Positions 1 through 64,000 of a DNA stretch of 64,000 nt are shown here, piece by piece. The translations under genes were made by a program, and so were the position numbers. This stretch comes from an uncultured Methanosarcinaceae archaeon (GTDB taxonomy: Archaea; Halobacteriota; Methanosarcinia; Methanosarcinales; Methanosarcinaceae): NCBI GenBank assembly GCA_963847185.1, contig CAWJYV010000001.1, positions 256,001 through 320,000 of the forward strand. Direction: 5' to 3'. Under the pieces are notes generated by a model, which did no database searches, was not told the DNA's origin, and worked only from the letters and a program-made list of their open reading frames with translations. Every line of letters begins with the position of its first letter. The first letter of the stretch is position 1.

Positions 1-429
1 CACCTTTCAAGAAATGAACTCAATTAGATATATAAGCTACGAATTTGGCTTTTTATTTTAAGCGGGTGATAATATTAGTGTCAGCTGACTGACTGATAGG
101 GTCGTGATCACTTGTGGGGCAGTTTCTGGGTGCGGGTTACTGACAATAAAAAGAGTCATAGAAACAGGAAATAGGTGGGATTAGCCCACAAACATTTTTT
201 CCGGGTATTGAAACGTAATCACTATAAATAACGTTTAATCTGAGACCCAATTCCAGTATTCTGGAGTCAGGAATGAAAAAATTAAACTAATTAATGTCTG
301 AGCAGCCAGCTTTCTCTAGTTTTTTCTTCTGAAACGCAACCTCTAAAAGTAAAAAACACTTTCTTAATTAAACGAGTTATACAGTTCTCATGATACGAGC
401 GTTGATTCATTTCATCAGGAGGCATTTAA

Positions 430-1545
430 ACGACAAGTAAAAGTAAGGTATATTTTGCAGATCTTAGAGCGAAAAATCCGCAGGAAAGTACAATCAGCAA
501 AATCCAGAAACTCTTTGATGAGGCAGGTTTTGTTGAGCTTTTAGGTGCAGAAGATCTGACTGCAATAAAAATCCATTTTGGAGAATATGGAAACGATGGG
601 TATATCAATCCTGTTTTTGTCCGGCAGGTAGTAGAAAAAATCCGGGCAGCCGGAGCAAAGCCATTCATTACGGATACGAATACCCTGTACTCCGGAAGCA
701 GGTACAATGCAGTTGACCACCTGACAACAGCGATAGAACATGGTTTTGATTTCTCCGTTGTGAGAGCTCCGCTTATTATTTCGGACGGGTTAAAAAGCCA
801 GAATGTTGCAGAAGTTGATATCGGACAGAAACAATTTAAGTCCGTAAAGATAGCCTCAGATATTGCTGCCGCAGATTCAATGATTGTAATGTCTCACTTT
901 AAAGGGCATATTGTTGCTGGCTTTGGGGGAGCTATTAAGAACCTGGCAATGGGTTGTGCCCCTGCTGCTGGCAAGAAGGATCAGCATTTCAGGACAAGTC
1001 CGCATGTTGTTGAAGAAAAATGCATAGCTTGCGGGAGGTGCGTGCAGGTTTGTCCCGTAGGGGCTGCTTCCATTTTAGGGGAGTCCTCGATAATCGAACC
1101 AAATATCTGCATAAGCTGCGGACAATGTATGGAAGCCTGCCCTGTAGCTGCTGTCGATATAGATTGGGAACATGACATTCCTGAGTTTCTGGAATGCCTG
1201 ACAGAATATGCATACGGTGCAGTAAAAGGAAAAGAAGAGAGGGTAGGTTATATCAATTTCCTGATCAAAATCACGCCTGATTGCGATTGCGTACCATGGA
1301 GTGATGCTTCGATTGTACCTGATATCGGAATTCTTGCTTCAAAAGACCCTGTTGCCCTTGACCAGGCAAGTTACGATCTTGTAAACAGGCAGAAAGGACT
1401 TGTCAGCTCCTCTTTGCACTGCAACCATGAGGCAGGTGCCGATAAGTTCAGGGGCATATGGCCCAATGTCGATGGAACTCACCAGCTTAAATACGGGGAA
1501 ATAATAGGTCTGGGAATCCGGAAGTATGAACTTATTGAAATTTGA
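430..1545 (+). CDS. DUF362 domain / 4Fe-4S dicluster protein; frame open from an ACG at 430 (ORF track starts it at 760)
   Basis: The frame is open from 430 (after TAA 427-429): ACG-TSKSKVYFADLRAK...AIKIHFGEYGN...PFITDTNTLY. It has two CxxCxxCxxxCP motifs and C-terminal CDCVPWSD/DIGILASKDPVALD. SD-like AGGAGG at 417-422. Confidence 0.85.
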   Translation, partial: TTSKSKVYFADLRAKNPQESTISKIQKLFDEAGFVELLGAEDLTAIKIHFGEYGNDGYINPVFVRQVVEKIRAAGAKPFITDTNTLYSGSRYNAVDHLTTAIEHGFDFSVVRAPLIISDGLKSQNVAEVDIGQKQFKSVKIASDIAAADSMIVMSHFKGHIVAGFGGAIKNLAMGCAPAAGKKDQHFRTSPHVVEEKCIACGRCVQVCPVGAASILGESSIIEPNICISCGQCMEACPVAAVDIDWEHDIPEFLECLTEYAYGAVKGKEERVGYINFLIKITPDCDCVPWSDASIVPDIGILASKDPVALDQASYDLVNRQKGLVSSSLHCNHEAGADKFRGIWPNVDGTHQLKYGEIIGLGIRKYELIEI

Positions 1546-1873
1546 GTTTAACCTCTTGGACCTAACTTGTTTGATTTAAGCTAATTCTTTTGAATTAGCT
1601 TTCTTTATATTCTGATTTTTATTCAGCTGGTTTTGAATGGAGCAACTTTCCGGAAATTTCTGATTTTTGGTTTCAAGATAGATTTCCGGTGTTTATAAAA
1701 CTCACAAGTTAATTTATGGTACTTTTTCCTTAATTCTCAGCCAATCTTTATAATCCCTTTTTATCACTAATAAAGAAAGCTGTAACTGCCCCTGTTAAGA
1801 GTTTTCCCCCCTTTTATTTTCTTGCCAGCATCATACCCGCGTAATCCTGGAGTTTCTTTGGTTTTAACTGACT

Positions 1874-2036
1874 GGCTATCTAAAATTGCTGCATTCGGCT
1901 CTGATTATACCATATGCAATTCTCAGTTCAGTTCTTAATGCAGTGTTTATACGTTCCCAAAGTCCTTCTAGATGCCAAAGACGGAAGTAGGAATAGACAG
2001 TTTTCCAGTGTGGATTATTTTAATTTTAAGACAGCC
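1874..2036. mobile_element. Degenerate MITE-like element with IS5-like terminal inverted repeats
   Basis: Left end GGCTATCTAAAATT; right end AATTTTAAGACAGCC (revcomp GGCTGTCTTAAAATT). About 160 bp, non-coding. A similar end, AGGCTGTCTTAA, occurs near 3483. Confidence 0.45.
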
Positions 2037-2340
2037 TCTAAGGAAAGTTGAATAAAAATAGTAAGTTAAAAGGAATAAAAGGCTGTAATATTTAAATCAG
2101 TACTCTAAAAAAATTATAGCAGGAAAAAGGGGAAAAATGAAAGAATATAATAGAAAAATAACTTATAAAAGCCAATTTTATTCCTTTTTCTAGCGCTTTC
2201 CAACCAATTTGGAAAAAGTAATATTATTAGTAGATCAGTCATACTATCTAAATAATGTTAGTTCAATGAGATAATTATATATAGTCAGTATTTGTATTTT
2301 ATATCAACGTACAATTAAAAAAAATTAAAATGGGGGAAAA

Positions 2341-2748
2341 ATGAAAATTAGAGTAGTCAGTTCAAGAGAAGAAATCTTTACATTAAACCCAAATGAAAAG
2401 ATTGTTCACCTGGCCTTCAGGCCTTCTAATAAGGATATATTTGGATTGGTCGAAACCTGTCCTAAGGTTGAAGCGGTTCAGTTACCTAAATCTTACATGC
2501 GTACGGTTTCAAAATCCATAGAAATGTTCCTTGAAATGCAGAGGATCAAACTTCTCGAAGGAGATGTCTGGGGTCACAGGAAGGATATAAACGAGTACTA
2601 CGCAATTCCTTCCTCAGTAATTGAAAAAATAAAAGAAATGAAGGTCGAAGGGAAATCCCCGGAAGATATTGAAGCAAAGGTCTCAAGGGAAAGCAAACTT
2701 AACCCTGGAATGGTCGCTTATCTCATGACCAAAGAAATTCCGGCTTGA
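2341..2748 (+). CDS. DUF1699 family protein
   Basis: MKIRVVSSREEIFTLNPNEKIVHLAFRPSNKDIF...GDVWGHRKDINEYY, a characteristic Methanosarcina paralogous family. Confidence 0.9.
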   Translation: MKIRVVSSREEIFTLNPNEKIVHLAFRPSNKDIFGLVETCPKVEAVQLPKSYMRTVSKSIEMFLEMQRIKLLEGDVWGHRKDINEYYAIPSSVIEKIKEMKVEGKSPEDIEAKVSRESKLNPGMVAYLMTKEIPA

Positions 2749-2800
2749 ATTCAAAGAAAAATCTCTCTGAATTCAAAATAAAGATCTAAGATACAAACAT

Positions 2801-2896
2801 CCTCCGAATTTAAGATTAAATACCCTCCGAATTTAAGATTAAACACCCTCCGAGTTTAGTCTTAAATGCCCTCTGAATTTAAATGAAACGTCCTCC
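2801..2896. repeat. Degenerate 23-bp tandem repeat, about 4 copies (CCTCCGAATTTAAGATTAAAYAC)
   Basis: Units start at 2801, 2824, 2847, 2870, with a partial unit at 2892. Confidence 0.85.
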
Positions 2897-2904
2897 AAGA
2901 AATT

Positions 2905-2960
2905 ACTGGAGATTAGATTAAACGAAATGGCGGCTCATGTTTCGTCATCTAATCTCCAGT
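2905..2960 (+). terminator. Long inverted repeat / putative terminator downstream of the DUF1699 gene
   Basis: ACTGGAGATTAGAT ... ATCTAATCTCCAGT (14-bp perfect arms), followed by T-rich sequence. Confidence 0.55.
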
Positions 2961-3595
2961 TTAAATTTTGATTGAAACTCATATGCAACTTGGGATGAGT
3001 TACTCATATGATCTTTTCGTTCCTTTCTTTTATCGTTATTTTGTAATTCAATACAGAGAGCTTGTTTTCCTCTCAATCTGCATACTAAACTTAGTAAATT
3101 TATTATATATGTTTGCAATTTGTAGTTTGTGGCTTTTATGAATACTCCAGGTTGTTAGTTTACATTGTCCGCATCTTTGCGCTTGTTCTAGTTCTTGTTT
3201 TTGGTTTTATCTGGCTTGCAGCTTTATACGCCTCAAAAGGATAAATCATCTGAAATTTTGTTAAGGCAAACTTCAAAGGCTGTTTAATCTTTTAATGCCC
3301 TCCAGTCACTATGGAAATTCTCAAACTTGTTTGTAATTAGTTTTATATGTTTTTTTGCCAGTTTGTGCGCATAATCCTGCAGAGGTAGAAAAAACAGATC
3401 CTTGCAGGAGCCCCACATAAATAACTTTTATACAGATATTTTCCACTCATTCTCTGAATTTTCAGTTAGGAAACTAATGCGTAGGCTGTCTTAACAGACC
3501 AATTTTAACAGAATAATCTTCAGAACTATTGTTTCAAAAACAATTTTAATTCAAATTATATATTTTTTCTGTAAAATATATAGGGATGGTATGGA

Positions 3596-3751
3596 ATGAA
3601 CTGCAACGATTTGAAAGAAGGACAAGTTCTTATTTGTGAGAGATGCGGGCTAGAACTTAAAGTGGTAAGTAAGTGCGAAGATGAACGCTGTACTACAGGC
3701 TGTACTGGAGATATGGACTGCTGCGGAGAACCAATGAAACTGAAGGAGTAA
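3596..3751 (+). CDS. Small desulforedoxin-like Cys-rich protein (51 aa, not in ORF track)
   Basis: MNCNDLKEGQVLICERCGLELKVVSKCEDERCTTGCTGDMDCCGEPMKLKE: CxxC ... CCGxPM signature of desulforedoxin / desulfoferrodoxin N-terminal domains. Confidence 0.8.
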   Translation: MNCNDLKEGQVLICERCGLELKVVSKCEDERCTTGCTGDMDCCGEPMKLKE

Positions 3752-3953
3752 ACAAGCTAAATGACCAGAGCTTGTAAAGGATGAGAATTTGTAGAGAATT
3801 AATCTGAAAAAAATAATTAAAGATAAACCAAAAAGGGTTTTTGAAACATATATCAAGTTTCTGTGAAGCATGCAGAAATTAGAGTTTTTTGAAGCTAGCC
3901 TTAGACTTCCATAATTATTTACTTCAAAGCTGCACAAAGCTTAAAACTTTTTA

Positions 3954-4064
<111 letters not shown>

Positions 4065-4082
4065 CTATCTATTTTCCTCATT

Positions 4083-4121
4083 AGGATCAGGGATAATATT
4101 GAGGATCAGGGATAATATTGA
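4083..4121. repeat. Perfect short tandem duplication (GGATCAGGGATAATATTGA x2)
   Basis: Directly visible 19-bp direct repeat. Confidence 0.85.
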
Positions 4122-4358
4122 TCTCTTGGTATTAGGTCAAAAAAGTATTAACGAGCTGATCTAAAAAACCTTATCTAAATGTATTCTGTCCCAAATAATT
4201 CAGATTTTCTTTATGCAAAAACCTAATACGCAGCTGTTGTATTTTTGATATAAAGAAAAACTTTGAAGGACCTAATTTCTCCAGTTTCACGAAAAGATCA
4301 ATAATAAGGAAAATTAATTCTAATTGCTTTATATATGTTTGATTTATATATGTGCAAT

Positions 4359-4460
4359 TGTGGGGGCGAGTTATAAATTGAATCTGGAAAATGAGTGTTC
4401 CTCCTTGTTTGACCTACTTGAAAAATTTTAGTTTACAGTCCTATGTAACTGACCCCCATA
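4359..4460. mobile_element. Possible ~100-bp MITE-like element
   Basis: Imperfect terminal inverted repeat TGTGGGGGCGAGTTATA ... ATGTAACTGACCCCCATA. Confidence 0.35.
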
Positions 4461-4851
4461 ATCAAAAATTTACATTAAACAGGATTTCTTACTTGGAAAT
4501 TTATTCAGGCGTTTTTTGCCGTAAAATATGAGTTTTAATACAACATTATACATTTCTATATATGCAGGTCATTAAATGTGAGGACTCATTAAGCAGGGGA
4601 TTTCTATGTATCTAAAAGATATTTACCACCGGAACTCTTTGAACATACGTTCAAAATTTATAAGATGGGTGTACTTGCTTGTACATCCTTTGTTAAAGTG
4701 ACTGGTAAATCTTTATATAATAGAACATTTGGTTTTGTAGAAGTTCTCAGTTTAATCCAGGTTATTTTAACAACTTTTTTTATCGATTTTGAATTATTGT
4801 CAGGATTCCAAATTCCTTGGATTCTATAGTCGTAATCTCCTTTTTATACAT

Positions 4852-4982
4852 GAGCTCATCCCAAAACTCAAAATTGATCCTCCTAAGTTCGAATTATGTA
4901 TAATCAATAAAATTCCTGATCTTGAAAATAAGTCCTGAAATCCTTATTGACACGAGGACAAAATTGGTTTTAGGATGAACTC
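4852..4982. mobile_element. MITE family A (~130 bp, IS5-like ends)
   Basis: Ends GAGCTCATCCCAAAAC ... GTTTTAGGATGAACTC. Same length and ends as the copy at 51873-52002. Confidence 0.7.
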
Positions 4983-5482
4983 TATCATTATAATTAGATA
5001 TTCTTCAGTTTCCATGATAACCAATGTTTTTGCTAATTTTTATTCTTCCTTCTCTTTTTGATTTTCTTTTTTGTACTTAAAGCAAGCATAGGGTCAGATT
5101 AAACTACCAGTAAGAAAGTGGGAGTCAGGAGGATATCATACAAAATTCCTACAAGGGGATGTCACAGTTTAAGGGATATTCCTCAATCTTGGATCGGGCT
5201 ACCATCTATCAATCATAATATAATCTCTATAATCTGCTTCTTTTCAAAAAAGATTATTTGCAAAAAAATATTTACTGTCACAAGTTAATATAAACAAATA
5301 CGTACAATGTTGAACGTAGCCCGGATTTGATGAAATCTCCAGTTTATAGTAAACTGACTTTTCTAATTAATCGAGATTAAATTATCTGCACTCAGGTTTG
5401 ATTTTTCTTCTTCTTGAAAAATAATTTGCTTTATATTAATGAGCCATTATAAAATAAAAGTCACAAAGATCAGTGATATCCA

Positions 5483-5638
5483 ATGAACTATATAAGAAAA
5501 ACTTGTCCGATTTGCGGGAAAGAATTTTTAGTTCTGAAAAGCGCGGAAGAAAAGGCAATTTACTGCACCATTAAGTGTTTTTTGGAGTCTCAGGGCCAGA
5601 TGAATGAGGATGGAATTTCTTCTTTACTGCCTGCATAA
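5483..5638 (+). CDS. Small zinc-finger protein (51 aa, CPxCG ... YCxxxC; not in ORF track)
   Basis: MNYIRKTCPICGKEFLVLKSAEEKAIYCTIKCFLESQGQMNEDGISSLLPA; GTGAT SD-like motif upstream. Confidence 0.75.
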   Translation: MNYIRKTCPICGKEFLVLKSAEEKAIYCTIKCFLESQGQMNEDGISSLLPA

Positions 5639-5696
5639 ATCTACTTGTAGCCTGTTACATAGGAACCTTTGATGACGTTAATGTAAACTTTTTAAC

Positions 5697-5822
5697 TTGG
5701 ATTCGGTTAAGGAGCAAAAAGTCAAAAAATGCTATTTTTTATGCAACATCAAGTGAATTCTCTTGGAAAATCACTATACGTGATATTCGAAGTTGTGCAT
5801 AAAATTCGTTAACCGAATCCAA
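5697..5822. mobile_element. MITE-like element (~126 bp) with perfect 14-bp terminal inverted repeats
   Basis: TTGGATTCGGTTAA ... TTAACCGAATCCAA, with an inner inverted pair TTTTATGCAAC/GTTGTGCATAAAA. Related half-sites occur near 5901 and 21982. Confidence 0.65.
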
Positions 5823-6510
5823 ATGAAACTTTTTAGTTCTATACTGTGATTATTTTCGGAACTATGCATCTATTTGGAAATTTGCATACCAGTCAATTTG
5901 TACTCGGTTAAGGTACGCTTTAAAAGAGGTATTTTATACTTCTGGAGTGTAAGGTTATAAATATCCTGCCTTTCAGACCGGTGGCAAAGTGAACCTAGCC
6001 TTTTTTGTGTCCTTTAAACCTTAAATCATCCTTCTTTGAAAATGAATTTTTTTTGGTGCCATAATTGTTAGTTGGGAATGTAACAGTTGATCACTTACTT
6101 AGGGCAGGGGCTGGATACAATCTGATCCCATTACTTTATTTGTTCTAAGCCTATAAAAATTATCGAGATATTGTAACAGTATTCAATTTGACATTAACAA
6201 ATCTCTTAACTGCAAAACACACAAAACTAAAAAACAAAAACTTTATATTCGAACTTTACGTACTTCTTCCCGCAGCATTGTACATTGATGAGCATCACAT
6301 TTCCATGGTATAGAGATAGAATAGAGTTAATATAATATACATTTTAGGGTTCTTCAAGATTCTTAAAAACAGTTTTGAAAATGATTTGAGAATCAGGTTT
6401 TCTTTTCATTTTATATATTCCCTTCCAAATTTTCAAAATTATTCAAAGCTATCCAATTATTCAATTTGTGGAATTTACTAAATATTACCCACGATCCGAG
6501 ATGAGCTTAT

Positions 6511-8469
6511 TTGACTGACAAAAAACTGTTAATGGGTAATGAAGCCATTGCACTTGGAGCCATAGAGGCTGGTGTGCAGGTGGCTACGGGATATCCGGGG
6601 ACACCTTCGACTGAAGCTCTGGAAACGATTATCCGGTATGCAGACAGGTGCGGGATCTATACCGAATGGTCAAGCAACGAAAAGGTTGCACTTGAGACAG
6701 CTGTAGGGGCAGCTTACTCAGGAGCAAAGGCACTTGTGACTATGAAACAGGTGGGGTTGAATGTTGCATCCGACCCCCTGATGAGTTTGAGTTACATCGG
6801 CGTAAAAGGGGCACTTGTCTTACTTGTTGCCGATGATCCGGGGCCTCATTCTTCGCAGACAGAGCAGGATACGAGGGCTTTCGGGCACTTTGCAAATATT
6901 CCTGTCCTTGACCCCGCAACCCCTCAGGAAGCGTATGAACTTACAAAACTGGCTTTTGAACTTTCACATGAATTTGAAATTCCTGTTATTCTAAGAACTA
7001 CCACTCGGGTTTCCCACGGCTGCGGGGATGTTGAAGTCGATGTCGCAGAGCCTGGAGCTGTTAAAGCTTCCTTCGAGGGTTTTGTAAAGGACAGACGCTG
7101 GACGATATTTCCAAGGCTTACTGCAGAGAGGCACCCATGGCTTGAAAATGTACAGGTGCAGCTTTCAGAGCTTTTTTCCGGGCTTTCTTATAATTCGGTT
7201 TCTGGAAGTGGAAAAATAGGGATTATAGCTTCCGGAGTCTCGGCTCTTTATGTAAAGGAAGCTGTAAGAGGTTTTAGCGACTTTGATGAGCTTTTCACAA
7301 TCTTTCAGGTCGGGACAGTGTATCCGTTTCCCGAAAGGGCAGCTCTATCTTTCCTGAAAGGAATTGACAGGGTTATAGTTGTAGAAGAACTGGACGCTTA
7401 CCTTGAAGAACAGATGCTCCAGCTTCTCGGAAAAACTCGCCTGCCTGTTGATGTTTACGGAAAAAAGAACGGTTTCTTCCCTGTAAGCGGGGAATATAAT
7501 GTAGATATTGTTATTGATGGCATTAACAGAGTATTTTCTGAATTCGGAGAGAGTCCTCGCCTTTCCCATGCTTCTCCTGAGGTTTTGAGAGAAGAGCTTC
7601 CTCCTCTGCCGATCAGGGCTCCTACTCTCTGTGCCGGCTGTATGCACAGGACTGTTTTTTATGCATTTAAGCAGGCTGCAAAACAGCTAAAAAAGGATTT
7701 TCAGACATCTCAGGCTGCTCAAGTTGCTCAGACTGATACGATTTTCTCTGGAGATATCGGCTGTTACACGCTTGGAAACGCCCATCCCCTTAATATGGTA
7801 GATACCTGCCTTTGCATGGGGGCAGGAATGAGCATAGCAGGAGGACTTTCCCGCACAAACCCGAAAGCAAAACATGTGGCTTTTATCGGGGATTCAACTT
7901 TTTTTCACTCAGGCATTCCTGCTGTAATAAATGCAGTATATAATAAAGCAGACGTCACCCTTGCAGTCCTTGACAACCGCACAACTGCAATGACAGGGCA
8001 TCAGCCCCATCCAGGAATAGGAATAACTGCTCTCGGAAGCGCTTCAAAAGCCATTGATATTGCAGACTTGGTTAAAAGCTGTGGGGTTGAATTTGTAAAA
8101 ACAGTATCTATTGACAGCCTCGGAAATAGCCAGAAAAATAATCTCGAAAATAGTCTGGAAAAAAATAGCCAGGGAAGTAGCCTGGAAAGCTGTATCGAGG
8201 CCGCAAAAGAAGCCATGCGATTTCAGGGCCCCTCTGTTGTTGTATTCAAAGGAAAATGCGTCGCGATTACAAAATCTGACAAACGTTACATGATAGATCT
8301 TGAAAAATGTACAGGCTGCAGCTTCTGCGTAAAGCAGCTTGGCTGTCCTGCTATTTTCCTTCCTGTGGGAGAAGATAAGCCCTTAATACAGGGAAGCTGC
8401 AGCGGTTGCGGACTCTGTGCGCAGGTATGTCCATCTGGAGCCATCCGAATACAGGAGGTGGGGTTGTGA
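6511..8469 (+). CDS. iorA: Indolepyruvate ferredoxin oxidoreductase alpha subunit
   Basis: LLMGNEAIALGA, GYPGTPSTE, NEKVALE, MKQVGLNVASD, LCAGCMHR, GDIGCY, GDSTFFHSG TPP motif, C-terminal 2x[4Fe-4S]. Confidence 0.95.
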   Translation: MTDKKLLMGNEAIALGAIEAGVQVATGYPGTPSTEALETIIRYADRCGIYTEWSSNEKVALETAVGAAYSGAKALVTMKQVGLNVASDPLMSLSYIGVKGALVLLVADDPGPHSSQTEQDTRAFGHFANIPVLDPATPQEAYELTKLAFELSHEFEIPVILRTTTRVSHGCGDVEVDVAEPGAVKASFEGFVKDRRWTIFPRLTAERHPWLENVQVQLSELFSGLSYNSVSGSGKIGIIASGVSALYVKEAVRGFSDFDELFTIFQVGTVYPFPERAALSFLKGIDRVIVVEELDAYLEEQMLQLLGKTRLPVDVYGKKNGFFPVSGEYNVDIVIDGINRVFSEFGESPRLSHASPEVLREELPPLPIRAPTLCAGCMHRTVFYAFKQAAKQLKKDFQTSQAAQVAQTDTIFSGDIGCYTLGNAHPLNMVDTCLCMGAGMSIAGGLSRTNPKAKHVAFIGDSTFFHSGIPAVINAVYNKADVTLAVLDNRTTAMTGHQPHPGIGITALGSASKAIDIADLVKSCGVEFVKTVSIDSLGNSQKNNLENSLEKNSQGSSLESCIEAAKEAMRFQGPSVVVFKGKCVAITKSDKRYMIDLEKCTGCSFCVKQLGCPAIFLPVGEDKPLIQGSCSGCGLCAQVCPSGAIRIQEVGL

Positions 8470-9050
8470 AATACGATATCCTGATTGCAGGTGTTGGCGG
8501 GCAGGGGGTAGTGCTTGCTTCTCGTGTACTTGCACTTGCTGCAATGAGAGCCGGCTTCCACGTGAGTACTGCCGAAACTATAGGAATGGCTCAAAGAGAA
8601 GGTTCCGTGAGCAGCCATATAAGGATAGGAAACGAAATTTCCGGATCTCTTATTCCTGCGGGGCAGGCTGACTTAATTTTAGGTCTTGAACCTGCTGAAA
8701 CCGTAAGAAATTTGCCTTTCCTCAGAAAAGGCGGAAAAGTAATAATAAATATCCATGCTGTTCCTCCCGCATCAAGACCTCCGGGAAGCCCCGATTATGA
8801 TCCTGTGGCTTTGCTTGCTTTTCTTAATGAACACTGTCCCGAGATTCTCTGTTTTGATTTCACTGAGCTTGCAGAAGAGGAAGGTACATACAGGGCTGCA
8901 AACGTTGCAATGCTTGGAGCGGCTGCAGGCACAGGAATATTGCCTTTTCCGAAAGAAACCCTGCAGGCAGTACTGGATGCCGAAATCCCTGAGAAATACA
9001 GGGCTGTAAACAAGGCTGCATTCGAAAAAGCAATGAAATGTATCAGTTAA
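8466..9050 (+). CDS. iorB: Indolepyruvate ferredoxin oxidoreductase beta subunit
   Basis: GTG at 8466 overlaps the iorA stop; DILIAGVGGQGVVLAS...GMAQREGSVSSHIRIG...NVAMLG. Confidence 0.93.
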   Translation: MKYDILIAGVGGQGVVLASRVLALAAMRAGFHVSTAETIGMAQREGSVSSHIRIGNEISGSLIPAGQADLILGLEPAETVRNLPFLRKGGKVIINIHAVPPASRPPGSPDYDPVALLAFLNEHCPEILCFDFTELAEEEGTYRAANVAMLGAAAGTGILPFPKETLQAVLDAEIPEKYRAVNKAAFEKAMKCIS

Positions 9051-9106
9051 ATTTCCTGATTTTAAATGGGAAATAAGACCTTAGACGGAAAAAAAGGTGA
9101 GATAAA

Positions 9107-10414
9107 ATGTATGAAGCATCCAAGGAGTCTGAGCTCGATCCAGATATCCAGCTATGTCATCCAGAAATTTCGGAAAAAGCTACTCTTGATAAATTGAAGG
9201 CCCTGCTGAAGCGTGTAGTTGGAAACAGCCCTTTTTACCAGAAGAAGTTCAGGGAAGTGAACGTGGATATCGAAAAAATCAACTCTCTTGAAGACTTGAA
9301 GCTTCTTCCTTTCACACATAAAGAGGAACTCAGGGACGCTTATCCTCTGGGATTGAAGGCAGTTTCCGAGACCGAAGTTGTCAGGATTCATTCCTCGTCG
9401 GGAACGACTGGAAAACCTGTGATCATCCCATACACCCGAAAAGACGTAGACATCTGGGCTCTGATGATGATGCGCTGCTATATGCTGGCAGGCCTTACAA
9501 GTCAGGACAGGATTCAGATCACCCCAGGGTATGGGCTCTGGACTGCAGGGATAGGGTTTCAGCTTGGGGCTGAACGTCTGGGAGCAATGGCTATACCAAC
9601 AGGTCCCGGAAATACCGAAAAACAGCTTGAGATGCTTGTTGACCTGAAATCCACTGCCCTTGCAAGTACTTCTTCCTATGCGCTTTTGCTTGCGGAAGAA
9701 ATTCAAAGGCGAGAGCTTAAAGACCAGATACATCTAAAAGTTGGGATTGTAGGCTCGGAACGCTGGAGCGAAAAAATGCGCAGCAGAATCGAGACCGAAC
9801 TCGGAATCGAGACTTTTGATATTTACGGGCTGACCGAAATCTATGGACCTGGAATTGCCCTTGACTGTTCTTTCCATGAAGGAATGCATTACTGGTCTGA
9901 CCACCTGCTCTTTGAGGTCATTGATCCTATTACAGGAGAACAGCTTCCTGAAGGTTCACTCGGAGAACTTGTAATTACTACCCTTACAAAAGAAGGAGCT
10001 CCTCTTATTCGCTACAGAACAAGAGACCTTACAAGAATCATTCCAGGACTCTGTAAGTGCGGCTGTCCTTTCCCTAGAATTGACAGGATCCTGGGAAGGT
10101 CTGATGACCGTATAAAGTTCAAAGCTGTGAATATCTATCCAGGCCAGATTGAAGATATCATCCACAGAGTCCCAGGCGTAAGCAGTGAATACCAGATTCT
10201 CCTTACCCGAAAAGACGGAAGGGAAAGCATGACTTTCAGGGTCGAAATCGAAGATGCAGAAGATCCCACAAAAAAACAAAAGACAGAAAAAGCTCTCGGA
10301 AAAGCCTTCAAAGACTTTATAGGAGTAACAGTGGACGTTGTAGGTGTAAAGATAGGAGAACTTCCCCGCAGCATGAAGAAAACAAAAAGAGTAATTGATG
10401 AAAGAGAGCTTTGA
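9107..10414 (+). CDS. paaK: Phenylacetate--CoA ligase
   Basis: HSSSGTTGKP, YGLTEIYGPG, GELVITTLTKEGAPLIRYRTRD; typical context downstream of iorAB. Confidence 0.92.
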   Translation: MYEASKESELDPDIQLCHPEISEKATLDKLKALLKRVVGNSPFYQKKFREVNVDIEKINSLEDLKLLPFTHKEELRDAYPLGLKAVSETEVVRIHSSSGTTGKPVIIPYTRKDVDIWALMMMRCYMLAGLTSQDRIQITPGYGLWTAGIGFQLGAERLGAMAIPTGPGNTEKQLEMLVDLKSTALASTSSYALLLAEEIQRRELKDQIHLKVGIVGSERWSEKMRSRIETELGIETFDIYGLTEIYGPGIALDCSFHEGMHYWSDHLLFEVIDPITGEQLPEGSLGELVITTLTKEGAPLIRYRTRDLTRIIPGLCKCGCPFPRIDRILGRSDDRIKFKAVNIYPGQIEDIIHRVPGVSSEYQILLTRKDGRESMTFRVEIEDAEDPTKKQKTEKALGKAFKDFIGVTVDVVGVKIGELPRSMKKTKRVIDEREL

Positions 10415-10457
10415 AAACCCTTTTCCCAGTTTTTTATTTTTTCGATTTATTTATTTC

Positions 10458-10568
10458 TTTCCAATTTTTATTTCTTTCCGGTTTCTAATTAGCTCTCTTT
10501 TATCTTTCGTTTTAACCTTTCCAATTTTTATTTATTCCTGATGTCTAATTAGCTCTCTTTTATCTTTC
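10458..10568. repeat. ~50-bp duplication (60-bp period) of the mscS 3' end
   Basis: TTTCCAATTTTTATTT...TCTAATTAGCTCTCTTTTATCTTTC occurs at about 10458 and 10518. Confidence 0.8.
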
Positions 10569-11662
10569 AACAGGCTCCTCAAATCCTCTTTATCCGGAGA
10601 AATTGTTTTATTGATCTCTCTAGTCTTTTCAAGGTCTGTTTTATATACGATAGTCCTGTACGGATACGGAATCTCTATTCCTTCCTTATCGAAGCGCTTT
10701 TTAATGGCTTCTCTAATTGCACATCCTGAACTGTATGCAATGCTCCTGTCCTTGAACCATACAAGCATGCGGAGATTTACTGCAAAGTCTCCCAGCTCAG
10801 TGACGTTTACTTTAACTTCTCCTCTTTCACGGAAATCAGGGTCCACGGCATGGAGTACAGGTGAGTCAAAAAATCCAACTTTAAGGGTTTCGGATTTTAT
10901 GAAACTGGGTTTTACTACGCTATATTTCAGTTCCTGGGGAGGCATAACATTCGGATGCTTCCTGGCTTCTTCAATCATTATTTTTCTTGCCAGATCAATG
11001 TCGGTATCATAGCTTATTCCTACATCTATCGGCCAGATTACCGCAGGGTCTTCGATTGTCCAGTTAATTATTGCCTCATTGCTAATTATGGAATTTGGGA
11101 TGATAAGGCGCCTGTTATCCCAGGTTATAATGACGGTATGCCTGAGGTTAAGGTCTGTGACTTTCCCGTACTCGTTCATTATATTCAGCCGGTCTCCAAC
11201 TCTGAAGGGTTGAAAAAGTGCGAGGGAAAGACCTGCAATTATGTTGCTCAACGTACTCTGGGCTGCAAAACCGAGAACAATACCTGCAATTCCTGCCCCA
11301 GTAAAGAGAGCAACAGAGAGGCTGCGAAGCCCAGGGATGCTGAATATAACAACAATAATTCCCAGGAAATAGATTGCTGCAATCGTGATGTGTCTGAACA
11401 TTCGAAAAGCGGTTGTGTTCATGCGGAGTTTGCTGCTTGCTTTTTTAAAGTAGCTCTCCATCAGGCGGTTTACAGTACGTGCAATGATAATGGTACTCAA
11501 TCCAACAAAAAGTATGAACAAAAGCGTACCGATATTAGTTGAAAACCATGCAAATGCCTGCTCTAATCCTTTGTCAACATAGGACATATTTGCTGCAAAA
11601 GAAGAGTTTTGTACTAAAGAGGGTTGGGTTTCAGGGGTTTCCATGTCCTGCAGTTTTGACAA
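10532..11662 (-). CDS. mscS: Mechanosensitive ion channel, MscS family (likely start ATG 11644)
   Basis: TM helices, GFAAQSTLSNIIAG, QPFRVGD, IIPNS, VGISYDTD, EGIEIPYP. Confidence 0.93.
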   Translation of the reverse strand: MSKLQDMETPETQPSLVQNSSFAANMSYVDKGLEQAFAWFSTNIGTLLFILFVGLSTIIIARTVNRLMESYFKKASSKLRMNTTAFRMFRHITIAAIYFLGIIVVIFSIPGLRSLSVALFTGAGIAGIVLGFAAQSTLSNIIAGLSLALFQPFRVGDRLNIMNEYGKVTDLNLRHTVIITWDNRRLIIPNSIISNEAIINWTIEDPAVIWPIDVGISYDTDIDLARKIMIEEARKHPNVMPPQELKYSVVKPSFIKSETLKVGFFDSPVLHAVDPDFRERGEVKVNVTELGDFAVNLRMLVWFKDRSIAYSSGCAIREAIKKRFDKEGIEIPYPYRTIVYKTDLEKTREINKTISPDKEDLRSLLKDKRELIRHQE

Positions 11663-11716
11663 GAGGCTTTAAATAAATACTGATTTAAAATAGGTTAAAA
11701 GTTATGAGGAGACTAA

Positions 11717-12413
11717 GAGCCTATCCGAAGAGTCATATGGCATCGAGTATATCAACCTGGTTATACTGCATATACTTTCTGTTTTATGGTATAGCTATCG
11801 TAACTGTTGCGTTGGACACAGTACATTTCGAATAGGATTTAAGCAGAACTATTCTGCACCATCTGTATGAGGTTGCCACAAGTGTCATCAAATACGGCAA
11901 TGATTGTTGTTTCCATTTTTGTTGGTTCTTGAGCAAATTTCACGCCAATTTTTTTCATTCGTTCGTATTCTTTTTGAATATCGTCCACGAAAAAAACTGT
12001 TAATGGTATCCCCTGATTATAAAGTGCCATTTGGAATGTTCTAGCAGCTGAATTATCGTTTGGCTCAAGAAGTAATTCAGTACCTTCAGGTTCCTCTGGA
12101 GAGACAACTGTTAACCACTTGAATTCCCCCACTGGTATATCGGTTTTCTTAACGAAGCCCAAAATCTCAGTATAAAAATTAAGAGCCTTATCCTGATCAT
12201 CTACAAGTACACTGGTTAACTTAATTCTCATATTTGCTTCCTCGAAAATATCTAATTCTATTTATAGAGTCTTCTTTGGTTTACTTAAGATGTTTACAGC
12301 TTTCCAAAGAGTAAAATAGCACGTTGTTAATTTCTCATTAGATAGAATATATCACTGTCGGTTATATTATTCCAATTTTAATAATAGTAGTTCACAACAC
12401 TTTTCGGATAGCT
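11717..12413. mobile_element. Possible non-autonomous IS5-like element carrying the VOC gene
   Basis: GAGCCTATCCGAAGAGT (11717-11733) and ACTTTTCGGATAGCT (12399-12413) are near-inverted copies bracketing the VOC gene. Confidence 0.45.
11839..12231 (-). CDS. VOC (glyoxalase/bleomycin resistance) family protein
   Basis: SVLVDDQDKALNFYTEILGF...WLTVVSP...ELLLEP...FDDTCGNLIQ. Confidence 0.92.
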   Translation of the reverse strand: MRIKLTSVLVDDQDKALNFYTEILGFVKKTDIPVGEFKWLTVVSPEEPEGTELLLEPNDNSAARTFQMALYNQGIPLTVFFVDDIQKEYERMKKIGVKFAQEPTKMETTIIAVFDDTCGNLIQMVQNSSA

Positions 12414-12593
12414 ATAAGTGTCTCAATGTATCTCAAAAAAGAGTGCACGAAATCTTATAAAAAAGAATGGACAAACCCAATAAAAACTCCAGTAATCTAA
12501 ACAAAAAGGGCTGACAAAATTTGCAAAAGAGTATCGGAAAAATAATAGGTCATTTTCTGCATGCGATTATCCATAGTTTAAAAAAGTATTTAA

Positions 12594-12615
12594 GCCCCGC
12601 AGATTTCTGCGGGGT
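12594..12615. terminator. GC-rich hairpin CCCCGCAG-ATTT-CTGCGGGG
   Basis: Perfect 8-bp stem in an AT-rich intergenic region. Confidence 0.45.
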
Positions 12616-12717
12616 ATTAACCTGAAAAATGTATATGTTTGGTATTGCTATGTCATTTATTTCATTTGCTGGAAGAACTAAATTACTTTCGTTCACGCTT
12701 TTTTTGCCTTTAACGCT

Positions 12718-12786
12718 TTAGTTTTCTCCCATTTCTTTTCGGAATTCTATGTAGTCAATCTCGACTTCTTCAAGTTCGTATTCCAT
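12718..12786 (-). CDS. Putative 22-aa acidic small protein
   Basis: MEYELEEVEIDYIEFRKEMGEN*; GGGGGA SD-like motif upstream; GC hairpin downstream at about 12594-12615. Confidence 0.45.
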   Translation of the reverse strand: MEYELEEVEIDYIEFRKEMGEN

Positions 12787-13004
12787 TTTATCCCCCTATT
12801 TGTGGTTATAATAACAGTATTTTATTATTCTATTTGTTTATTTATGGAAATTTTTAATTAAAATTTCCTCTGATCCCCGTTTTGAAAAATGCTCTAAACT
12901 TATATAAAGTTTTCTGTCAACCAATGTATCATATTATTCTCTATTTAAAGTTAACATTTATTTGTCTTAATTACAATACTGTATGTCTGATTAGATATTT
13001 TTAA

Positions 13005-14228
13005 ATGAAACTTGTTGTATTTTCTGTTTTCATGCATAAAAGTTCAAAACCTGAACTCGTTCTGGGCATCAGGAATCTCGCAGGGCTTGAGGCCTGTTAC
13101 CATTATGCTGATGCTGTTTATTTCTCTACCGATAAGCTCAGCCTGAGGGCAAAAGCAAAAGAGATTACTCTGGAAAATCTCGACGATTTTGTTTCTGAGG
13201 TGAAGTACAGAGGACTGAGAGCTTATCTGGCTCTAAACTCAACAGTAAATGAAGACAGACTTGAAGATGTATCCGATGTTGTAAATGCAGCAGTAAAGGC
13301 AGAAATAGATGCCGTCATTGCCTGGGATCCTGCTGTGATTCTTAGAGCACGGAAAGCCGGGCTCAGAGTTCATATATCCACGCAGGCAAATGTTACTAAC
13401 CATGAAACTGCAGAATTTTATAAAACTGTGGGGGCAGAGCGCATCGTATTTTCGAGGGAGCTTTCCCTTAAAGAAATCAGGAAAATCAGCCAGCGGACAG
13501 AAATAGAGATTGAAGCCTTTGTCCACGGCGCGATGTGCATGGCGATTTCAGGAAGGTGTCATCTCTCGGCTTATGCGCTGGGTAAATCCGGGAATTGTGG
13601 GGAGTGCACCCAACCCTGTCGCTGGGAGTGGGAGCTTCATGGAGAGAACGGGCTTGTTGCAGAAAGCTTCGGAAAATACCTCCTTAGCGCAAAAGACCTC
13701 TGTATGATAGGGCACATTCCGGAACTTATTGAAACCGGAATTAGCTCTTTTAAGATCGAAGGAAGGCTTAGGGACCCCGTTTATCTTGAGACTGTTTCCC
13801 GCTGCTACAGGGAGGCAATTAATGCCTTTAAGGAAGGAGATTATACTCCGGAAAAAGTGAAGGTCTGGGAACGTGAACTGGCTTCTGTCTATAATAGGGG
13901 GTTTTCTACGGGTTTTTACTTTGGGGTTCCTGGTCTCGAAGGCTTTTCGTCTGAAAAAAATATGAATATGTCTGAAAAGAAGCGTCGAGCTGTGGGAGTT
14001 GTTGAGAACTATTATCCAAAAAAACAGGCTGCAGCAATCAGGCTTCTCGAAGAAGGAATTGGAGTTGGAGACAAAATATTAATTGAAGGAAGCACAACAT
14101 ATCTGAAGCAGCAGGTTAGTTCTCTAAAAAAAGATGGCAAAGACCTTAAAAGAGCTGAAAAAGGGGATGAAGTGGGCCTTTCTGTTGACGGTATAGTAAG
14201 GAGAAATGATCGTATTTTCATAATTTAA
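13005..14228 (+). CDS. Peptidase U32 family protein (Fe-S, probable RNA-hydroxylation type); likely start ATG 13032
   Basis: ADAVYF, HISTQANVTN, SRELSL, EAFVHGAMCMAISGRCHLS, GECTQPCR, SFKIEGR. Confidence 0.92.
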   Translation: MKLVVFSVFMHKSSKPELVLGIRNLAGLEACYHYADAVYFSTDKLSLRAKAKEITLENLDDFVSEVKYRGLRAYLALNSTVNEDRLEDVSDVVNAAVKAEIDAVIAWDPAVILRARKAGLRVHISTQANVTNHETAEFYKTVGAERIVFSRELSLKEIRKISQRTEIEIEAFVHGAMCMAISGRCHLSAYALGKSGNCGECTQPCRWEWELHGENGLVAESFGKYLLSAKDLCMIGHIPELIETGISSFKIEGRLRDPVYLETVSRCYREAINAFKEGDYTPEKVKVWERELASVYNRGFSTGFYFGVPGLEGFSSEKNMNMSEKKRRAVGVVENYYPKKQAAAIRLLEEGIGVGDKILIEGSTTYLKQQVSSLKKDGKDLKRAEKGDEVGLSVDGIVRRNDRIFII

Positions 14229-14578
14229 TTAAAATATTATAACAGTATCTATTTATTAGATTCCTCCTATACGGATAACAAATTACAGGAAAGAGTCAAT
14301 TATAAAATTCCGGTAATAATTTCGATCGGCTGGACACCTTTCTATCAACAAATACTCTGTCTTTAACCCCGATTGGCCGACAAACCTTCACCCGGGTTAA
14401 CTGTTCCGATTAATACGGTCCTCTGATCGATAAACGATTGTTGATTGGAAATATTCTTGATGATAATATATCTGACCGATAAACAGTCCTCATGCATCAT
14501 GAAGACTCCTCTAAGGATTATTTTCTGGCTGAATGAGAACATTCTCCTGTTTATTCCAGAACTAGTAAAGGTGATACT

Positions 14579-15544
14579 TTGATAAGCGTCAATGAAATGG
14601 GATCCTACGTTATAGAAGAAATGCTCGACTGGAGCGAAGACCTGAAAACCGAAGTCACAAAGCTCGAAAACGGAGCTACAATAATTGACTGTGGAGTTAA
14701 AGCTGAAGGCGGATATGAAGCCGGAATGTATCTGGCAAGGCTCTGTCTGGCTGACCTTGCTGATCTTAAATACACCACCTTTGACTTGAAGGGACTTAAC
14801 TGGCCTGCCATCCAGGTAGCAACTGACAACCCCGTAATTGCCTGTATGGCTTCCCAGTATGCAGGCTGGAGAATTTCTGTTGGGAACTATTTTGGAATGG
14901 GCTCAGGTCCTGCACGTGCACTCGGTTTAAAACCAAAAGAACTCTATGAGGAGATAGGATATGAGGATGACTTTGAAGCCGCAGTCCTGGTAATGGAATC
15001 TGACAAACTTCCTGATGAGAAGGTTGTTGAGTATATTGCAAAGCACTGCAGCGTAGATCCCGAAAACGTAATGATTGCTGTTGCCCCTACGGCCTCAATT
15101 GCAGGTTCAGTCCAGATTTCGGCCAGAGTTGTAGAAACCGGAATTCACAAATTTGAATCCATAGGGTTTGACATTAACTGCATTAAGAGCGGATACGGCG
15201 TTGCTCCTATTGCTCCTGTTGTAGGAAACGATGTGCAGTGCATGGGCTCAACCAATGACTGCGTAATTTACTGCGGCGAAACCAACTACACAGTGCGCTT
15301 TGATGGGGAACTGGCAGAACTAGAAGAGTTCGTAAAGAAAGTTCCTTCAACGACTTCCAGTGACTTCGGGAAACCATTCTACCAGACCTTCAAGGCAGCA
15401 AACTTTGACTTCTTCAAGGTTGATGCAGGCATGTTCGCACCTGCCAGACTTACTGTAAACGACCTCAAGAGCACAAAAACCATAACTAGCGGTGGACTTT
15501 ATCCGGAAATTCTTCTCCAGTCCTTCGGAATAAGGCAGGTATAA
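14579..15544 (+). CDS. mch: Methenyltetrahydromethanopterin cyclohydrolase
   Basis: ISVNEMG...IDCGV...[10 protein letters not shown]...MGSGPARAL...[20 protein letters not shown]...[13 protein letters not shown]; TTG start with GGTGAT SD. Confidence 0.97.
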
Positions 15545-15581
15545 AGAGTAATGTAGATATAAAGGGCAGATGCCCTTTTAT

Positions 15582-15641
15582 TTCTGTTTTGTTCTCTTCT
15601 GTTTTGTTCTCTTCTGTTTTGTTCTCTCTTCTGTTTTGTTC
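15582..15641. repeat. 15-bp tandem repeat (TTCTGTTTTGTTCTC, about 4 copies) downstream of mch
   Basis: Directly visible in the sequence. Confidence 0.85.
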
Positions 15642-16830
15642 AATTTTCGGTTTAATCTCTTTTTCGATCTCATTTTTCACTTTATTTTCGTCTATTAGCT
15701 TAGATACCTCAAAGAGAAAATGGTTTTCCTGATCTTGGAAACAGAAAACTGCGGAGCTCAACGGAGAGATTGCATAAAATAGACAAGCTATGAAGTGGAC
15801 TGACTTCAGACATATGACAGAGAATAACATGGGCAAGTCGGATATTTCCATCAGAACTTTCTAAGGATTTGGTTAAAAAGTTGGAAAAAAATGAATTACC
15901 TGTTTGGAAGTATCTTAAAGATTTACAAAGTGATAGCAGTAATATGTATAAACTGATAGGTACACAAATAAAATTGATTTTAACATTCGATAAGTGATAT
16001 AAAAATGCAAATATTGAGCTTAATATCTTATATGGCCTGCTAAAATAATACTTACTTTATTTAATGTATTTTTATGGAATTGTATTTATTTAATGAGCTG
16101 AAGCCACAAACTTTGAAAATCCGTTATAATCTTTATAATTGTGGAAGATATCTGGATAGCTTATGAATACCGTACCAAAAAGTATTATTTAATCTTATGA
16201 AATTGAAAAATGTAACAAGCACATTATGCAATTAATGTAAAACTATACTTTTACATATTTATATTAAGGAATAATTATGTATTAAATTATTTAATATGAC
16301 AAGTAATCATTGAAAAAAGAACTCTAGAATTGTGTCAAACGTATATTACATAACGAAAACAGGTACTGTTAGCTATAATATTCTAATCTAAATTCTTTTA
16401 ATCCTCTCAAAACTTTTCCTAAAAATCATGTTCATTTATATCCTAGAAAGTCCAAAAAAGTATAAAAAATTATAATTGTTCGGAAAACTGTATGAACTAA
16501 TTTCGTAAAGTACCAAAAATACTTTATAGTAGTACCACATAAGCCATGTTTGTCAACTCAGGAATTCAATAATAGTTGAATTAAGTCTTTTGAATGGAAT
16601 CTTTTCGGAAGAGAGTTGACCTGGCTAAAAGCCGTGACCAATAAAATAAGAGGCATTGACCAGAAGGGGTAATATCCCATGGTCAGTAGCAAATTTTGAG
16701 TAGGAGAAGCCAAAACTTCTCATGTCCGGCCACCTCCGATGACCAGTCCCTAGAAAGTGATTGGAGAGTGGAGACTCTGTGTGTAACTTGTCCGCCCCAC
16801 ATAAATCGCAGAGAACCGAATTGGATAAGG

Positions 16831-16964
16831 TTCAAAAATATTACGCAGACGTAATATGAATTTTTGAATGACAGTATAGAGCCGACCTGATTAGAGTATC
16901 TAACCCCTAATTAGATATGACTGGATATGTCGGAAAAAATGTATTACGAGTACGTAATGAATTT
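16831..16964. promoter_or_regulatory. Two copies of the palindrome ATTACG-N4-CGTAAT in the upstream region of the beta-helix gene
   Basis: ATATTACGCAGACGTAATAT (16838-16857) and ATTACGAGTACGTAAT (16943-16958), each followed by GAATTTT. Confidence 0.5.
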
Positions 16965-17034
16965 TAAGAAAATACTTGGGAAAAAGTATACAGTTACCCT
17001 ATAACTTTGACTATACTTCAACCCTACAACGATC

Positions 17035-17139
17035 CAACCCAAAGGTGATACAATGCTGAGAAAACAGCTAGGAAACCCTATTCCTGGTAACATACCCTAC
17101 TTAGGCAACCGTATCGGCTTTGGGAAAAACATACAATAA
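17035..17139 (+). pseudogene. Decayed duplicate of the RBS/start/signal-peptide segment of the downstream gene (28-aa uORF 17053-17139)
   Basis: CAACCCAAAGGTGATACAATGCTGAGAAAACAGCTAGGAAACCCTATTCCTGGT versus CAACCCAAAGGTGATACGATGCTAAAAAGACAACTAGGGACCCTATTCCTGGT at 17179. Confidence 0.75.
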
Positions 17140-17196
17140 CCCAAAAAAGATTTTGAGTAAGCTCGAAATCTAAAAACTCAACCCAAAGGTGATACG

Positions 17197-18084
17197 ATGC
17201 TAAAAAGACAACTAGGGACCCTATTCCTGGTCACATGCCTTATTTTAACAACCGTACCGACTGTATTTGGCGCTCAAAGTACACAAGTGATAACTGTTGC
17301 CGGAGATGGAAGCGGAAACTACAATGTTGATGGAAAAGACGATCACGTGCAAATTAACCAGGCTCTTGAATATGCAGCAAATAATCCAGGTACAACTGTC
17401 CACCTCAAAGGCCCATTTACATATGACATCGGCGATTCTCTTATGCTTGGCAGCAACACAATCCTTGAAGGTGATTCCAGCGTAACAATTAAACTTGCCA
17501 AAGGATTGCCAGCATGGGGTGGTCGAGAGAGCAGCATTTCAGAAAAGAAAGCCATGCTCATGATTAGAGGCAACTCTGCAAATGATGTCACAATTAGAGG
17601 CTTTACTGTTGATGGCAGTCAGTCAGACTACTATCCTAGCGTCAGGCTTGGAACTTCCATGTACAACATGGCAACACTCATAGGTGTTAACGGGCTAACA
17701 ATTGAGAAAGTTACATTCCAGAATGGTTGTAACGATGCGATGCTTATCTCAAAATCCAGCAACATAATGATAGACACAGTAACTGTAAACAAATGTGGGC
17801 ATGATGGTGTATATGCCTATCATGTAACTGGAATTACAGTTAAGAATTCCAAATTTATTAACCGGACTAACTCATCCATTAGATTAGATTCCGCTACCGA
17901 TGGAGTGATTACAAATAATGACTGTACCACGTCTGGCGGTGGATATGCAGGTGTAGAATTACAGGGAACTCTTAAAAACATAGAAATCTATGGCAACTAT
18001 TTCCATGACTTACCTGTTGATCCAATAGTACACTTAAACACAAATGAATCTAATGTGAAAATCCACGACAACAGAATCGAGTAA
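17197..18084 (+). CDS. Secreted right-handed parallel beta-helix (pectin-lyase-like) cell-surface protein
   Basis: Signal peptide MLKRQLGTLFLVTCLILTTVPTVFG; VAGDGSGNYNVDGKDDHVQINQAL; repeated Asn-ladder beta-helix rungs. Confidence 0.85.
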   Translation: MLKRQLGTLFLVTCLILTTVPTVFGAQSTQVITVAGDGSGNYNVDGKDDHVQINQALEYAANNPGTTVHLKGPFTYDIGDSLMLGSNTILEGDSSVTIKLAKGLPAWGGRESSISEKKAMLMIRGNSANDVTIRGFTVDGSQSDYYPSVRLGTSMYNMATLIGVNGLTIEKVTFQNGCNDAMLISKSSNIMIDTVTVNKCGHDGVYAYHVTGITVKNSKFINRTNSSIRLDSATDGVITNNDCTTSGGGYAGVELQGTLKNIEIYGNYFHDLPVDPIVHLNTNESNVKIHDNRIE

Positions 18085-18638
18085 GTATTCTATATAAACT
18101 CGATTAAATAGATAGTTTGGAAAAACTATTGCTAGAAAAACAGATGTAGTTTGGAAAAACTACTGTTAGAAGAATGTATATTCTTCGCTGAATTATAAAG
18201 TAATAAACTGAAGAAGTGACCGGAGTAGCACCTCCGTCCTTCCTTTTAATTTTAATTCTGCTTTTGATGTGATTTTGCGTTTCTGCTATCTTTTTTCTAT
18301 TGAGTTGTTTCTGTTACATTTAAAGACCTTTGCTTCTTGAAATACGCTGCCGAGAGTCTTATTAAATATAAAATATAGTCATCGCGGTAAGCCTATTAAT
18401 TTTCTGTTTTTTGGTATTCTAGTTTCACGAGTATTTTTGGTTATCTTTAGTACCTATTCTGTGAAATTAATATGATAATAATCTTTAGTTGAAAATATAT
18501 TGGCTTTGAGATAAGAAAGGCTTTTAACTCAACCTATTTAAGGTAACGACCCCAATCTTATTTCAGAAACAAAAAGTGCTACAAATATATGCTTAAAAAA
18601 CAAGATTTTAACGAAAGGTCAATAAGGAGAAAAGTTTT

Positions 18639-19106
18639 ATGCCAATAATAAATACATCTCAAGGAGTAGGAGGCATTCTGAACAGTTTCAAGAGCATTGT
18701 GGAAGGAGCAGAAAAGATTACTTTTGTGGGAACCCCTGGTTTCTGTACCCCCTTTGCCGAACTTCTCAGTTTTGTAGTAAGAGATAGAAAACTTGCTTTT
18801 GTTTCCAACATGGATTTTGGGAAAGCGCGATCAATCCTGATGACTCCCGAGGGCATGCAGCTTGGAGAGCTCACGGATGCACACGCTGATGTTGTTGTCC
18901 TCCTGGGAGGGCTTGCTATGCCAAAAATGGGAACAAGCCCTGAAAAAGCGATAGAAATTTCCAGAAAGGTTCTCGAAAACTCGGGAAAAAAGAAGGTTAT
19001 AGGAGTATGTTTTCAGTCTATGTTTACGCAGCAGAAATGGGATGAGATAATCAGTTTTGATTACATTATCAATTCAGATCTGGCTGTCGAAGTACTTGAA
19101 ACTTGA
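18639..19106 (+). CDS. DUF2124 family protein (methanogen-specific)
   Basis: FVGTPGFCTPFAELLSF...VLLGGLAMPK...IGVCFQSMF...FDYII. Confidence 0.85.
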   Translation: MPIINTSQGVGGILNSFKSIVEGAEKITFVGTPGFCTPFAELLSFVVRDRKLAFVSNMDFGKARSILMTPEGMQLGELTDAHADVVVLLGGLAMPKMGTSPEKAIEISRKVLENSGKKKVIGVCFQSMFTQQKWDEIISFDYIINSDLAVEVLET

Positions 19107-19256
19107 GAGATTCTACAATTTGATTGATTTTCGGGCTTATTTCAGAACTGTTGTCCTGAAATTATTGAAACCACTATTATTTTCTTTCTTATTTAAACAT
19201 GAAATCAACACGGACAACAAGCAATTTTTCATATTTCAAAATCCGATTTATCCTTC

Positions 19257-19814
19257 ATGGCTGCCTTATGGTCCCAATCTCATAATCTTGGAATAAAACA
19301 AAAAGCTTTTTCCTGGAGAATGGACAGACATGGAAACATCTTCATAAAGAGGAAGTTCAGGAGAGGCCGATTTCCAAAGATTGATAAAATTAGCTGTAGC
19401 TATCTCGATAAGCTCTGCAAGTTCATGCAGGATATTGAGTGGAAAGGTCTTTCAAATGATGTCTCCAAGTTGTATACAGGAACTGAAAAAGAAGGTATCG
19501 GAAAATTCCTGTACAGACTCAGGCCAGAAATTCAGTATGCTCAACTCTCTAGCCATTTAGGAGCTATTTTTTACTTCTCTGAAGTATGGAAATGGAACGG
19601 GCAGAAAAGGGGTATGAAGTTTCTGTTGCTTTCAGAGGATTGGCAGGAAAATACACTGATATATTACAGGAATTCGCTGAACGCTGAAAAAGGAGGCAGT
19701 TTTCTGGATAGTTTCCTTGAAAACACGGAAGGAAAAGAACAAAAGCAGGAAGCAAAAGAAGAAACGACTCCGGAAGTCAAGCAGACAAAACTTTCAGCAT
19801 TTTTCAATATTTAA
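19257..19814 (+). CDS. Hypothetical protein
   Basis: 185-aa ORF with coding-like composition; LSNDVSKL..GTEKEGIGKFLY...AQLSSHLGAIF. Confidence 0.7.
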   Translation: MAALWSQSHNLGIKQKAFSWRMDRHGNIFIKRKFRRGRFPKIDKISCSYLDKLCKFMQDIEWKGLSNDVSKLYTGTEKEGIGKFLYRLRPEIQYAQLSSHLGAIFYFSEVWKWNGQKRGMKFLLLSEDWQENTLIYYRNSLNAEKGGSFLDSFLENTEGKEQKQEAKEETTPEVKQTKLSAFFNI

Positions 19815-19971
19815 AGGAATATTATAGAAAATTTTAAAATAGTCATGTTACTTTAAAGTTTTTAAATTCAACACTTCTTGAAAAGTAGTTTTATAAATTT
19901 GATAAGTAAATATTATAACAGGAAAATATTATATGTATAACTGGGCGAATAGTTAAAGAGCAGGAGAAAAA

Positions 19972-20610
19972 ATGATAGCCGAAAACCTCGGGTTTTTCAT
20001 CTATACTTTCACATCCATGTTTGTGGTTGTCAGTCCAATCAGTGGAGTAGTGACTTTCATCTCCCTGACCAGCAAGATGACACAAGAGGAAAAAAACAAA
20101 ATCGCAAAAAAAGCAGTCATGCTGGCATGTTTTATTGCTCTTTCTTTTGCAATCACAGGAAGCTTTATACTTAATCTCTTCAGCATTAGTGTGGATTCAC
20201 TGCGGGTTGCCGGAGGGCTCCTGCTTTTCAGCATTGCCTTTGACATGATGCATGCTAAGGTTTCAAGAGAGAGTATTACTGATGAAGAAATTTCTCAGTC
20301 TATGGAACGAGAGGATATCTGGGTTTTTCCTATAGGTCTTCCGCTCCTTACAGGTCCGGGTACGATCAGTACTGTCATTGTTCTTATGGGTGGGGCAGAA
20401 ACCATCGAGCAAAAAATAATGATTCTTGCAGCAATTATACTGACATTTATTTTCTGTCTGTATATCTTCCTTTTCTCAAGGAGGATTCACAAACTTATTG
20501 GATATAACGGAATGCTAGTCTTTACAAGGTTGATGGGCCTGTTGCTTGCAGCTCTTGCAGTGGACCTGACTGCTCTGGGGATAATAAACATATTCCATTT
20601 AACAGTCTGA
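19972..20610 (+). CDS. MarC family integral membrane protein
   Basis: FVVVSPISG, SLRVAGGLLLF, VFPIGLPLLTGPGTIS, RLMGLLLAALAV. Confidence 0.93.
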   Translation: MIAENLGFFIYTFTSMFVVVSPISGVVTFISLTSKMTQEEKNKIAKKAVMLACFIALSFAITGSFILNLFSISVDSLRVAGGLLLFSIAFDMMHAKVSRESITDEEISQSMEREDIWVFPIGLPLLTGPGTISTVIVLMGGAETIEQKIMILAAIILTFIFCLYIFLFSRRIHKLIGYNGMLVFTRLMGLLLAALAVDLTALGIINIFHLTV

Positions 20611-20630
20611 AATAAAATAATTAATTTAAC

Positions 20631-21425
20631 GGCTCTGTAGAAATCCTCTAAATATTATTTTGTCCAAAAATATTATGAAAACAGGGTTGTAAAATTGCTT
20701 CTTAATTTTTTGTCCTCACAAAAAACGAAGGAGCATCCTATATTGAAATCAAATAAGTATATTAAATTTGTTGATTTCAGTCTGAAAGCTGTCCAGTCTT
20801 CCAGACTGAACGTTTATTCTTTATATTCTTACGTGGTTGAACTGAATAATCAATACCTTGAAATCAACCTAAAGTACATCAGATTTATTGAGTTATGTCT
20901 ATTAATCTTGATTTTAAACCTCAAGTGCGTAAGTCCTATTCTTGTAAGTATTCCAAACGTGTTTATATCCAGCATCAACTTCCAGTTCTTATTTTATTGA
21001 AGAAATATATAAGTACAGATTATCGCGATTTTATAGAACTCATTGATCTTATGAGTGATATAAACGAAAAACTGAACCTTGAAAAAACTCCTTATTTCAC
21101 TACCCTTCAAAAATTTGCACCCAGAGTTCTCTCTTCTTTGTTTGACCAGATTCAATCAAGGATTCTAAAGCTGTTTTACTTACACGGAGAGAACATTTCC
21201 ATTGCAGGAATTGACACAACAGGATTTACGAGTTCTTATGCAAGCCATTATTATTCACGAAGAACAGGGAAGCTCCGGCGGAGCTTCCTGAAAACTTCAC
21301 TATCAGTAGACACAATAATAAAAGCCTTGAAGATAAGATTTACAACGGCCTTACAGATTCTAAAAAAGAGAAGTGCAGGAAGCTTTGTGAGCAGTGGAAC
21401 ACTACTCGCTCTTATCCTGGTGTAA
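20631..21425 (+). pseudogene. IS5-family transposase remnant, interrupted by a MITE and truncated
   Basis: End-like GGCTCTGTAGAAAT at 20631. LKSNKYIKF...SRLNVYS joins [13 protein letters not shown]...DYRDFIE...FTTLQKF...IDTTGF once the MITE is removed; C-terminal DDE residues are absent. Confidence 0.8.
20822..20938. mobile_element. MITE family B copy inserted in the IS5 transposase (5-bp TSD TTCTT)
   Basis: Matches the 44057 and 52176 copies (CTTACGTGGTTGAACTGAATAATCAA ... CCTCAAGTGCGTAAGTCCTA); TTCTT on both flanks. Confidence 0.85.
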
Positions 21426-21635
21426 GCAGACAGTCAGCAAAGATATTTTTCAATGATTATTTAAGGTTTTACGGTTAGGGATGTAATCAATCTTATTCCC
21501 GAATATCGTGAAAAATAAGGAATCAAGAATTATATATTGGAAAAGCATTGACAAACCTTAAAAGTTTGTGAGCTCTTGACTCTCAATTTTCGTTTGCTAC
21601 CTTTCCTTTAGAGAACTTTGAAATGTAATTGTTAT

Positions 21636-21935
21636 TTACTCGATCTTCACATCCACTAATTTATCTAAAGGCTGTAGATACGGAACTGTGACTTTAAGTA
21701 CACCATTTGAATATTTAGCAACTGCCTTTTCCGGATTTACAGGACAGCAGATTGAATAGCTGTCCACGTACGTAACTCCTTCTTTCCTAGCTCTTATATA
21801 AAAGCTAACATCAGTAATCTTAAATGAAATGTTTTCCTTTTCTACTCCTGGAAGTACGACTTCAATTTGAAGATTTTCGTATTTATCGTCAGGATATGCA
21901 CAAGTGACCGGTGATAATCTCAAAGTTTCCACCAT
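21636..21935 (-). CDS. Hsp20/alpha-crystallin family protein
   Basis: IEVVLPGVEKENI...PVNPEKAVAKYSNGVLKVTVP; ATG at 21935. Confidence 0.9.
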   Translation of the reverse strand: MVETLRLSPVTCAYPDDKYENLQIEVVLPGVEKENISFKITDVSFYIRARKEGVTYVDSYSICCPVNPEKAVAKYSNGVLKVTVPYLQPLDKLVDVKIE

Positions 21936-22203
21936 ACATTTACCCCCAAACAATGTCAGCAATTACCATATTTATATATTCGTATTCGGTTAAGCAATTT
22001 ATTAACGTAAAATGACTACTTCAGTCATTTATCTGCTTCTCTATACATCTCTGGATTTGCAGAAAAGGCAACAAAAGCAGGTCCGTGAAAGTCGACTATC
22101 CGCTATTTCATTGGCAAGTTAAATGTTTTTTGAACCAAAAAGTCTCAAAAAGTTTTTTCTGAATCAAAAAAGTCTCAAGGTTTTTTGATTTCTTCGGATG
22201 CTC

Positions 22204-22776
22204 TTAAATTGTATGGATTTTTTTCAATATCCAGGCCATATTCTGACCAAGATTTTTCATGTTTTCAATGCCTTCATGGTCATGTTCAACCTCGCCTATA
22301 GCGTTCCCGTAAACCATGTTCCAGTAACTGGAACCCACTAAAAACATCTCTTTGCTATATAAAAAATTATTTAATGTATCAAAAGCGCTGATAGCCGCCT
22401 CTCCGAGCAGCTACTACTGATGCTCCTACTTTATGTTTGAATAGTCCTCTATTTCCTGCCAGAACAATACTGGCCCGATCAATTAAGGCTTTCATTTGAG
22501 AGGTTACACCGGCTGAATATACAGGAGAACCAAGAATAATCCCGTCTGAAGCTACCATTTTCGCAAAGCACTCATTAAAAAAATCATCTGTGATGACACA
22601 TTGTTTTTGTTTTTATGGCAAGCCCAGCAGGCTTTACAACCTTCTATATTTTTCCCGGATAATTGGATAAGTTCTGTTTCAATCCCTTGTTTTGTCAATT
22701 CATCAAATACGATTTGAATCAGAATTGCAGTATTCCCGCCTTTTCGTGGGCTTCCGTTAATGCCAATAACTTTCAT
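22204..22776 (-). pseudogene. Iron-sulfur flavoprotein (Isf/flavodoxin family) pseudogene with two frameshifts
   Basis: INGSPRKGGNT...CKACWAC, then a frameshift near 22605 into QCVITDDF...GIILGSPVY...ARRG, then a second shift near 22397 into ISAFDTLNNF...GSSYWN...NLGQNMAWILKKI*. Confidence 0.85.
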
Positions 22777-22887
22777 GATTTTTCAATCACTATTTGTTGT
22801 AATTTTCAATATTACGTTTCATGAGTGTTTTTTTCACAAATGCTACGTTTCACAAAGTATTTTTTCCACAAAATGTTTTCCACACAT

Positions 22888-23577
22888 TTACCTTACGAAA
22901 CCTTCGTCTTTAAGACTTACGTACCTGCCGTCCCCGATGATAATATGGTCCAGCACGTCGATTCCAAGAAGTTTGCCTCCTTCTACCATTTTTTCGGTAA
23001 CCATTATATCCTCTCTGCTGGGACTCGGATCCCCAGAAGGATGGTTATGAACCATGATTACTGATGCCGAAGATTCCATAAGGGCTGACTTGAAAACCTC
23101 GCGCGGATGAACGATGCTTGCGTTCAAGCTGCCTATAGATACTATTTCTTCTTTCAGGATCTGGTTTTTCGTATCAAGATAAAGTGTTATAAATTTTTCT
23201 TTTTTTTGTTCACGCATCTTAGGGTACATGAGAGCATATACGTCCTTTGGGGAACATATCTTCCTTTTAGGCTCTTCTACAAAAGTCTCAAGCCGTCTGG
23301 CAAGTTCGAAAACCGCAGCTATCTGAGCAGCTTTTGCTTTCCCAACCCCATGCACCTGCATAAGTCTTGAGACATTTGCAAGACTGAGCTGTTTTATGCT
23401 GTATTCCGATAGGATTCGGCTGCACAGACTGACAACGTTTTCTTCCTTTGATCCTGTTCTCAGGACTATTCCAAGCAGTTCCGCATTTGAAAGGGATTCC
23501 GGCCCGTTTCGGATAAGCCTCTCTCTGGGACGTTCTTCTTCCGGGATGTCCTGAATCCTTACTTTATTTATTTCCAT
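22888..23577 (-). CDS. radC: RadC family JAB-domain protein
   Basis: ERPRERL...LSNAELL, GVGKAKA HhH, VHPREVF, HNHPSGDPSPSREDI, LDHIIIG. Confidence 0.95.
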   Translation of the reverse strand: MEINKVRIQDIPEEERPRERLIRNGPESLSNAELLGIVLRTGSKEENVVSLCSRILSEYSIKQLSLANVSRLMQVHGVGKAKAAQIAAVFELARRLETFVEEPKRKICSPKDVYALMYPKMREQKKEKFITLYLDTKNQILKEEIVSIGSLNASIVHPREVFKSALMESSASVIMVHNHPSGDPSPSREDIMVTEKMVEGGKLLGIDVLDHIIIGDGRYVSLKDEGFVR

Positions 23578-23823
23578 AATCTACCCCCTCTTCTCATATT
23601 CTGAATGATCCACGTTTAAATCGGGAAGACTCTTGTTAGATACTTACTCTTAATAGATATTATCAGAGTTTCAATATTTGAATCTTCACAAGAATAGTTA
23701 TTCAGTTTATTTCTTGAGGTCAATCGCAGAACCTGCTTTAAAAACAGTGATTAAAGATGCGTGAGGTGCCGGCCTTTACTTATACCGTCTTTACTTATAC
23801 CGGAAAGTACATAACGCTCTTTA

Positions 23824-24669
23824 ATGAAAGTCGTTTCAGTTGTTGGGTACAAAAAATCTGGCAAGGCCGCCCTTGTAACAGCTCTTGTCCGGAAGCTCTC
23901 CGAATTCGGGAAAGTAGGCACTGTAAAGCATATGGGAGAACAGCGCTTCAATCCCGTAGAAACGGACACAGGCAGTTATTTTGATGCAGGCGCTGACATG
24001 GTCATAGGAATAAGTGGCACCGGCACAACAGGCACGGAACTTGTCAGCTTCTCAAGAGACCTTGACCTTGAAGACGCACTTGATATGCTTTGCGACCAGG
24101 GCTTTGATTTTGCTGTGGTAGAAGGTTTCAAAAACAGCAGCCTTCCTAAAATTGTTATTGGGGATCTTCACGATGTCTCGAACGTAGTTTTCAGGATGCC
24201 GGAAGACGTTGATTTTCATGAAGAACTTACAGCTTCCCTCGTAGGAATAGCCCTTACCCAGCCTGACCACTACACCCTGGAAGCCCTCATAAAGAAAGCC
24301 CGAAAAAACCCCACAATCCGGAAATCAGGCGCGATTGGAACTTTTACAGGCATTGTCCGCGAACTTGCTGACAACGAGAAAACAAGCAAACTCGAATTTG
24401 AGAAATACGAACCAGAAGCCTCCAAAATCCTGGATAAAATCAGGGAAGACCTCAAGCAAAAAGAAGGAATCCTGGAAGTGCTCCTTCACCACAAAACAGG
24501 CGTCATCAAAGCCGGAGAAGACATAGTCTACATTGTTATTGCATCCGGGCATAGGAAAGAACTTTTCCCTGTTCTTAGCGAAGCCATAGAGCGTATAAAG
24601 GCAGAAGTCCCGATATGGAAAAAGGAATTCACAGAAAAGGAAGAATTCTGGGCCCACGACAAAGAATAA
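23824..24669 (+). CDS. moaE: MobB-MoaE fusion (molybdopterin synthase large subunit)
   Basis: N-terminal P-loop-like VVGYKKSGK...VKH, VVEGFK; C-terminal GAIGTFTGIVR...HR...IKAEVPIWKKE. Confidence 0.88.
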   Translation: MKVVSVVGYKKSGKAALVTALVRKLSEFGKVGTVKHMGEQRFNPVETDTGSYFDAGADMVIGISGTGTTGTELVSFSRDLDLEDALDMLCDQGFDFAVVEGFKNSSLPKIVIGDLHDVSNVVFRMPEDVDFHEELTASLVGIALTQPDHYTLEALIKKARKNPTIRKSGAIGTFTGIVRELADNEKTSKLEFEKYEPEASKILDKIREDLKQKEGILEVLLHHKTGVIKAGEDIVYIVIASGHRKELFPVLSEAIERIKAEVPIWKKEFTEKEEFWAHDKE

Positions 24670-24778
24670 CAAACGATAATCAAAGATTTCAAGGAACAGG
24701 ATAAGAACCAAGCCTGAAAATTGAATAAAAAATAGAGTTCTCCGTAAAAATAAATGAAAAGACTCCGGATACGGTTAA

Positions 24779-25483
24779 ATGAACGGAAAAACAAAGCCAG
24801 CCCAGCTTGAAGAAACTGAACCTGGAAAATCCGAGAAAAAGGAAATAAAGACTAGAACTGCCATCGTTCTGGCAGGAGGCAGGGGCACAAGAATGGGAAT
24901 GGTCGAAAAAGCCCTTCTCGAATTTGAAGGAAAAACTATCATTGAGCGTCTGCTGGAAAGCCTTTTTCATGCCGTGGACGAGGTTATCCTTTCAGTTCGG
25001 GACAGAACCCAGAAAGAGAAGTTTAATCCGGTGATTGAAAAATTCCCTGCCCGTGAAATCCGCTTTTGTTTTGATACTTTAAAGGATGCAGGCCCCCTCG
25101 AAGGCATTCGGGCAGGACTGCTCGAGTCCAGGTCAGAATATTCCTTTGTCTGTGCAGGGGATATGCCTTTTGTAAATTTCAGAGTTGTAGGCCTTCTGTT
25201 TGAAAAAGCAAGCGGGCACGATGCTGCTCTCCCAAAATGGGATGATAGAATGTTTGAGCCTCTGCATGCAGTCTATTCTAAGAAATTGATTCCTGGAATT
25301 GAAAAAGCCTTTGAGAAAGGAAAGCGATCTGTACTTATGTCGGTTTTAGAGATGAAGGATGTAGTGTTTGTTGAGGTTTCAGAAATTAAAGATATGGATC
25401 CTAAACTGAGGACTTTTGCGAACATCAATACGGTTGAAGATATTGAGACTATGACTTTATCCGACGGTATAAAGAAAAGGTAA
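24779..25483 (+). CDS. mobA: Molybdenum cofactor guanylyltransferase
   Basis: IVLAGGRGTRMG..KALL, GPLEGIRAGL, CAGDMPF, EPLHAVY, NINT.ED. Confidence 0.93.
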   Translation: MNGKTKPAQLEETEPGKSEKKEIKTRTAIVLAGGRGTRMGMVEKALLEFEGKTIIERLLESLFHAVDEVILSVRDRTQKEKFNPVIEKFPAREIRFCFDTLKDAGPLEGIRAGLLESRSEYSFVCAGDMPFVNFRVVGLLFEKASGHDAALPKWDDRMFEPLHAVYSKKLIPGIEKAFEKGKRSVLMSVLEMKDVVFVEVSEIKDMDPKLRTFANINTVEDIETMTLSDGIKKR

Positions 25484-25670
25484 TAAATCCTGCTAATCTC
25501 TGATGATCGATTTTATCTAAATTATAGTTATATATTTGTCTTTTTAGTTCGATCCTTTGCAGGACTTTTTCGTCCTATATTCTACGATTGTTGCACAGAA
25601 TCAAGTTTTGTCAGTCACAAAGATTAGTGCTTATATTTTACACTTTGTTCTAGTATTTTTCACGAAAATG

Positions 25671-25691
25671 CCGGTCGTCAGAGACGACCGG
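25671..25691. terminator. GC hairpin CCGGTCGTC-AGA-GACGACCGG between convergent genes
   Basis: Perfect 9-bp stem. Confidence 0.45.
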
Positions 25692-25802
25692 TGAGAGCTT
25701 GGAGTTAAGGGCCGACTATCTCCAACGATTCTGCCAGTTGAAGCAAAAAATTAACTTTTATTTCTTGTTCTCAAGCTAAAATTCACTTAATCTATCAGTT
25801 TT

Positions 25803-26333
25803 TTACTTATCAGCATCTTCTATCTCAAACTTTATATTTCTCTTCTTAAGCTCTTTTATAATCTCTTCCATAAACACACCAGGCCCCGGCGCATGGCTGT
25901 GGTGGAATTCTTTTACCTTTCCCGGCTCTCCGCCTACGCTGGTTAGTTTCACACCGCAGGAGGGGCTTTTTGGAACACCGATTATTTTTATATTTATGCC
26001 GTTGGCTGCAAGGTCTTCGAGAAGGTCTGCAAAAGGAGTAAAGAGGTTCTGGCAGAAGCGCCTGTAGGCGGGATGGTCGAGCTGATTTTTAGTGATTTCA
26101 CGGCGCCTCATTCCAAAATACATGGCTTCGGGGCAGGGGAGCTGGATTATGTTTGCGCCTTTTGTGTCAAGAGGGGAAGTAGATTTTATGCCTTTGACTC
26201 TTGCAAGGGGGTTAAGAAGGCAGTGGCCTATAACGATTACTTCATTTGTGCTACTATCACTATTGCTTGTGGCTGATTCTTCGGAATTTTGTTCAGTAGT
26301 TTGGGAACAATTGTAGTTTTCCAGCTTTTTCAT
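25803..26333 (-). CDS. DUF523/TudS-like putative Fe-S desulfidase
   Basis: HCLLN, QLPCPE, SPSCG, GVFME motifs. Confidence 0.8.
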   Translation of the reverse strand: MKKLENYNCSQTTEQNSEESATSNSDSSTNEVIVIGHCLLNPLARVKGIKSTSPLDTKGANIIQLPCPEAMYFGMRRREITKNQLDHPAYRRFCQNLFTPFADLLEDLAANGINIKIIGVPKSPSCGVKLTSVGGEPGKVKEFHHSHAPGPGVFMEEIIKELKKRNIKFEIEDADK

Positions 26334-26540
26334 CTGAGGACCTGCTATACTGCTCTTTATACTGCTATTTTATTTGTTATTCTGAGTACGAAAATAAGAG
26401 ATTATATATTTATCTTCTGCATATGTATCCGAAAATGGTATCTGTGAGCCTGCATACAAATTACACTTTTGCGGTCAGTAAGGGTTATGGCTGCAAAAGG
26501 AATGCAGGAGCACGGCTTTATAATTGGAAGGTCATGGCAC

Positions 26541-27446
26541 ATGCATGAAGATTTTAGAACAATTATTAGCAGAGGATTCAACAGCTGGACTAGAAATCTG
26601 AACATCTGTATTCCATTTATCCTTAGCTATTTTACCAGCATGATTCTTTTCTCCTTCTTGGCTGTCTTGCTGGGCGTTTTGCTTTTTTCTTCAAATGCGG
26701 CAATTATAGCTGATCCTACTGCTCTTTCAAATGAAGAAATTGTCTCTATGGTCATGAAGGGGTTTACGGAAAACCTTGGAACTTCCATACTTCTGATTAT
26801 TGTGTTTTTACTGCTTGAGATGTATGTCCGTTCTTTTTTTTCAGCAGGAGCTGTCGGAATGGCAAAAAAGGCAGTAGAGACCGGAGACACAGTCTTTACT
26901 GATATGCTGGTTTCAGGCTCCAAAAACACATACAGGTTTTTCCTCATAAATCTGTTAATGTTCCTGCTGCTACTCAGCGGAATCATATTCATAGTGCCTG
27001 GGGCCCTTAAGGTTGGGGATTTCAGCGAGTTGTTCGTAAATCCGGAAGCTCAGTTACCTGGAATGGGACTATTCATTCTTGGAACTATTTTCTGGGGCTT
27101 ATATCTAATTTTCATAGGTATGATGTTTTCTCTTGCTCCATATGCCCTGGTAATTGACGAGCTTGATCCCCTTGAAGCTCTGAAAACAAGTTTTGGTTTT
27201 TTTAAGGAAAACAAACTCGATATTTTCTTAATCTGGATAATTTACATTGGACTGAGCTTAATTAATACTTATGTCGGCGAATTACTAGGCTCCGGAATCC
27301 CTCTAGCTTCAGGCTTTAAATTTCTGGTTCCGCTTGTCATTTTACAGCCGCTTCTAGCTGTTTTCTTGACACGTCTCTATATCAGCAGGAAAGGAAAGAA
27401 ACTCTATGATCCCTCAGATCTCCTTTCTATTCCAGATGGTTTCTGA
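26541..27446 (+). CDS. Multi-pass membrane protein of unknown function
   Basis: About 6 hydrophobic segments; FF.AGAVGMAKKA, LAPYALVID...ALKTS; likely ATG 26541. Confidence 0.8.
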   Translation: MHEDFRTIISRGFNSWTRNLNICIPFILSYFTSMILFSFLAVLLGVLLFSSNAAIIADPTALSNEEIVSMVMKGFTENLGTSILLIIVFLLLEMYVRSFFSAGAVGMAKKAVETGDTVFTDMLVSGSKNTYRFFLINLLMFLLLLSGIIFIVPGALKVGDFSELFVNPEAQLPGMGLFILGTIFWGLYLIFIGMMFSLAPYALVIDELDPLEALKTSFGFFKENKLDIFLIWIIYIGLSLINTYVGELLGSGIPLASGFKFLVPLVILQPLLAVFLTRLYISRKGKKLYDPSDLLSIPDGF

Positions 27447-27578
27447 TTTGTCCTTTCTTGTATTTGCTTTCCATTTCGAATGCGTTCTGACCTTTCTTCC
27501 ATTCCGAATGGTTTCTGATCTTTCTTCCATTCAAAAAGGCCTTTAAACGTTCCTTTTTCCGTTTTCATTTCCTTCTAT

Positions 27579-28487
27579 TCATTTCCGGCCGAGCAATTTG
27601 CAGGCCTGGCATATATCTTCAGTACAGGTTTCCCCACAGATCCTGCACTTTTCTATTTTTGCAGGAGGCAGCTGTTTTGCAAGAGCGTCGGTAAGCTTGT
27701 CAAAACCCCGCAGTAGAGAATACTTTGTTCCCGGATGTTTTGCTTCAAAATTGTTTAAAATTTCCCTTACTTCTCCTCGAAGGGCTTCTCCTGCATACGG
27801 ACACTCGCTAAAGTCTACTGGAAGGGAATTTAATAGCGCATAGAGGGCTACTTCTTTTTCAGGAATGTTTCTCAGAGGTTTTGCCCGCAGTACAAGGCCT
27901 TCTACAACCGCAGGCTGGGCGAGCCTGACCATTCGCTCCATATCCCCTCTGAAATGGTTGAGAAGAATTGTCTGGGCTTCGTCATCCAGATTGTGCCCGG
28001 TAACCAGTTTAGTTGCTCCGATTTCCTGAGCTAACTTATTGAGGATATTTTTTCTAAGGACGCCACAGTAGCTGCATGCACCTTTTTCCCGCTCCATTGC
28101 TGCCAGTTCGTCCATGGTTACTCCATGTACTTCTTTGAAAGACTTTATTACATGCCTGACTCCAAGCATGCTGGTGAGACCTTTTGCAAGTTTCAGGGAC
28201 TCCAGACGGTATCCGTGTATTCCTTCATCCACCGAAATTGCCACAATTTCGATATCAGGTCTATTCCCCAGAATTTTGTGCATCATATATAATGCAACTG
28301 AACTATCCTTCCCTCCGCTCAGGGCGACTGCTATCACATCATTTTTCTGGATATTGTATTCTTTCCGAATTGTCAGCTTAATTTTTCTCTCAACATCTTC
28401 CACAAAATGCTTCTTACAGAGGTGCATTCCGGAATATTTCTGAAAAATGATAGCTTCATGATTACATTTTTTGCATTTTATTGTCAT
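27579..28487 (-). CDS. TIGR00269 / TtuA-NcsA family tRNA 2-thiolation protein
   Basis: N- and C-terminal Zn fingers, PP-loop SGGKDS, CSYCGVLR, GHNLDD, ECPY. Confidence 0.92.
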   Translation of the reverse strand: MTIKCKKCNHEAIIFQKYSGMHLCKKHFVEDVERKIKLTIRKEYNIQKNDVIAVALSGGKDSSVALYMMHKILGNRPDIEIVAISVDEGIHGYRLESLKLAKGLTSMLGVRHVIKSFKEVHGVTMDELAAMEREKGACSYCGVLRKNILNKLAQEIGATKLVTGHNLDDEAQTILLNHFRGDMERMVRLAQPAVVEGLVLRAKPLRNIPEKEVALYALLNSLPVDFSECPYAGEALRGEVREILNNFEAKHPGTKYSLLRGFDKLTDALAKQLPPAKIEKCRICGETCTEDICQACKLLGRK

Positions 28488-28599
28488 TTAAAATCCTTTT
28501 TTCTGCCAATTCCCTGGAAATATTTTTAAAAAATTGATATGAGTTTATCAACTCTAATGAATTTAATTTTGCAGCTTTCTTTCAGGAAAGTGACCTCTC

Positions 28600-29796
28600 C
28601 TATATATGGTTTCTTACTTCCTTGGCATTTCCTTTTTGCTGCGCAAGTTTATTTCCGGCCTTGCTTACAACTTCTTCACTGGGAACACCAGCTCTATTCA
28701 TTTTCCACTGGAACTTGAAAGTGGACCAATCATCGGCTATATCTCTAAACCGTTTATATTCCATATTGTATGGTGTAAGGTCAAGCTGTTCATCAATTAC
28801 CTGGTTTACATATTCTTTATTTGTCTCGAAAACAACCAGTGGCTCGATAACGTCAGCATTTAAGATATCCATTATATCTCTGCCTTCATATCTTTCAATT
28901 AGTTTAGCGCATGCCTCAAAGTGTGAAATTTCCATTTTTGCAAAATTTTCCCAGATGCTCCTTATTCTTGAATCAGTTTCAGTTTGTGCGCAGGAGAAGT
29001 AAATGTAAGCCTCACAAAGCTGCATGAGTGCCGACTTTTCAAGCATTGTTTCCCGTGGGTCCCCAAGTAGCCCGTACTGGGTCACATGCTGTTCCTCCAC
29101 ATCAGCAATCTAGGAATAAATTTGCCTTGCGAGCTCGTCAGAATACATGTTCCCGTGAGTCTTGTAGAAAAGCTCTGTCTGCTGCTCACCTGCAACAATA
29201 GTAAGATAATTCATTTTTGTTTTGATATCAGCCGTATCTTTATCATAGTGCTTGCGCATGGAGTCGTTTGGGTGACGATGCTCTACAACCGTCGGTCTTC
29301 CTGGTTTTACTTCGGTCTTACCCTGAACGATAGACTCATAGTCTCCTCCCTCCAGATAATCGTAAAGGCAGCTGTAACGATAAAGATGATCGAAATCTTC
29401 GAGCAGAGCGAAATCCAGAGTTTGCTTTACATATGGGTCGGGCTCGTTCCTGGCAAGGTTAGCAGTAAGATCAACAGCTACCTGTTCATACCCAAGTGTA
29501 GTTTCTATAATAGTCTGATTAGCAGGATTTAACCAGTCGACAGTCTGCTGCTGCATGGAATCAACGCGTCGGATTAATGCCATTTGACGCTTGATCTCGG
29601 GATCAACAGTCATTCGCTCAATGGCGTGAGACATAAGAACTGAAGCATTCTCAATCCCATTCATGAGAATCACCCTAGTTCGAGTATAGGCATCTACAGA
29701 ATTCTTGTTATACGGAGCTTTGACAATTTCTTTCCAGTTCATGAACTGTTCTTCTATTGGAATACTATCCATTTCAAAAGGTCTAAACTGTGCCAT
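28600..29796 (-). CDS. Ferritin-like/hemerythrin-like protein split by an in-frame TAG (pseudogene or amber read-through)
   Basis: ORFs 29110..29796 and 28600..29100 are in the same frame: ARQIYS-TAG-IADVEEQHVTQYG. Several ExxH motifs (EDFDH, EEQH, EISH). Confidence 0.8.
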
Positions 29797-30360
29797 TATG
29801 GTTTCCCCCAGAATTTTTTACCAGCTCGATCTTTTAATGTGGTCTGAATTTGTTGGTATGGTCAGATTTTTTAGAAATCTAATATCTGAACAGCCAATTG
29901 TCTGAACAGAATTCCACAAAGAGAGATCTTGACCTGTTGCCACAGCTTCTTCTCAGCAGAGTCTCCATAAATCTGCGATAATCCCCCTTAAACTCCTATG
30001 ATCCCCACTGTAAGGCAAGACAACTGGCATCAGCTGGTCAATTTAATCCACGTTTAATAATTTGTTTTTCGTGTTTCATTATTTTAACATAATAGTATTA
30101 TAATTTGATCTATATAATAATCATCATATATTAATTTTAGAAGGAGTAGCGGATTTTTTTCATGATGATATTAGTATTCGATATGGCTATAATAGCTGGA
30201 CCGCTATAAAATTATATTAACAGTTTTTAATAAATAAAATTTTATAATATCGATTTTCTAGTTTGAGAGCTAGAATGATAACTTATAGTACCAGCTTCGA
30301 ACTGATAGCTGGAAGGTTATAGATTTGTAAAATTTCAGGAGTTAAACTCGAAGGGATACA

Positions 30361-31455
30361 ATGGCAGATTCATCGGATATGCTGATTTTCTGGGCTGTGG
30401 TTATTGCGCGTTTCTTTGTGCCATTAGCCATTCCCAGGTACCCTCTTCCGGCAGTAATAGCTGCTATGATCCTTGATACCGTAGACCAGACAATATTTCA
30501 GCAGTTTACTTCCCTGCCTCTGGAAGGCTACCAGGGCTATGATAAGGCTCTTGATATCTATTATCTGACAATTACATACCTTTCAACCCTGCGAAACTGG
30601 TCAAACCTTTTCGCCTTTAAAGTAAGCCGCTTCCTTTTCTATTACAGAATGATTGGAGTGACCCTTTTCGAGCTAACACACCTGAGGGCACTGTTGCTGA
30701 TTTTTCCCAATACCTTTGAGTATTTCTTTGACTTCTACGAGGCCGTCCGCCTGAAATGGAATCCTCTGGTGCTTACAAAAAAGAAAATAATTACAGCTGT
30801 AGCTCTTATATGGATTTTTATCAAACTTCCGCAGGAATACTGGATACATATTGCAAAACTGGATACTACTGACTGGATAAGAGCCAATCCCGCAAATGCC
30901 CTTATTCTGATTGGCTATGCTGTATTCCTGCTCGGCATGGCATGGTGGCTGCTTCGGGACATGCCTCCCATGAAATCCGGCTTCTCAATTGCAGCCGACC
31001 CTCTATCGGCTGCTCCAATAGCTTTTTCCGGACAAGAAAGTGAAATACATTTTCCGATGATTAGTTCAGCAGAACGCTTCTTCAATAACGCCCTTGTCGA
31101 AAAGATAGTGCTTGTATCCCTCCTGAGCATAATTTTTGCCCAGGTACTTCCTGAAGTTAAATCAAGCAACCTCCAGTTAGCAATAGGCATGGCTATTATC
31201 ATAATAATAAATACCGCATTGAGCCACTGGCTTGCAAGACGCGGGAATGAATGGAAATCTATAATTCAGGAGTTCATAGTGATGTCCCTGGCAAACCTGG
31301 GCATAGTTCTTGCATTCGACTTCCTGCTGCCCAGATATAACGGCTCAATAAATCTTTTCAATACACTATTTTTTGTCCTTCTCCTGACCCTGAACGTAAC
31401 CCTCTATGATAGATACCGCGTGTTGCACACAAGAAACAATGATAGAAACAGTTGA
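30361..31455 (+). CDS. Hypothetical multi-pass membrane protein
   Basis: Many TM segments; YQGYDKALDIYYL, FPNTFEYFF, IKLPQEYWIH. Confidence 0.85.
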   Translation: MADSSDMLIFWAVVIARFFVPLAIPRYPLPAVIAAMILDTVDQTIFQQFTSLPLEGYQGYDKALDIYYLTITYLSTLRNWSNLFAFKVSRFLFYYRMIGVTLFELTHLRALLLIFPNTFEYFFDFYEAVRLKWNPLVLTKKKIITAVALIWIFIKLPQEYWIHIAKLDTTDWIRANPANALILIGYAVFLLGMAWWLLRDMPPMKSGFSIAADPLSAAPIAFSGQESEIHFPMISSAERFFNNALVEKIVLVSLLSIIFAQVLPEVKSSNLQLAIGMAIIIIINTALSHWLARRGNEWKSIIQEFIVMSLANLGIVLAFDFLLPRYNGSINLFNTLFFVLLLTLNVTLYDRYRVLHTRNNDRNS

Positions 31456-31533
31456 TTTTCCAGGGTAAGAGGTGAAAGGATAAGGACTCTAGAAAAAGAA
31501 AGAATAAGACCCTAAAAAAGAGAGAATTTATAA

Positions 31534-32082
31534 TTATGTTCTTTCCTTCAGCTCATAATAAATATCCAGTAATTTGAGCGTGTTATCCGAGACCCGAACC
31601 TCCATGTTCTTGCCAGGTCTGAAAAATGCAAAATGGTGAATCTCGCTTCTCGGTTCTGGCTTCCCTTTTGCCTCAATTTTAAAAACCTTGGACGCATGAA
31701 ATTTGAAAAGATACTTTACATTGTATGCCAGAAGCCCTGTCTCTTCTCTTAGCTCCCGAATTGCGGCTTCAATGCTTGCTTCACCTTTTTTCGGTTTTCC
31801 ACCCGGAAGCCGGTAGTAAGATCCGGAACTGCTCACAAGCAGGACTCCTTCATCGGTTTCAACTATTACCGAGCCTCTTCGATTGTCGTACGCGCTGGAA
31901 ATACCTTTACCCCCTTGAGAAGATTGTGTTTTACGGTTTACTGCCTGTTGATCAGCAGTAGCCTGAAAATTAAAAAGCCAAATGGAAAATAATGTTACGT
32001 TCCAGAACTTATTGCCATTAGGGGTATATGAAATATAATAGTTAATTAATTTAAAAATGTCTGCTGCCCGATTTATTTTCAA
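31534..32082 (-). CDS. NUDIX hydrolase (true start uncertain)
   Basis: Nudix box LPGGKPKKGEASIEAAIRELREETGL. Confidence 0.85.
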   Translation of the reverse strand: MKINRAADIFKLINYYISYTPNGNKFWNVTLFSIWLFNFQATADQQAVNRKTQSSQGGKGISSAYDNRRGSVIVETDEGVLLVSSSGSYYRLPGGKPKKGEASIEAAIRELREETGLLAYNVKYLFKFHASKVFKIEAKGKPEPRSEIHHFAFFRPGKNMEVRVSDNTLKLLDIYYELKERT

Positions 32083-32287
32083 CTTTTATATATTTTGAGA
32101 TCCGGTAAATTTTTCGCTCATTGATTTTTCTATTTATTTGAAGTAGGGTTTTCTTCTGAATATATTTCAGATTGTACTTATGCTTCTTTAATATCTTACC
32201 GAAAGACTCAATATATAATAAAGCAGGCTAGATAATTTATTTAAACATAGAAAAAATATTAAATATGATGTAGACGTTAGTTATTTT

Positions 32288-32383
32288 ATGGAAACGGAAT
32301 TCAGGAACAATTTACTTTCAGCCGTTTTTTGGCTTCTTGTCTGGCTTGCTGTCAGGAGTTATTTGAATGTTTACTATCCTTAA
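32288..32383 (+). CDS. Putative 31-aa single-TM small protein
   Basis: METEFRNNLLSAVFWLLVWLAVRSYLNVYYP*; TATA-like ATATTAAATA about 25-30 nt upstream (possibly leaderless). Confidence 0.5.
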   Translation: METEFRNNLLSAVFWLLVWLAVRSYLNVYYP

Positions 32384-32574
32384 ATGATTCTTGATGGAGA
32401 ATTCGAAAAAGAGAAACTTTTAAAACCCATTAAAATCCATTAAAATCCATTAAACTGTTTCTCGGATTTATTAACTAATCCACTAATCCTATTTTTATTC
32501 AGAACCTTTAACTAATTGTAAAAAATTATTAAGATATTATTATATCTAATCCTATCTTATAACATGTGATAATT

Positions 32575-32934
32575 ATGGGGAAAGCTACCGAAGAAATCAA
32601 GCAAATAAAGGGCTTTGTGCCCAGATCTATTGCCTACGCTGAAAAGTTGGACGAAAACTTTGCCGAAGGAGTCGCTGGCTTTTATAAAGCTATCTGGGCT
32701 GAAAGGGAAGGCGGGCTTTCCATGAAACAGAAACATCTCATGGTCTTTGCTATTGCCTGTTCCAAGAACAACATAGAAAGCGCAGTAAAAATCCTCGAAA
32801 GGCTTCATAAGTTCGGAGCAACCAGAGCTGAGATCAACGACGTAATGATGATGGTTGCCTGGACCGGCGGGATGCAGAATTTCACGGATTTCAGTGCGCC
32901 GGTTCTAAAAGAAATGGAGAGGCTGGGCTTTTAA
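32575..32934 (+). CDS. Carboxymuconolactone decarboxylase (CMD/AhpD-like) family protein
   Basis: GLSMKQKHLMVFAIAC...GATRAEINDVMMMVAWTGG. Confidence 0.88.
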   Translation: MGKATEEIKQIKGFVPRSIAYAEKLDENFAEGVAGFYKAIWAEREGGLSMKQKHLMVFAIACSKNNIESAVKILERLHKFGATRAEINDVMMMVAWTGGMQNFTDFSAPVLKEMERLGF

Positions 32935-33367
32935 AGCCATCTCTCATATTTTCTCAATTCCTTTTATTCAGGCTTATTTTTCTCTTTTTATAGAATTACT
33001 GTGACTTTTATTATTACATAATTATTGTGTACAGTTTTAAATTACTTGATATATACAAATTTCATTTTTTTCGAAAGGTTTATTTACTCTGTTCCTGTAG
33101 AGAAACTCAAGAACATTTTCAAGTGCAAGCACTTACTTCAGACTTGAACTCATATGATTATGTTTAAATAAGGTACAAACATGTACTTCATAAAGGGACT
33201 CTAAGACATTTCTTTCAGTTATTATTGAGATATTTGTCCAGTAAACAAATTAAAAGTCCACATCGGGGAAAAACACTTTTAAAAAAAATACTTTTGAAGA
33301 AAAAAACTTTTAAACATAAAGCAAACTGTTTATATCCAGACTCAATAAAATAAATTATACTCTCCAG

Positions 33368-33913
33368 ATGGAAATATGTATTAAACAAGGCACGTTTCAA
33401 AAAGGGGTTGATAGGGTGGAACAGCCGGAAACATGTATAATCTTTCGAGAGGTGCAGGATCTTCATAATAATCTTTTCTTATTTGCTATCCTTTATCCTG
33501 CCTTCTTACTCTGGTGCATCGAAATATACAGTCTGATCTTCGGAAAACCTGTTATGGTCCAGAATATTTCTGACCTTCACTTATTTACACTCTGGGTTAT
33601 TTTTGGAGTTTTTTTCCCCCTGCTCTTTTACTGTATTAAACACATAACCGAAGTCAGGAAAGATGGAATATATATTCGCTTAATACCTCTGAATAGGTCC
33701 TTCAAAAAAATTCCCTTTTATATGGTAGAAGAATGCAAAATTCAAGCCTATGAGCCTTTTACAGGAAAAGATGTAGAGTTATCGAAAGCCTCAAAGACTG
33801 CAAACCTTGTTGTAATTCTTAAACTTATCTCAGGTAAAAAAATGCTGATTAACTCCAGAAAACCCGAAGAACTCTACAAAGCAATTACGCAGGCTTCAGC
33901 ACAACACTGTTGA
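33368..33913 (+). CDS. Membrane protein with PH-like C-terminus (DUF6141-like)
   Basis: Two TM helices, then TEVRKDGIYIR...GKKMLINSRKPEEL. Confidence 0.7.
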   Translation: MEICIKQGTFQKGVDRVEQPETCIIFREVQDLHNNLFLFAILYPAFLLWCIEIYSLIFGKPVMVQNISDLHLFTLWVIFGVFFPLLFYCIKHITEVRKDGIYIRLIPLNRSFKKIPFYMVEECKIQAYEPFTGKDVELSKASKTANLVVILKLISGKKMLINSRKPEELYKAITQASAQHC

Positions 33914-34260
33914 TTTTCCTTTTCTGCAGTTCTTATTTTTCTATAGATCTTTTATTTTTACCTGTTTTACTTTTAATTTATTATTTTTTACTTTTAATTT
34001 ATTTTACTTTTAACTTTATTTTACTTTTTCTGAACTTCCGGGCTCTCATATTTTAAGTCTTTAATCTTTTCGTAAAGTGGCAGCGATTACTCAGGATTCG
34101 CTGGTATTTTTATACTCCGATTTTCAATGTATTTTATACATGAATGTTTGTTTTGTACTGGATATTCATGGCACACGCCAGTTCGAAAATCAAACAGATT
34201 AGAGGGAATATAAAATTAGAAATTTAGAAGTCTTCAGGGGGGAGAAACATCAAAAAAAGC

Positions 34261-34893
34261 GTGGGGAAAAAGTTTTCACAGGAAGGGACGGAGTCGCTTT
34301 ACAGAGCCCATGCCGGAAAACCTATTATTGAACTTGAACTCAATAGTATGAGGCAGCTTTTTGATTCTTTTGATCCCGCCCCTTTTCATGAAAGAGATCT
34401 TGATCTGGATGCCGAAGAATATATTTACAACGCTGTAGACGAATTTCCTCTGAAAAAGGATCTCGAGATCATGATACATATTCCTCCCACCGAATTTTCT
34501 GCAGAAACCGAAAATGCCATTAAAAAAGCTATCAGGAATCATTTTTCCTACAAAAAAATACTTGCTGATCTTGAACTAAGGAGGCTTCTCTACAGGGGGA
34601 GGATAAATTTCATAATAGCTCTTGTTTTCCTTTTTCTGTGCCTTCTCACGATCAGGCTGCTTTCCACTTTTGAAGAAAGCCTGATAAACACTTTGCTTTC
34701 CGAAGGGCTCCTTATAATCGGCTGGGTCGCGATGTGGGATCCAATACATATTTTCCTCTATGGCTGGTGGCCAATTGTCCACAAACGCAATATTTACCAG
34801 AAAATCATTAATATGGATTTATATGTGGGAGTAAGAACTTCAACAGGAAAGAAAAATTCTCGCTACTTTTTTACCTCAAAAAAAGAAAACTGA
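34261..34893 (+). CDS. Hypothetical membrane protein, paralog 1
   Basis: QLFDSFDPAPFHERDLD...SEGLLIIGWVAMWDP...YGWWP. Confidence 0.85.
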   Translation: MGKKFSQEGTESLYRAHAGKPIIELELNSMRQLFDSFDPAPFHERDLDLDAEEYIYNAVDEFPLKKDLEIMIHIPPTEFSAETENAIKKAIRNHFSYKKILADLELRRLLYRGRINFIIALVFLFLCLLTIRLLSTFEESLINTLLSEGLLIIGWVAMWDPIHIFLYGWWPIVHKRNIYQKIINMDLYVGVRTSTGKKNSRYFFTSKKEN

Positions 34894-35105
34894 TATCTCT
34901 CCAGTTCTGAGAATTGAAAATTCTTTACTGATATCCGTCCATTAATCCATATATATTTTAGTTTAGTTTTTAAAATAATTAACGTTATTCATCTTTTTAT
35001 TTAGTGTTAGATAGGCAAAAAGGAAAGCCTTATATTTAACTGAATGATTAATTATTAAAAGTATATCCTGAAAATGAAAAATATTCTATAGAAGGTAGAT
35101 ATAAA

Positions 35106-35717
35106 ATGGTATGGGGAATCAATTTTTCCCCTGAAGGAACGGAAGCTCTTTACGTGGAGCACGATGGAAAATTTTTGATTGAAGTTGAACTTCGTAGTAT
35201 GATGCAGATCTTTAATTCTTTTGATCCTGCTCCCTTTCACGAAAAAGAGCTTGACGCGAGTGCAGAAGTATATATCTATAACTCGGTAGGAGAATTCCCT
35301 CTTAAAACGCCGCTTGGACTTATGATACATCTGCCCTCTTCGGAAATTGGAAAAGACACGGAAGAAACCCTCAAGAACGCTATTAAAAATCATTTTTTCT
35401 ACAAAAAACTCCTTATTGATCTTGAACTGAGAAGGATGCTTCAACGGGGAAGAAGAAACCTGATGATCGCCTTCGGCTTCCTTTTTCTGTGCCTGCTCCT
35501 CATCCGGTTCCTCTCAACCTTTGAAGGAGGCCTGTTAAAGAGCACGCTTTCCGAAGGTCTGACTATTATCGGATGGGTAGCTCTATGGGAACCTGTTACT
35601 GTTTTCCTCTACGGATGGTGGCCTCTTATCCAGAAAAAAAGTATTTACGAAAAAATCATTGGCATGGATACATATCTAGTGGCAGACTCGTCTGCAGGGG
35701 AGAAAAAAATCTACTAA
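35106..35717 (+). CDS. Hypothetical membrane protein, paralog 2
   Basis: QIFNSFDPAPFHEKELD...SEGLTIIGWVALWEP...YGWWP; tandem paralog of 34261. Confidence 0.85.
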   Translation: MVWGINFSPEGTEALYVEHDGKFLIEVELRSMMQIFNSFDPAPFHEKELDASAEVYIYNSVGEFPLKTPLGLMIHLPSSEIGKDTEETLKNAIKNHFFYKKLLIDLELRRMLQRGRRNLMIAFGFLFLCLLLIRFLSTFEGGLLKSTLSEGLTIIGWVALWEPVTVFLYGWWPLIQKKSIYEKIIGMDTYLVADSSAGEKKIY

Positions 35718-35944
35718 ACCTTATTTCAGAATACTGATCTCGAACACGTGGGGGAGCTAGTAACCACTCGACAGTAGTTCAGTCTGTCAATGCAGGCAGT
35801 GATGACATAAAATCGGAGAAAAGGGCAGGACACCCCGGGAAGAGGTGTGATATATGCCCCTTCTCGAGACAGACCTTGGACAGACCAGTAGGGAAACCTG
35901 GCCGCATCTTCAATTAAGATTCTGAAATTCTCGGTGATACGGCT

Positions 35945-38230
35945 TTATAAGGGAATGATCTTAAGGGACCACCGGTTGAGCTTGCCCACATCCTCTCTAG
36001 CCAGATCTGCGACTTTCAAAGTCCATTTTCCCTTTATGGATTCTCCGGAAAGCTTTGCCAGGTCAGGAGTGGTGGAGGCAGAATAATTCTTTATAAGATT
36101 ATTCTGTCCTGTCCCAAACCTGTTGTGCAAATCTATGCTGGTCCCTTTTGGTGACACAATGGTTGCCTTAAGGTCGCCTATGTATGTGTGTGTTATATCG
36201 ACGGCTACTTCAACACTCTTTACCTGACCTGAAGCCTCAAAGGTAATCGATTTCGCGATCCCAATTTCATTGTTGTCCGGTATTTTCTCAGCCTCGGAAT
36301 TTTCCGCCTCTATAACGTTACTCTCTGCATCTCTAATCTCGCGGTCCCGTCTAATCTTACTCCTGAGGGCCCAATTATTCAGGACTCCCTTATCTGATGC
36401 TGCAAGGTCCTGCACTAAAAGAACCCATTCTCCTTTCAGAGGCTTGCCTATCATGTTGCGAAGGTCCGGTGCCGAAGAGTCATCGAAAGTAGTCTTCAGG
36501 TTGTCGTTGCTGGCACCCTTCCTATCGTAAAGAAGTGCACGGTCTCCTGACGGAGAAATAAGTGTCACCTTCAAATCCCCACAGAACGGATGGGTTATAT
36601 CGACGCTTACCTCTAATGATGAAACCACAGCATCTTCATCAAACATTATCTTATCACTGACTCCGAGGGGATTATTATCGGGTATCGATTTTGCAGGACT
36701 TGAGACTCTATCGACCCAGTTCGAGTTATCCGAAAATCTAAAAATAATCTCTCTTCCCGCATCCCCAATATCTACAATCTCTAATCCAGAAGAGGTCCCA
36801 TCCCACCATTTGCTACTAGGTTTTGTGGAGTCGCCGAACTTAGAGTTATTTATTTTATTGAACAAATCCTTTTCATCCCCGCCATTGGCATCATGCTCCA
36901 GGTGAAATTGGTTGTCTGCCTGGACGATAGCACACTCGTAATGCTTATCGCAAGTCATTTGTTCGTTTTCATTGTTTCCCAGTTCGTCCACATGCCATAT
37001 GGCGAGTCCGGAGGAAGGCAGGGATCTGTCCCTATTTTCACGGCATCTGCATTCGATTAAGTAGTATTCCGCTCGGTTTTTTACAGCTTTAAAGAATTCG
37101 TTAGTCCCGGCCCTGGCAGTATATACACCATCTGTGAGAATTGTTTCCTTGCTGGCCCAACCAGCTGCTGCTTTGAGGTAAGCACAAACTTGGACAGGAT
37201 TTTTTTTGTTTGGCCCTCCGGAAGCCATGAGGCAATAATGGCCGACACCCCTTGACTGATATCCGTAGTCGTAGAGGTCAGGAAAATCACATATCATATG
37301 GCCGTTCTCGTGGCAGAATACTCCCAGAGTAAGCTCACTGCCCATATTGGTGATCTGGTAATCGTGGATTTTTCTTCCGTTCCCTACATTTAAAGGAGAA
37401 ACTAAAGCCCAGGAATGAGGCCAGAGCCCTTCGTTCCAGTTATTCGCAACAGGTCCTGCGTAAAATATATTCAGAGCATAAACGAACCCCTCGTTATCTG
37501 CGCTGAGACTGCCGAAATCAAAGCCCTTTGCCTTGAAATATTTGAGAGCTTCGAGGATTAGCTCCCGGGCTCTTTTTCCGATAGGTATGGCGGGATCGGT
37601 ATAATAGGCTCTGGGATTTTTGGCGGTATAGTACGGTGTGACTATGTTCGTATAATTCAGCTTCTCCCCTGAAATCTCGGAGAAATAATCATGGACAGAC
37701 CCCGAATTTCCAAAGCCGATATAATCCTGCTTGTTGCAGAAACCCTCTACCTCAGATTGGGGAATTGTGCCGGGTACGTCGGGAAACTGCACCAGAATGC
37801 AAAGTCCAAGATAATCGCCTTTCGTCTCCTTCTCAGGGGGAGCCGGAAGGATGCCTCGGGACATCACCGCCATTCTTTTCGCCTCTTTATTCTTCTGCCT
37901 TCTCTCCTCCCATCTTGTCGTGGCACCCAACCCGCGGGAGGCAGCCCTTGCCTGCTCCCTGGCTGCATCCTTTGATATCCTTATATGTTTCTCAATGCCT
38001 AGAGTAGCCGGATCTACAAGCCCGATTACTGCGCCTGTAGTTTCAAGGAAGCTCTCATCGGCTGATAGCTTTGCATATTGATAGTAGCCCGTAACCGGGT
38101 CCTTGACGACTGTAAACCCATCGAGTGTCTCGAAGACTGCGTGACTCTGGTTTCCCCAACCTTTAAGCTTGATATTAGTTCCGTCAGGTTGAGTGAATTC
38201 AAATTCTTCGTTGTAAAACGGACGTGGCAT
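35945..38230 (-). CDS. M6 family (immune inhibitor A-like) zinc metalloprotease with two C-terminal proprotein-convertase P domains
   Basis: QPDG propeptide, GSVHDYF, HENGH...DLYD, Met-turn CLMASG, IWHVDE; two IPDNN...VDITH..GDL...SP.G...G.W.L.V.D...D.G.LN.W.L repeats. Confidence 0.9.
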   Translation of the reverse strand: MPRPFYNEEFEFTQPDGTNIKLKGWGNQSHAVFETLDGFTVVKDPVTGYYQYAKLSADESFLETTGAVIGLVDPATLGIEKHIRISKDAAREQARAASRGLGATTRWEERRQKNKEAKRMAVMSRGILPAPPEKETKGDYLGLCILVQFPDVPGTIPQSEVEGFCNKQDYIGFGNSGSVHDYFSEISGEKLNYTNIVTPYYTAKNPRAYYTDPAIPIGKRARELILEALKYFKAKGFDFGSLSADNEGFVYALNIFYAGPVANNWNEGLWPHSWALVSPLNVGNGRKIHDYQITNMGSELTLGVFCHENGHMICDFPDLYDYGYQSRGVGHYCLMASGGPNKKNPVQVCAYLKAAAGWASKETILTDGVYTARAGTNEFFKAVKNRAEYYLIECRCRENRDRSLPSSGLAIWHVDELGNNENEQMTCDKHYECAIVQADNQFHLEHDANGGDEKDLFNKINNSKFGDSTKPSSKWWDGTSSGLEIVDIGDAGREIIFRFSDNSNWVDRVSSPAKSIPDNNPLGVSDKIMFDEDAVVSSLEVSVDITHPFCGDLKVTLISPSGDRALLYDRKGASNDNLKTTFDDSSAPDLRNMIGKPLKGEWVLLVQDLAASDKGVLNNWALRSKIRRDREIRDAESNVIEAENSEAEKIPDNNEIGIAKSITFEASGQVKSVEVAVDITHTYIGDLKATIVSPKGTSIDLHNRFGTGQNNLIKNYSASTTPDLAKLSGESIKGKWTLKVADLAREDVGKLNRWSLKIIPL

Positions 38231-38654
38231 ATTTGATACTCCTTTACTCCACTTACTAGAATCCCAGGTCTACCAGCTTATCCGAGTTATATAATTCAGA
38301 GCAGGCTGGTACACATTTATCATAAACACTGGGTTAGTACAGCACATTATCTTCGCAGAATGATATATATTTTTGTAGAATGATACGAAGTATCTTATCT
38401 TAATTTTTAGAGACATCTTTTTATAAAAACGACAAAGGATCTTATTCAGAAAACATTTTGTGACCCCTGAAATTTCTTGGTTATTACTGCACTTCCTCAC
38501 TATCGGCAGTAGGTGGTCATGCAGGAGTTCAGTTAATAATTTATAGAATCTCAGAACATATATTCTTTAATATTAATTTCCCTTAATATGGTTAGTACAA
38601 TTAATCGTGGCAAAATTATGTGACAACCTTATAATATATTAGAGAAGAGAAAAA

Positions 38655-38875
38655 CAGATCTTCCTTTTCTTGATCTGCCTGTAGTAGGGCTTCTTTCAAC
38701 TGCTGAGAAGTCATGTTAAAATCCATGCTTCCGAAAGTCTGACTATTATCGGCTGGGTTTACTGGAACCTGTTGCCATTTTCCCTTACGGGTGGTGGCTT
38801 CTTGCCCATAATAGAAATGTTTACAAAAAAATCATTGATATGGATGTAAAAGTAAGCAGCAATTTTCGGAGCTAA
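38655..38875 (+). pseudogene. Degraded 3' fragment of a third copy of the 34261/35106 membrane-protein family
   Basis: CTTCCGAAAGTCTGACTATTATCGGCTGGG...GAACCTGTTGCCATTTTCCCTTACGGGTGGTGG...AAAAAATCATTGATATGGAT aligns to 35548-35668 with indels. Confidence 0.8.
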
Positions 38876-38962
38876 AAAATTTAACTGCAGATTACTGCAG
38901 TTTATCCTATAAAAAGTCCTGAAACTGGTATCTCAGATTGCTTAAACTTAGTTTGGAAAAAT

Positions 38963-39994
38963 TTATTCGAAAACTTTTGCGTCCACAACCACATGTAGAA
39001 CACCGGGAGAATATTTCTTTATTCTGCGAGTCTCCAGGATTTCGACTTTTCTTCCCAGTGACTCGGCAGCTTTATTTATTCTTTCCTGAGGCCTTGTCCT
39101 GGCAAGATTTTCCGGAACTGTTTCATGATAATGCAGGACACCTCCACTTTTTTTCAGAGCCTTTATAGCAGATTCAAGATAGTGATGAGTGGTTCCCACA
39201 TAACCCATTAATACGCGATCGGCTATCCCTTCCGGAGTGGATTCAGAGCAGTCTCCACAAATAGGGACAATGATATCCTCTACATCATTTAACTTGATAT
39301 TTTTCTCCAGGTAGGCAAAAGATTCAGGATTTATTTCAATGCTCATTATTTTTTTTGGCCTTGAGTGGACAGCCATGGGGATCGAGAAGTATCCTATTCC
39401 TGCAAACATGTCTACGACAAGCTCCCCTTTTCCCAACCTGCTCATCCTTTTTCTCTCTTCAAGGTTGCCTTTGGAATACATCACCTTTGTTACATCCTGA
39501 TTGAAAAGGCAACCGTGCTCTTTATGGATGGTTTCCGTCCCGCTCCCGAGCAAAAGTTCTCTTTTTGGCTGGCGGAATTGCCCTTCTATCCCGAAATCTC
39601 TGACCACGCTCCTGCACTTTGGATGCAAGGAAAGCAGAGCTCTGGCTATAAGGAGTTTTTTTTCATCAAGGCTTTCAGGAATACTAACGATTATGATATC
39701 TCCCAAAATTTGCCAGCCTGATGGAACCACTTCCAGTTCTTTTTTTGAGAGATGCCCTTTCAGAGATTCCTTAAGAGACTTAGTCTCAGTTAGAAATTCA
39801 GGTTTTTCCTGTTCAATTACCGGAAAATCCCCTACTTTTTCTCCTGCAGCCTCAGTAACAGGAATTTCCAGAAAAGTATCTTCTGCGGTCTGGAGTTTTC
39901 GGATTTTTCTTGCAGTGTCCAGAAATTTTCCGTTGATTGCTTTTTCCCTGATTTCTTCCCCTTTTTCCGGGGGAACCCGAATTATTCTGTACAT
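38963..39994 (-). CDS. taw2: Trm5/TYW2-family SAM-dependent tRNA wyosine-pathway enzyme (Taw2-like)
   Basis: WQILGDI, ETIHKEHG, DVTKVMYSKGNLEE, VDMFAGIGYFS, DRVLMG, HYHE, IKKYSP. Confidence 0.82.
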   Translation of the reverse strand: MYRIIRVPPEKGEEIREKAINGKFLDTARKIRKLQTAEDTFLEIPVTEAAGEKVGDFPVIEQEKPEFLTETKSLKESLKGHLSKKELEVVPSGWQILGDIIIVSIPESLDEKKLLIARALLSLHPKCRSVVRDFGIEGQFRQPKRELLLGSGTETIHKEHGCLFNQDVTKVMYSKGNLEERKRMSRLGKGELVVDMFAGIGYFSIPMAVHSRPKKIMSIEINPESFAYLEKNIKLNDVEDIIVPICGDCSESTPEGIADRVLMGYVGTTHHYLESAIKALKKSGGVLHYHETVPENLARTRPQERINKAAESLGRKVEILETRRIKKYSPGVLHVVVDAKVFE

Positions 39995-40453
39995 TGGAAT
40001 TGAAGGATAGCATGCATGGAATTAATGTTTTGTGTTTGAATTCTATGTAAATCAATTAGCATAAACATTACAGACATAACTTGAAGTATGGATTACATAT
40101 TGAAAAAATAAATAAACAAAAAAGTATAAATAATCAAAGAAAGTACATATCTTAACCTGGTGAGGTATCCGTTTAGAGGACATTATGCTTTTTGGCCTTC
40201 TGGAGCGAGCAATAGGGCGATGAAAACTCCTATGATCAGTTTATGCTGTAAATTTCAATAAAGGTAATTATTTTTTTATAATTTTTCCTATTAATCGGAA
40301 AATAATGCAGATAAATCGTAGTCTAAGGCGGGCATAATTGAGAATTTTTTATTAGTCCTGACTGGAGTTTGATTATTTCCTAAACCAAGGGTTATTTTTA
40401 AAGATAAGTATTGGAAAGGAGGCTACTCCATATTCGTATGTGAGTGTGGGAAA

Positions 40454-40786
40454 TTGGTAAGGGAAGGACTACAGGAAGACACATTCAAAGATTATATTAA
40501 GACATCCCTAAATCCATCTACCAGAACTATAGGACACAGGAAATGCGGGCTCATTTTTAATTTTGTGGATGGAAACTGGCCAAAAAAGTACTCTACAAGA
40601 AAAGAATTGAAAATTTTGGCAGCAACATTTGCAGAATGCAATAAATTATCTTCCGAAATAGTTGCAAAATTTCTGCTAGAGGTAGATAGGCTAAAGTCTT
40701 GTGGTAAACTTTCTGATGATAGAATTCTTGTATATGCGTATCAGAGTGTTCTGGAAATTGAAAGCACCGATAAGCCAGTTTCATAG
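40454..40786 (+). CDS. Hypothetical protein immediately upstream of the CIS ATPase
   Basis: 110-aa ORF, co-oriented, ends 34 bp before the ATPase; no recognisable family. Confidence 0.5.
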   Translation: MVREGLQEDTFKDYIKTSLNPSTRTIGHRKCGLIFNFVDGNWPKKYSTRKELKILAATFAECNKLSSEIVAKFLLEVDRLKSCGKLSDDRILVYAYQSVLEIESTDKPVS

Positions 40787-40820
40787 ATTGGAAGTCTGAT
40801 TTCAAAAAAGATGGTATTGT

Positions 40821-43025
40821 TTGCTATCCAATATGAAGCCATATGCCGATAATCTCGAACATCTTCTGGACGAACTTTCCAGAATAGATTTGCTAATACA
40901 AAGTTACGTTGATAGTTTTAGAGAAGAATTTCCTGAGACTGGAGACGAATTTAGAGGTCTTTATATATCAGAAGCTGAAATCGACCAGATCCAAAAAAAT
41001 CCAGGTATTAGAAGCAAAAAGGGAAAATTGCAAGAGGTAAAAATTGAAAAGTTTACGGAAATTGATTCAGTAAGAAATAAAATTAATGCCAAAAAAGAAG
41101 AAAGCCTTAAAAAAGGTATTGAACTAAGACTTCATATTCTTTCGGAACTTTTTTGTCTTGATTCTTTCGAGATAGATATTCTTTTAATCGGGCTTGCCCC
41201 GGAACTGGACCTCAAATATGAAAAGCTTTATTCATATCTTCAAAATGACGTGATGAAAAAAAAGCCGACCATAGATCTGATTCTGACTTTTCTCTTCCCA
41301 ATAATCGAGGAAAAAATCAAAGCTAGAGCCTATTTTTCACCTTCTTCCTCCCTTCGAAAAAACCAGCTGATTCATCTATTGGATGGAGAAGCAAACTCAG
41401 GTTCCTCCCTGATATCTAACTCTATCAAAATCGATGAAAGAATAATTAATTTTTTACTCGGGTTTGATGAGCTTGATCCAGGAATTCGGGATTCTTGTTA
41501 TGTGATAAAGCCTGAAAAATCTTTTGATTACCTGATTCTGCCTGAGGATTTAAAAAGTAAGCTAGTAAAAATGGTAAGCTGGTACAGGGGAAACAGGTTT
41601 CCAATGAAGCTTTTGCTTTGCGGTACTTCAGGAAGTGGAAAAAAAACTGCCGCAGAAGCTGTCTGCAGGGAGACAGGAGCAAACCTTTTAATAGTGGATT
41701 CAAAAGTCCTGCTAGAAGGCAAGTCGATAGATACTGCAAATCTCATAATGCGAGAATCACTCCTGCAAAATTATGTGCTATATTTTCAAGCTTTTGATGT
41801 GTTTCTCGAAGACAAAGAAACAATAAATTATTCTGAAATTCTCATTCAGGCTCTAAAGGCCTTCCCTGGATGGATATTTTTAGCAGGAAAAAAACCTATG
41901 GAATTTGATAAAGATTTGATAAATAACGGTTTCGTCCCTTGTTCCTTTCCTCTGCCTTCATACTCGGTTCGTAAACAGTTATGGGAATCCTGCCTGAAAA
42001 ATTATAAATTGGCCGAAGGGGTGGGCTTGAATGCGCTTGCGAGCAAATTCAAATTTAATGGCGGTCAAATAATAGATGCTGCCCGCACAGCATGCAGTTT
42101 TGCAGGAGAAAAAAATCCTGCTAGCCCGGTATTATCAATGGAAGAGCTCTATAAAGGCTGCAAAATACAGACTCACCACAAACTCAACTCCTTTGCCCTG
42201 AGAACCAGTCCGCATTATAAATGGGAAGATATTGTCCTTCCGAAAGACACTATGGAGCATTTAAAAGAGATTTCCAGCTTTATCAAATATAAAGGAAAGG
42301 TGCATTCCGACTGGGGCTTTGAAAAAAAATTATCTCTAGGAAAAGGCTTGAATGTTCTTTTTTCAGGTCCTCCCGGAACCGGAAAAACTATGGCTGCAGA
42401 AATTCTCGCAAATGAGGTAAAGCTTGATCTTTACAAAATTGACCTTTCCAGTGTGGTCAGCAAGTACATAGGTGAGACAGAGAAAAATCTGAAGAAGATC
42501 TTTGATGAAGCTGAAACAAGCAATTCAATCCTCTTCTTTGATGAAGCCGATGCCCTCTTTGGAAAACGTTCTGAAGTTAAGGATGCTCATGATAGGTATG
42601 CCAACATAGAGATCAGTTACCTGCTTCAAAAGATGGAAGAGTATGAAGGAATTGTTATACTTGCGACAAACCTGCACGGAAATATCGATGATGCTTTTCT
42701 GAGGAGAATGCAATTTGTTATAGAGTTTCCATTCCCTGATGAAAAACTGCGATTGCAGATATGGACCAGGATTTTTCCGGAAGATGCGCCTCTTGCTAAG
42801 GATGTAAATTACAAGTTTTTCTCAGATAAATTAAAACTTGCTGGAGGAAATATTAAAAATATTGCACTTGCGGCGGCATTTCAAGCTGCAGAGGGGTCTT
42901 GCGATATCGGGATGCGTCAACTCATGCATGCTACAAAAAGAGAATATCAGAAAATCGGAAAACCTTTTTTGAAGGTAGACTTTGAGCCATATTACAAACT
43001 GATAGAATCGGAGGAGGTGCAATGA
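40821..43025 (+). CDS. eCIS AAA+ ATPase (Afp15/Pvc15-like)
   Basis: N-terminal LAPELDLKYEKLYSYLQND..KKKPT; degenerate first AAA (GTSGSGKK); second AAA GPPGTGKT, SKYIGETEKNL, FFDEADALFGKR..VKDAHDRYAN, DAFLRR. Confidence 0.95.
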   Translation: MLSNMKPYADNLEHLLDELSRIDLLIQSYVDSFREEFPETGDEFRGLYISEAEIDQIQKNPGIRSKKGKLQEVKIEKFTEIDSVRNKINAKKEESLKKGIELRLHILSELFCLDSFEIDILLIGLAPELDLKYEKLYSYLQNDVMKKKPTIDLILTFLFPIIEEKIKARAYFSPSSSLRKNQLIHLLDGEANSGSSLISNSIKIDERIINFLLGFDELDPGIRDSCYVIKPEKSFDYLILPEDLKSKLVKMVSWYRGNRFPMKLLLCGTSGSGKKTAAEAVCRETGANLLIVDSKVLLEGKSIDTANLIMRESLLQNYVLYFQAFDVFLEDKETINYSEILIQALKAFPGWIFLAGKKPMEFDKDLINNGFVPCSFPLPSYSVRKQLWESCLKNYKLAEGVGLNALASKFKFNGGQIIDAARTACSFAGEKNPASPVLSMEELYKGCKIQTHHKLNSFALRTSPHYKWEDIVLPKDTMEHLKEISSFIKYKGKVHSDWGFEKKLSLGKGLNVLFSGPPGTGKTMAAEILANEVKLDLYKIDLSSVVSKYIGETEKNLKKIFDEAETSNSILFFDEADALFGKRSEVKDAHDRYANIEISYLLQKMEEYEGIVILATNLHGNIDDAFLRRMQFVIEFPFPDEKLRLQIWTRIFPEDAPLAKDVNYKFFSDKLKLAGGNIKNIALAAAFQAAEGSCDIGMRQLMHATKREYQKIGKPFLKVDFEPYYKLIESEEVQ

Positions 43026-43597
43026 CAGTCTTAAGAGATGTAGGTATTACATTAAGGGAACTTATCCAGTCGAAGATTCCTGAACTTAAGGTCAACCAAA
43101 ATTCGGTGGTCTTTGAATCTCCTGCAGATATTGTGCCAACAGGCAGCACAATAATGTCCGTATTTCTATATCAGATTGTAGAGAACGGTTTCTTGAGAAA
43201 TATAGAACCTGAACCAATTGATATAACTCAAATGAAATACCCGCCTTTGACTCTTGATTTGTATTATATGTTCACTCCTTACGCTAAGGACAGAGAAACT
43301 GAGCTTCTGATCATGGAAGAACTTATGCAGTTCTTCCATGATACTTCTGTTTTAAAAGGAAACGTGCTTCAAGGTAACCTGGTAGCAGCGGGAAACAACG
43401 AAATAAGAATTATTCCCAATAATTTCACATTTGAGGAAATCAACAAACTATGGGAAAGATTCCCTAACAAATCATACAAGCTATCAGCGTCCTATATTCT
43501 CAGCCCTGTTAGAATTCCATCAGCAAAAGACCCAGCCAAAATTACAAGGGTTGTTAAAAAGGAAATTAACGTGTACAGGCAGGAGGTTGACATATGA
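43022..43597 (+). CDS. DUF4255 / Pvc16-like tail cap (terminator) protein
   Basis: SVFLYQIVEN..LRN...PPLTLDLYYMFT...E.LIMEELMQFFHD...INKLW; overlaps the ATPase stop (ATGA). Confidence 0.88.
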   Translation: MTVLRDVGITLRELIQSKIPELKVNQNSVVFESPADIVPTGSTIMSVFLYQIVENGFLRNIEPEPIDITQMKYPPLTLDLYYMFTPYAKDRETELLIMEELMQFFHDTSVLKGNVLQGNLVAAGNNEIRIIPNNFTFEEINKLWERFPNKSYKLSASYILSPVRIPSAKDPAKITRVVKKEINVYRQEVDI

Positions 43598-43926
43598 TCT
43601 TCCTCGAAAGGATAGAATCAAACCTTACTCTGGCAGTCTTGTTAAAGGATGATTTGTCCCCTGATAAAAAAGCCTTTGGAAATTTGTTCTTAAGTGTTCC
43701 GAGTAAAAGAAAAGATATTATCAGGAGCAATACCGGACATTTTCTTTTAATAGACCTCCCTGAGATAAATCAGACTATTACCGGCGGCGGGGAGTACTAT
43801 AATAACTGTAGCCTCGCGATTGATTACACACATGGGAAGTTGTATGCTGACAATAACGAGGTTGATCCTAAAAATCCTGTAGTCAGTATAACTTTGAGTC
43901 CAAAATCCAATTATCCTTTTCCATAA
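43594..43926 (+). CDS. Hypothetical eCIS protein (beta-rich; possibly C-terminally truncated)
   Basis: Overlapping ATGA start; N.TGHFLLIDLP...L.PKSNYPFP then stop; followed by a MITE-containing gap. Confidence 0.6.
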   Translation: MIFLERIESNLTLAVLLKDDLSPDKKAFGNLFLSVPSKRKDIIRSNTGHFLLIDLPEINQTITGGGEYYNNCSLAIDYTHGKLYADNNEVDPKNPVVSITLSPKSNYPFP

Positions 43927-44056
43927 GGACTGTGCCTCCGGATATTAAAAAGATAGGTATAAACCTACAAAGCAGGCCGTTCCTTTGAAAAAGGGGCTAA
44001 CTACACATGCTGATACATCAATACTTACCAAACCGTAGGAGGTGTTTTAACAAATA

Positions 44057-44173
44057 TAGGACTTACGCAGTTGAGGTTCAAAATCAAGGCAACAGACATC
44101 ATTGCCAAATCTATGATTTAGACAGTTGAAGGTTCAACGCCTTTGATTATTCAGTTCAACTGCGTAAATCCTA
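44057..44173. mobile_element. MITE family B (117 bp, 5-bp TSD AAATA)
   Basis: TIR TAGGACTTACGCAGTTGA ... TCAACTGCGTAAATCCTA; AAATA on both flanks; reverse-complement match to the 52176 copy. Confidence 0.9.
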
Positions 44174-44457
44174 AAATATTGGTAGCATTATATCAAGATT
44201 TTAAGAAAAATATCGATTTTAGCAGATGGGCAGTATTATATAGAATACTACACCCGTTACAAGAGTACACTCTTACGTTTGATATATAATATGACACTTT
44301 AACGAATTTACCTTAATTTTCTATTTTTAAACTTTCTACTTTTTGGTTAAATATTGAGTTTACAGAGAGAATTCTATATTCAATACAATTCATTCCCATG
44401 ACTGTACAGGAAATTTAAAGGAATTAAACATCTTTAATTTGATAAAGGAGGTATAAT

Positions 44458-46308
44458 ATGACTGAATATCTTTCACCAGGAGTATATGTCGAGGAAAAGT
44501 CCTCCGGGGTAAAGCCTATTGAAGGCGTCGGCACTTCGACCGGGGCTTTTGTTGGAATTGCAGAAAAAGGACCGGTAGGAGAAGCAAACCTGATTGCAAA
44601 TTGGACTCAGTTTGTTAATAAGTACGGAGCCTTTACTGACAAAGCATATCTGGCATATGCAGTTTATCAGTTCTTTGCAGAAGGAGGAACTCGATGCTAT
44701 GTAGTAAGGACATGCCATTATACGGATATAACGAACAAATCTTCAAAGACAACTAAGGCTGCAACAGCGACCCTGAACGATAGCGCTGCTTCTCCTGCAG
44801 CATCTTTAAAATTCACGGCATTGGAAGAAGGTACATGGGGCGAAAAAATTACCATCGAAGCAAAAGATGCCACTGATACTACCCTAACAAGTGGATTCAA
44901 GCTGGTTGTAAAATATGATGAAGATGAGCAAGAGTCCTTCGATAATCTTACGATGGGAAATGTCCTGGACGAAGTAAAGAGCTCAGCGTATATCAAAGTT
45001 GAAAAGGTAGGAACTACTGCTCCCAAGAAAGGTACATCTGTGACCCTTAAAGGCGGAAGTAACGGTGCCGCCGCCCGTTCAACAGGAAACTTGAACGATA
45101 GCGCTACTCCTGCTGTAGGATCGCTGAAATTCACAGCGTTGAATGATGGTGCTTGGGGTGATAAAATTTCCATCGAAGCAAAAAGCGCCACTGATACTGC
45201 ACTAGCAAATGGATTCAAGCTGGTTGTAAAATTTGAAGGTATTGAGCAGGAGTCCTTTGATAACCTTACAATGGAAAATGTATTGGAAAAAGTAAAAAGT
45301 TCGGCATATATCAAAGTTGAAAAGATAGGATCTACTCCCAATGCTCCCAAAAAAGATACATCTGTGACTCTTAAAGACGCAAATGCCTCCTCTCTTATTG
45401 TAGCGGATTTTGAAGGCGATGCAAAGGCAGGAAACGGTCTCCATGCGTTCGATGTGGTAGATGATATCAATATCGTTGCCATGCCGGATAGTGCAAATAT
45501 TCTCACTACTGCTGCGAATAAATTTGGACCTAGAAACGCTATTATAAAGGGTTATAGTTACTGCCAGAACAGGGGGGATTGCTTCTTTATTGCGGATTCA
45601 CCAAAGGAACTTAGTCCTACTCAAGTTAAGGATTTTAAAGAGGCAAAGGGAGATTATAACGGACAAAACTCGTTTAACTCTTCATTTGCAGCTCTCTACT
45701 ACCCATGGGTCTATATAAGTGATCCACTAGGTGGAACGAAATTAGTTCCCCCATCAGGTGCAGTTGCTGGAACATATGCCCATACAGATTCAGTGAGGGG
45801 AGTACATAAAGCACCCGCAGGAACTTCGGAAGGTTATCTTGATTCTGTAAGCGGTATAGAAAGGATTATTACAAAAAGTGAACATGATACTTTGAACCAA
45901 CCAGGGATAAATGTCATTCGTTCGTTCCCGACAGCAGGGATATGCATATGGGGGGCACGGACACTATCCTCCGACTCTGAATGGAAGTATATAAACATTA
46001 GAAGATTATTTCTTTTCCTGGAAGAATCCCTTGACGAGGCTACCCAGTGGGTAGTATTTGAGCCTAATTCCCCAGCTCTGTGGGGCTCGATAATAAGAAA
46101 TATAACCGCTTTTTTGCTAAGGGTTTGGAGAGACGGAGCTCTGTACGGGGCTACACCTGAAGAAGCTTTTTTTGTCAAAGTTGATGAAGAGAACAATCCG
46201 GAAGAAGTAAGGAATGTCGGGCAGCTGGTCATTGAAGTCGGAGTAGCACCTGTAAGACCTGCGGAATTCGTAATAATCAGAATCAAGCAGAAGACTCAGT
46301 CAAAATAA
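44458..46308 (+). CDS. Contractile tail sheath protein
   Basis: YLSPGVYVEE...GVGTSTGAFVG, AALYYPWV, PPSGAVAG, GVHKAPA, WGARTLS, WKYINIRR, WVVFEPN, GVAPVRPAEFVIIRI. Confidence 0.97.
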   Translation: MTEYLSPGVYVEEKSSGVKPIEGVGTSTGAFVGIAEKGPVGEANLIANWTQFVNKYGAFTDKAYLAYAVYQFFAEGGTRCYVVRTCHYTDITNKSSKTTKAATATLNDSAASPAASLKFTALEEGTWGEKITIEAKDATDTTLTSGFKLVVKYDEDEQESFDNLTMGNVLDEVKSSAYIKVEKVGTTAPKKGTSVTLKGGSNGAAARSTGNLNDSATPAVGSLKFTALNDGAWGDKISIEAKSATDTALANGFKLVVKFEGIEQESFDNLTMENVLEKVKSSAYIKVEKIGSTPNAPKKDTSVTLKDANASSLIVADFEGDAKAGNGLHAFDVVDDINIVAMPDSANILTTAANKFGPRNAIIKGYSYCQNRGDCFFIADSPKELSPTQVKDFKEAKGDYNGQNSFNSSFAALYYPWVYISDPLGGTKLVPPSGAVAGTYAHTDSVRGVHKAPAGTSEGYLDSVSGIERIITKSEHDTLNQPGINVIRSFPTAGICIWGARTLSSDSEWKYINIRRLFLFLEESLDEATQWVVFEPNSPALWGSIIRNITAFLLRVWRDGALYGATPEEAFFVKVDEENNPEEVRNVGQLVIEVGVAPVRPAEFVIIRIKQKTQSK

Positions 46309-46332
46309 CTGTAAATTAAGGAGGAATACATT

Positions 46333-46776
46333 ATGGCAACAGCCTCAAGAAGTGATCCGTATAGAAACTTTAGATTCAAAGTCGAAATCGATGGGATAAA
46401 AACCGCAAGCTTTGCAGAAGCTACTATCCCGGATACAACAACAGACTCTGTTGACTACAGAGAAGGTACGGATTTACCGTACCAGAGAAAGCTTTCGGGT
46501 CTCACCAAGTACGGGAACATAACATTAAAGAAAGGATTAACGGATTCGATGGAACTGTATACATGGAGAAAACTTGTGGAAGATTCCGGTGCAAGCAAAG
46601 CAAGAAAGAGCATCTCAATCGTATTGATTGATGAGGAAGGTAATGATAAATCCAGATGGGATATCATAGAAGCATGGCCAACTAAGTATTCTTCAGCCGG
46701 TTTTGATGCAAAAGGAAATGCTGTGGTAATAGAATCCTTAGAGTTAGTGCATGAAGGGATAAAGAGAACGAAGTAA
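46333..46776 (+). CDS. Tail tube protein (T4 gp19-like, Afp1-type)
   Basis: DPYRNFRFKVEIDG...YREG...GLTKYGNITLKKG...AWPTKY...IESLELVHEG. Confidence 0.95.
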   Translation: MATASRSDPYRNFRFKVEIDGIKTASFAEATIPDTTTDSVDYREGTDLPYQRKLSGLTKYGNITLKKGLTDSMELYTWRKLVEDSGASKARKSISIVLIDEEGNDKSRWDIIEAWPTKYSSAGFDAKGNAVVIESLELVHEGIKRTK

Positions 46777-46798
46777 GGATTAGACAAGAGGAAGCTAA

Positions 46799-47167
46799 AT
46801 GGGAGTTTTACAGACCGAATATGATTTTTCCCTGCCTCTGGGATATGCGGACGAATCTGGTACTCTTCACAAAACGGGTAAAATGAGACTTGCCACTGCA
46901 GCTGATGAGATACTGCCTATGAAGGACCCGAGGGTACAGAGTAATCCTGCGTATCTGACTATCATTTTACTTTCCAGAGTTGTTACTCGCCTTGGAGACT
47001 TGAAGATGGTAACTCCGCTTGTTATTGAAGGTCTTTTTGCAGCGGACTTCGCATATCTTCAGGAAATGTATACAAGAATTAATCAGAATGGTTCAAATGT
47101 AATCAAAACAGTATGCCCGAAATGTGAACACAGGTTCGATGTAGAGGTACAGTCTCCGGGGGAATAA
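46799..47167 (+). CDS. Putative tail assembly chaperone with C-terminal CPxC
   Basis: TEYDFSLPLGYADESGTLHKTGKMRLATAADEI...LLSRVV..LG...LFAADFAYLQ.MY.RIN...CPKC; directly after the tube gene. Confidence 0.8.
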   Translation: MGVLQTEYDFSLPLGYADESGTLHKTGKMRLATAADEILPMKDPRVQSNPAYLTIILLSRVVTRLGDLKMVTPLVIEGLFAADFAYLQEMYTRINQNGSNVIKTVCPKCEHRFDVEVQSPGE

Positions 47168-47346
47168 TAGGCTACCCCCAAGAATGCCTCTATGAAGAGG
47201 TAGCCTTTTTAGCTTACCATTTTCACTGGGATTACGAGACTATTATGAATATGGAACATCGAGAGAGGCAGCAATGGTGTGAGGAAGTGAACAAGATAAA
47301 TAATAAACTTAACGCTAAGGAATCGAAAAGTATTCTAGACATTTAG
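47158..47346 (+). CDS. DUF6760-like frame with no start codon; predicted -1 frameshift extension of the chaperone
   Basis: GIIGYPQECLYEEVAFLAYHFHWDYETIMNMEHRERQQWCEEVNKINNKLNAKESKSILDI*; in the -1 frame, entered at GGGGGAA 47158-47164. Confidence 0.8.
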   Translation, partial: GGIIGYPQECLYEEVAFLAYHFHWDYETIMNMEHRERQQWCEEVNKINNKLNAKESKSILDI

Positions 47347-47354
47347 GAGGAGCG

Positions 47355-47780
47355 ATGACAGTTGGAGCCCGGAAGGATCCCTATAGTGGTTATAATTTTG
47401 TCGTGGAAATAGAGGGCATCCTGGCAGCTGGATTTACCGAGGTTTCAGGCTTGAGTATGCAAACAGAAGTTGATACCATAAAAGAAGGAGGAGTGAATAA
47501 TTATGAGCATAAGCTTCCCAGAGGGATAAAATATTCGGATATTACATTAAAACGCGGGCTTATGGATCGGGAACTCTGGGCATGGTATCGAAGGACTGTA
47601 CATGGAAATATTGAAAGAAAAAGCGGTACTATAAGTCTTCGTGACCATTCCGGAAAAACCGTACTGAGCTGGTTTTTCTTTGATGCATTTCCCATTAAGT
47701 GGGAAGGACCCGCACTAAATGCAGCTTCAAATACAGTTGCCAGTGAGACACTTGTCCTGGCGCATCAGGGTCTCATATAA
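47355..47780 (+). CDS. Second tail tube protein (Afp5-like)
   Basis: DPYSGYNFVVEIEG..AGFTEVSGL...EGGVN...KLP...ITLKRG...AFPIKWEGP.LNA...ETLVLAH. Confidence 0.93.
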   Translation: MTVGARKDPYSGYNFVVEIEGILAAGFTEVSGLSMQTEVDTIKEGGVNNYEHKLPRGIKYSDITLKRGLMDRELWAWYRRTVHGNIERKSGTISLRDHSGKTVLSWFFFDAFPIKWEGPALNAASNTVASETLVLAHQGLI

Positions 47781-47783
47781 TGG

Positions 47784-49523
47784 GTGATTATTGTTCGCTT
47801 TCAAAGAAACTATAAAATTATGAGCTCAAATAAGATATTTACTGGATCCAATGGTCTGAAGATTAATATACCGAAGTTCGCTATCGGACAGAATAGTTCA
47901 AACTTTTCGATGAAGATTGTCGGAAAGTATAATGTATTCCATAAGTCCGACAGTCTGCCAGCTTTGATATTCCGTAGATTATCTGACGTAAAAACGAATA
48001 ATAAGTCATTATATAACGAACCATTCAATATTTTTATAAGTTTTCAAAATTTCAATGATTTCATCAATCAATTCCAAAAAACTTTAAAGCTGCTCAGTAA
48101 TTCGATTATAGCAACCAGTGATGTTCATTCATGCATCAACGCTCTAACATTAAAGAGATATAGCAGTCCAGCCTCCAAATATCCGGAAGTAAAGCGTTAT
48201 GCTTTTCCAGTAATTGCTACTGGAAAAACTGATGGCATATCAGGCAGAAAAACGGATACTATAGTAGCCTATCAAAAAGCGCTTAATTTTAACACTTCAA
48301 CTAACATAGAAATTGTCACTCAGGACATAGAGAAGCCATTTTTCAAGAAGACGGAAACTGATCCACAGTACGGAAATAATGCAACCGGGCAAATAAGAGA
48401 AAGAAAAAAACAATTCATAATGACGTTTAATCAGTATCCCTCATACAGAAATATTCTGATATCGGAAAATCCAGTGACTCGGAGTTATTTATACAACAAT
48501 TTTAATTTTGGGCTCTCAGGTCCAGAGCACAGTCTGACAATCGCAAGTACAAATAAGACGGATGAAGCTTCAGAAGACGTAAAAGCTGTCACTCCAAGAG
48601 CAGACATACCGTCCAAAGTTTCTGCAAACCCGATTTTTCTTGATTATATGCATAGTAGAAATATCGATGTATCCGGTTCAGAACCTAACAGGATAATATA
48701 TGCAGCAAAAAAGGTGGATGCATCTTTAACAGGAAATTTTGGAACCTCTAAGAGCACTGACTCTCAGAGCACTTATACATTATCTCCCCTGCAAACCAGG
48801 AATTCAAAAAATGAGAACAATAGTACTTCCGGACAAGCAGGAGAAGGTAAAATACAGCTAATTACGGAGTTACAAAGCCTTTATTTTCCCGCCAAATCAA
48901 AAATAATATCATTGAACTCCATGAATTCCAGGCATTTACAGCGAGCACTTAATTTCAAATCAGTCAATTCTAAATTTGAGATGGATTTTTTCAGTACAAA
49001 GACTGCAGATAAAGCTTCAACTGTTATATCTCCGGCTTTGCAAGGAATTGATTCATCATTTCAGCAAATAGGGAACGTGCAGAATCTGAAATACGGATAC
49101 TTCTTTAACAATGATATTAAACTTACAGGGCGAAACGTGGCTTCTGTTTTCAAAGATAAAAGGATACTGAGAAAAAGTACCGCTCCATCTCAGGATAATG
49201 TTTTCCCATATCCACTGACCGATTTCAAGTACGTTAACGGGTTCATGAAAAGAAACAGATTATATGAAGTTGGTGAAGACCCTGTATATGACTCAAGGGA
49301 ACTTGTTCTCAAAAAAACCTTCCCTCAAAAAGTTGAGGTAGTTTCCGAGAATAATAAAGGGATTCAGACCGAAAATGTCTCTCCAGGCAGGATACGCAAC
49401 GATCTGGATAAAAAAATGATGGATGAAAAACCGGTACGTGAGATCGAGATTATAGCAGATAAGGTATACAAAATCATAGAGAGAAGAATTTCAATCGAAA
49501 AAGATAGGAGAGGCTTGTTCTAA
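47784..49523 (+). CDS. Low-complexity eCIS protein with a conserved-looking C-terminal helix; tape-measure candidate
   Basis: S/N/T/K-rich 579 aa; C-terminal EIEIIADKVYKIIERRISIEKDRRG; lies between tube 2 and the LysM protein. Confidence 0.6.
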   Translation: MIIVRFQRNYKIMSSNKIFTGSNGLKINIPKFAIGQNSSNFSMKIVGKYNVFHKSDSLPALIFRRLSDVKTNNKSLYNEPFNIFISFQNFNDFINQFQKTLKLLSNSIIATSDVHSCINALTLKRYSSPASKYPEVKRYAFPVIATGKTDGISGRKTDTIVAYQKALNFNTSTNIEIVTQDIEKPFFKKTETDPQYGNNATGQIRERKKQFIMTFNQYPSYRNILISENPVTRSYLYNNFNFGLSGPEHSLTIASTNKTDEASEDVKAVTPRADIPSKVSANPIFLDYMHSRNIDVSGSEPNRIIYAAKKVDASLTGNFGTSKSTDSQSTYTLSPLQTRNSKNENNSTSGQAGEGKIQLITELQSLYFPAKSKIISLNSMNSRHLQRALNFKSVNSKFEMDFFSTKTADKASTVISPALQGIDSSFQQIGNVQNLKYGYFFNNDIKLTGRNVASVFKDKRILRKSTAPSQDNVFPYPLTDFKYVNGFMKRNRLYEVGEDPVYDSRELVLKKTFPQKVEVVSENNKGIQTENVSPGRIRNDLDKKMMDEKPVREIEIIADKVYKIIERRISIEKDRRGLF

Positions 49524-50131
49524 TGGTGGAGAAGGCAAAAATAAAAGTTGAAGATACCGGGGATATTATCGATGTGATGTTCAATCCAAATGAATATACT
49601 GTTTCAACTGCAGCAGAGTTAAGCACCGAAAAATCAAACCCCTTTTTTAATAAGGTAACACTGGATGATTTTACTGTCAAACTAACTTTTGATACTTACG
49701 AAAAAAAAACAGATGTAAGGAAACTCACAAATAAAATCGGAAAACTTGTTATGCCCACTGTCGAAGGAGCAGAAAGGAAAAAGCCTCCAGTTTGTCTTTT
49801 TATCTGGGGCAACTTCACATACAAGGGCATAATCTATAAAGTTAGCCAAAAGTTTACACTTTTCCTTTCAGACGGGACTCCAGTTAGAGCGGAGTTGACT
49901 GTTACCTTTAAAGCCCTCGTGACACCTGAAGAGTATGCAAAAAATATGGGTATCGAGGCCTGCAGGAAGGTTTGGACTGTGAAAAGCGGTGACAGACTCG
50001 ACCTCATAGCTAATAAAGCGCTTAAAGATCCAGCCCTCTGGAGAAGAATAGCAGAAGAAAATAATATTGACAACCCTCTGGCATTTCCAAAGGATAGCGA
50101 TATTGGCAGAATATTAATAATTCCTGATTAA
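49523..50131 (+). CDS. CIS tube-initiator / LysM protein (Afp7-like)
   Basis: VMFNPNEY, LTFDT, PPVCLFIWG, FTLFLSDGTPVRA, C-terminal LysM VKSGDRLDLIA...WRRIAEENNIDNP...G..LIIP. Confidence 0.92.
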   Translation: MVEKAKIKVEDTGDIIDVMFNPNEYTVSTAAELSTEKSNPFFNKVTLDDFTVKLTFDTYEKKTDVRKLTNKIGKLVMPTVEGAERKKPPVCLFIWGNFTYKGIIYKVSQKFTLFLSDGTPVRAELTVTFKALVTPEEYAKNMGIEACRKVWTVKSGDRLDLIANKALKDPALWRRIAEENNIDNPLAFPKDSDIGRILIIPD

Positions 50132-50144
50132 GGAGTCTTACTCG

Positions 50145-51194
50145 ATGGCAGAGGACCCGTTAAATGTTTCCTATTTCAAATTGCTCTTAAATGGAACTGA
50201 ACTTTCGAACGAGCTAGTTCCAGCAGTTCATGGAATTACCCTAGAAGATGAACTTAATCTGCCGTCAATGTTTACGATCAAGTTCGACACCGTCGACGGT
50301 ATAAAAGGTGCATGGAGGGGCATTGATCTTAAAACTTTCAAAATGGGGGATACAGTAAAGGTTTCTATGGGTATCGATAGCGCAGTCGATATGATGACAG
50401 GTGAGATCACCTCACTGGACTACAATTTTGGAGATTCATGTTTCATGGATATAAGAGGCTATGACAGACTTCACAGATTGAGATTCGGAACTATGAGACG
50501 CTCATTTAAAAATATGAAGGATAGTGATATCGCATTATCCATTGCATCGGAGCTCAGTTTGACCTCAGATACCGAAGATACGGGAACTGTCCATCCCTAT
50601 ATATTCCAAAGTAACCAGAGTAATTATGAGTTCCTTATAGATCGCGCCAAGCGAATAGGATATGAAATTCTAGTAGATGATAAGACTTTGATATTTCGAA
50701 AATCAAAGGAAGACAAATCACCAGAGGTAACTCTAGAATATGGTAAAGATCTCCAAAGTTTCTTTGTCCAGATAAAGACTCTGACAGAAGGTAGTAAAGT
50801 AGAAGTCAGGGGCTGGAATGTCAAAGACAAAGAGGAGATTAGTTCTATAGCCTCAAAAGGAAGTGAAAAAACTAAAATGTCAGGAACAGAATCAGGCTAT
50901 GAAATGTCTGAAAAAGCATTCCTTGCATCATCGGTTTCTATTGTGGATGATGTAGTTCTTGATTCAAAAGATGCGGAAGATATTGCAAAGGCGAAATATA
51001 ACAGTATGCTCAAAGAGTTCCTGACAGGAGAGGGGGAATGTGCTGGGAATCCGAAAATAAGAGCTGGAAAGACAATTGAAATTAAAGGCTTAGGTGACAG
51101 GTTGAGTGGAACCTATTATGTCATATCAACGGCTCATTCTATAAAAAAGGGAGCATACATGACCACGTTTAGAGTAAGGAGAACAGGAATATGA
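50145..51194 (+). CDS. Phage late-control D / gp27-like baseplate hub
   Basis: GYDRLHRL..G..RRSF, Q.NQSNYEFL..RA.RIGY, VEVRGWN, GNPKIRAG, SGTYYV...H. Confidence 0.92.
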   Translation: MAEDPLNVSYFKLLLNGTELSNELVPAVHGITLEDELNLPSMFTIKFDTVDGIKGAWRGIDLKTFKMGDTVKVSMGIDSAVDMMTGEITSLDYNFGDSCFMDIRGYDRLHRLRFGTMRRSFKNMKDSDIALSIASELSLTSDTEDTGTVHPYIFQSNQSNYEFLIDRAKRIGYEILVDDKTLIFRKSKEDKSPEVTLEYGKDLQSFFVQIKTLTEGSKVEVRGWNVKDKEEISSIASKGSEKTKMSGTESGYEMSEKAFLASSVSIVDDVVLDSKDAEDIAKAKYNSMLKEFLTGEGECAGNPKIRAGKTIEIKGLGDRLSGTYYVISTAHSIKKGAYMTTFRVRRTGI

Positions 51195-51874
51195 GCATTA
51201 CAGGGATTCTTGAGCAGAGCAGAAGAGCCGAATCCAAAATTTATGGAGTTGTGGTCGGGATTGTCACCAATAATAAGGACCCTGATTCTCTTGGCCGTGT
51301 CAAGGTAAAAATCACCCGAATAAGTGGAGAGGATGAATCCAACTGGGCAAGGGTTATTTCGTTCATGGCAGGAAAAGAACGAGGTGCTTTTTACTTACCT
51401 GAAGTGGATGATGAAGTGCTTGTAGCTTTCGAATACGGTGACATAAATCTCCCTTATGTAATCGGTTCCTTATGGAATGGCAAGGATAGGCCCCCCCTTA
51501 CAAACGACGACGGAAAGAATAATCTCAGGGTTATTAAATCTCGAAGCGGCCATATAATACGGCTTGATGACACGGAGGGACAGGAGAAAATCGAGATTGT
51601 GGATAAAACTGAAAAAAATATAGTTGTAATCGACTCAAAAGAAAACAAGATCTCCATTAAATCCGAGAAAGACATAGAGATATCTGCACCAAATGGGAAA
51701 GTAACAATTGGAGCAAAAGAAATCGAAATAAAATCTTCTGGATCCACAAAGATCGAAGCAAAAGAAATTGAAGCAAAAGCCTCTTCATCCGCAAAGGTCG
51801 AAGCTTCATCGAGCATGGATCTTAGGGCTTCTGGAAATCTGAAAATAAAAGGGGCAACAGTGAACATAAACTGA
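51191..51874 (+). CDS. Baseplate spike protein (gpV / gp5 OB-fold, VgrG C-terminal-like)
   Basis: GVVVGIVTNNKDPDSLGRVKV...WARV...LPEVDDEVLVAFEYGD..PYVIGSLWN...SRSGH; beta-helix repeats at the C-terminus. Confidence 0.95.
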   Translation: MSITGILEQSRRAESKIYGVVVGIVTNNKDPDSLGRVKVKITRISGEDESNWARVISFMAGKERGAFYLPEVDDEVLVAFEYGDINLPYVIGSLWNGKDRPPLTNDDGKNNLRVIKSRSGHIIRLDDTEGQEKIEIVDKTEKNIVVIDSKENKISIKSEKDIEISAPNGKVTIGAKEIEIKSSGSTKIEAKEIEAKASSSAKVEASSSMDLRASGNLKIKGATVNIN

Positions 51875-52002
51875 GCTGATCCCAAAACTCAAAAACTATT
51901 TCTTTGAATCTCAACTTAAAAACATTTAATTGAGCTACTGATCAGGAAAGTAATTATGAAATTCCTATGGATATGGAAAAAAATAGGTTTTGGGATAGGC
52001 TC
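51873..52002. mobile_element. MITE family A (130 bp) abutting the spike stop codon
   Basis: GAGCTGATCCCAAAAC ... GTTTTGGGATAGGCTC; similar to 4852-4982. Confidence 0.75.
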
Positions 52003-52175
52003 ACTAATTATTAGAATCCTTAAAGAACGATCACATCTGGACTTTCAGCTATTTACCTGAATAAAATATAATGATATTGCTTTCCAACAAAATATGGAGC
52101 CTAATATTCTAATAAGTTATCTGCTCATTCAAAGTTAAATAATTTTTAGTTTTGCTTTTCAATTCTTATTATTTA

Positions 52176-52293
52176 TAGGACTTACGCGGTTGAACTGAAT
52201 AATCAACTGCGTTAAACCTTCAACTGTCCAAAATTTGGCTTTAACAGCAATGTTTAGTGCTCTTGATTTTGAACCTCAAGTGCGTAAGTCCTA
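52176..52293. mobile_element. MITE family B (118 bp, 5-bp TSD ATTTA)
   Basis: TAGGACTTACGCGGTTGA ... TCAAGTGCGTAAGTCCTA; ATTTA on both flanks. Confidence 0.9.
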
Positions 52294-52788
52294 ATTTATT
52301 AGTTAATTTCATCTTGCAAAACTTAGATTCTTCATGATCCCGAGTGAATGACTCAACTTCATGTTCGGCAGTGTAGCGAATTTGCTGTAAATTTGAAGTC
52401 AATTTTTTGTGTAAGATGAGGACAATTGATCTTCGGATATGTAATTTTCTACTCAACAACTTTTTGAAATTTGTGATTTTACAGAAAAATCTACACAATG
52501 CCTCATGTTCTAAATATTTCGATATAGAAATATTTGAGAACATTTAATATGAGAACCCATTTTCAAGCATTATATTTTCTCTTTGGCTTTGTCAATTATT
52601 AAAGGAGAGTCATTTCAATTTACAAAGAAGAGTGAAGATTCATTCTTTGTTTTAGGACAAATAAAGCTTATTTTTTCTGAGTTTTGAGTTTAAAATGTAT
52701 TTTTGCAGAAAATACCATTTTATGCGCTTAATATGGAAATAACTGATTTTATCCCTATTTGTAAACCAATTTGAAGGATGGATTAATT

Positions 52789-53187
52789 ATGGGGCAACCA
52801 GCAGCTAAACAGGGAGATCAGATCATGGCAACAGATATCCATATAATTATGATACCTGCAGCTCCAGCGCCGCCGATCCCAACGCCTTTACCCCACCCTT
52901 TTATGGGTATAATAAACGGAAACCTCAGCTCTGATGTGAAAATAATGGGGATGCCTGCGGCTACTGTTGATTCTACAGCAACGAACACACCACCCCATAT
53001 TCCTCAAGGTGGGCCTTTTCAGAAACCGCCATCTAACAAGGCCACGATAAAGCTGGGAAGCACTACAGTGAAGATAAATGGAAAAATGGCAGCAAGAAAC
53101 GGAGATATGGCTATGACATGTAATGACCCATCGGATATGCCTGCTGGAACCGTAGTGGCAGTCGGCACGGTCTTAATAGGGGGATGA
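52789..53187 (+). CDS. PAAR-domain spike tip protein
   Basis: MGQPAAKQGD, GMPAATVDS, GKMAARNGD, GSTTVKING, TVLIGG. Confidence 0.92.
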   Translation: MGQPAAKQGDQIMATDIHIIMIPAAPAPPIPTPLPHPFMGIINGNLSSDVKIMGMPAATVDSTATNTPPHIPQGGPFQKPPSNKATIKLGSTTVKINGKMAARNGDMAMTCNDPSDMPAGTVVAVGTVLIGG

Positions 53188-53188
53188 A

Positions 53189-53587
53189 ATGGAGATCACT
53201 GATTTTTTAGGCAGTGGGTGGAAGTATCCGATATCTATTAAGAATGGCAAGATAGTTCCATCTGTAGGAGAAGATTCCATCAGAGAATCGGTTATAATTA
53301 TTATCACTACGGCAAAAGGCGAACGCGCCATGAGGCCTGATTTTGGCTGCGAGATCAATGAACTTGTTTTTGCACAGAACAACACTTCAACGGCAGGGCT
53401 AATACAGTTTTACGTAAAAGAGGCACTGTTGAAATGGGAGCCCAGGATTGAAGTACTTGATGTATCTGTAATCCATGATGAAGATGAAAGAGACAAACTC
53501 TTCATAAATATTGAGTATATGGTAAAAACTACAAACACGAAGGATAACCTGGTTTATCCCTTTTATCTTGACAAAGGTGGGGTCTAA
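53189..53587 (+). CDS. gp25/GPW-like baseplate protein (Afp9-like)
   Basis: FLGSGWKYP...IRESV.II..T.KGERAMRPDFGC...WEPRIEV...NLVYPFY. Confidence 0.95.
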   Translation: MEITDFLGSGWKYPISIKNGKIVPSVGEDSIRESVIIIITTAKGERAMRPDFGCEINELVFAQNNTSTAGLIQFYVKEALLKWEPRIEVLDVSVIHDEDERDKLFINIEYMVKTTNTKDNLVYPFYLDKGGV

Positions 53588-56500
53588 TGCCAGTTGATGC
53601 GCCGAAAATCTATCCAATGGATAAAGTAAAACTTGTAGAGCAGATTCAGAAACTGGCCTTTGAGTATTGCTCATCCGAGTGTCTTCCTGAAGCCTGGAAA
53701 GATCTTTCATCCATTCAGTCAGATGAGAAGGCAGATGCCTTAATAAACATCTTTGCCAGGATGATGGAGATTATTATTCATAGATTAAATAAGGTGCCGG
53801 ATAAAAATTTTCTGACTTTTCTGGATCTTATCGGAGTAAGCCTTTCCCCACCCAGGTCTGCACGCGTCCCTCTTACTTTTACAATGGCCAGTGGGGCAAA
53901 TAAGTATGGTTTAATTCCTGCATGGACCCAGGTTGCTACAGCAGAAACTGCAGGACAGGAAGCTGTTGTTTTTGAGACAGAAAAAGCCCTGACGGTTATT
54001 TTACCAAAGCTTGTCAAAGCTGTCAGTCTTTCTCCTGCTGATGACAAATGGACTGACAATAGTCAGGTCTTGTTTAACAATACTGGAGAAGTAATTGAAC
54101 TTTTCAGAGGAAAAAACCTGATATCTCATCGTTTATATCTTGGTCAAAGCAAGCTTTTCAGTTTTAAAGAAGAGACAGCTATTACTCTAGATCTAGATAT
54201 AAAGATCCCTACTGGTTTCCAGGAACTGGATAAATGGCAGGTAAAATGGTATTATTTTGATGAAAAATCAGTGCCAAAGATCTTGGATATCGAAAAAACT
54301 GAGCCTTCAGATCAAAATGTGATTGACTGGGAAGTTGTTAATCTATTAAAAAGTGGATCTATCACTTTCAAACCTGTTGCTGGAATTTCAGAAAAGACAT
54401 TATCTGGAATTGAAAAAGAAAAAAATCAAAAAAATAACTGGGTCAATAATTGGATATTTGCAGAATTGAGCACCCCCATTCCTGCAGAAAATTTGCCGAC
54501 AATCGATACTGTCAATGCAACTGTGAATATCAGTTCTAAATCGTCTATAGTTCCAGATCTAGCCTTTTTCAATAATTTTCCTCTTGATTTGAGCAAGGAT
54601 TTTTATCCTTATGGAGAACGACCTAAATTCAATGATACTTTTTACATCGGCTCAAAAGAGGCCTTTTCTAAAAAGGATGCAGCAATAAGTATGATCGTAA
54701 CTCTTTCCACGGGAGTGGATGCACCGCTGGCAAGTGAAAAGAGAAAAATCTGCTGGGAATCATGGAACGGAAGCGATTGGGAAACAGTTAGCGTTAAAAC
54801 AAAAGATGATCCGCCTATAGTGAATTACGATTTTGCGGGTAAAAAAGGCGAAAAGAAGATAGTGACTTTCACATGCCCTAATATCGAGGAAAAAGAGATC
54901 AACGGAGAAAAAAGCCGCTGGATTCGCGTACGCATTAGTGAAGGGGATTATGGCCAGGAAGCCAGATATGAAGAGGCACCGACATTTAAAGGTTCAGGAA
55001 CAATTAGCTACAGTAAAGAGATTGCTATCAGTGGCAAAGAAACGCACTTTCTAAGAGAAATCAGAATAGGTGACTCTATTGTCGTAATAAAAAGTCAGAT
55101 AGGAACTCAAACCAGAACAGTTACTTCAATTGCTTCAGATAATTCTCTCACCATTGATTCGCCTTTTAGCGATATTAATGAAACGGAGTTTTATATTAAA
55201 AAAATCGGATGGACGTACATACCTGCAACTTATAAGCCTCCGTCCATAAGCGAACTGACTCTGCAATACAGTTTTAGTTCTAAGGATATTCCTGAGATCA
55301 TTCTAACATATAACAATTTCGCCTATCATGACGAAACTAAAAAACCCTTCACTCCATTCCAGCCAGTAGCAGATACTCAGCCAGCTCTTTATCTTGCTTT
55401 TGACCAGGATATTTCTACTCTGCCCGTAACTATTTTCTTCCCCTTGATTAGAAAGACCATTAGTACAAAAAAAGCACCGGTTCCGTTAAATGGTACAGGA
55501 ACGATATCAAGTAACAATATAACATTAACAGGTACAGGAACAAACTTTAAGGAGAAATTTAAAGTTGGAGATTCCATAGCAGCAACAGGTCAAGTGAGAA
55601 CAGTTATATTCATTAGTTCAGACATTTCTCTTAACGTCGATTCTCCTTTTAATCCTGCACTCCAGGTAGGGACAAAATTCTCCTATACATCCTCACATGA
55701 AGAAGTCCAGAATATTCCCTTCCTAATCTGGCAATACTGGACAGGCAAGGAATGGAATAAACTGAAGATTGAAGATAGTACAAATAACCTGACAAAAAGA
55801 GAATTGATTCAATTTCTTGCCCCTGCAGATGTTGTAAAGAGATCCTGTTTCGGTTTTGAATTAGAACACTACTGGATACGAGTGGTTATTGAAAAAGGGA
55901 ATTATGACGATTTTCCGATCATTAAGGCGATATATACCAACACCGTCTGGGCACATAATATGGTCACAGTAAAAGATGAGATACTGGGCTTTAGTAACGG
56001 AAAACCAGATCAAACATTCAGTTTCTCCCAATCTCCAATATTGAGAGGGCAAAAAGTCCTGGTAAGAGAATTATCTCTCTCTGAAGAAGGTAAGAGGACC
56101 ATAATTTCCGAAGAAGGAGACGATGCCATTGAGGAAATTACTGATGAAGCTGGCGATATTACCGGTTCCTGGGTACGCTGGCATGAAGTGAAGAACTTTT
56201 ATTTCTCAAAGCCTAACAGCCGGCATTATATAATAGACCTTAACAACGGAAACATAACCTTTGGGAATGGGGAAAGAGGTATGATCCCTCCAGCAGGGAA
56301 GAATAATATCAAATGCAGCTACCAAGCCGGAGGTGGTGTGAAAGGAAATGTTCAGGCAGGCACTATAACTAAGCTAAGAACAACATTTCCCTATATTGAT
56401 TCAGTAACCAATCATGAAACTGCCTCTGGCGGAGACGATAAAGAGAATCTTGACAGGGTTCGGGAGCGTGGGCCACAAACTCTTAAACATCGCGACAGAG

Positions 56501-57561
56501 CTGTCACCTACGAAGATTTTGAGTGGTTAGTTAGGGAGGCATCATCAGGAGTGGCAAAGGTGAAATGCCTGCCCACCAGAGACACCCACCTGCAGCTAAA
56601 ACCAGGATGGGTTACCTTGATAATGGTTCCTGAAAGCGATGACCCCAAACCTCTTCCAGATCAGCAATTAGTAAATGAAATCGAAACATATCTTTTTGAG
56701 AGGACTTCTTCGTACCTTACAACCTATCCATCTCAAATTAATCTGATTGGTCCGGGATACATTCAAGTATGGGTTGACGCTTGTGTACATTTTACATCAA
56801 TTACTGAGGCAAAGTCTATAGAGAGAAGGATTCTCGATAACCTTCAGCAGTTTTTCCACCCACTGCACGGAGGCCCGGAGAAAAATGGCTGGGATTTTGG
56901 CAGGAATGTGTATATCTCAGAAGTTTACGAACTCATAGAAAATACAGAAGGAGTTGACTATGTTGATGATCTTATCCTTGGAGCTGCAATCCAGATATAC
57001 AAATTAGAATCAGTAGCCGGTACAACCCTTAAAGCTTCATATCCAGAGCACAGCACTGTGGATTTAGAGAATGGCAAGATAATTTTCTTACTTGCTGAAA
57101 CACTTCCGGAAAAAGTAGAAATCGATGAATTCTATGTTGTGGGATTTAAGGAAGGGGATCAGGTTAAGATAAGCGACAAAAATGAGAATTACATTTCGAC
57201 CTTTATAGTAAAGTCAGTTTTAAATTATATACTGGAATGTGAGACGGAGGTGGAGGTATCTATTCCAGCGGGCAGTATTGTGGAAACGTCTGGTGGCATC
57301 AGATCTTATACCAAAGCTGATAGTGTTCAAAAACTTGATCAAAGCAACAGCATCAGTTTAACTGTTGCCATTCCCTGTGAAATATCATCGGATACTGAGA
57401 TTACGCTTAAGCACAGGGACAATCAAACAATAAATGCTCCCTTGAATATAAATAAAATCACGACAAAGATTGACACCATTTTTATCGAAGAGAATTACCT
57501 GGTTTACTCTGGCACCCATACTATCAACAAATTAGATAGAACTCATCCTTGTGATGAATGA
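53587..57561 (+). CDS. Large baseplate J-like wedge protein (Afp11/12-like)
   Basis: RLNKVPDKNFLTFL, VFETE, F.PYGERP, SNGKPDQTF, FGNGERGMIP, GGG..GN, RDRAVTYEDFE, HPLHGG...GWDFGR, GVDYV. Confidence 0.93.
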   Translation: MPVDAPKIYPMDKVKLVEQIQKLAFEYCSSECLPEAWKDLSSIQSDEKADALINIFARMMEIIIHRLNKVPDKNFLTFLDLIGVSLSPPRSARVPLTFTMASGANKYGLIPAWTQVATAETAGQEAVVFETEKALTVILPKLVKAVSLSPADDKWTDNSQVLFNNTGEVIELFRGKNLISHRLYLGQSKLFSFKEETAITLDLDIKIPTGFQELDKWQVKWYYFDEKSVPKILDIEKTEPSDQNVIDWEVVNLLKSGSITFKPVAGISEKTLSGIEKEKNQKNNWVNNWIFAELSTPIPAENLPTIDTVNATVNISSKSSIVPDLAFFNNFPLDLSKDFYPYGERPKFNDTFYIGSKEAFSKKDAAISMIVTLSTGVDAPLASEKRKICWESWNGSDWETVSVKTKDDPPIVNYDFAGKKGEKKIVTFTCPNIEEKEINGEKSRWIRVRISEGDYGQEARYEEAPTFKGSGTISYSKEIAISGKETHFLREIRIGDSIVVIKSQIGTQTRTVTSIASDNSLTIDSPFSDINETEFYIKKIGWTYIPATYKPPSISELTLQYSFSSKDIPEIILTYNNFAYHDETKKPFTPFQPVADTQPALYLAFDQDISTLPVTIFFPLIRKTISTKKAPVPLNGTGTISSNNITLTGTGTNFKEKFKVGDSIAATGQVRTVIFISSDISLNVDSPFNPALQVGTKFSYTSSHEEVQNIPFLIWQYWTGKEWNKLKIEDSTNNLTKRELIQFLAPADVVKRSCFGFELEHYWIRVVIEKGNYDDFPIIKAIYTNTVWAHNMVTVKDEILGFSNGKPDQTFSFSQSPILRGQKVLVRELSLSEEGKRTIISEEGDDAIEEITDEAGDITGSWVRWHEVKNFYFSKPNSRHYIIDLNNGNITFGNGERGMIPPAGKNNIKCSYQAGGGVKGNVQAGTITKLRTTFPYIDSVTNHETASGGDDKENLDRVRERGPQTLKHRDRAVTYEDFEWLVREASSGVAKVKCLPTRDTHLQLKPGWVTLIMVPESDDPKPLPDQQLVNEIETYLFERTSSYLTTYPSQINLIGPGYIQVWVDACVHFTSITEAKSIERRILDNLQQFFHPLHGGPEKNGWDFGRNVYISEVYELIENTEGVDYVDDLILGAAIQIYKLESVAGTTLKASYPEHSTVDLENGKIIFLLAETLPEKVEIDEFYVVGFKEGDQVKISDKNENYISTFIVKSVLNYILECETEVEVSIPAGSIVETSGGIRSYTKADSVQKLDQSNSISLTVAIPCEISSDTEITLKHRDNQTINAPLNINKITTKIDTIFIEENYLVYSGTHTINKLDRTHPCDE

Positions 57562-57839
57562 AAACAATATGTGTGTTCTCTTCAAAGTAAGCAAGATTTA
57601 GAAGGCAGAGCCAAGATTCAACATATTGGATCAAAATTCAAATTTTTTTATTTATGTAATTTTTGAATAATTCCTAATAATTTCACTTTTGAGTTTTGCA
57701 TGGATGGCCATTTCATCATATCTTCAAAGTATTCTAATTTTTAAGATCTACTTCCATTGTAGTATAGAGCGTTTTCTGCTTATTGTTTCAGGTTCAACTG
57801 CCCAAGTATACAAGAAAAATAAACTTATAAGAGGTAAAA

Positions 57840-58934
57840 ATGTCATTGCCAATACCAAACCTTGATGATAGAAGTTTTGATGATCTGATAAAAGAGGCAA
57901 AGGCACTTATTCCGACATATAACAAAGAATGGACAAATTTTAATCCTTCAGACCCCGGCATAACTCTTCTGGAACTTTTTTCTTGGCTTAGTGAGATGGT
58001 AATTTATCGGATTAACCAGGTTCCTGAAGAGAATTATAGGAAATTCCTAAAATTATTAGGTATCGAATCTACCATGACCGGTTCAGGAACAATTTCAAGC
58101 ACAGGAAAAATTGTAACCGGAGATGGGACGATTTTTAACAGTGAATTGGAAACCGGTGATTCGATTACAATCAATGATCAAACAAGGACAATCATGACAA
58201 TTAATTCAGATACATCCCTTACTGTTGACTCGATATTTAATCCGGAACTGCCCGCAGGAACAAAGTTTCGCTACTCTTACAAGAGCATTGATTCAGGCAT
58301 TCGTAAGGGATTAAACTCACTTTCCAAGCGCTATAGGGCGATTACAGTAGAGGATTATGAGTATCTGGCAAAGGAATGTATGGAGATTTTACAGAAAGGA
58401 CTTGCAGGTAGAGCAATTTGTGTGAATAATCGGGATCTGGAATACAAAAAGGAAGAGGAAGATCTCCAGCCAGGATATGTCTCGGTAATCATTATCCCCA
58501 GATGTGAAGAAAATCTTGGCTACTGTAACAATGGCTTGCCAACTGATGATCTACGAAAAAAAGTCAAAGATTACCTGGATGCCAGAAAATTAGTTACTAC
58601 AAGGCTCCGTGTGGTAGGACCTGATTATCAGGATGTAGCTGTGAAAGTGTGGATGTCACTGAAAGAAAATACATTGAAAGAAAACGTGAAAAAAGAAACA
58701 ATAGACTATATCAAAAAATATTTGGACTCTATTGAAGGAGGGAAAGAAGGTAAAGGATGGATGCTGGGAAGGCCAATTTACCGCTCGGAAATATTCCAGC
58801 TTCTCGAAGGGATTAAAGGTGTTGATCATGTGGCGAAGGTGGAAATTAATGGGTCAAATAAGAATCTCATGATAAAAAGCTATCAGCTTATTCGATTAAA
58901 GGAGGACGAAGGCATAGAAGTAGCAATTCAATAA
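57840..58934 (+). CDS. Short baseplate J/gp47-like protein
   Basis: PNLDDRSFDDL...WTNFNPSDPGITLLELF...YRINQVP; RAITVEDYE; GW.LGR; GVDHV. Confidence 0.92.
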   Translation: MSLPIPNLDDRSFDDLIKEAKALIPTYNKEWTNFNPSDPGITLLELFSWLSEMVIYRINQVPEENYRKFLKLLGIESTMTGSGTISSTGKIVTGDGTIFNSELETGDSITINDQTRTIMTINSDTSLTVDSIFNPELPAGTKFRYSYKSIDSGIRKGLNSLSKRYRAITVEDYEYLAKECMEILQKGLAGRAICVNNRDLEYKKEEEDLQPGYVSVIIIPRCEENLGYCNNGLPTDDLRKKVKDYLDARKLVTTRLRVVGPDYQDVAVKVWMSLKENTLKENVKKETIDYIKKYLDSIEGGKEGKGWMLGRPIYRSEIFQLLEGIKGVDHVAKVEINGSNKNLMIKSYQLIRLKEDEGIEVAIQ

Positions 58935-58950
58935 CAATAGAGGGTAAAAA

Positions 58951-59667
58951 ATGAGTATCAATGAAGAAGAAAGCAAATATCTTCAGTATCTGCCATCCAT
59001 ATATCAGGCAAAAGAGAATACCCCAACTTTTCTAGGACAATTTTTGAAAGCCTTTGAGAAAATATTATCAGGAATAGATGACGGGGTGAAGGTGGAGGCG
59101 CTTATAGACGGTCGGCCAGTGGAAGTAAAGGGAATCGAGAAAACACTGGATAATATACATGATATATTTGATCCTTATACTTATAAAAATATATTTGGCT
59201 CTGGCACAGACAATGCTGATTTTCTCCAATGGCTGGCAGGATGGGTGGCACTTTCCCTTAAAGAGGAAAGCTGGAGTGAACTAAAGAAACAGGAGCTTAT
59301 AGCTAAGATTGTACCCCTGTACCAGAAAAGAGGTACTAAGGAAGGACTTGAGGAATATTTGAGGATATACGTAGGTGCAGGGGTAAGAATTATTGAAGAG
59401 ATTGGTCCATTTCAGATAGGGGTCAGTTCCAAGGTTGGTGTGGATACTGTAGTTGACGGATTACACCTGTATTTCTTTATTGTTGATGTTCCCTTTTCAA
59501 CACATAATCCCCAGAAGAGAGGGGAGATCGAGAATTCTATCAGACAGATAATTGATATTGAGAAACCTGCACACACATATTATCAGATAAATTTCAACTT
59601 ATCAACAATGCAAGTCGGTTACGCACAAGTTGAAGAAAGCACTCTGTTATGGGATAGGCAGAATTGA
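58951..59667 (+). CDS. Phage P2 gpI-like tail/baseplate protein
   Basis: YLQYLPSIYQ...FL.AFE...FLQWLAGWV...LYQKRGT.EGL...EKPAHT. Confidence 0.9.
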   Translation: MSINEEESKYLQYLPSIYQAKENTPTFLGQFLKAFEKILSGIDDGVKVEALIDGRPVEVKGIEKTLDNIHDIFDPYTYKNIFGSGTDNADFLQWLAGWVALSLKEESWSELKKQELIAKIVPLYQKRGTKEGLEEYLRIYVGAGVRIIEEIGPFQIGVSSKVGVDTVVDGLHLYFFIVDVPFSTHNPQKRGEIENSIRQIIDIEKPAHTYYQINFNLSTMQVGYAQVEESTLLWDRQN

Positions 59668-59681
59668 AAGGAGGAAGAAAT

Positions 59682-61181
59682 GTGGGTATAAAAAGGATAA
59701 ATTATTTTAAAGGTGAGTTTTTAACAGCAGAAGATTTTATAGACGAGCAGCAATACCATATTGAGATGCTCAGAGAGCATAATAAAAACCTGCACGCATG
59801 GGGAATTGCTGAAGGCCTCGATGTGCCCAATAATACCGGTGGAAAAACCGTAAAAATCGAAAGCGGTATGGCAATTGATTCGCAGGGATGCCAAATTATA
59901 CTTATAGATAGTGTTGATAAACCAATACCTGATACGACCGCAAAAGAACTTTATTTAACTATATCTTATTATGACAAAGAATTAACCGACCCAAGAGATG
60001 ATAACACTGGAGCAGGTTTCCAAAATACCAGAATTGAAGAGAAACCTTTAATAGAATTTTTCGAAAATAGTAATTTCGATACATCTTTGAAACTCATCCT
60101 TGCCAAATTGACTTTAGATGATCAAAAAAAAATATCCAAGGTAGATAAAAGCGGAAGGCAGCGTGCCGGAGTAAAGGGCGATCTGGCAGCTGGCAGTATA
60201 GCCTTATCAGTAGACAATGTAGCTTCCGACCAATGGCCGAGATTAAAAGGAATCGATGCGAATAAACTTGAGATAGGTGCCAAAAGTGGGCTTCAGATCA
60301 ATTCGGAAAAGACCAGTTTGAACGGATTGCTTATAGTGAATGACAAAGTAGGCATAGGCACCACTACAACATTATCAGAAAAGCTGGAAGTGAATGGAAA
60401 AGTAAAAGCTACCGCATTTATGGGTGATGGCTCCTTAATTACTGCTCTTAATGGTACACAGATTACTAACGGAATTGTTGCTGATGCTCGGATTCCGGCC
60501 ACGATTATAAGGGAAAACCGTTTTGATCCTGCTTCGGGACATAAACATACAGGCGTTGCAGGCGATGGGCCCATAATCCAGCACAGCAGCCTTGGCAATA
60601 TTCTTGCAGTCAACCCAACCTCAACTGATGCCGCTTTAACAAAGCATGTCAGCGATGCACTAGCTAAAAGCTGGCAAGACCATATTAGAACATCGGGAAA
60701 TCCACATGGGACGACTACAGCGCAGTTAGGCGACTATTTTGCTAAAAGAGGCACGGCTTATCTTACTTTTTCTAATTCTGATGCCAATGGGGCAACAAAA
60801 ACAGCAAACTTAGGGTTTATACCCAAGCTGATACTGATTGGAGGAGGATTATATACAAATCTTGGAGGGACAGTACTCGGAAGTTCGTTTTCAGGCTTCT
60901 GGTGTTCCAATGCAGCCGTCAGTTCAGCTCCATACATCATTAAAAGCTCCTCCACATATATACAAAATTATAGCGCTTATTCATCTAGTCCATTTTATAT
61001 TTATATTTATTACAATGATACTAGTACTGGAATGACAAAACCAAAAGCTGAGACTGTTTATGGTGCTATTAGTTTTTCGGCAGAGGGGATTATGACAGTG
61101 ACATTAAATAGAACTATAAACAACAACTGTGATCCTCTGGACTCTTTTACTATTTATCTGGCGTTACTTGGTATTAGTTAA
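59682..61181 (+). CDS. eCIS tail fibre 1 (Afp13-like) with N-terminal baseplate anchor
   Basis: KRINYFKGEFLTAEDFIDEQQYH...GIAEGL.V...GMAIDSQG; VGIGT...LEVNG repeat; GHKH and NPH His motifs; GTG start with AGGAGG SD. Confidence 0.88.
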   Translation: MGIKRINYFKGEFLTAEDFIDEQQYHIEMLREHNKNLHAWGIAEGLDVPNNTGGKTVKIESGMAIDSQGCQIILIDSVDKPIPDTTAKELYLTISYYDKELTDPRDDNTGAGFQNTRIEEKPLIEFFENSNFDTSLKLILAKLTLDDQKKISKVDKSGRQRAGVKGDLAAGSIALSVDNVASDQWPRLKGIDANKLEIGAKSGLQINSEKTSLNGLLIVNDKVGIGTTTTLSEKLEVNGKVKATAFMGDGSLITALNGTQITNGIVADARIPATIIRENRFDPASGHKHTGVAGDGPIIQHSSLGNILAVNPTSTDAALTKHVSDALAKSWQDHIRTSGNPHGTTTAQLGDYFAKRGTAYLTFSNSDANGATKTANLGFIPKLILIGGGLYTNLGGTVLGSSFSGFWCSNAAVSSAPYIIKSSSTYIQNYSAYSSSPFYIYIYYNDTSTGMTKPKAETVYGAISFSAEGIMTVTLNRTINNNCDPLDSFTIYLALLGIS

Positions 61182-61238
61182 TTAACTTACAAAGTTATAA
61201 AATAAAGATAATAATATTTGAATATATTTGGAGGAAAC

Positions 61239-61844
61239 ATGTGGATAGTTTACCAAAAAAATGATCAGAAGATAGTAGGCATGAGCGCATTCAGTAGCGG
61301 ACCGGATCTTGAAAAGAATTTTGCTCTTGAAGAGGTAGTTAATGGTCTCATAGATCATGATTCACCTGATGAATATGATGCAATTCAAGTCACAGACCCT
61401 GAGCAGGCGTTCAAATTCATGATCTCCCCACCTGACAGACTAATCGTTGAGGAAAAAAATGAAGGCAGGCTAGATCTTACCATTCAAGAGCCGAAGGTAT
61501 CTTTTCTGATGCTTCAAAGTGATGCGCCTGATGTGCATGCGGTTGACGGCATTTCTGAGATTACTGCTGACGGGGAGTCATTTACCACGATCACCATGCA
61601 AAAAGTCGATGAGCTTGGGGTGCCTAAACAGGAAAAGAATGACAATGATCTGCTTTACCTTCGTACGGATTATGGAACGTTAAAAAGTGTTGATGGAAAA
61701 GAAGATATAAGTTCAATAAATCTAAATCAAGGAAAAGCTGCTTTTCGACTGGTCTCGGAAAAGGCAAAACGTGTTGCAACTGTAAAGATTTTCAATGCCG
61801 ATGCAGACTTCATAGATACCAGCATACAAATCGAATTTATCTGA
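61239..61844 (+). CDS. Hypothetical eCIS fibre-associated protein (Ig-like C-terminus suspected)
   Basis: ATG with GGAGG SD; C-terminal ITADGESFTTIT...GKAAFRL...ATVK resembles Big_1-type Ig strands. Confidence 0.65.
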   Translation: MWIVYQKNDQKIVGMSAFSSGPDLEKNFALEEVVNGLIDHDSPDEYDAIQVTDPEQAFKFMISPPDRLIVEEKNEGRLDLTIQEPKVSFLMLQSDAPDVHAVDGISEITADGESFTTITMQKVDELGVPKQEKNDNDLLYLRTDYGTLKSVDGKEDISSINLNQGKAAFRLVSEKAKRVATVKIFNADADFIDTSIQIEFI

Positions 61845-62278
61845 GTTATTTAAAAAGCTTATATAGATTCTTTGTAACTATTCAGTCCGATAAAAACAAC
61901 ATCAGTGGTATTTTGGTTAAGTTAATTGGACAAGTTTTTTGAGTTCATTTTCTTTAATTGTTGGCTATATATTGTGTTTCTCCATTTTTAAACGGGTTGG
62001 CAATTATATACGTTCGAGATTCTATCATTAAACCTGAAATTGAAAAACGAAATAAGATTCTATAAAACAGATAGTTTTAATTTTTTTCAAAAATCAAGAT
62101 TTAGTCCTCTTTTATTGATATCAGAGACAAATCTTACTAATTTTTTTAAATTTTTGATTTTAAGAGCTATTTTTGAAGATTAAGCTTTAATTGTGTGATA
62201 ATAATTGAAAATAAGTTATCTTAAATCTTAATTTGTAAATTGATTCTGGACGATTCTAACAGCAAATGGAGGTATTGA

Positions 62279-64000
62279 ATGACAGAAGAAACAGTTAAAG
62301 AAAAAATAAATTTTGGTCCTTCATCATCAATTGATGAATCCGCCGAAAAAGTACGAATCCAGGAATCCAGTAATATTGAAGATAATTTTCAGGTGACACT
62401 CTCTGGAACAGATGGGAACGTTGAGACCGGTCCTACTGATAATTTTGAGAACATATATGTAGCAGGCACAGTCGGCATAGGAGTAGCTTCCCCATCTGAA
62501 AAACTGGAAGTAAGCGGGACAATCAAAGCGATAGCGTTTATGGGCGACGGCTCTGAAATTACCGCCCTTGATGGCAAGAAAATCACTACCGGTATTATTG
62601 AAGATTCCAGGATTCCTTCTACAATCTCCAGGGAAAACCGTTTTGATCCCACCACGGGTCATAAGCACACGGGTGCTGCAGGTGACGGGCCTATAATTTC
62701 TCATAGCAAGCTTGACGAGGTCCTATCGGCCAATCCGGACTCAAGTGATACCGTCACAAATAAACATATCAGCGATGCACTGGCTAAAGGATGGCAAGAT
62801 CATATAACGATTAAGTCTGGAAATCCACATAGGACAACTGCAATAGATATTGGTGCACTGCCGATTAGCGGAGGGGCTATAAATGGGACTCTTCAAGTTG
62901 AGACTCTTCAAGTTAACGGCAAAATCGAAACAGCTGGCACCGTAGATGGTGTGGAGATATCCAACTGTTTCGATCCTTCGAGAGGACATAAGCATACAGG
63001 TGCTGCAGGTGACGGACCCAAAATATCTCACAGCAATCTTGGGGATATCATTCCAGCCAACACGGAGTCAACTGATACAACTTCAACCAAGCATGTCAGC
63101 GATGCATTAGCCAAGGGATGGCAAGACCACATAACGATTATGTCTGGAAATCCACATGGGGCGACTGCAATAGATGTAGGGGCACTGTCGATTAGCGGAG
63201 GGACTATAAATGGGACTCTTCAAGTTAACGGCAATATTGGCATTGGGACGGATACACCAAGTGGGAAACTGGATGTTAGAGGAGATATTCGTGCTGGGAA
63301 TTCTGATCTTTACTTTACAAAGGTAGACCATAATCATACAGGAATTGGAAATACCGATGGTCTTGCTGCTATTGAGAATGCAGCTGATTATGGAGCACTG
63401 ATGATTTTAGGGCGACAAGTGGTCAATAAAAGAATTGTCCGTTTATGGGATTACCTGCAAATTAATGGAAGTATGGATATTACTGGGAACGTCGGCATAG
63501 GGACTACGAATCCAAAAGATAAGCTTGATGTGTACGGAACTATCAGACTTTCCGGAAAAAATGCATTTGAAGATGCAAAAGACGGTTATCTACGGATTAA
63601 TAACCTAAATGAGTTTCCGAAAGGAACTACTTTTCCTCATCGTGTAAGTTTTTTCGGTGGGATTACAACAGGTGACTGGTATGAGGTAGATCCTGGACAC
63701 GGGAACCTACTTGTAAATGGCAAAGTTGGTATCGGGACTACAAATCCATCAGCTAGGTTAGAAGTGAACGGGAATATCAAAGCTAATAGCAGTGAGCTGG
63801 AAAGCCTATCTGTGAAAGGCAACGTCGGCATTGGAACATCTTTCCCATCTGAAAAACTGGAAGTTAACGGAGATATAAAAGTAAGTGGACAAATTGTTCA
63901 AGAAGATTGGAATGCGCCACAATTAAGTGAAGATTGGACAACTATGTCACCTCCTCATAACCCCCCAGGTTATTTCCTCGATAAGAGCGGAGTTGTACAT
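62279..64000 (+). CDS. Tail fibre 2 (partial, runs off the window; absent from ORF track)
   Basis: ATG 62279 with GGAGG SD, open for 574 codons. Five (V/I)GIG-x3-P-x2-(K/R)L(E/D)V-x-G repeats, two GHKHTGAAGDGP...KH.SDALAKGWQDHI...GNPH modules, and a terminal W..P.L...W......PGYF.D.SGVVH tip-like motif. Confidence 0.88.
   Translation, partial: MTEETVKEKINFGPSSSIDESAEKVRIQESSNIEDNFQVTLSGTDGNVETGPTDNFENIYVAGTVGIGVASPSEKLEVSGTIKAIAFMGDGSEITALDGKKITTGIIEDSRIPSTISRENRFDPTTGHKHTGAAGDGPIISHSKLDEVLSANPDSSDTVTNKHISDALAKGWQDHITIKSGNPHRTTAIDIGALPISGGAINGTLQVETLQVNGKIETAGTVDGVEISNCFDPSRGHKHTGAAGDGPKISHSNLGDIIPANTESTDTTSTKHVSDALAKGWQDHITIMSGNPHGATAIDVGALSISGGTINGTLQVNGNIGIGTDTPSGKLDVRGDIRAGNSDLYFTKVDHNHTGIGNTDGLAAIENAADYGALMILGRQVVNKRIVRLWDYLQINGSMDITGNVGIGTTNPKDKLDVYGTIRLSGKNAFEDAKDGYLRINNLNEFPKGTTFPHRVSFFGGITTGDWYEVDPGHGNLLVNGKVGIGTTNPSARLEVNGNIKANSSELESLSVKGNVGIGTSFPSEKLEVNGDIKVSGQIVQEDWNAPQLSEDWTTMSPPHNPPGYFLDKSGVVH

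What the first reader, a model, noticed from the sequence alone, without database searches (positions are those of the whole stretch)
40454..64000. Apparently complete contractile injection system (eCIS) in a methanogen
Seen: about 23 kb of co-oriented genes with the full PVC/Afp-type structural set (Afp15-like ATPase, DUF4255 cap, sheath, two tubes, LysM initiator, split hub and spike, PAAR, gp25, two baseplate-J proteins, gpI, fibres). No capsid, portal, terminase, integrase, or T6SS membrane-complex gene lies in the window. Established: the ATPase plus DUF4255 pair marks eCIS rather than prophage, and such loci have been predicted bioinformatically in archaea. Inference: I know of no functional characterisation in Methanosarcina. 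Target, cargo and release route (no lysis gene visible) are open, and the particle may be cytoplasmic or membrane-anchored rather than released.
Basis: partly seen in the sequence, partly recalled or inferred. Interest (0 to 1): 0.88.

Follow-up and report, generated by a model that had tools for sequence, protein, structure and literature searches.

The report
Contractile injection system in a methanogen
A Methanosarcina-like methanogen carries a complete phage-tail-like injection machine with target-binding fibres and toxin cargo; such gene clusters were already predicted in related archaea, but none has been tested in a methanogen.

Summary
Window 40454-64000 encodes a co-oriented Afp/PVC-type contractile injection system (CIS): AAA+ ATPase, Pvc16_N cap, sheath, two gp19 tubes, CIS_tube initiator, split hub and spike, PAAR, gp25, two Baseplate_J proteins, gpI-like protein and fibres. 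LysM is below Pfam's cut-off.

The cluster continues about 8 kb past the window.

No capsid, terminase or portal family was found in the 99.8%-complete genome.

The sheath sits with Methanoperedens and uncultured-archaeon sheaths inside a bacterial group. It is separate from four other same-genus sheaths, which group with the characterised haloarchaeal T6SS-like CIS.

Fibres and a tape-measure candidate favour a fibre-targeted particle. No membrane anchor was found. The mode of action remains untested.

Such clusters have been described in Methanosarcinales since 2014, so this is a new member of a known kind. Interest is moderate.

The parts
40454..40786 (+). 110-aa ORF of unknown function at the head of the cluster
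   Evidence: No Pfam, PHROG or NCBIfam match. Conserved at 91% in the same position in the G054 relative.
40821..43025 (+). Afp15/Cis15-like AAA+ ATPase with N-terminal winged-helix domain
   Evidence: PF22977 1.2e-57, PF00004 1.9e-39. BLASTP to the H. borinquense CIS ATPase 3.8e-122.
43022..43597 (+). Tube/sheath terminator cap (Pvc16_N, formerly DUF4255; Afp16/Cis16)
   Evidence: PF14065 6.9e-40. 4-bp overlap with the ATPase gene.
43594..43926 (+). 110-aa conserved ORF of unknown function
   Evidence: No family match. 94% in G054 and 45% in a marine bacterial locus at the same position.
44057..44202 (.). MITE-like repeat insertion in the cap-sheath intergenic gap
   Evidence: 19 of 27 genome hits are at least 80% of full length. 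Skipped exactly, with 20 other letters in its place, in relatives' contigs (tables 5 and 5c).
44458..46308 (+). Contractile sheath (Cis2), 616 aa, with an extra surface domain of about 110 aa
   Evidence: PF17482, PF04984, PF17481. PDB 8bky 4e-111, 9ezm 2.6e-98, Pvc2 5.2e-48. The closest relatives are about 500 aa and cover 66% of the query.
46333..46776 (+). Inner tube protein 1
   Evidence: PF06841 6.4e-45.
46799..47167 (+). 122-aa assembly-chaperone-like protein
   Evidence: phrog_508 tail assembly chaperone 1.6e-08. 57% identical to H. borinquense RS17705. 50-96% in all 8 loci compared.
47355..47780 (+). Inner tube protein 2
   Evidence: PF06841 1.1e-40.
47784..49523 (+). 579-aa low-complexity protein, tape-measure (Afp14/Cis14) candidate
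   Evidence: No family match. The same position in relatives holds ORFs of 432-517 aa that match only at the C-terminus. By eye, its C-terminal motif resembles that of the ORF ending just before H. borinquense cis7. This assignment is an inference.
49523..50131 (+). Tube initiator (Afp7/Cis7) with a LysM-like C-terminus
   Evidence: PF19266 1.2e-24. LysM only E 0.095. BLASTP to H. borinquense LysM protein 5.6e-33.
50145..51194 (+). Baseplate hub (gp27/gpD-like; Cis8a)
   Evidence: PF05954 2.6e-07, PF24032 1.1e-09. H. borinquense Cis8a 1.3e-31.
51191..51874 (+). Spike (gp5/gpV OB fold plus beta-helix; Cis8b)
   Evidence: PF04717 4.6e-27. H. borinquense Cis8b 6.4e-62.
51869..52505 (.). Three MITE-like repeat insertions (51869-52003, 52173-52297, 52339-52505) inside the 896-bp spike-PAAR gap
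   Evidence: 24, 27 and 7 near-full-length genome copies. Depth is 20-90 times the flank in DNA run X2, and relatives' contigs skip each element. In 3 of 3 bacterial loci that reach this point, spike and PAAR are 16-30 bp apart.
52771..53187 (+). PAAR spike tip (Cis10)
   Evidence: PF05488 2e-10.
53189..53587 (+). gp25-like sheath initiator / baseplate wedge (Cis9)
   Evidence: PF04965 1.7e-26.
53587..57561 (+). Large baseplate protein (gp6/Baseplate_J; Cis11a), 1324 aa
   Evidence: PF04865 2.1e-17. PDB 9gtp_1K 1.6e-62, AlgoCIS 7aeb_G 2.2e-15, tCIS 7b5h_AH 2e-13. N- and C-terminal parts both align to H. borinquense Cis11a.
57840..58934 (+). Second Baseplate_J protein (Cis11b)
   Evidence: PF04865 3.7e-07. 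H. borinquense Cis11b 1.9e-23.
58951..59667 (+). P2 gpI-like baseplate wedge (Cis12)
   Evidence: PF09684 8.2e-09. H. borinquense RS17645 1.1e-17.
59664..61181 (+). Fibre 1 (Cis13-like): N-terminal baseplate adaptor plus shaft repeats
   Evidence: NCBIfam CIS13_fam 2.8e-17 on residues 11-107, below the family cut-off. H. borinquense RS17690 1.6e-09. Shaft repeats are 63-65% identical to the two downstream fibres.
61218..61844 (+). 208-aa ORF of unknown function between the fibre genes
   Evidence: No family match.
62279..64000 (+). Fibre 2 (749 aa; runs on to window-equivalent 64528)
   Evidence: Matches 14 PHROG families, five annotated tail or tail-fibre protein. 61% identical over about 570 aligned positions to fibre 3, with a different C-terminal tip.

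Best explanation
This is a complete chromosomal Afp/PVC-type contractile injection system of a Methanosarcina-like methanogen. It comprises 24 co-oriented ORFs from window 40454 to about window-equivalent 72183.

Shown by homology:
- All structural modules are present: ATPase, cap, sheath, two tubes, chaperone, tube initiator, hub, spike, PAAR, gp25 and three baseplate wedge proteins.
- There are three paralogous fibres with different tips.
- There are two DUF4157 ('PVC-metallopeptidase') effectors.

Inferred mechanism:
1. The particle assembles in the cytoplasm on the baseplate. The tube is measured by the 579-aa protein and closed by the cap. The AAA+ ATPase assists assembly or loading.
2. 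The fibres bind a surface, the baseplate triggers, and sheath contraction drives the tube, spike and PAAR with DUF4157-tagged toxins into another cell.
3. Toxin 1 (562 aa) carries a conserved domain with an invariant Cys-His-Asp set. The adjacent 160-aa protein blocks it in the producer by covering the active site.
4. Toxin 2 (586 aa) carries a peptidoglycan-binding-like module and a Cys-rich domain. It has no immunity gene, which fits a bacterial cell-wall target that the archaeon lacks.

I think a fibre-targeted, released particle is the most likely mode, at roughly 55%. Release and target are not shown.
For: - Structural set.
- Gene-by-gene correspondence: 17 of 34 H. borinquense proteins queried matched the cluster at E <= 1e-3, among them 14 proteins of its CIS gene cluster.
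- Conserved order: the order ATPase to Cis11b recurs in Paenibacillus, Ruminiclostridium, Syntrophorhabdus and Brocadiaceae loci at 28-81% identity per gene (8 of 39 loci examined).
- Operon structure: seven start-stop overlaps of 1-4 bp.
- Not a prophage.
- Fibres: the CIS13-like adaptor, the PHROG fibre repeats, the Peptidase_S74 chaperone (8.6e-10) and the paralogy with divergent tips. The literature uses a fibre and a tape measure as eCIS features that cytoplasmic CIS-Sc lacks (passages).
- Cargo: eCIS_core 7.8e-10 and 2.1e-28. DUF4157 proteins were secreted in a CIS-dependent way, and some were toxic with downstream immunity, in H. borinquense.
- Toxin 1 domain: Cys, His and an Asp (C120, H150, D173) are among the 26 columns invariant in all 42 aligned sequences. 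The model has pLDDT 92.9.
- Toxin 1 partner: an orf160 homologue was found in 42 of 57 metagenome loci with at least 550 nt downstream. 38 lie directly downstream, 4 upstream, and 15 loci have none.
- Complex prediction: score 0.91 against a best control of 0.00. This mark was reached by 58 of 80 solved complexes and 2 of 110 mismatched pairs. The runs agree in at least 57% of contacts, and partner pLDDT is at least 68. The interface includes residues 119-122 and 149-151, that is the Cys and His.
- Toxin 2: PG_binding_1 E 0.0013. Foldseek hit to the SleB N-domain has probability 0.98 and TMt 0.79, but E 0.42. Its C-domain has 855 relatives. In 51 sampled members it co-occurs with eCIS_core in 25, OmpA in 5 and PG_binding_1 in 3.
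- Transcription, weak hint only: contigs from an RNA library of a sludge sample, 90-99% alike, cover all 30 bins of 40001-60000.
Against: - No experiment exists. Transcription in this organism is not shown. The RNA library may hold DNA, and I laid no silent control stretch.
- The closest solved sheaths belong to systems that are not released: Streptomyces CIS-Sc at 375.6 bits and H. borinquense at 333.3 bits, against Pvc2 at 167.2 and Afp3 at 149.9.
- No lysis or release gene was recognised.
- Four repeat insertions sit between operon genes. Three of them widen the spike-PAAR gap from about 475 to 896 bp, which could be polar.
- The fold of toxin 1 has no PDB match at E <= 0.001. Only weak transglutaminase, papain and N-acetyltransferase-like rows appear, and a profile search of PDB sequences found nothing.
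- The peptidoglycan-binding call is below both Pfam's cut-off (19.3 bits against 23) and Foldseek significance. The catalytic domain of toxin 2 has no known fold.
- The tape-measure assignment rests on position and a short C-terminal motif only.
- The CIS13_fam match is far below its cut-off.
Confidence: 0.6

Rival explanations
1. A T6SS-like archaeal CIS. The particle stays in the producer, docked baseplate-first to the cytoplasmic membrane. It fires through the S-layer into a touching neighbour, as in Halogeometricum borinquense.
For: - The only archaeal CIS studied works this way (sections read).
- The gene set is shared: split Cis8a/8b, two Cis11, Cis12, Cis13, and DUF4157 toxins with a downstream immunity gene.
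- The sheath matches 9ezm at 2.6e-98.
- An immunity gene fits kin-range, contact-dependent conflict.
- Methanosarcina grows in aggregates (recalled).
Against: - The sheath is not in the haloarchaeal clade. It falls in the sister group with Bacillota, Planctomycetota and Methanoperedens, whereas four other same-genus sheaths do join the haloarchaea (SH-aLRT 99).
- No relative of the candidate 6-TM anchor (RS17580) was found in this genome (tblastn).
- 0 of 27 cluster-region proteins has a TM-like segment.
- H. borinquense has no recognised tape measure. This cluster has a candidate, plus two extra long fibres.
Confidence: 0.25
2. A cytoplasmic CIS that fires inside the producer and mediates stress-induced cell death or development, as in Streptomyces coelicolor.
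For: - The best solved sheath and baseplate matches are Streptomyces entries: 8bky at 4e-111 and 9gtp_1K at 1.6e-62.
- No release gene was recognised.
- Caspase and CHAT protease genes follow the cluster.
Against: - CIS-Sc clusters lack a tail fibre and a typical tape measure. This cluster has three fibres and a tape-measure candidate.
- No membrane adaptor with a TM segment lies in the cluster.
- The caspase-CHAT block is a separate duplicated module. Of the 9 other genus genomes that carry the caspase, 4 (G011, G032, G040, G052) have no sheath match.
- A dedicated immunity protein argues for toxins aimed at other cells.
Confidence: 0.08
3. A decaying or silent cluster. It was acquired horizontally and is now interrupted by repeat insertions, so no functional particle is made.
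For: - Four MITE-like insertions lie within the operon that close relatives lack.
- Distribution is patchy. Only 1 of the 26 other genus genomes with a sheath match has a match above 60% identity.
- The G054 copy of the tape-measure candidate is split into two ORFs.
Against: - All 24 ORFs are intact, with no stop in any frame.
- The insertions are all intergenic.
- GC content (0.389) equals that of the flank (0.391) and the genome (0.399), so the acquisition is not recent.
- Proteins are 84-100% identical to the G054 copy across 13 ORFs, counting its two tape-measure fragments separately.
Confidence: 0.07
4. The tail module of a myovirus prophage or a tailocin.
For: All structural genes are phage-tail homologues.
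Against: - The ATPase plus Pvc16_N pair and the DUF4157 effectors mark CIS.
- PF05065, PF03237 and PF04860 are absent from the genome.
- The nearest integrase-family match is about 117 kb away.
- Upstream neighbours are housekeeping genes such as the Trm5/TYW2 methyltransferase.
Confidence: 0.02

Closest known systems
PLTS/eCIS gene clusters predicted in Methanosarcinales and ANME archaea (Methanomethylovorans hollandica Metho_1612-1628; ANME-1/2/3, Methanoperedens)
   Same: - The host order is the same, and the kind of cluster is the same: sheath, AAA+ ATPase, LysM protein, VgrG, PAAR and baseplate.
- Sarris 2014 notes two Baseplate_J genes in Archaea and discusses the GPD and base-V domains of vgrG. 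It also places Archaea next to Firmicutes (passages).
- Chadwick 2022 found clusters in all ANME groups, well transcribed in ANME-2c (passages).
- My tree puts this sheath with Methanoperedens and uncultured-archaeon sheaths.
   Different: - None of those clusters has been characterised.
- I did not compare this cluster gene by gene with the M. hollandica cluster, whose sequence was not fetched.
- Specific to this cluster: three fibre paralogues, the particular effector domains, and the repeat insertions.
Halogeometricum borinquense archaeal T6SS-like CIS (Zachs et al. 2024, PMC11566945; sheath PDB 9ezm)
   Same: - 14 proteins of its CIS gene cluster have BLASTP matches here.
- Both have a split hub and spike, two Cis11 proteins, and DUF4157 toxins with a downstream immunity gene.
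   Different: - The sheath clade differs.
- No homologue of the 6-TM anchor candidate was found.
- This cluster is one uninterrupted co-oriented operon on the chromosome. The H. borinquense one is two sub-clusters on a plasmid, with the ATPase and cap inverted.
- This cluster has a tape-measure candidate and extra fibres.
Streptomyces coelicolor CIS-Sc (Casu et al. 2023; PDB 8bky, 8bl4, 9gtp)
   Same: It gives the highest-scoring solved sheath and Cis11 relatives. The ATPase/cap/sheath/tube/baseplate set is the same.
   Different: - CIS-Sc lacks a fibre and a typical tape measure, and is cytoplasmic with the membrane protein CisA.
- In my tree, actinobacterial sheaths group with the haloarchaeal branch, not with this one.
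Afp (Serratia entomophila) and PVC (Photorhabdus), the founding eCIS
   Same: The component list Afp1-16 is the same, including the ATPase, cap, fibre and tape-measure logic. The effectors lie at the 3' end.
   Different: - Much more distant: Pvc2 scores 167 bits and Afp3 150 bits, against 376 for Streptomyces.
- Afp and PVC have three sheath paralogues (Afp2-4 and Pvc2-4 are separate chains) and a single VgrG gene (the latter recalled). This cluster has one sheath gene and a split hub and spike.
AlgoCIS (Algoriphagus) and tCIS (Anabaena) class II systems
   Same: Both have a large Cis11 with a long N-terminal part. 7aeb_G and 7b5h_AH match residues 915-1131 and 922-1131.
   Different: The sheath relation is distant, at about 149 bits. 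tCIS is thylakoid-anchored, and AlgoCIS is released on lysis (recalled).

Membership tests
Afp/PVC-type CIS (eCIS/PLTS superfamily) | Contractile sheath plus gp19-like inner tube | tested here: met
   PF17482, PF04984 and PF06841 x2. PDB CIS sheaths.
Afp/PVC-type CIS (eCIS/PLTS superfamily) | Afp15-like AAA+ ATPase together with a DUF4255/Pvc16_N cap | tested here: met
   PF22977 + PF00004 and PF14065, in adjacent overlapping genes.
Afp/PVC-type CIS (eCIS/PLTS superfamily) | Baseplate set: Afp7 (tube initiator with LysM), Afp8 (VgrG), Afp9 (gp25), Afp10 (PAAR), Afp11 (gp6/J), Afp12 | tested here: met
   LysM itself is only E 0.095. Afp8 is split in two genes.
Afp/PVC-type CIS (eCIS/PLTS superfamily) | Tape measure (Afp14) | tested here: inconclusive
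   The 579-aa ORF is at the expected place with no family match. Only a short C-terminal stretch (26-113 aligned residues) is conserved in relatives.
Afp/PVC-type CIS (eCIS/PLTS superfamily) | Tail fibre (Afp13) downstream of the baseplate | tested here: met
   CIS13_fam partial match, PHROG tail-fibre families, Peptidase_S74. Three paralogues.
Afp/PVC-type CIS (eCIS/PLTS superfamily) | No head, portal or terminase genes (not a prophage) | tested here: met
   0 genome matches to PF05065, PF03237 and PF04860. No such gene among the ORFs scanned in the flanks. The contig ends 6.7 kb after the last effector.
Afp/PVC-type CIS (eCIS/PLTS superfamily) | DUF4157/eCIS_core effector genes nearby | tested here: met
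   Two within the cluster and a third elsewhere on the contig.
eCIS in the strict sense (released, cell-free particle) | Particles are released and act extracellularly | not testable with these tools
   Only indirect evidence: fibres and a tape-measure candidate are present, no TM anchor, and no lysis gene was recognised.
Archaeal T6SS-like CIS (H. borinquense type) | Conserved multi-pass membrane anchor (Hbor_38620 homologue) next to the cluster | tested here: not met
   RS17580 (6 TM-like segments; my identification of Hbor_38620 rests on its TM count and position) gave no tblastn hit in G000. It also hit 0 of 59 genus genomes (no positive control). 0 of 27 cluster-region proteins has a TM-like segment.
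Archaeal T6SS-like CIS (H. borinquense type) | Sheath in the haloarchaeal clade | tested here: not met
   Quick ML tree of 36 rows. This sheath lies in the other main group, whereas 4 same-genus sheaths do cluster with the haloarchaea.
Archaeal T6SS-like CIS (H. borinquense type) | DUF4157 toxin with a downstream immunity gene | tested here: met
   for the 562-aa/160-aa pair. No partner was seen for the 586-aa protein.
Streptomyces-type cytoplasmic CIS | No tail fibre, no typical tape measure; a membrane adaptor (CisA) with a TM segment in the cluster | tested here: not met
   Fibres are present. No TM-bearing protein. The CisA sequence itself was not compared.
Canonical bacterial T6SS | TssB/TssC (VipA/B) sheath, TssJLM membrane complex, ClpV | tested here: not met
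   PF05943 VipB gave 0 matches in the genome. TssJLM and ClpV were not searched.

The most novel reading that the evidence does not exclude
A methanogen uses a released, fibre-targeted injection particle for cross-domain warfare. It kills neighbouring bacteria with a peptidoglycan-directed DUF4157 effector, for which it needs no immunity because it has no murein. A second, immunity-guarded Cys-His-Asp toxin handles archaeal kin or serves as a general cytoplasmic poison.

This would be the first member of an experimentally unstudied CIS lineage shared by Methanosarcinales, Methanoperedens, Bacillota and Planctomycetota. It would also be the first archaeal CIS shown to act on bacteria.
Probability: 0.2. 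Interest if true: 0.8.

Novelty: new member of a known kind. Interest (0 to 1): 0.45.

Why it matters
What contractile injection systems do in methanogens and methanotrophic archaea is an acknowledged open question. Zachs 2024 says so in its Discussion, and a 2025 paper notes that archaeal CIS killing of bacteria 'remains to be tested'.

These organisms live in dense syntrophic consortia that control methane fluxes. A weapon or signalling device aimed at partners or competitors would therefore matter ecologically.

This cluster is intact, lies in a 99.8%-complete 10-contig genome, and comes with a defined cargo: a toxin with a predicted cognate immunity protein, and a second toxin with a cell-wall-binding-like module. 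That gives concrete, ordinary experiments.

The presence of the cluster is not in itself surprising. 26 of 58 other genomes of the genus have a sheath homologue.

Tried and rejected
**Searches that found nothing or stayed weak**
- Fold search of both effector models against PDB gave no match at E <= 0.001.
- Profile searches of PDB sequences gave nothing significant.
- ESM Atlas gave only leads below 0.9. These included Ntox44 with PG_binding_1 for the 586-aa C-terminus at 0.79 and 0.75. I did not rely on them.
- Rfam found 0 families in 38000-64000. There are no tRNA genes in 30000-64000.
- The H. borinquense anchor candidate had no match in 59 genus genomes, but that search had no positive control.

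**Caspase and CHAT as release or death module: rejected as part of the cluster**
- The block is duplicated on contig C6.
- The caspase occurs in genus genomes that have no sheath match.

**Compositional island: rejected**
- GC is 0.389 in the cluster, 0.391 in the flank and 0.399 in the genome.

**Small hydrophobic ORFs**
- Those in the cluster are nearly all antisense or embedded in genes. I did not take them as anchors.

**Sequencing runs**
- No run held half or more of the sampled words. The best share was 0.28.
- Shares that I did not lay are not used as evidence.

**Sources I could not see**
- Makarova 2019 (mBio) is not held. It appears only in a reference list.
- The eCIStem and dbeCIS subtype labels sit in supplements that I could not see. 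I therefore give no Ia-IId label.

Full report
**1. Observation**

ORF listing shows a run of co-oriented plus-strand ORFs from 40454 to the window end. Seven junctions overlap by 1-4 bp, for example 43022/43025, 43594/43597, 49523, 51191/51194, 53587 and 59664/59667.

- WHD + AAA ATPase
- Pvc16_N cap
- sheath
- two gp19 tubes
- a CIS_tube protein
- GPD hub
- Phage_base_V spike
- PAAR
- gp25
- two Baseplate_J proteins
- a P2 gpI-like protein
- fibre-like proteins

LysM is only a sub-threshold match (E 0.095).

The 122-aa ORF between the tubes matches a tail assembly chaperone PHROG. The 579-aa ORF before the tube initiator has no family match.

None of 27 proteins in the region has a TM-like segment at Kyte-Doolittle > 1.6 over 19 residues. 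At 1.4, only one segment appears, inside the ATPase.

**2. Extent and surroundings**

The window is C1:256001-320000 of a 4.04-Mb genome in 10 contigs, 99.83% complete. I fetched the 16.8 kb to the contig end as L001, where an L001 coordinate plus 62000 gives the window-equivalent coordinate.

The fibre ORF that is open at 64000 is 749 aa. After it come:
- a 715-aa fibre with a Peptidase_S74 chaperone
- a 562-aa eCIS_core (DUF4157) protein
- a 160-aa ORF
- a 586-aa eCIS_core protein
- a caspase (C14) protein, a CHAT protein and a weakly SNase-like ORF

The last three form a block duplicated in inverted orientation at the end of contig C6, at 91-97% identity. Of the 9 other genus genomes with a caspase match, 4 have no sheath match. 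I therefore end the CIS cluster after the 586-aa gene, at about window-equivalent 72183.

Upstream neighbours are a Trm5/TYW2-type tRNA methyltransferase and a secreted-type M6 peptidase. Capsid, terminase and portal families give no match in the genome. The nearest integrase-family match is about 117 kb upstream. GC content does not differ from the genome.

**3. Organism**

McrA from contig C8 is nearest to named Methanosarcina sequences at 88-90% identity. Other genera reach at most 82%. Its best solved relatives score about 1250 bits. The 97%-identical relative's record is titled an uncultured Methanosarcinales archaeon. 'Methanosarcina-like methanogen' is therefore justified.

**4. Relatives**

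The sheath has 3119 relatives at E <= 1e-10 among 8000 scored candidates. In the genus, 26 of 58 other species genomes have a sheath match. Only one (G054, 97%) has a match above 60% identity; the rest are at 36-55%.

Solved structures rank as follows:

| Entry | System | Bits |
|---|---|---|
| 8bky | Streptomyces CIS-Sc | 375.6 |
| 8bl4 | Streptomyces CIS-Sc | 365.4 |
| 9ezm | H. borinquense sheath | 333.3 |
| 6j0b (Pvc2) | PVC | 167.2 |
| 6rao (Afp3) | Afp | 149.9 |
| 7b5h | tCIS | 149.1 |
| 7adz | AlgoCIS | 149.0 |
| 9mkb | T4 gp18 | 55.7 |
| 3j9q | R-pyocin | 29.3 |

The entries were tied to papers by a text search and by a passage in Zachs 2024. The 9ezm chain is 574 residues, which is also the H. 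borinquense sheath ORF length.

I built a quick ML tree of 36 sheaths, with SH-aLRT support only and rooted on a long Paracoccus branch, so the root is unsafe. The rows were 14 of the 39 loci, 5 same-genus loci, 5 plasmid records and 11 database proteins.
- This sheath groups with G054, uncultured-archaeon and Methanoperedens sheaths. That group is nested among Nitrospinota, Brocadiaceae, Paenibacillus/Ruminiclostridium and Syntrophorhabdus.
- Four other same-genus sheaths cluster with the two haloarchaeal ones (support 99), next to Deinococcus and Actinomycetota.

Gene order is conserved in the bacterial loci examined, including the split hub and spike. Spike and PAAR are 16-30 bp apart in the 3 loci that reach that point (8 of 39 loci examined).

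**5. Comparison with the one characterised archaeal system**

I read sections 6, 9, 10, 12 and 13 of Zachs et al. 2024. The H. borinquense CIS:
- is membrane-bound and contact-dependent
- has split cis8a/b and two cis11 genes
- has DUF4157 proteins that are secreted CIS-dependently, some toxic with a downstream immunity gene
- correlates with a 6-TM protein upstream

I fetched pHBOR03. 17 of 34 of its proteins matched this cluster at E <= 1e-3, among them 14 proteins of its CIS gene cluster. PAAR, the immunity partners and three membrane proteins did not match.

The 6-TM candidate (RS17580) has no relative in this genome or in 59 genus genomes (no positive control).

Casu et al. 2023 (passages) state that cytoplasmic CIS-Sc lacks a conventional fibre and a typical tape measure.

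**6. Fibres**

The 505-aa protein has a CIS13-like N-terminal adaptor. Its shaft repeats are 63-65% identical to those of the 749- and 715-aa proteins. Those two are 61% identical over about 570 aligned positions and then diverge. One ends in a beta-rich domain (judged by eye from the sequence), the other in the S74 chaperone. Paralogous fibres with different tips suggest recognition of external surfaces. This is an inference.

**7. Cargo: 562-aa protein**

Residues 290-562 form an unnamed domain found in 136 database proteins at E <= 0.001. It is mostly fused to eCIS_core, and the closest named protein (74% identity) comes from a Methylobacter MAG.

In a 42-row alignment, Cys120, His150 and Asp173 (fragment numbering) are among the 26 invariant columns. 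The AF2 model has pLDDT 92.9. Foldseek gives no significant PDB match. The weak rows are transglutaminase-, papain- and N-acetyltransferase-like enzymes.

A homologue of the adjacent 160-aa ORF occurs in 42 of 57 metagenome loci that have at least 550 nt downstream. 38 lie directly downstream, 4 upstream, and 15 loci have none.

The complex predictor supports binding:
- score 0.91 against a best control of 0.00
- this mark was reached by 58 of 80 solved complexes and 2 of 110 mismatched pairs
- the runs agree in at least 57% of contacts, and partner pLDDT is at least 68

The interface lies over residues 119-122 and 149-151. No similar solved complex was found, so a pass from memory is unlikely. 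I read this as a toxin-immunity pair.

**8. Cargo: 586-aa protein**

After the DUF4157 domain comes a PG_binding_1-like module. Pfam gives E 0.0013, below its cut-off. The Foldseek hit to the SleB N-domain has probability 0.98 but E 0.42.

A Cys-rich C-terminal domain of about 200 aa follows. It has 855 relatives and no Pfam or PDB match. No immunity-like small gene follows it.

This fits a cell-wall-directed effector harmless to a murein-free producer. That reading is an inference from weak matches.

**9. Repeat insertions**

The 896-bp spike-PAAR gap and the cap-sheath gap contain four small elements: 44057-44202, 51869-52003, 52173-52297 and 52339-52505. Each has 7-27 near-full-length copies in the genome. 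Two belong to one family with terminal inverted repeats.

Contigs of relatives about 93-96% identical in sludge metagenomes skip exactly these intervals. Depth there rises 20-90-fold in DNA run X2.

**10. Expression hint**

Contigs assembled from an RNA library of one sludge sample lie on all 30 bins of 40001-60000 at 90-99% likeness. These are contigs of a relative, the library may contain DNA, and I laid no silent control. This is a weak hint only.

**11. Literature**

| Source | What I saw | Point |
|---|---|---|
| Sarris 2014 | passages, | Lists Methanomethylovorans hollandica and H. borinquense clusters. Notes two Baseplate_J genes in Archaea and discusses the GPD and base-V domains of vgrG. 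Places Archaea next to Firmicutes. |
| Chadwick 2022 | passages, | Clusters found in all ANME groups. |
| ANME-3 paper, 2025 | passages, | 9 of 21 Methanovorans genomes appear to have a complete system. |
| Geller 2021, Danov 2024 | passages, | DUF4157 is an effector marker. M. hollandica has five predicted toxins. |
| Zhang 2012 | passages, | Defines the PVC-metallopeptidase with variable C-terminal toxins. |

Four searches found no functional study in a methanogen.

**12. Verdict**

This is a real, intact CIS cluster with cargo, and a new member of a known kind. I put the fibre-targeted toxin-delivery reading as a whole at 0.6 confidence. Within it, a released particle is the likeliest mode at about 55%, with a T6SS-like mode at 0.25. 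Interest is 0.45.

Noticed in passing
window 44057-44202, 51869-52003, 52173-52297, 52339-52505: Four MITE-like elements of 125-167 bp are inserted in intergenic gaps of the operon. Two (44057-44202 and 52173-52297) are one family at 82% identity in inverted orientation, with terminal inverted repeats. Each has 7-27 near-full-length copies in the genome, and all are absent from close relatives' contigs.
   Followed up: yes
L001 10560-16842 (window-equivalent about 72560-78842) and G000:C6 about 75300-81717: The caspase, CHAT and SNase-like block at the end of contig C1 is duplicated, inverted, at the end of contig C6 at 91-97% identity. This probably caused the contig break. The caspase also occurs in genus genomes without a sheath match.
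   Followed up: partly
G000:C1:9595-9792 (outside the window): A third eCIS_core (DUF4157) open frame of 622 aa lies about 287 kb upstream of the cluster, near integrase-family fragments at C1:6702-7249. It may be an orphan effector.
   Followed up: no
L048 24-4283 (H. borinquense pHBOR03, NC_014736.1): A long low-complexity open frame ends just before cis7. Its C-terminal motif resembles the end of the 579-aa protein here, although the 2024 paper lists no tape measure. The frame could be spurious in a GC-rich genome.
   Followed up: partly
L008 13332-15226 (G054 relative): The homologue of the 579-aa tape-measure candidate is split into two ORFs of 211 and 367 aa in the 97%-related MAG.
   Followed up: no
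genus genomes G008, G034, G035, G039 (L004-L007): The genus holds at least two CIS lineages. The four other sheaths sampled cluster with the haloarchaeal T6SS-like sheaths, and some are 807-831 aa open frames. Their loci were not examined.
   Followed up: partly
L001 6164-7852, residues 290-562: The toxin domain is 74% identical to a DUF4157 protein of a Methylobacter MAG, and its immunity partner is 59-61% identical in two metagenome loci. This points to effector cassettes shared between bacteria and archaea.
   Followed up: partly
window 35945-38230 (-): A 761-aa protein with an M6-like metallopeptidase domain and two proprotein-convertase P-domains lies two genes upstream of the cluster on the opposite strand.
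   Followed up: no
window 57689-57865 (+): A 58-aa ORF with one hydrophobic segment lies in the gap between the two Baseplate_J genes and overlaps the start of the second. Conservation was not checked.
   Followed up: no
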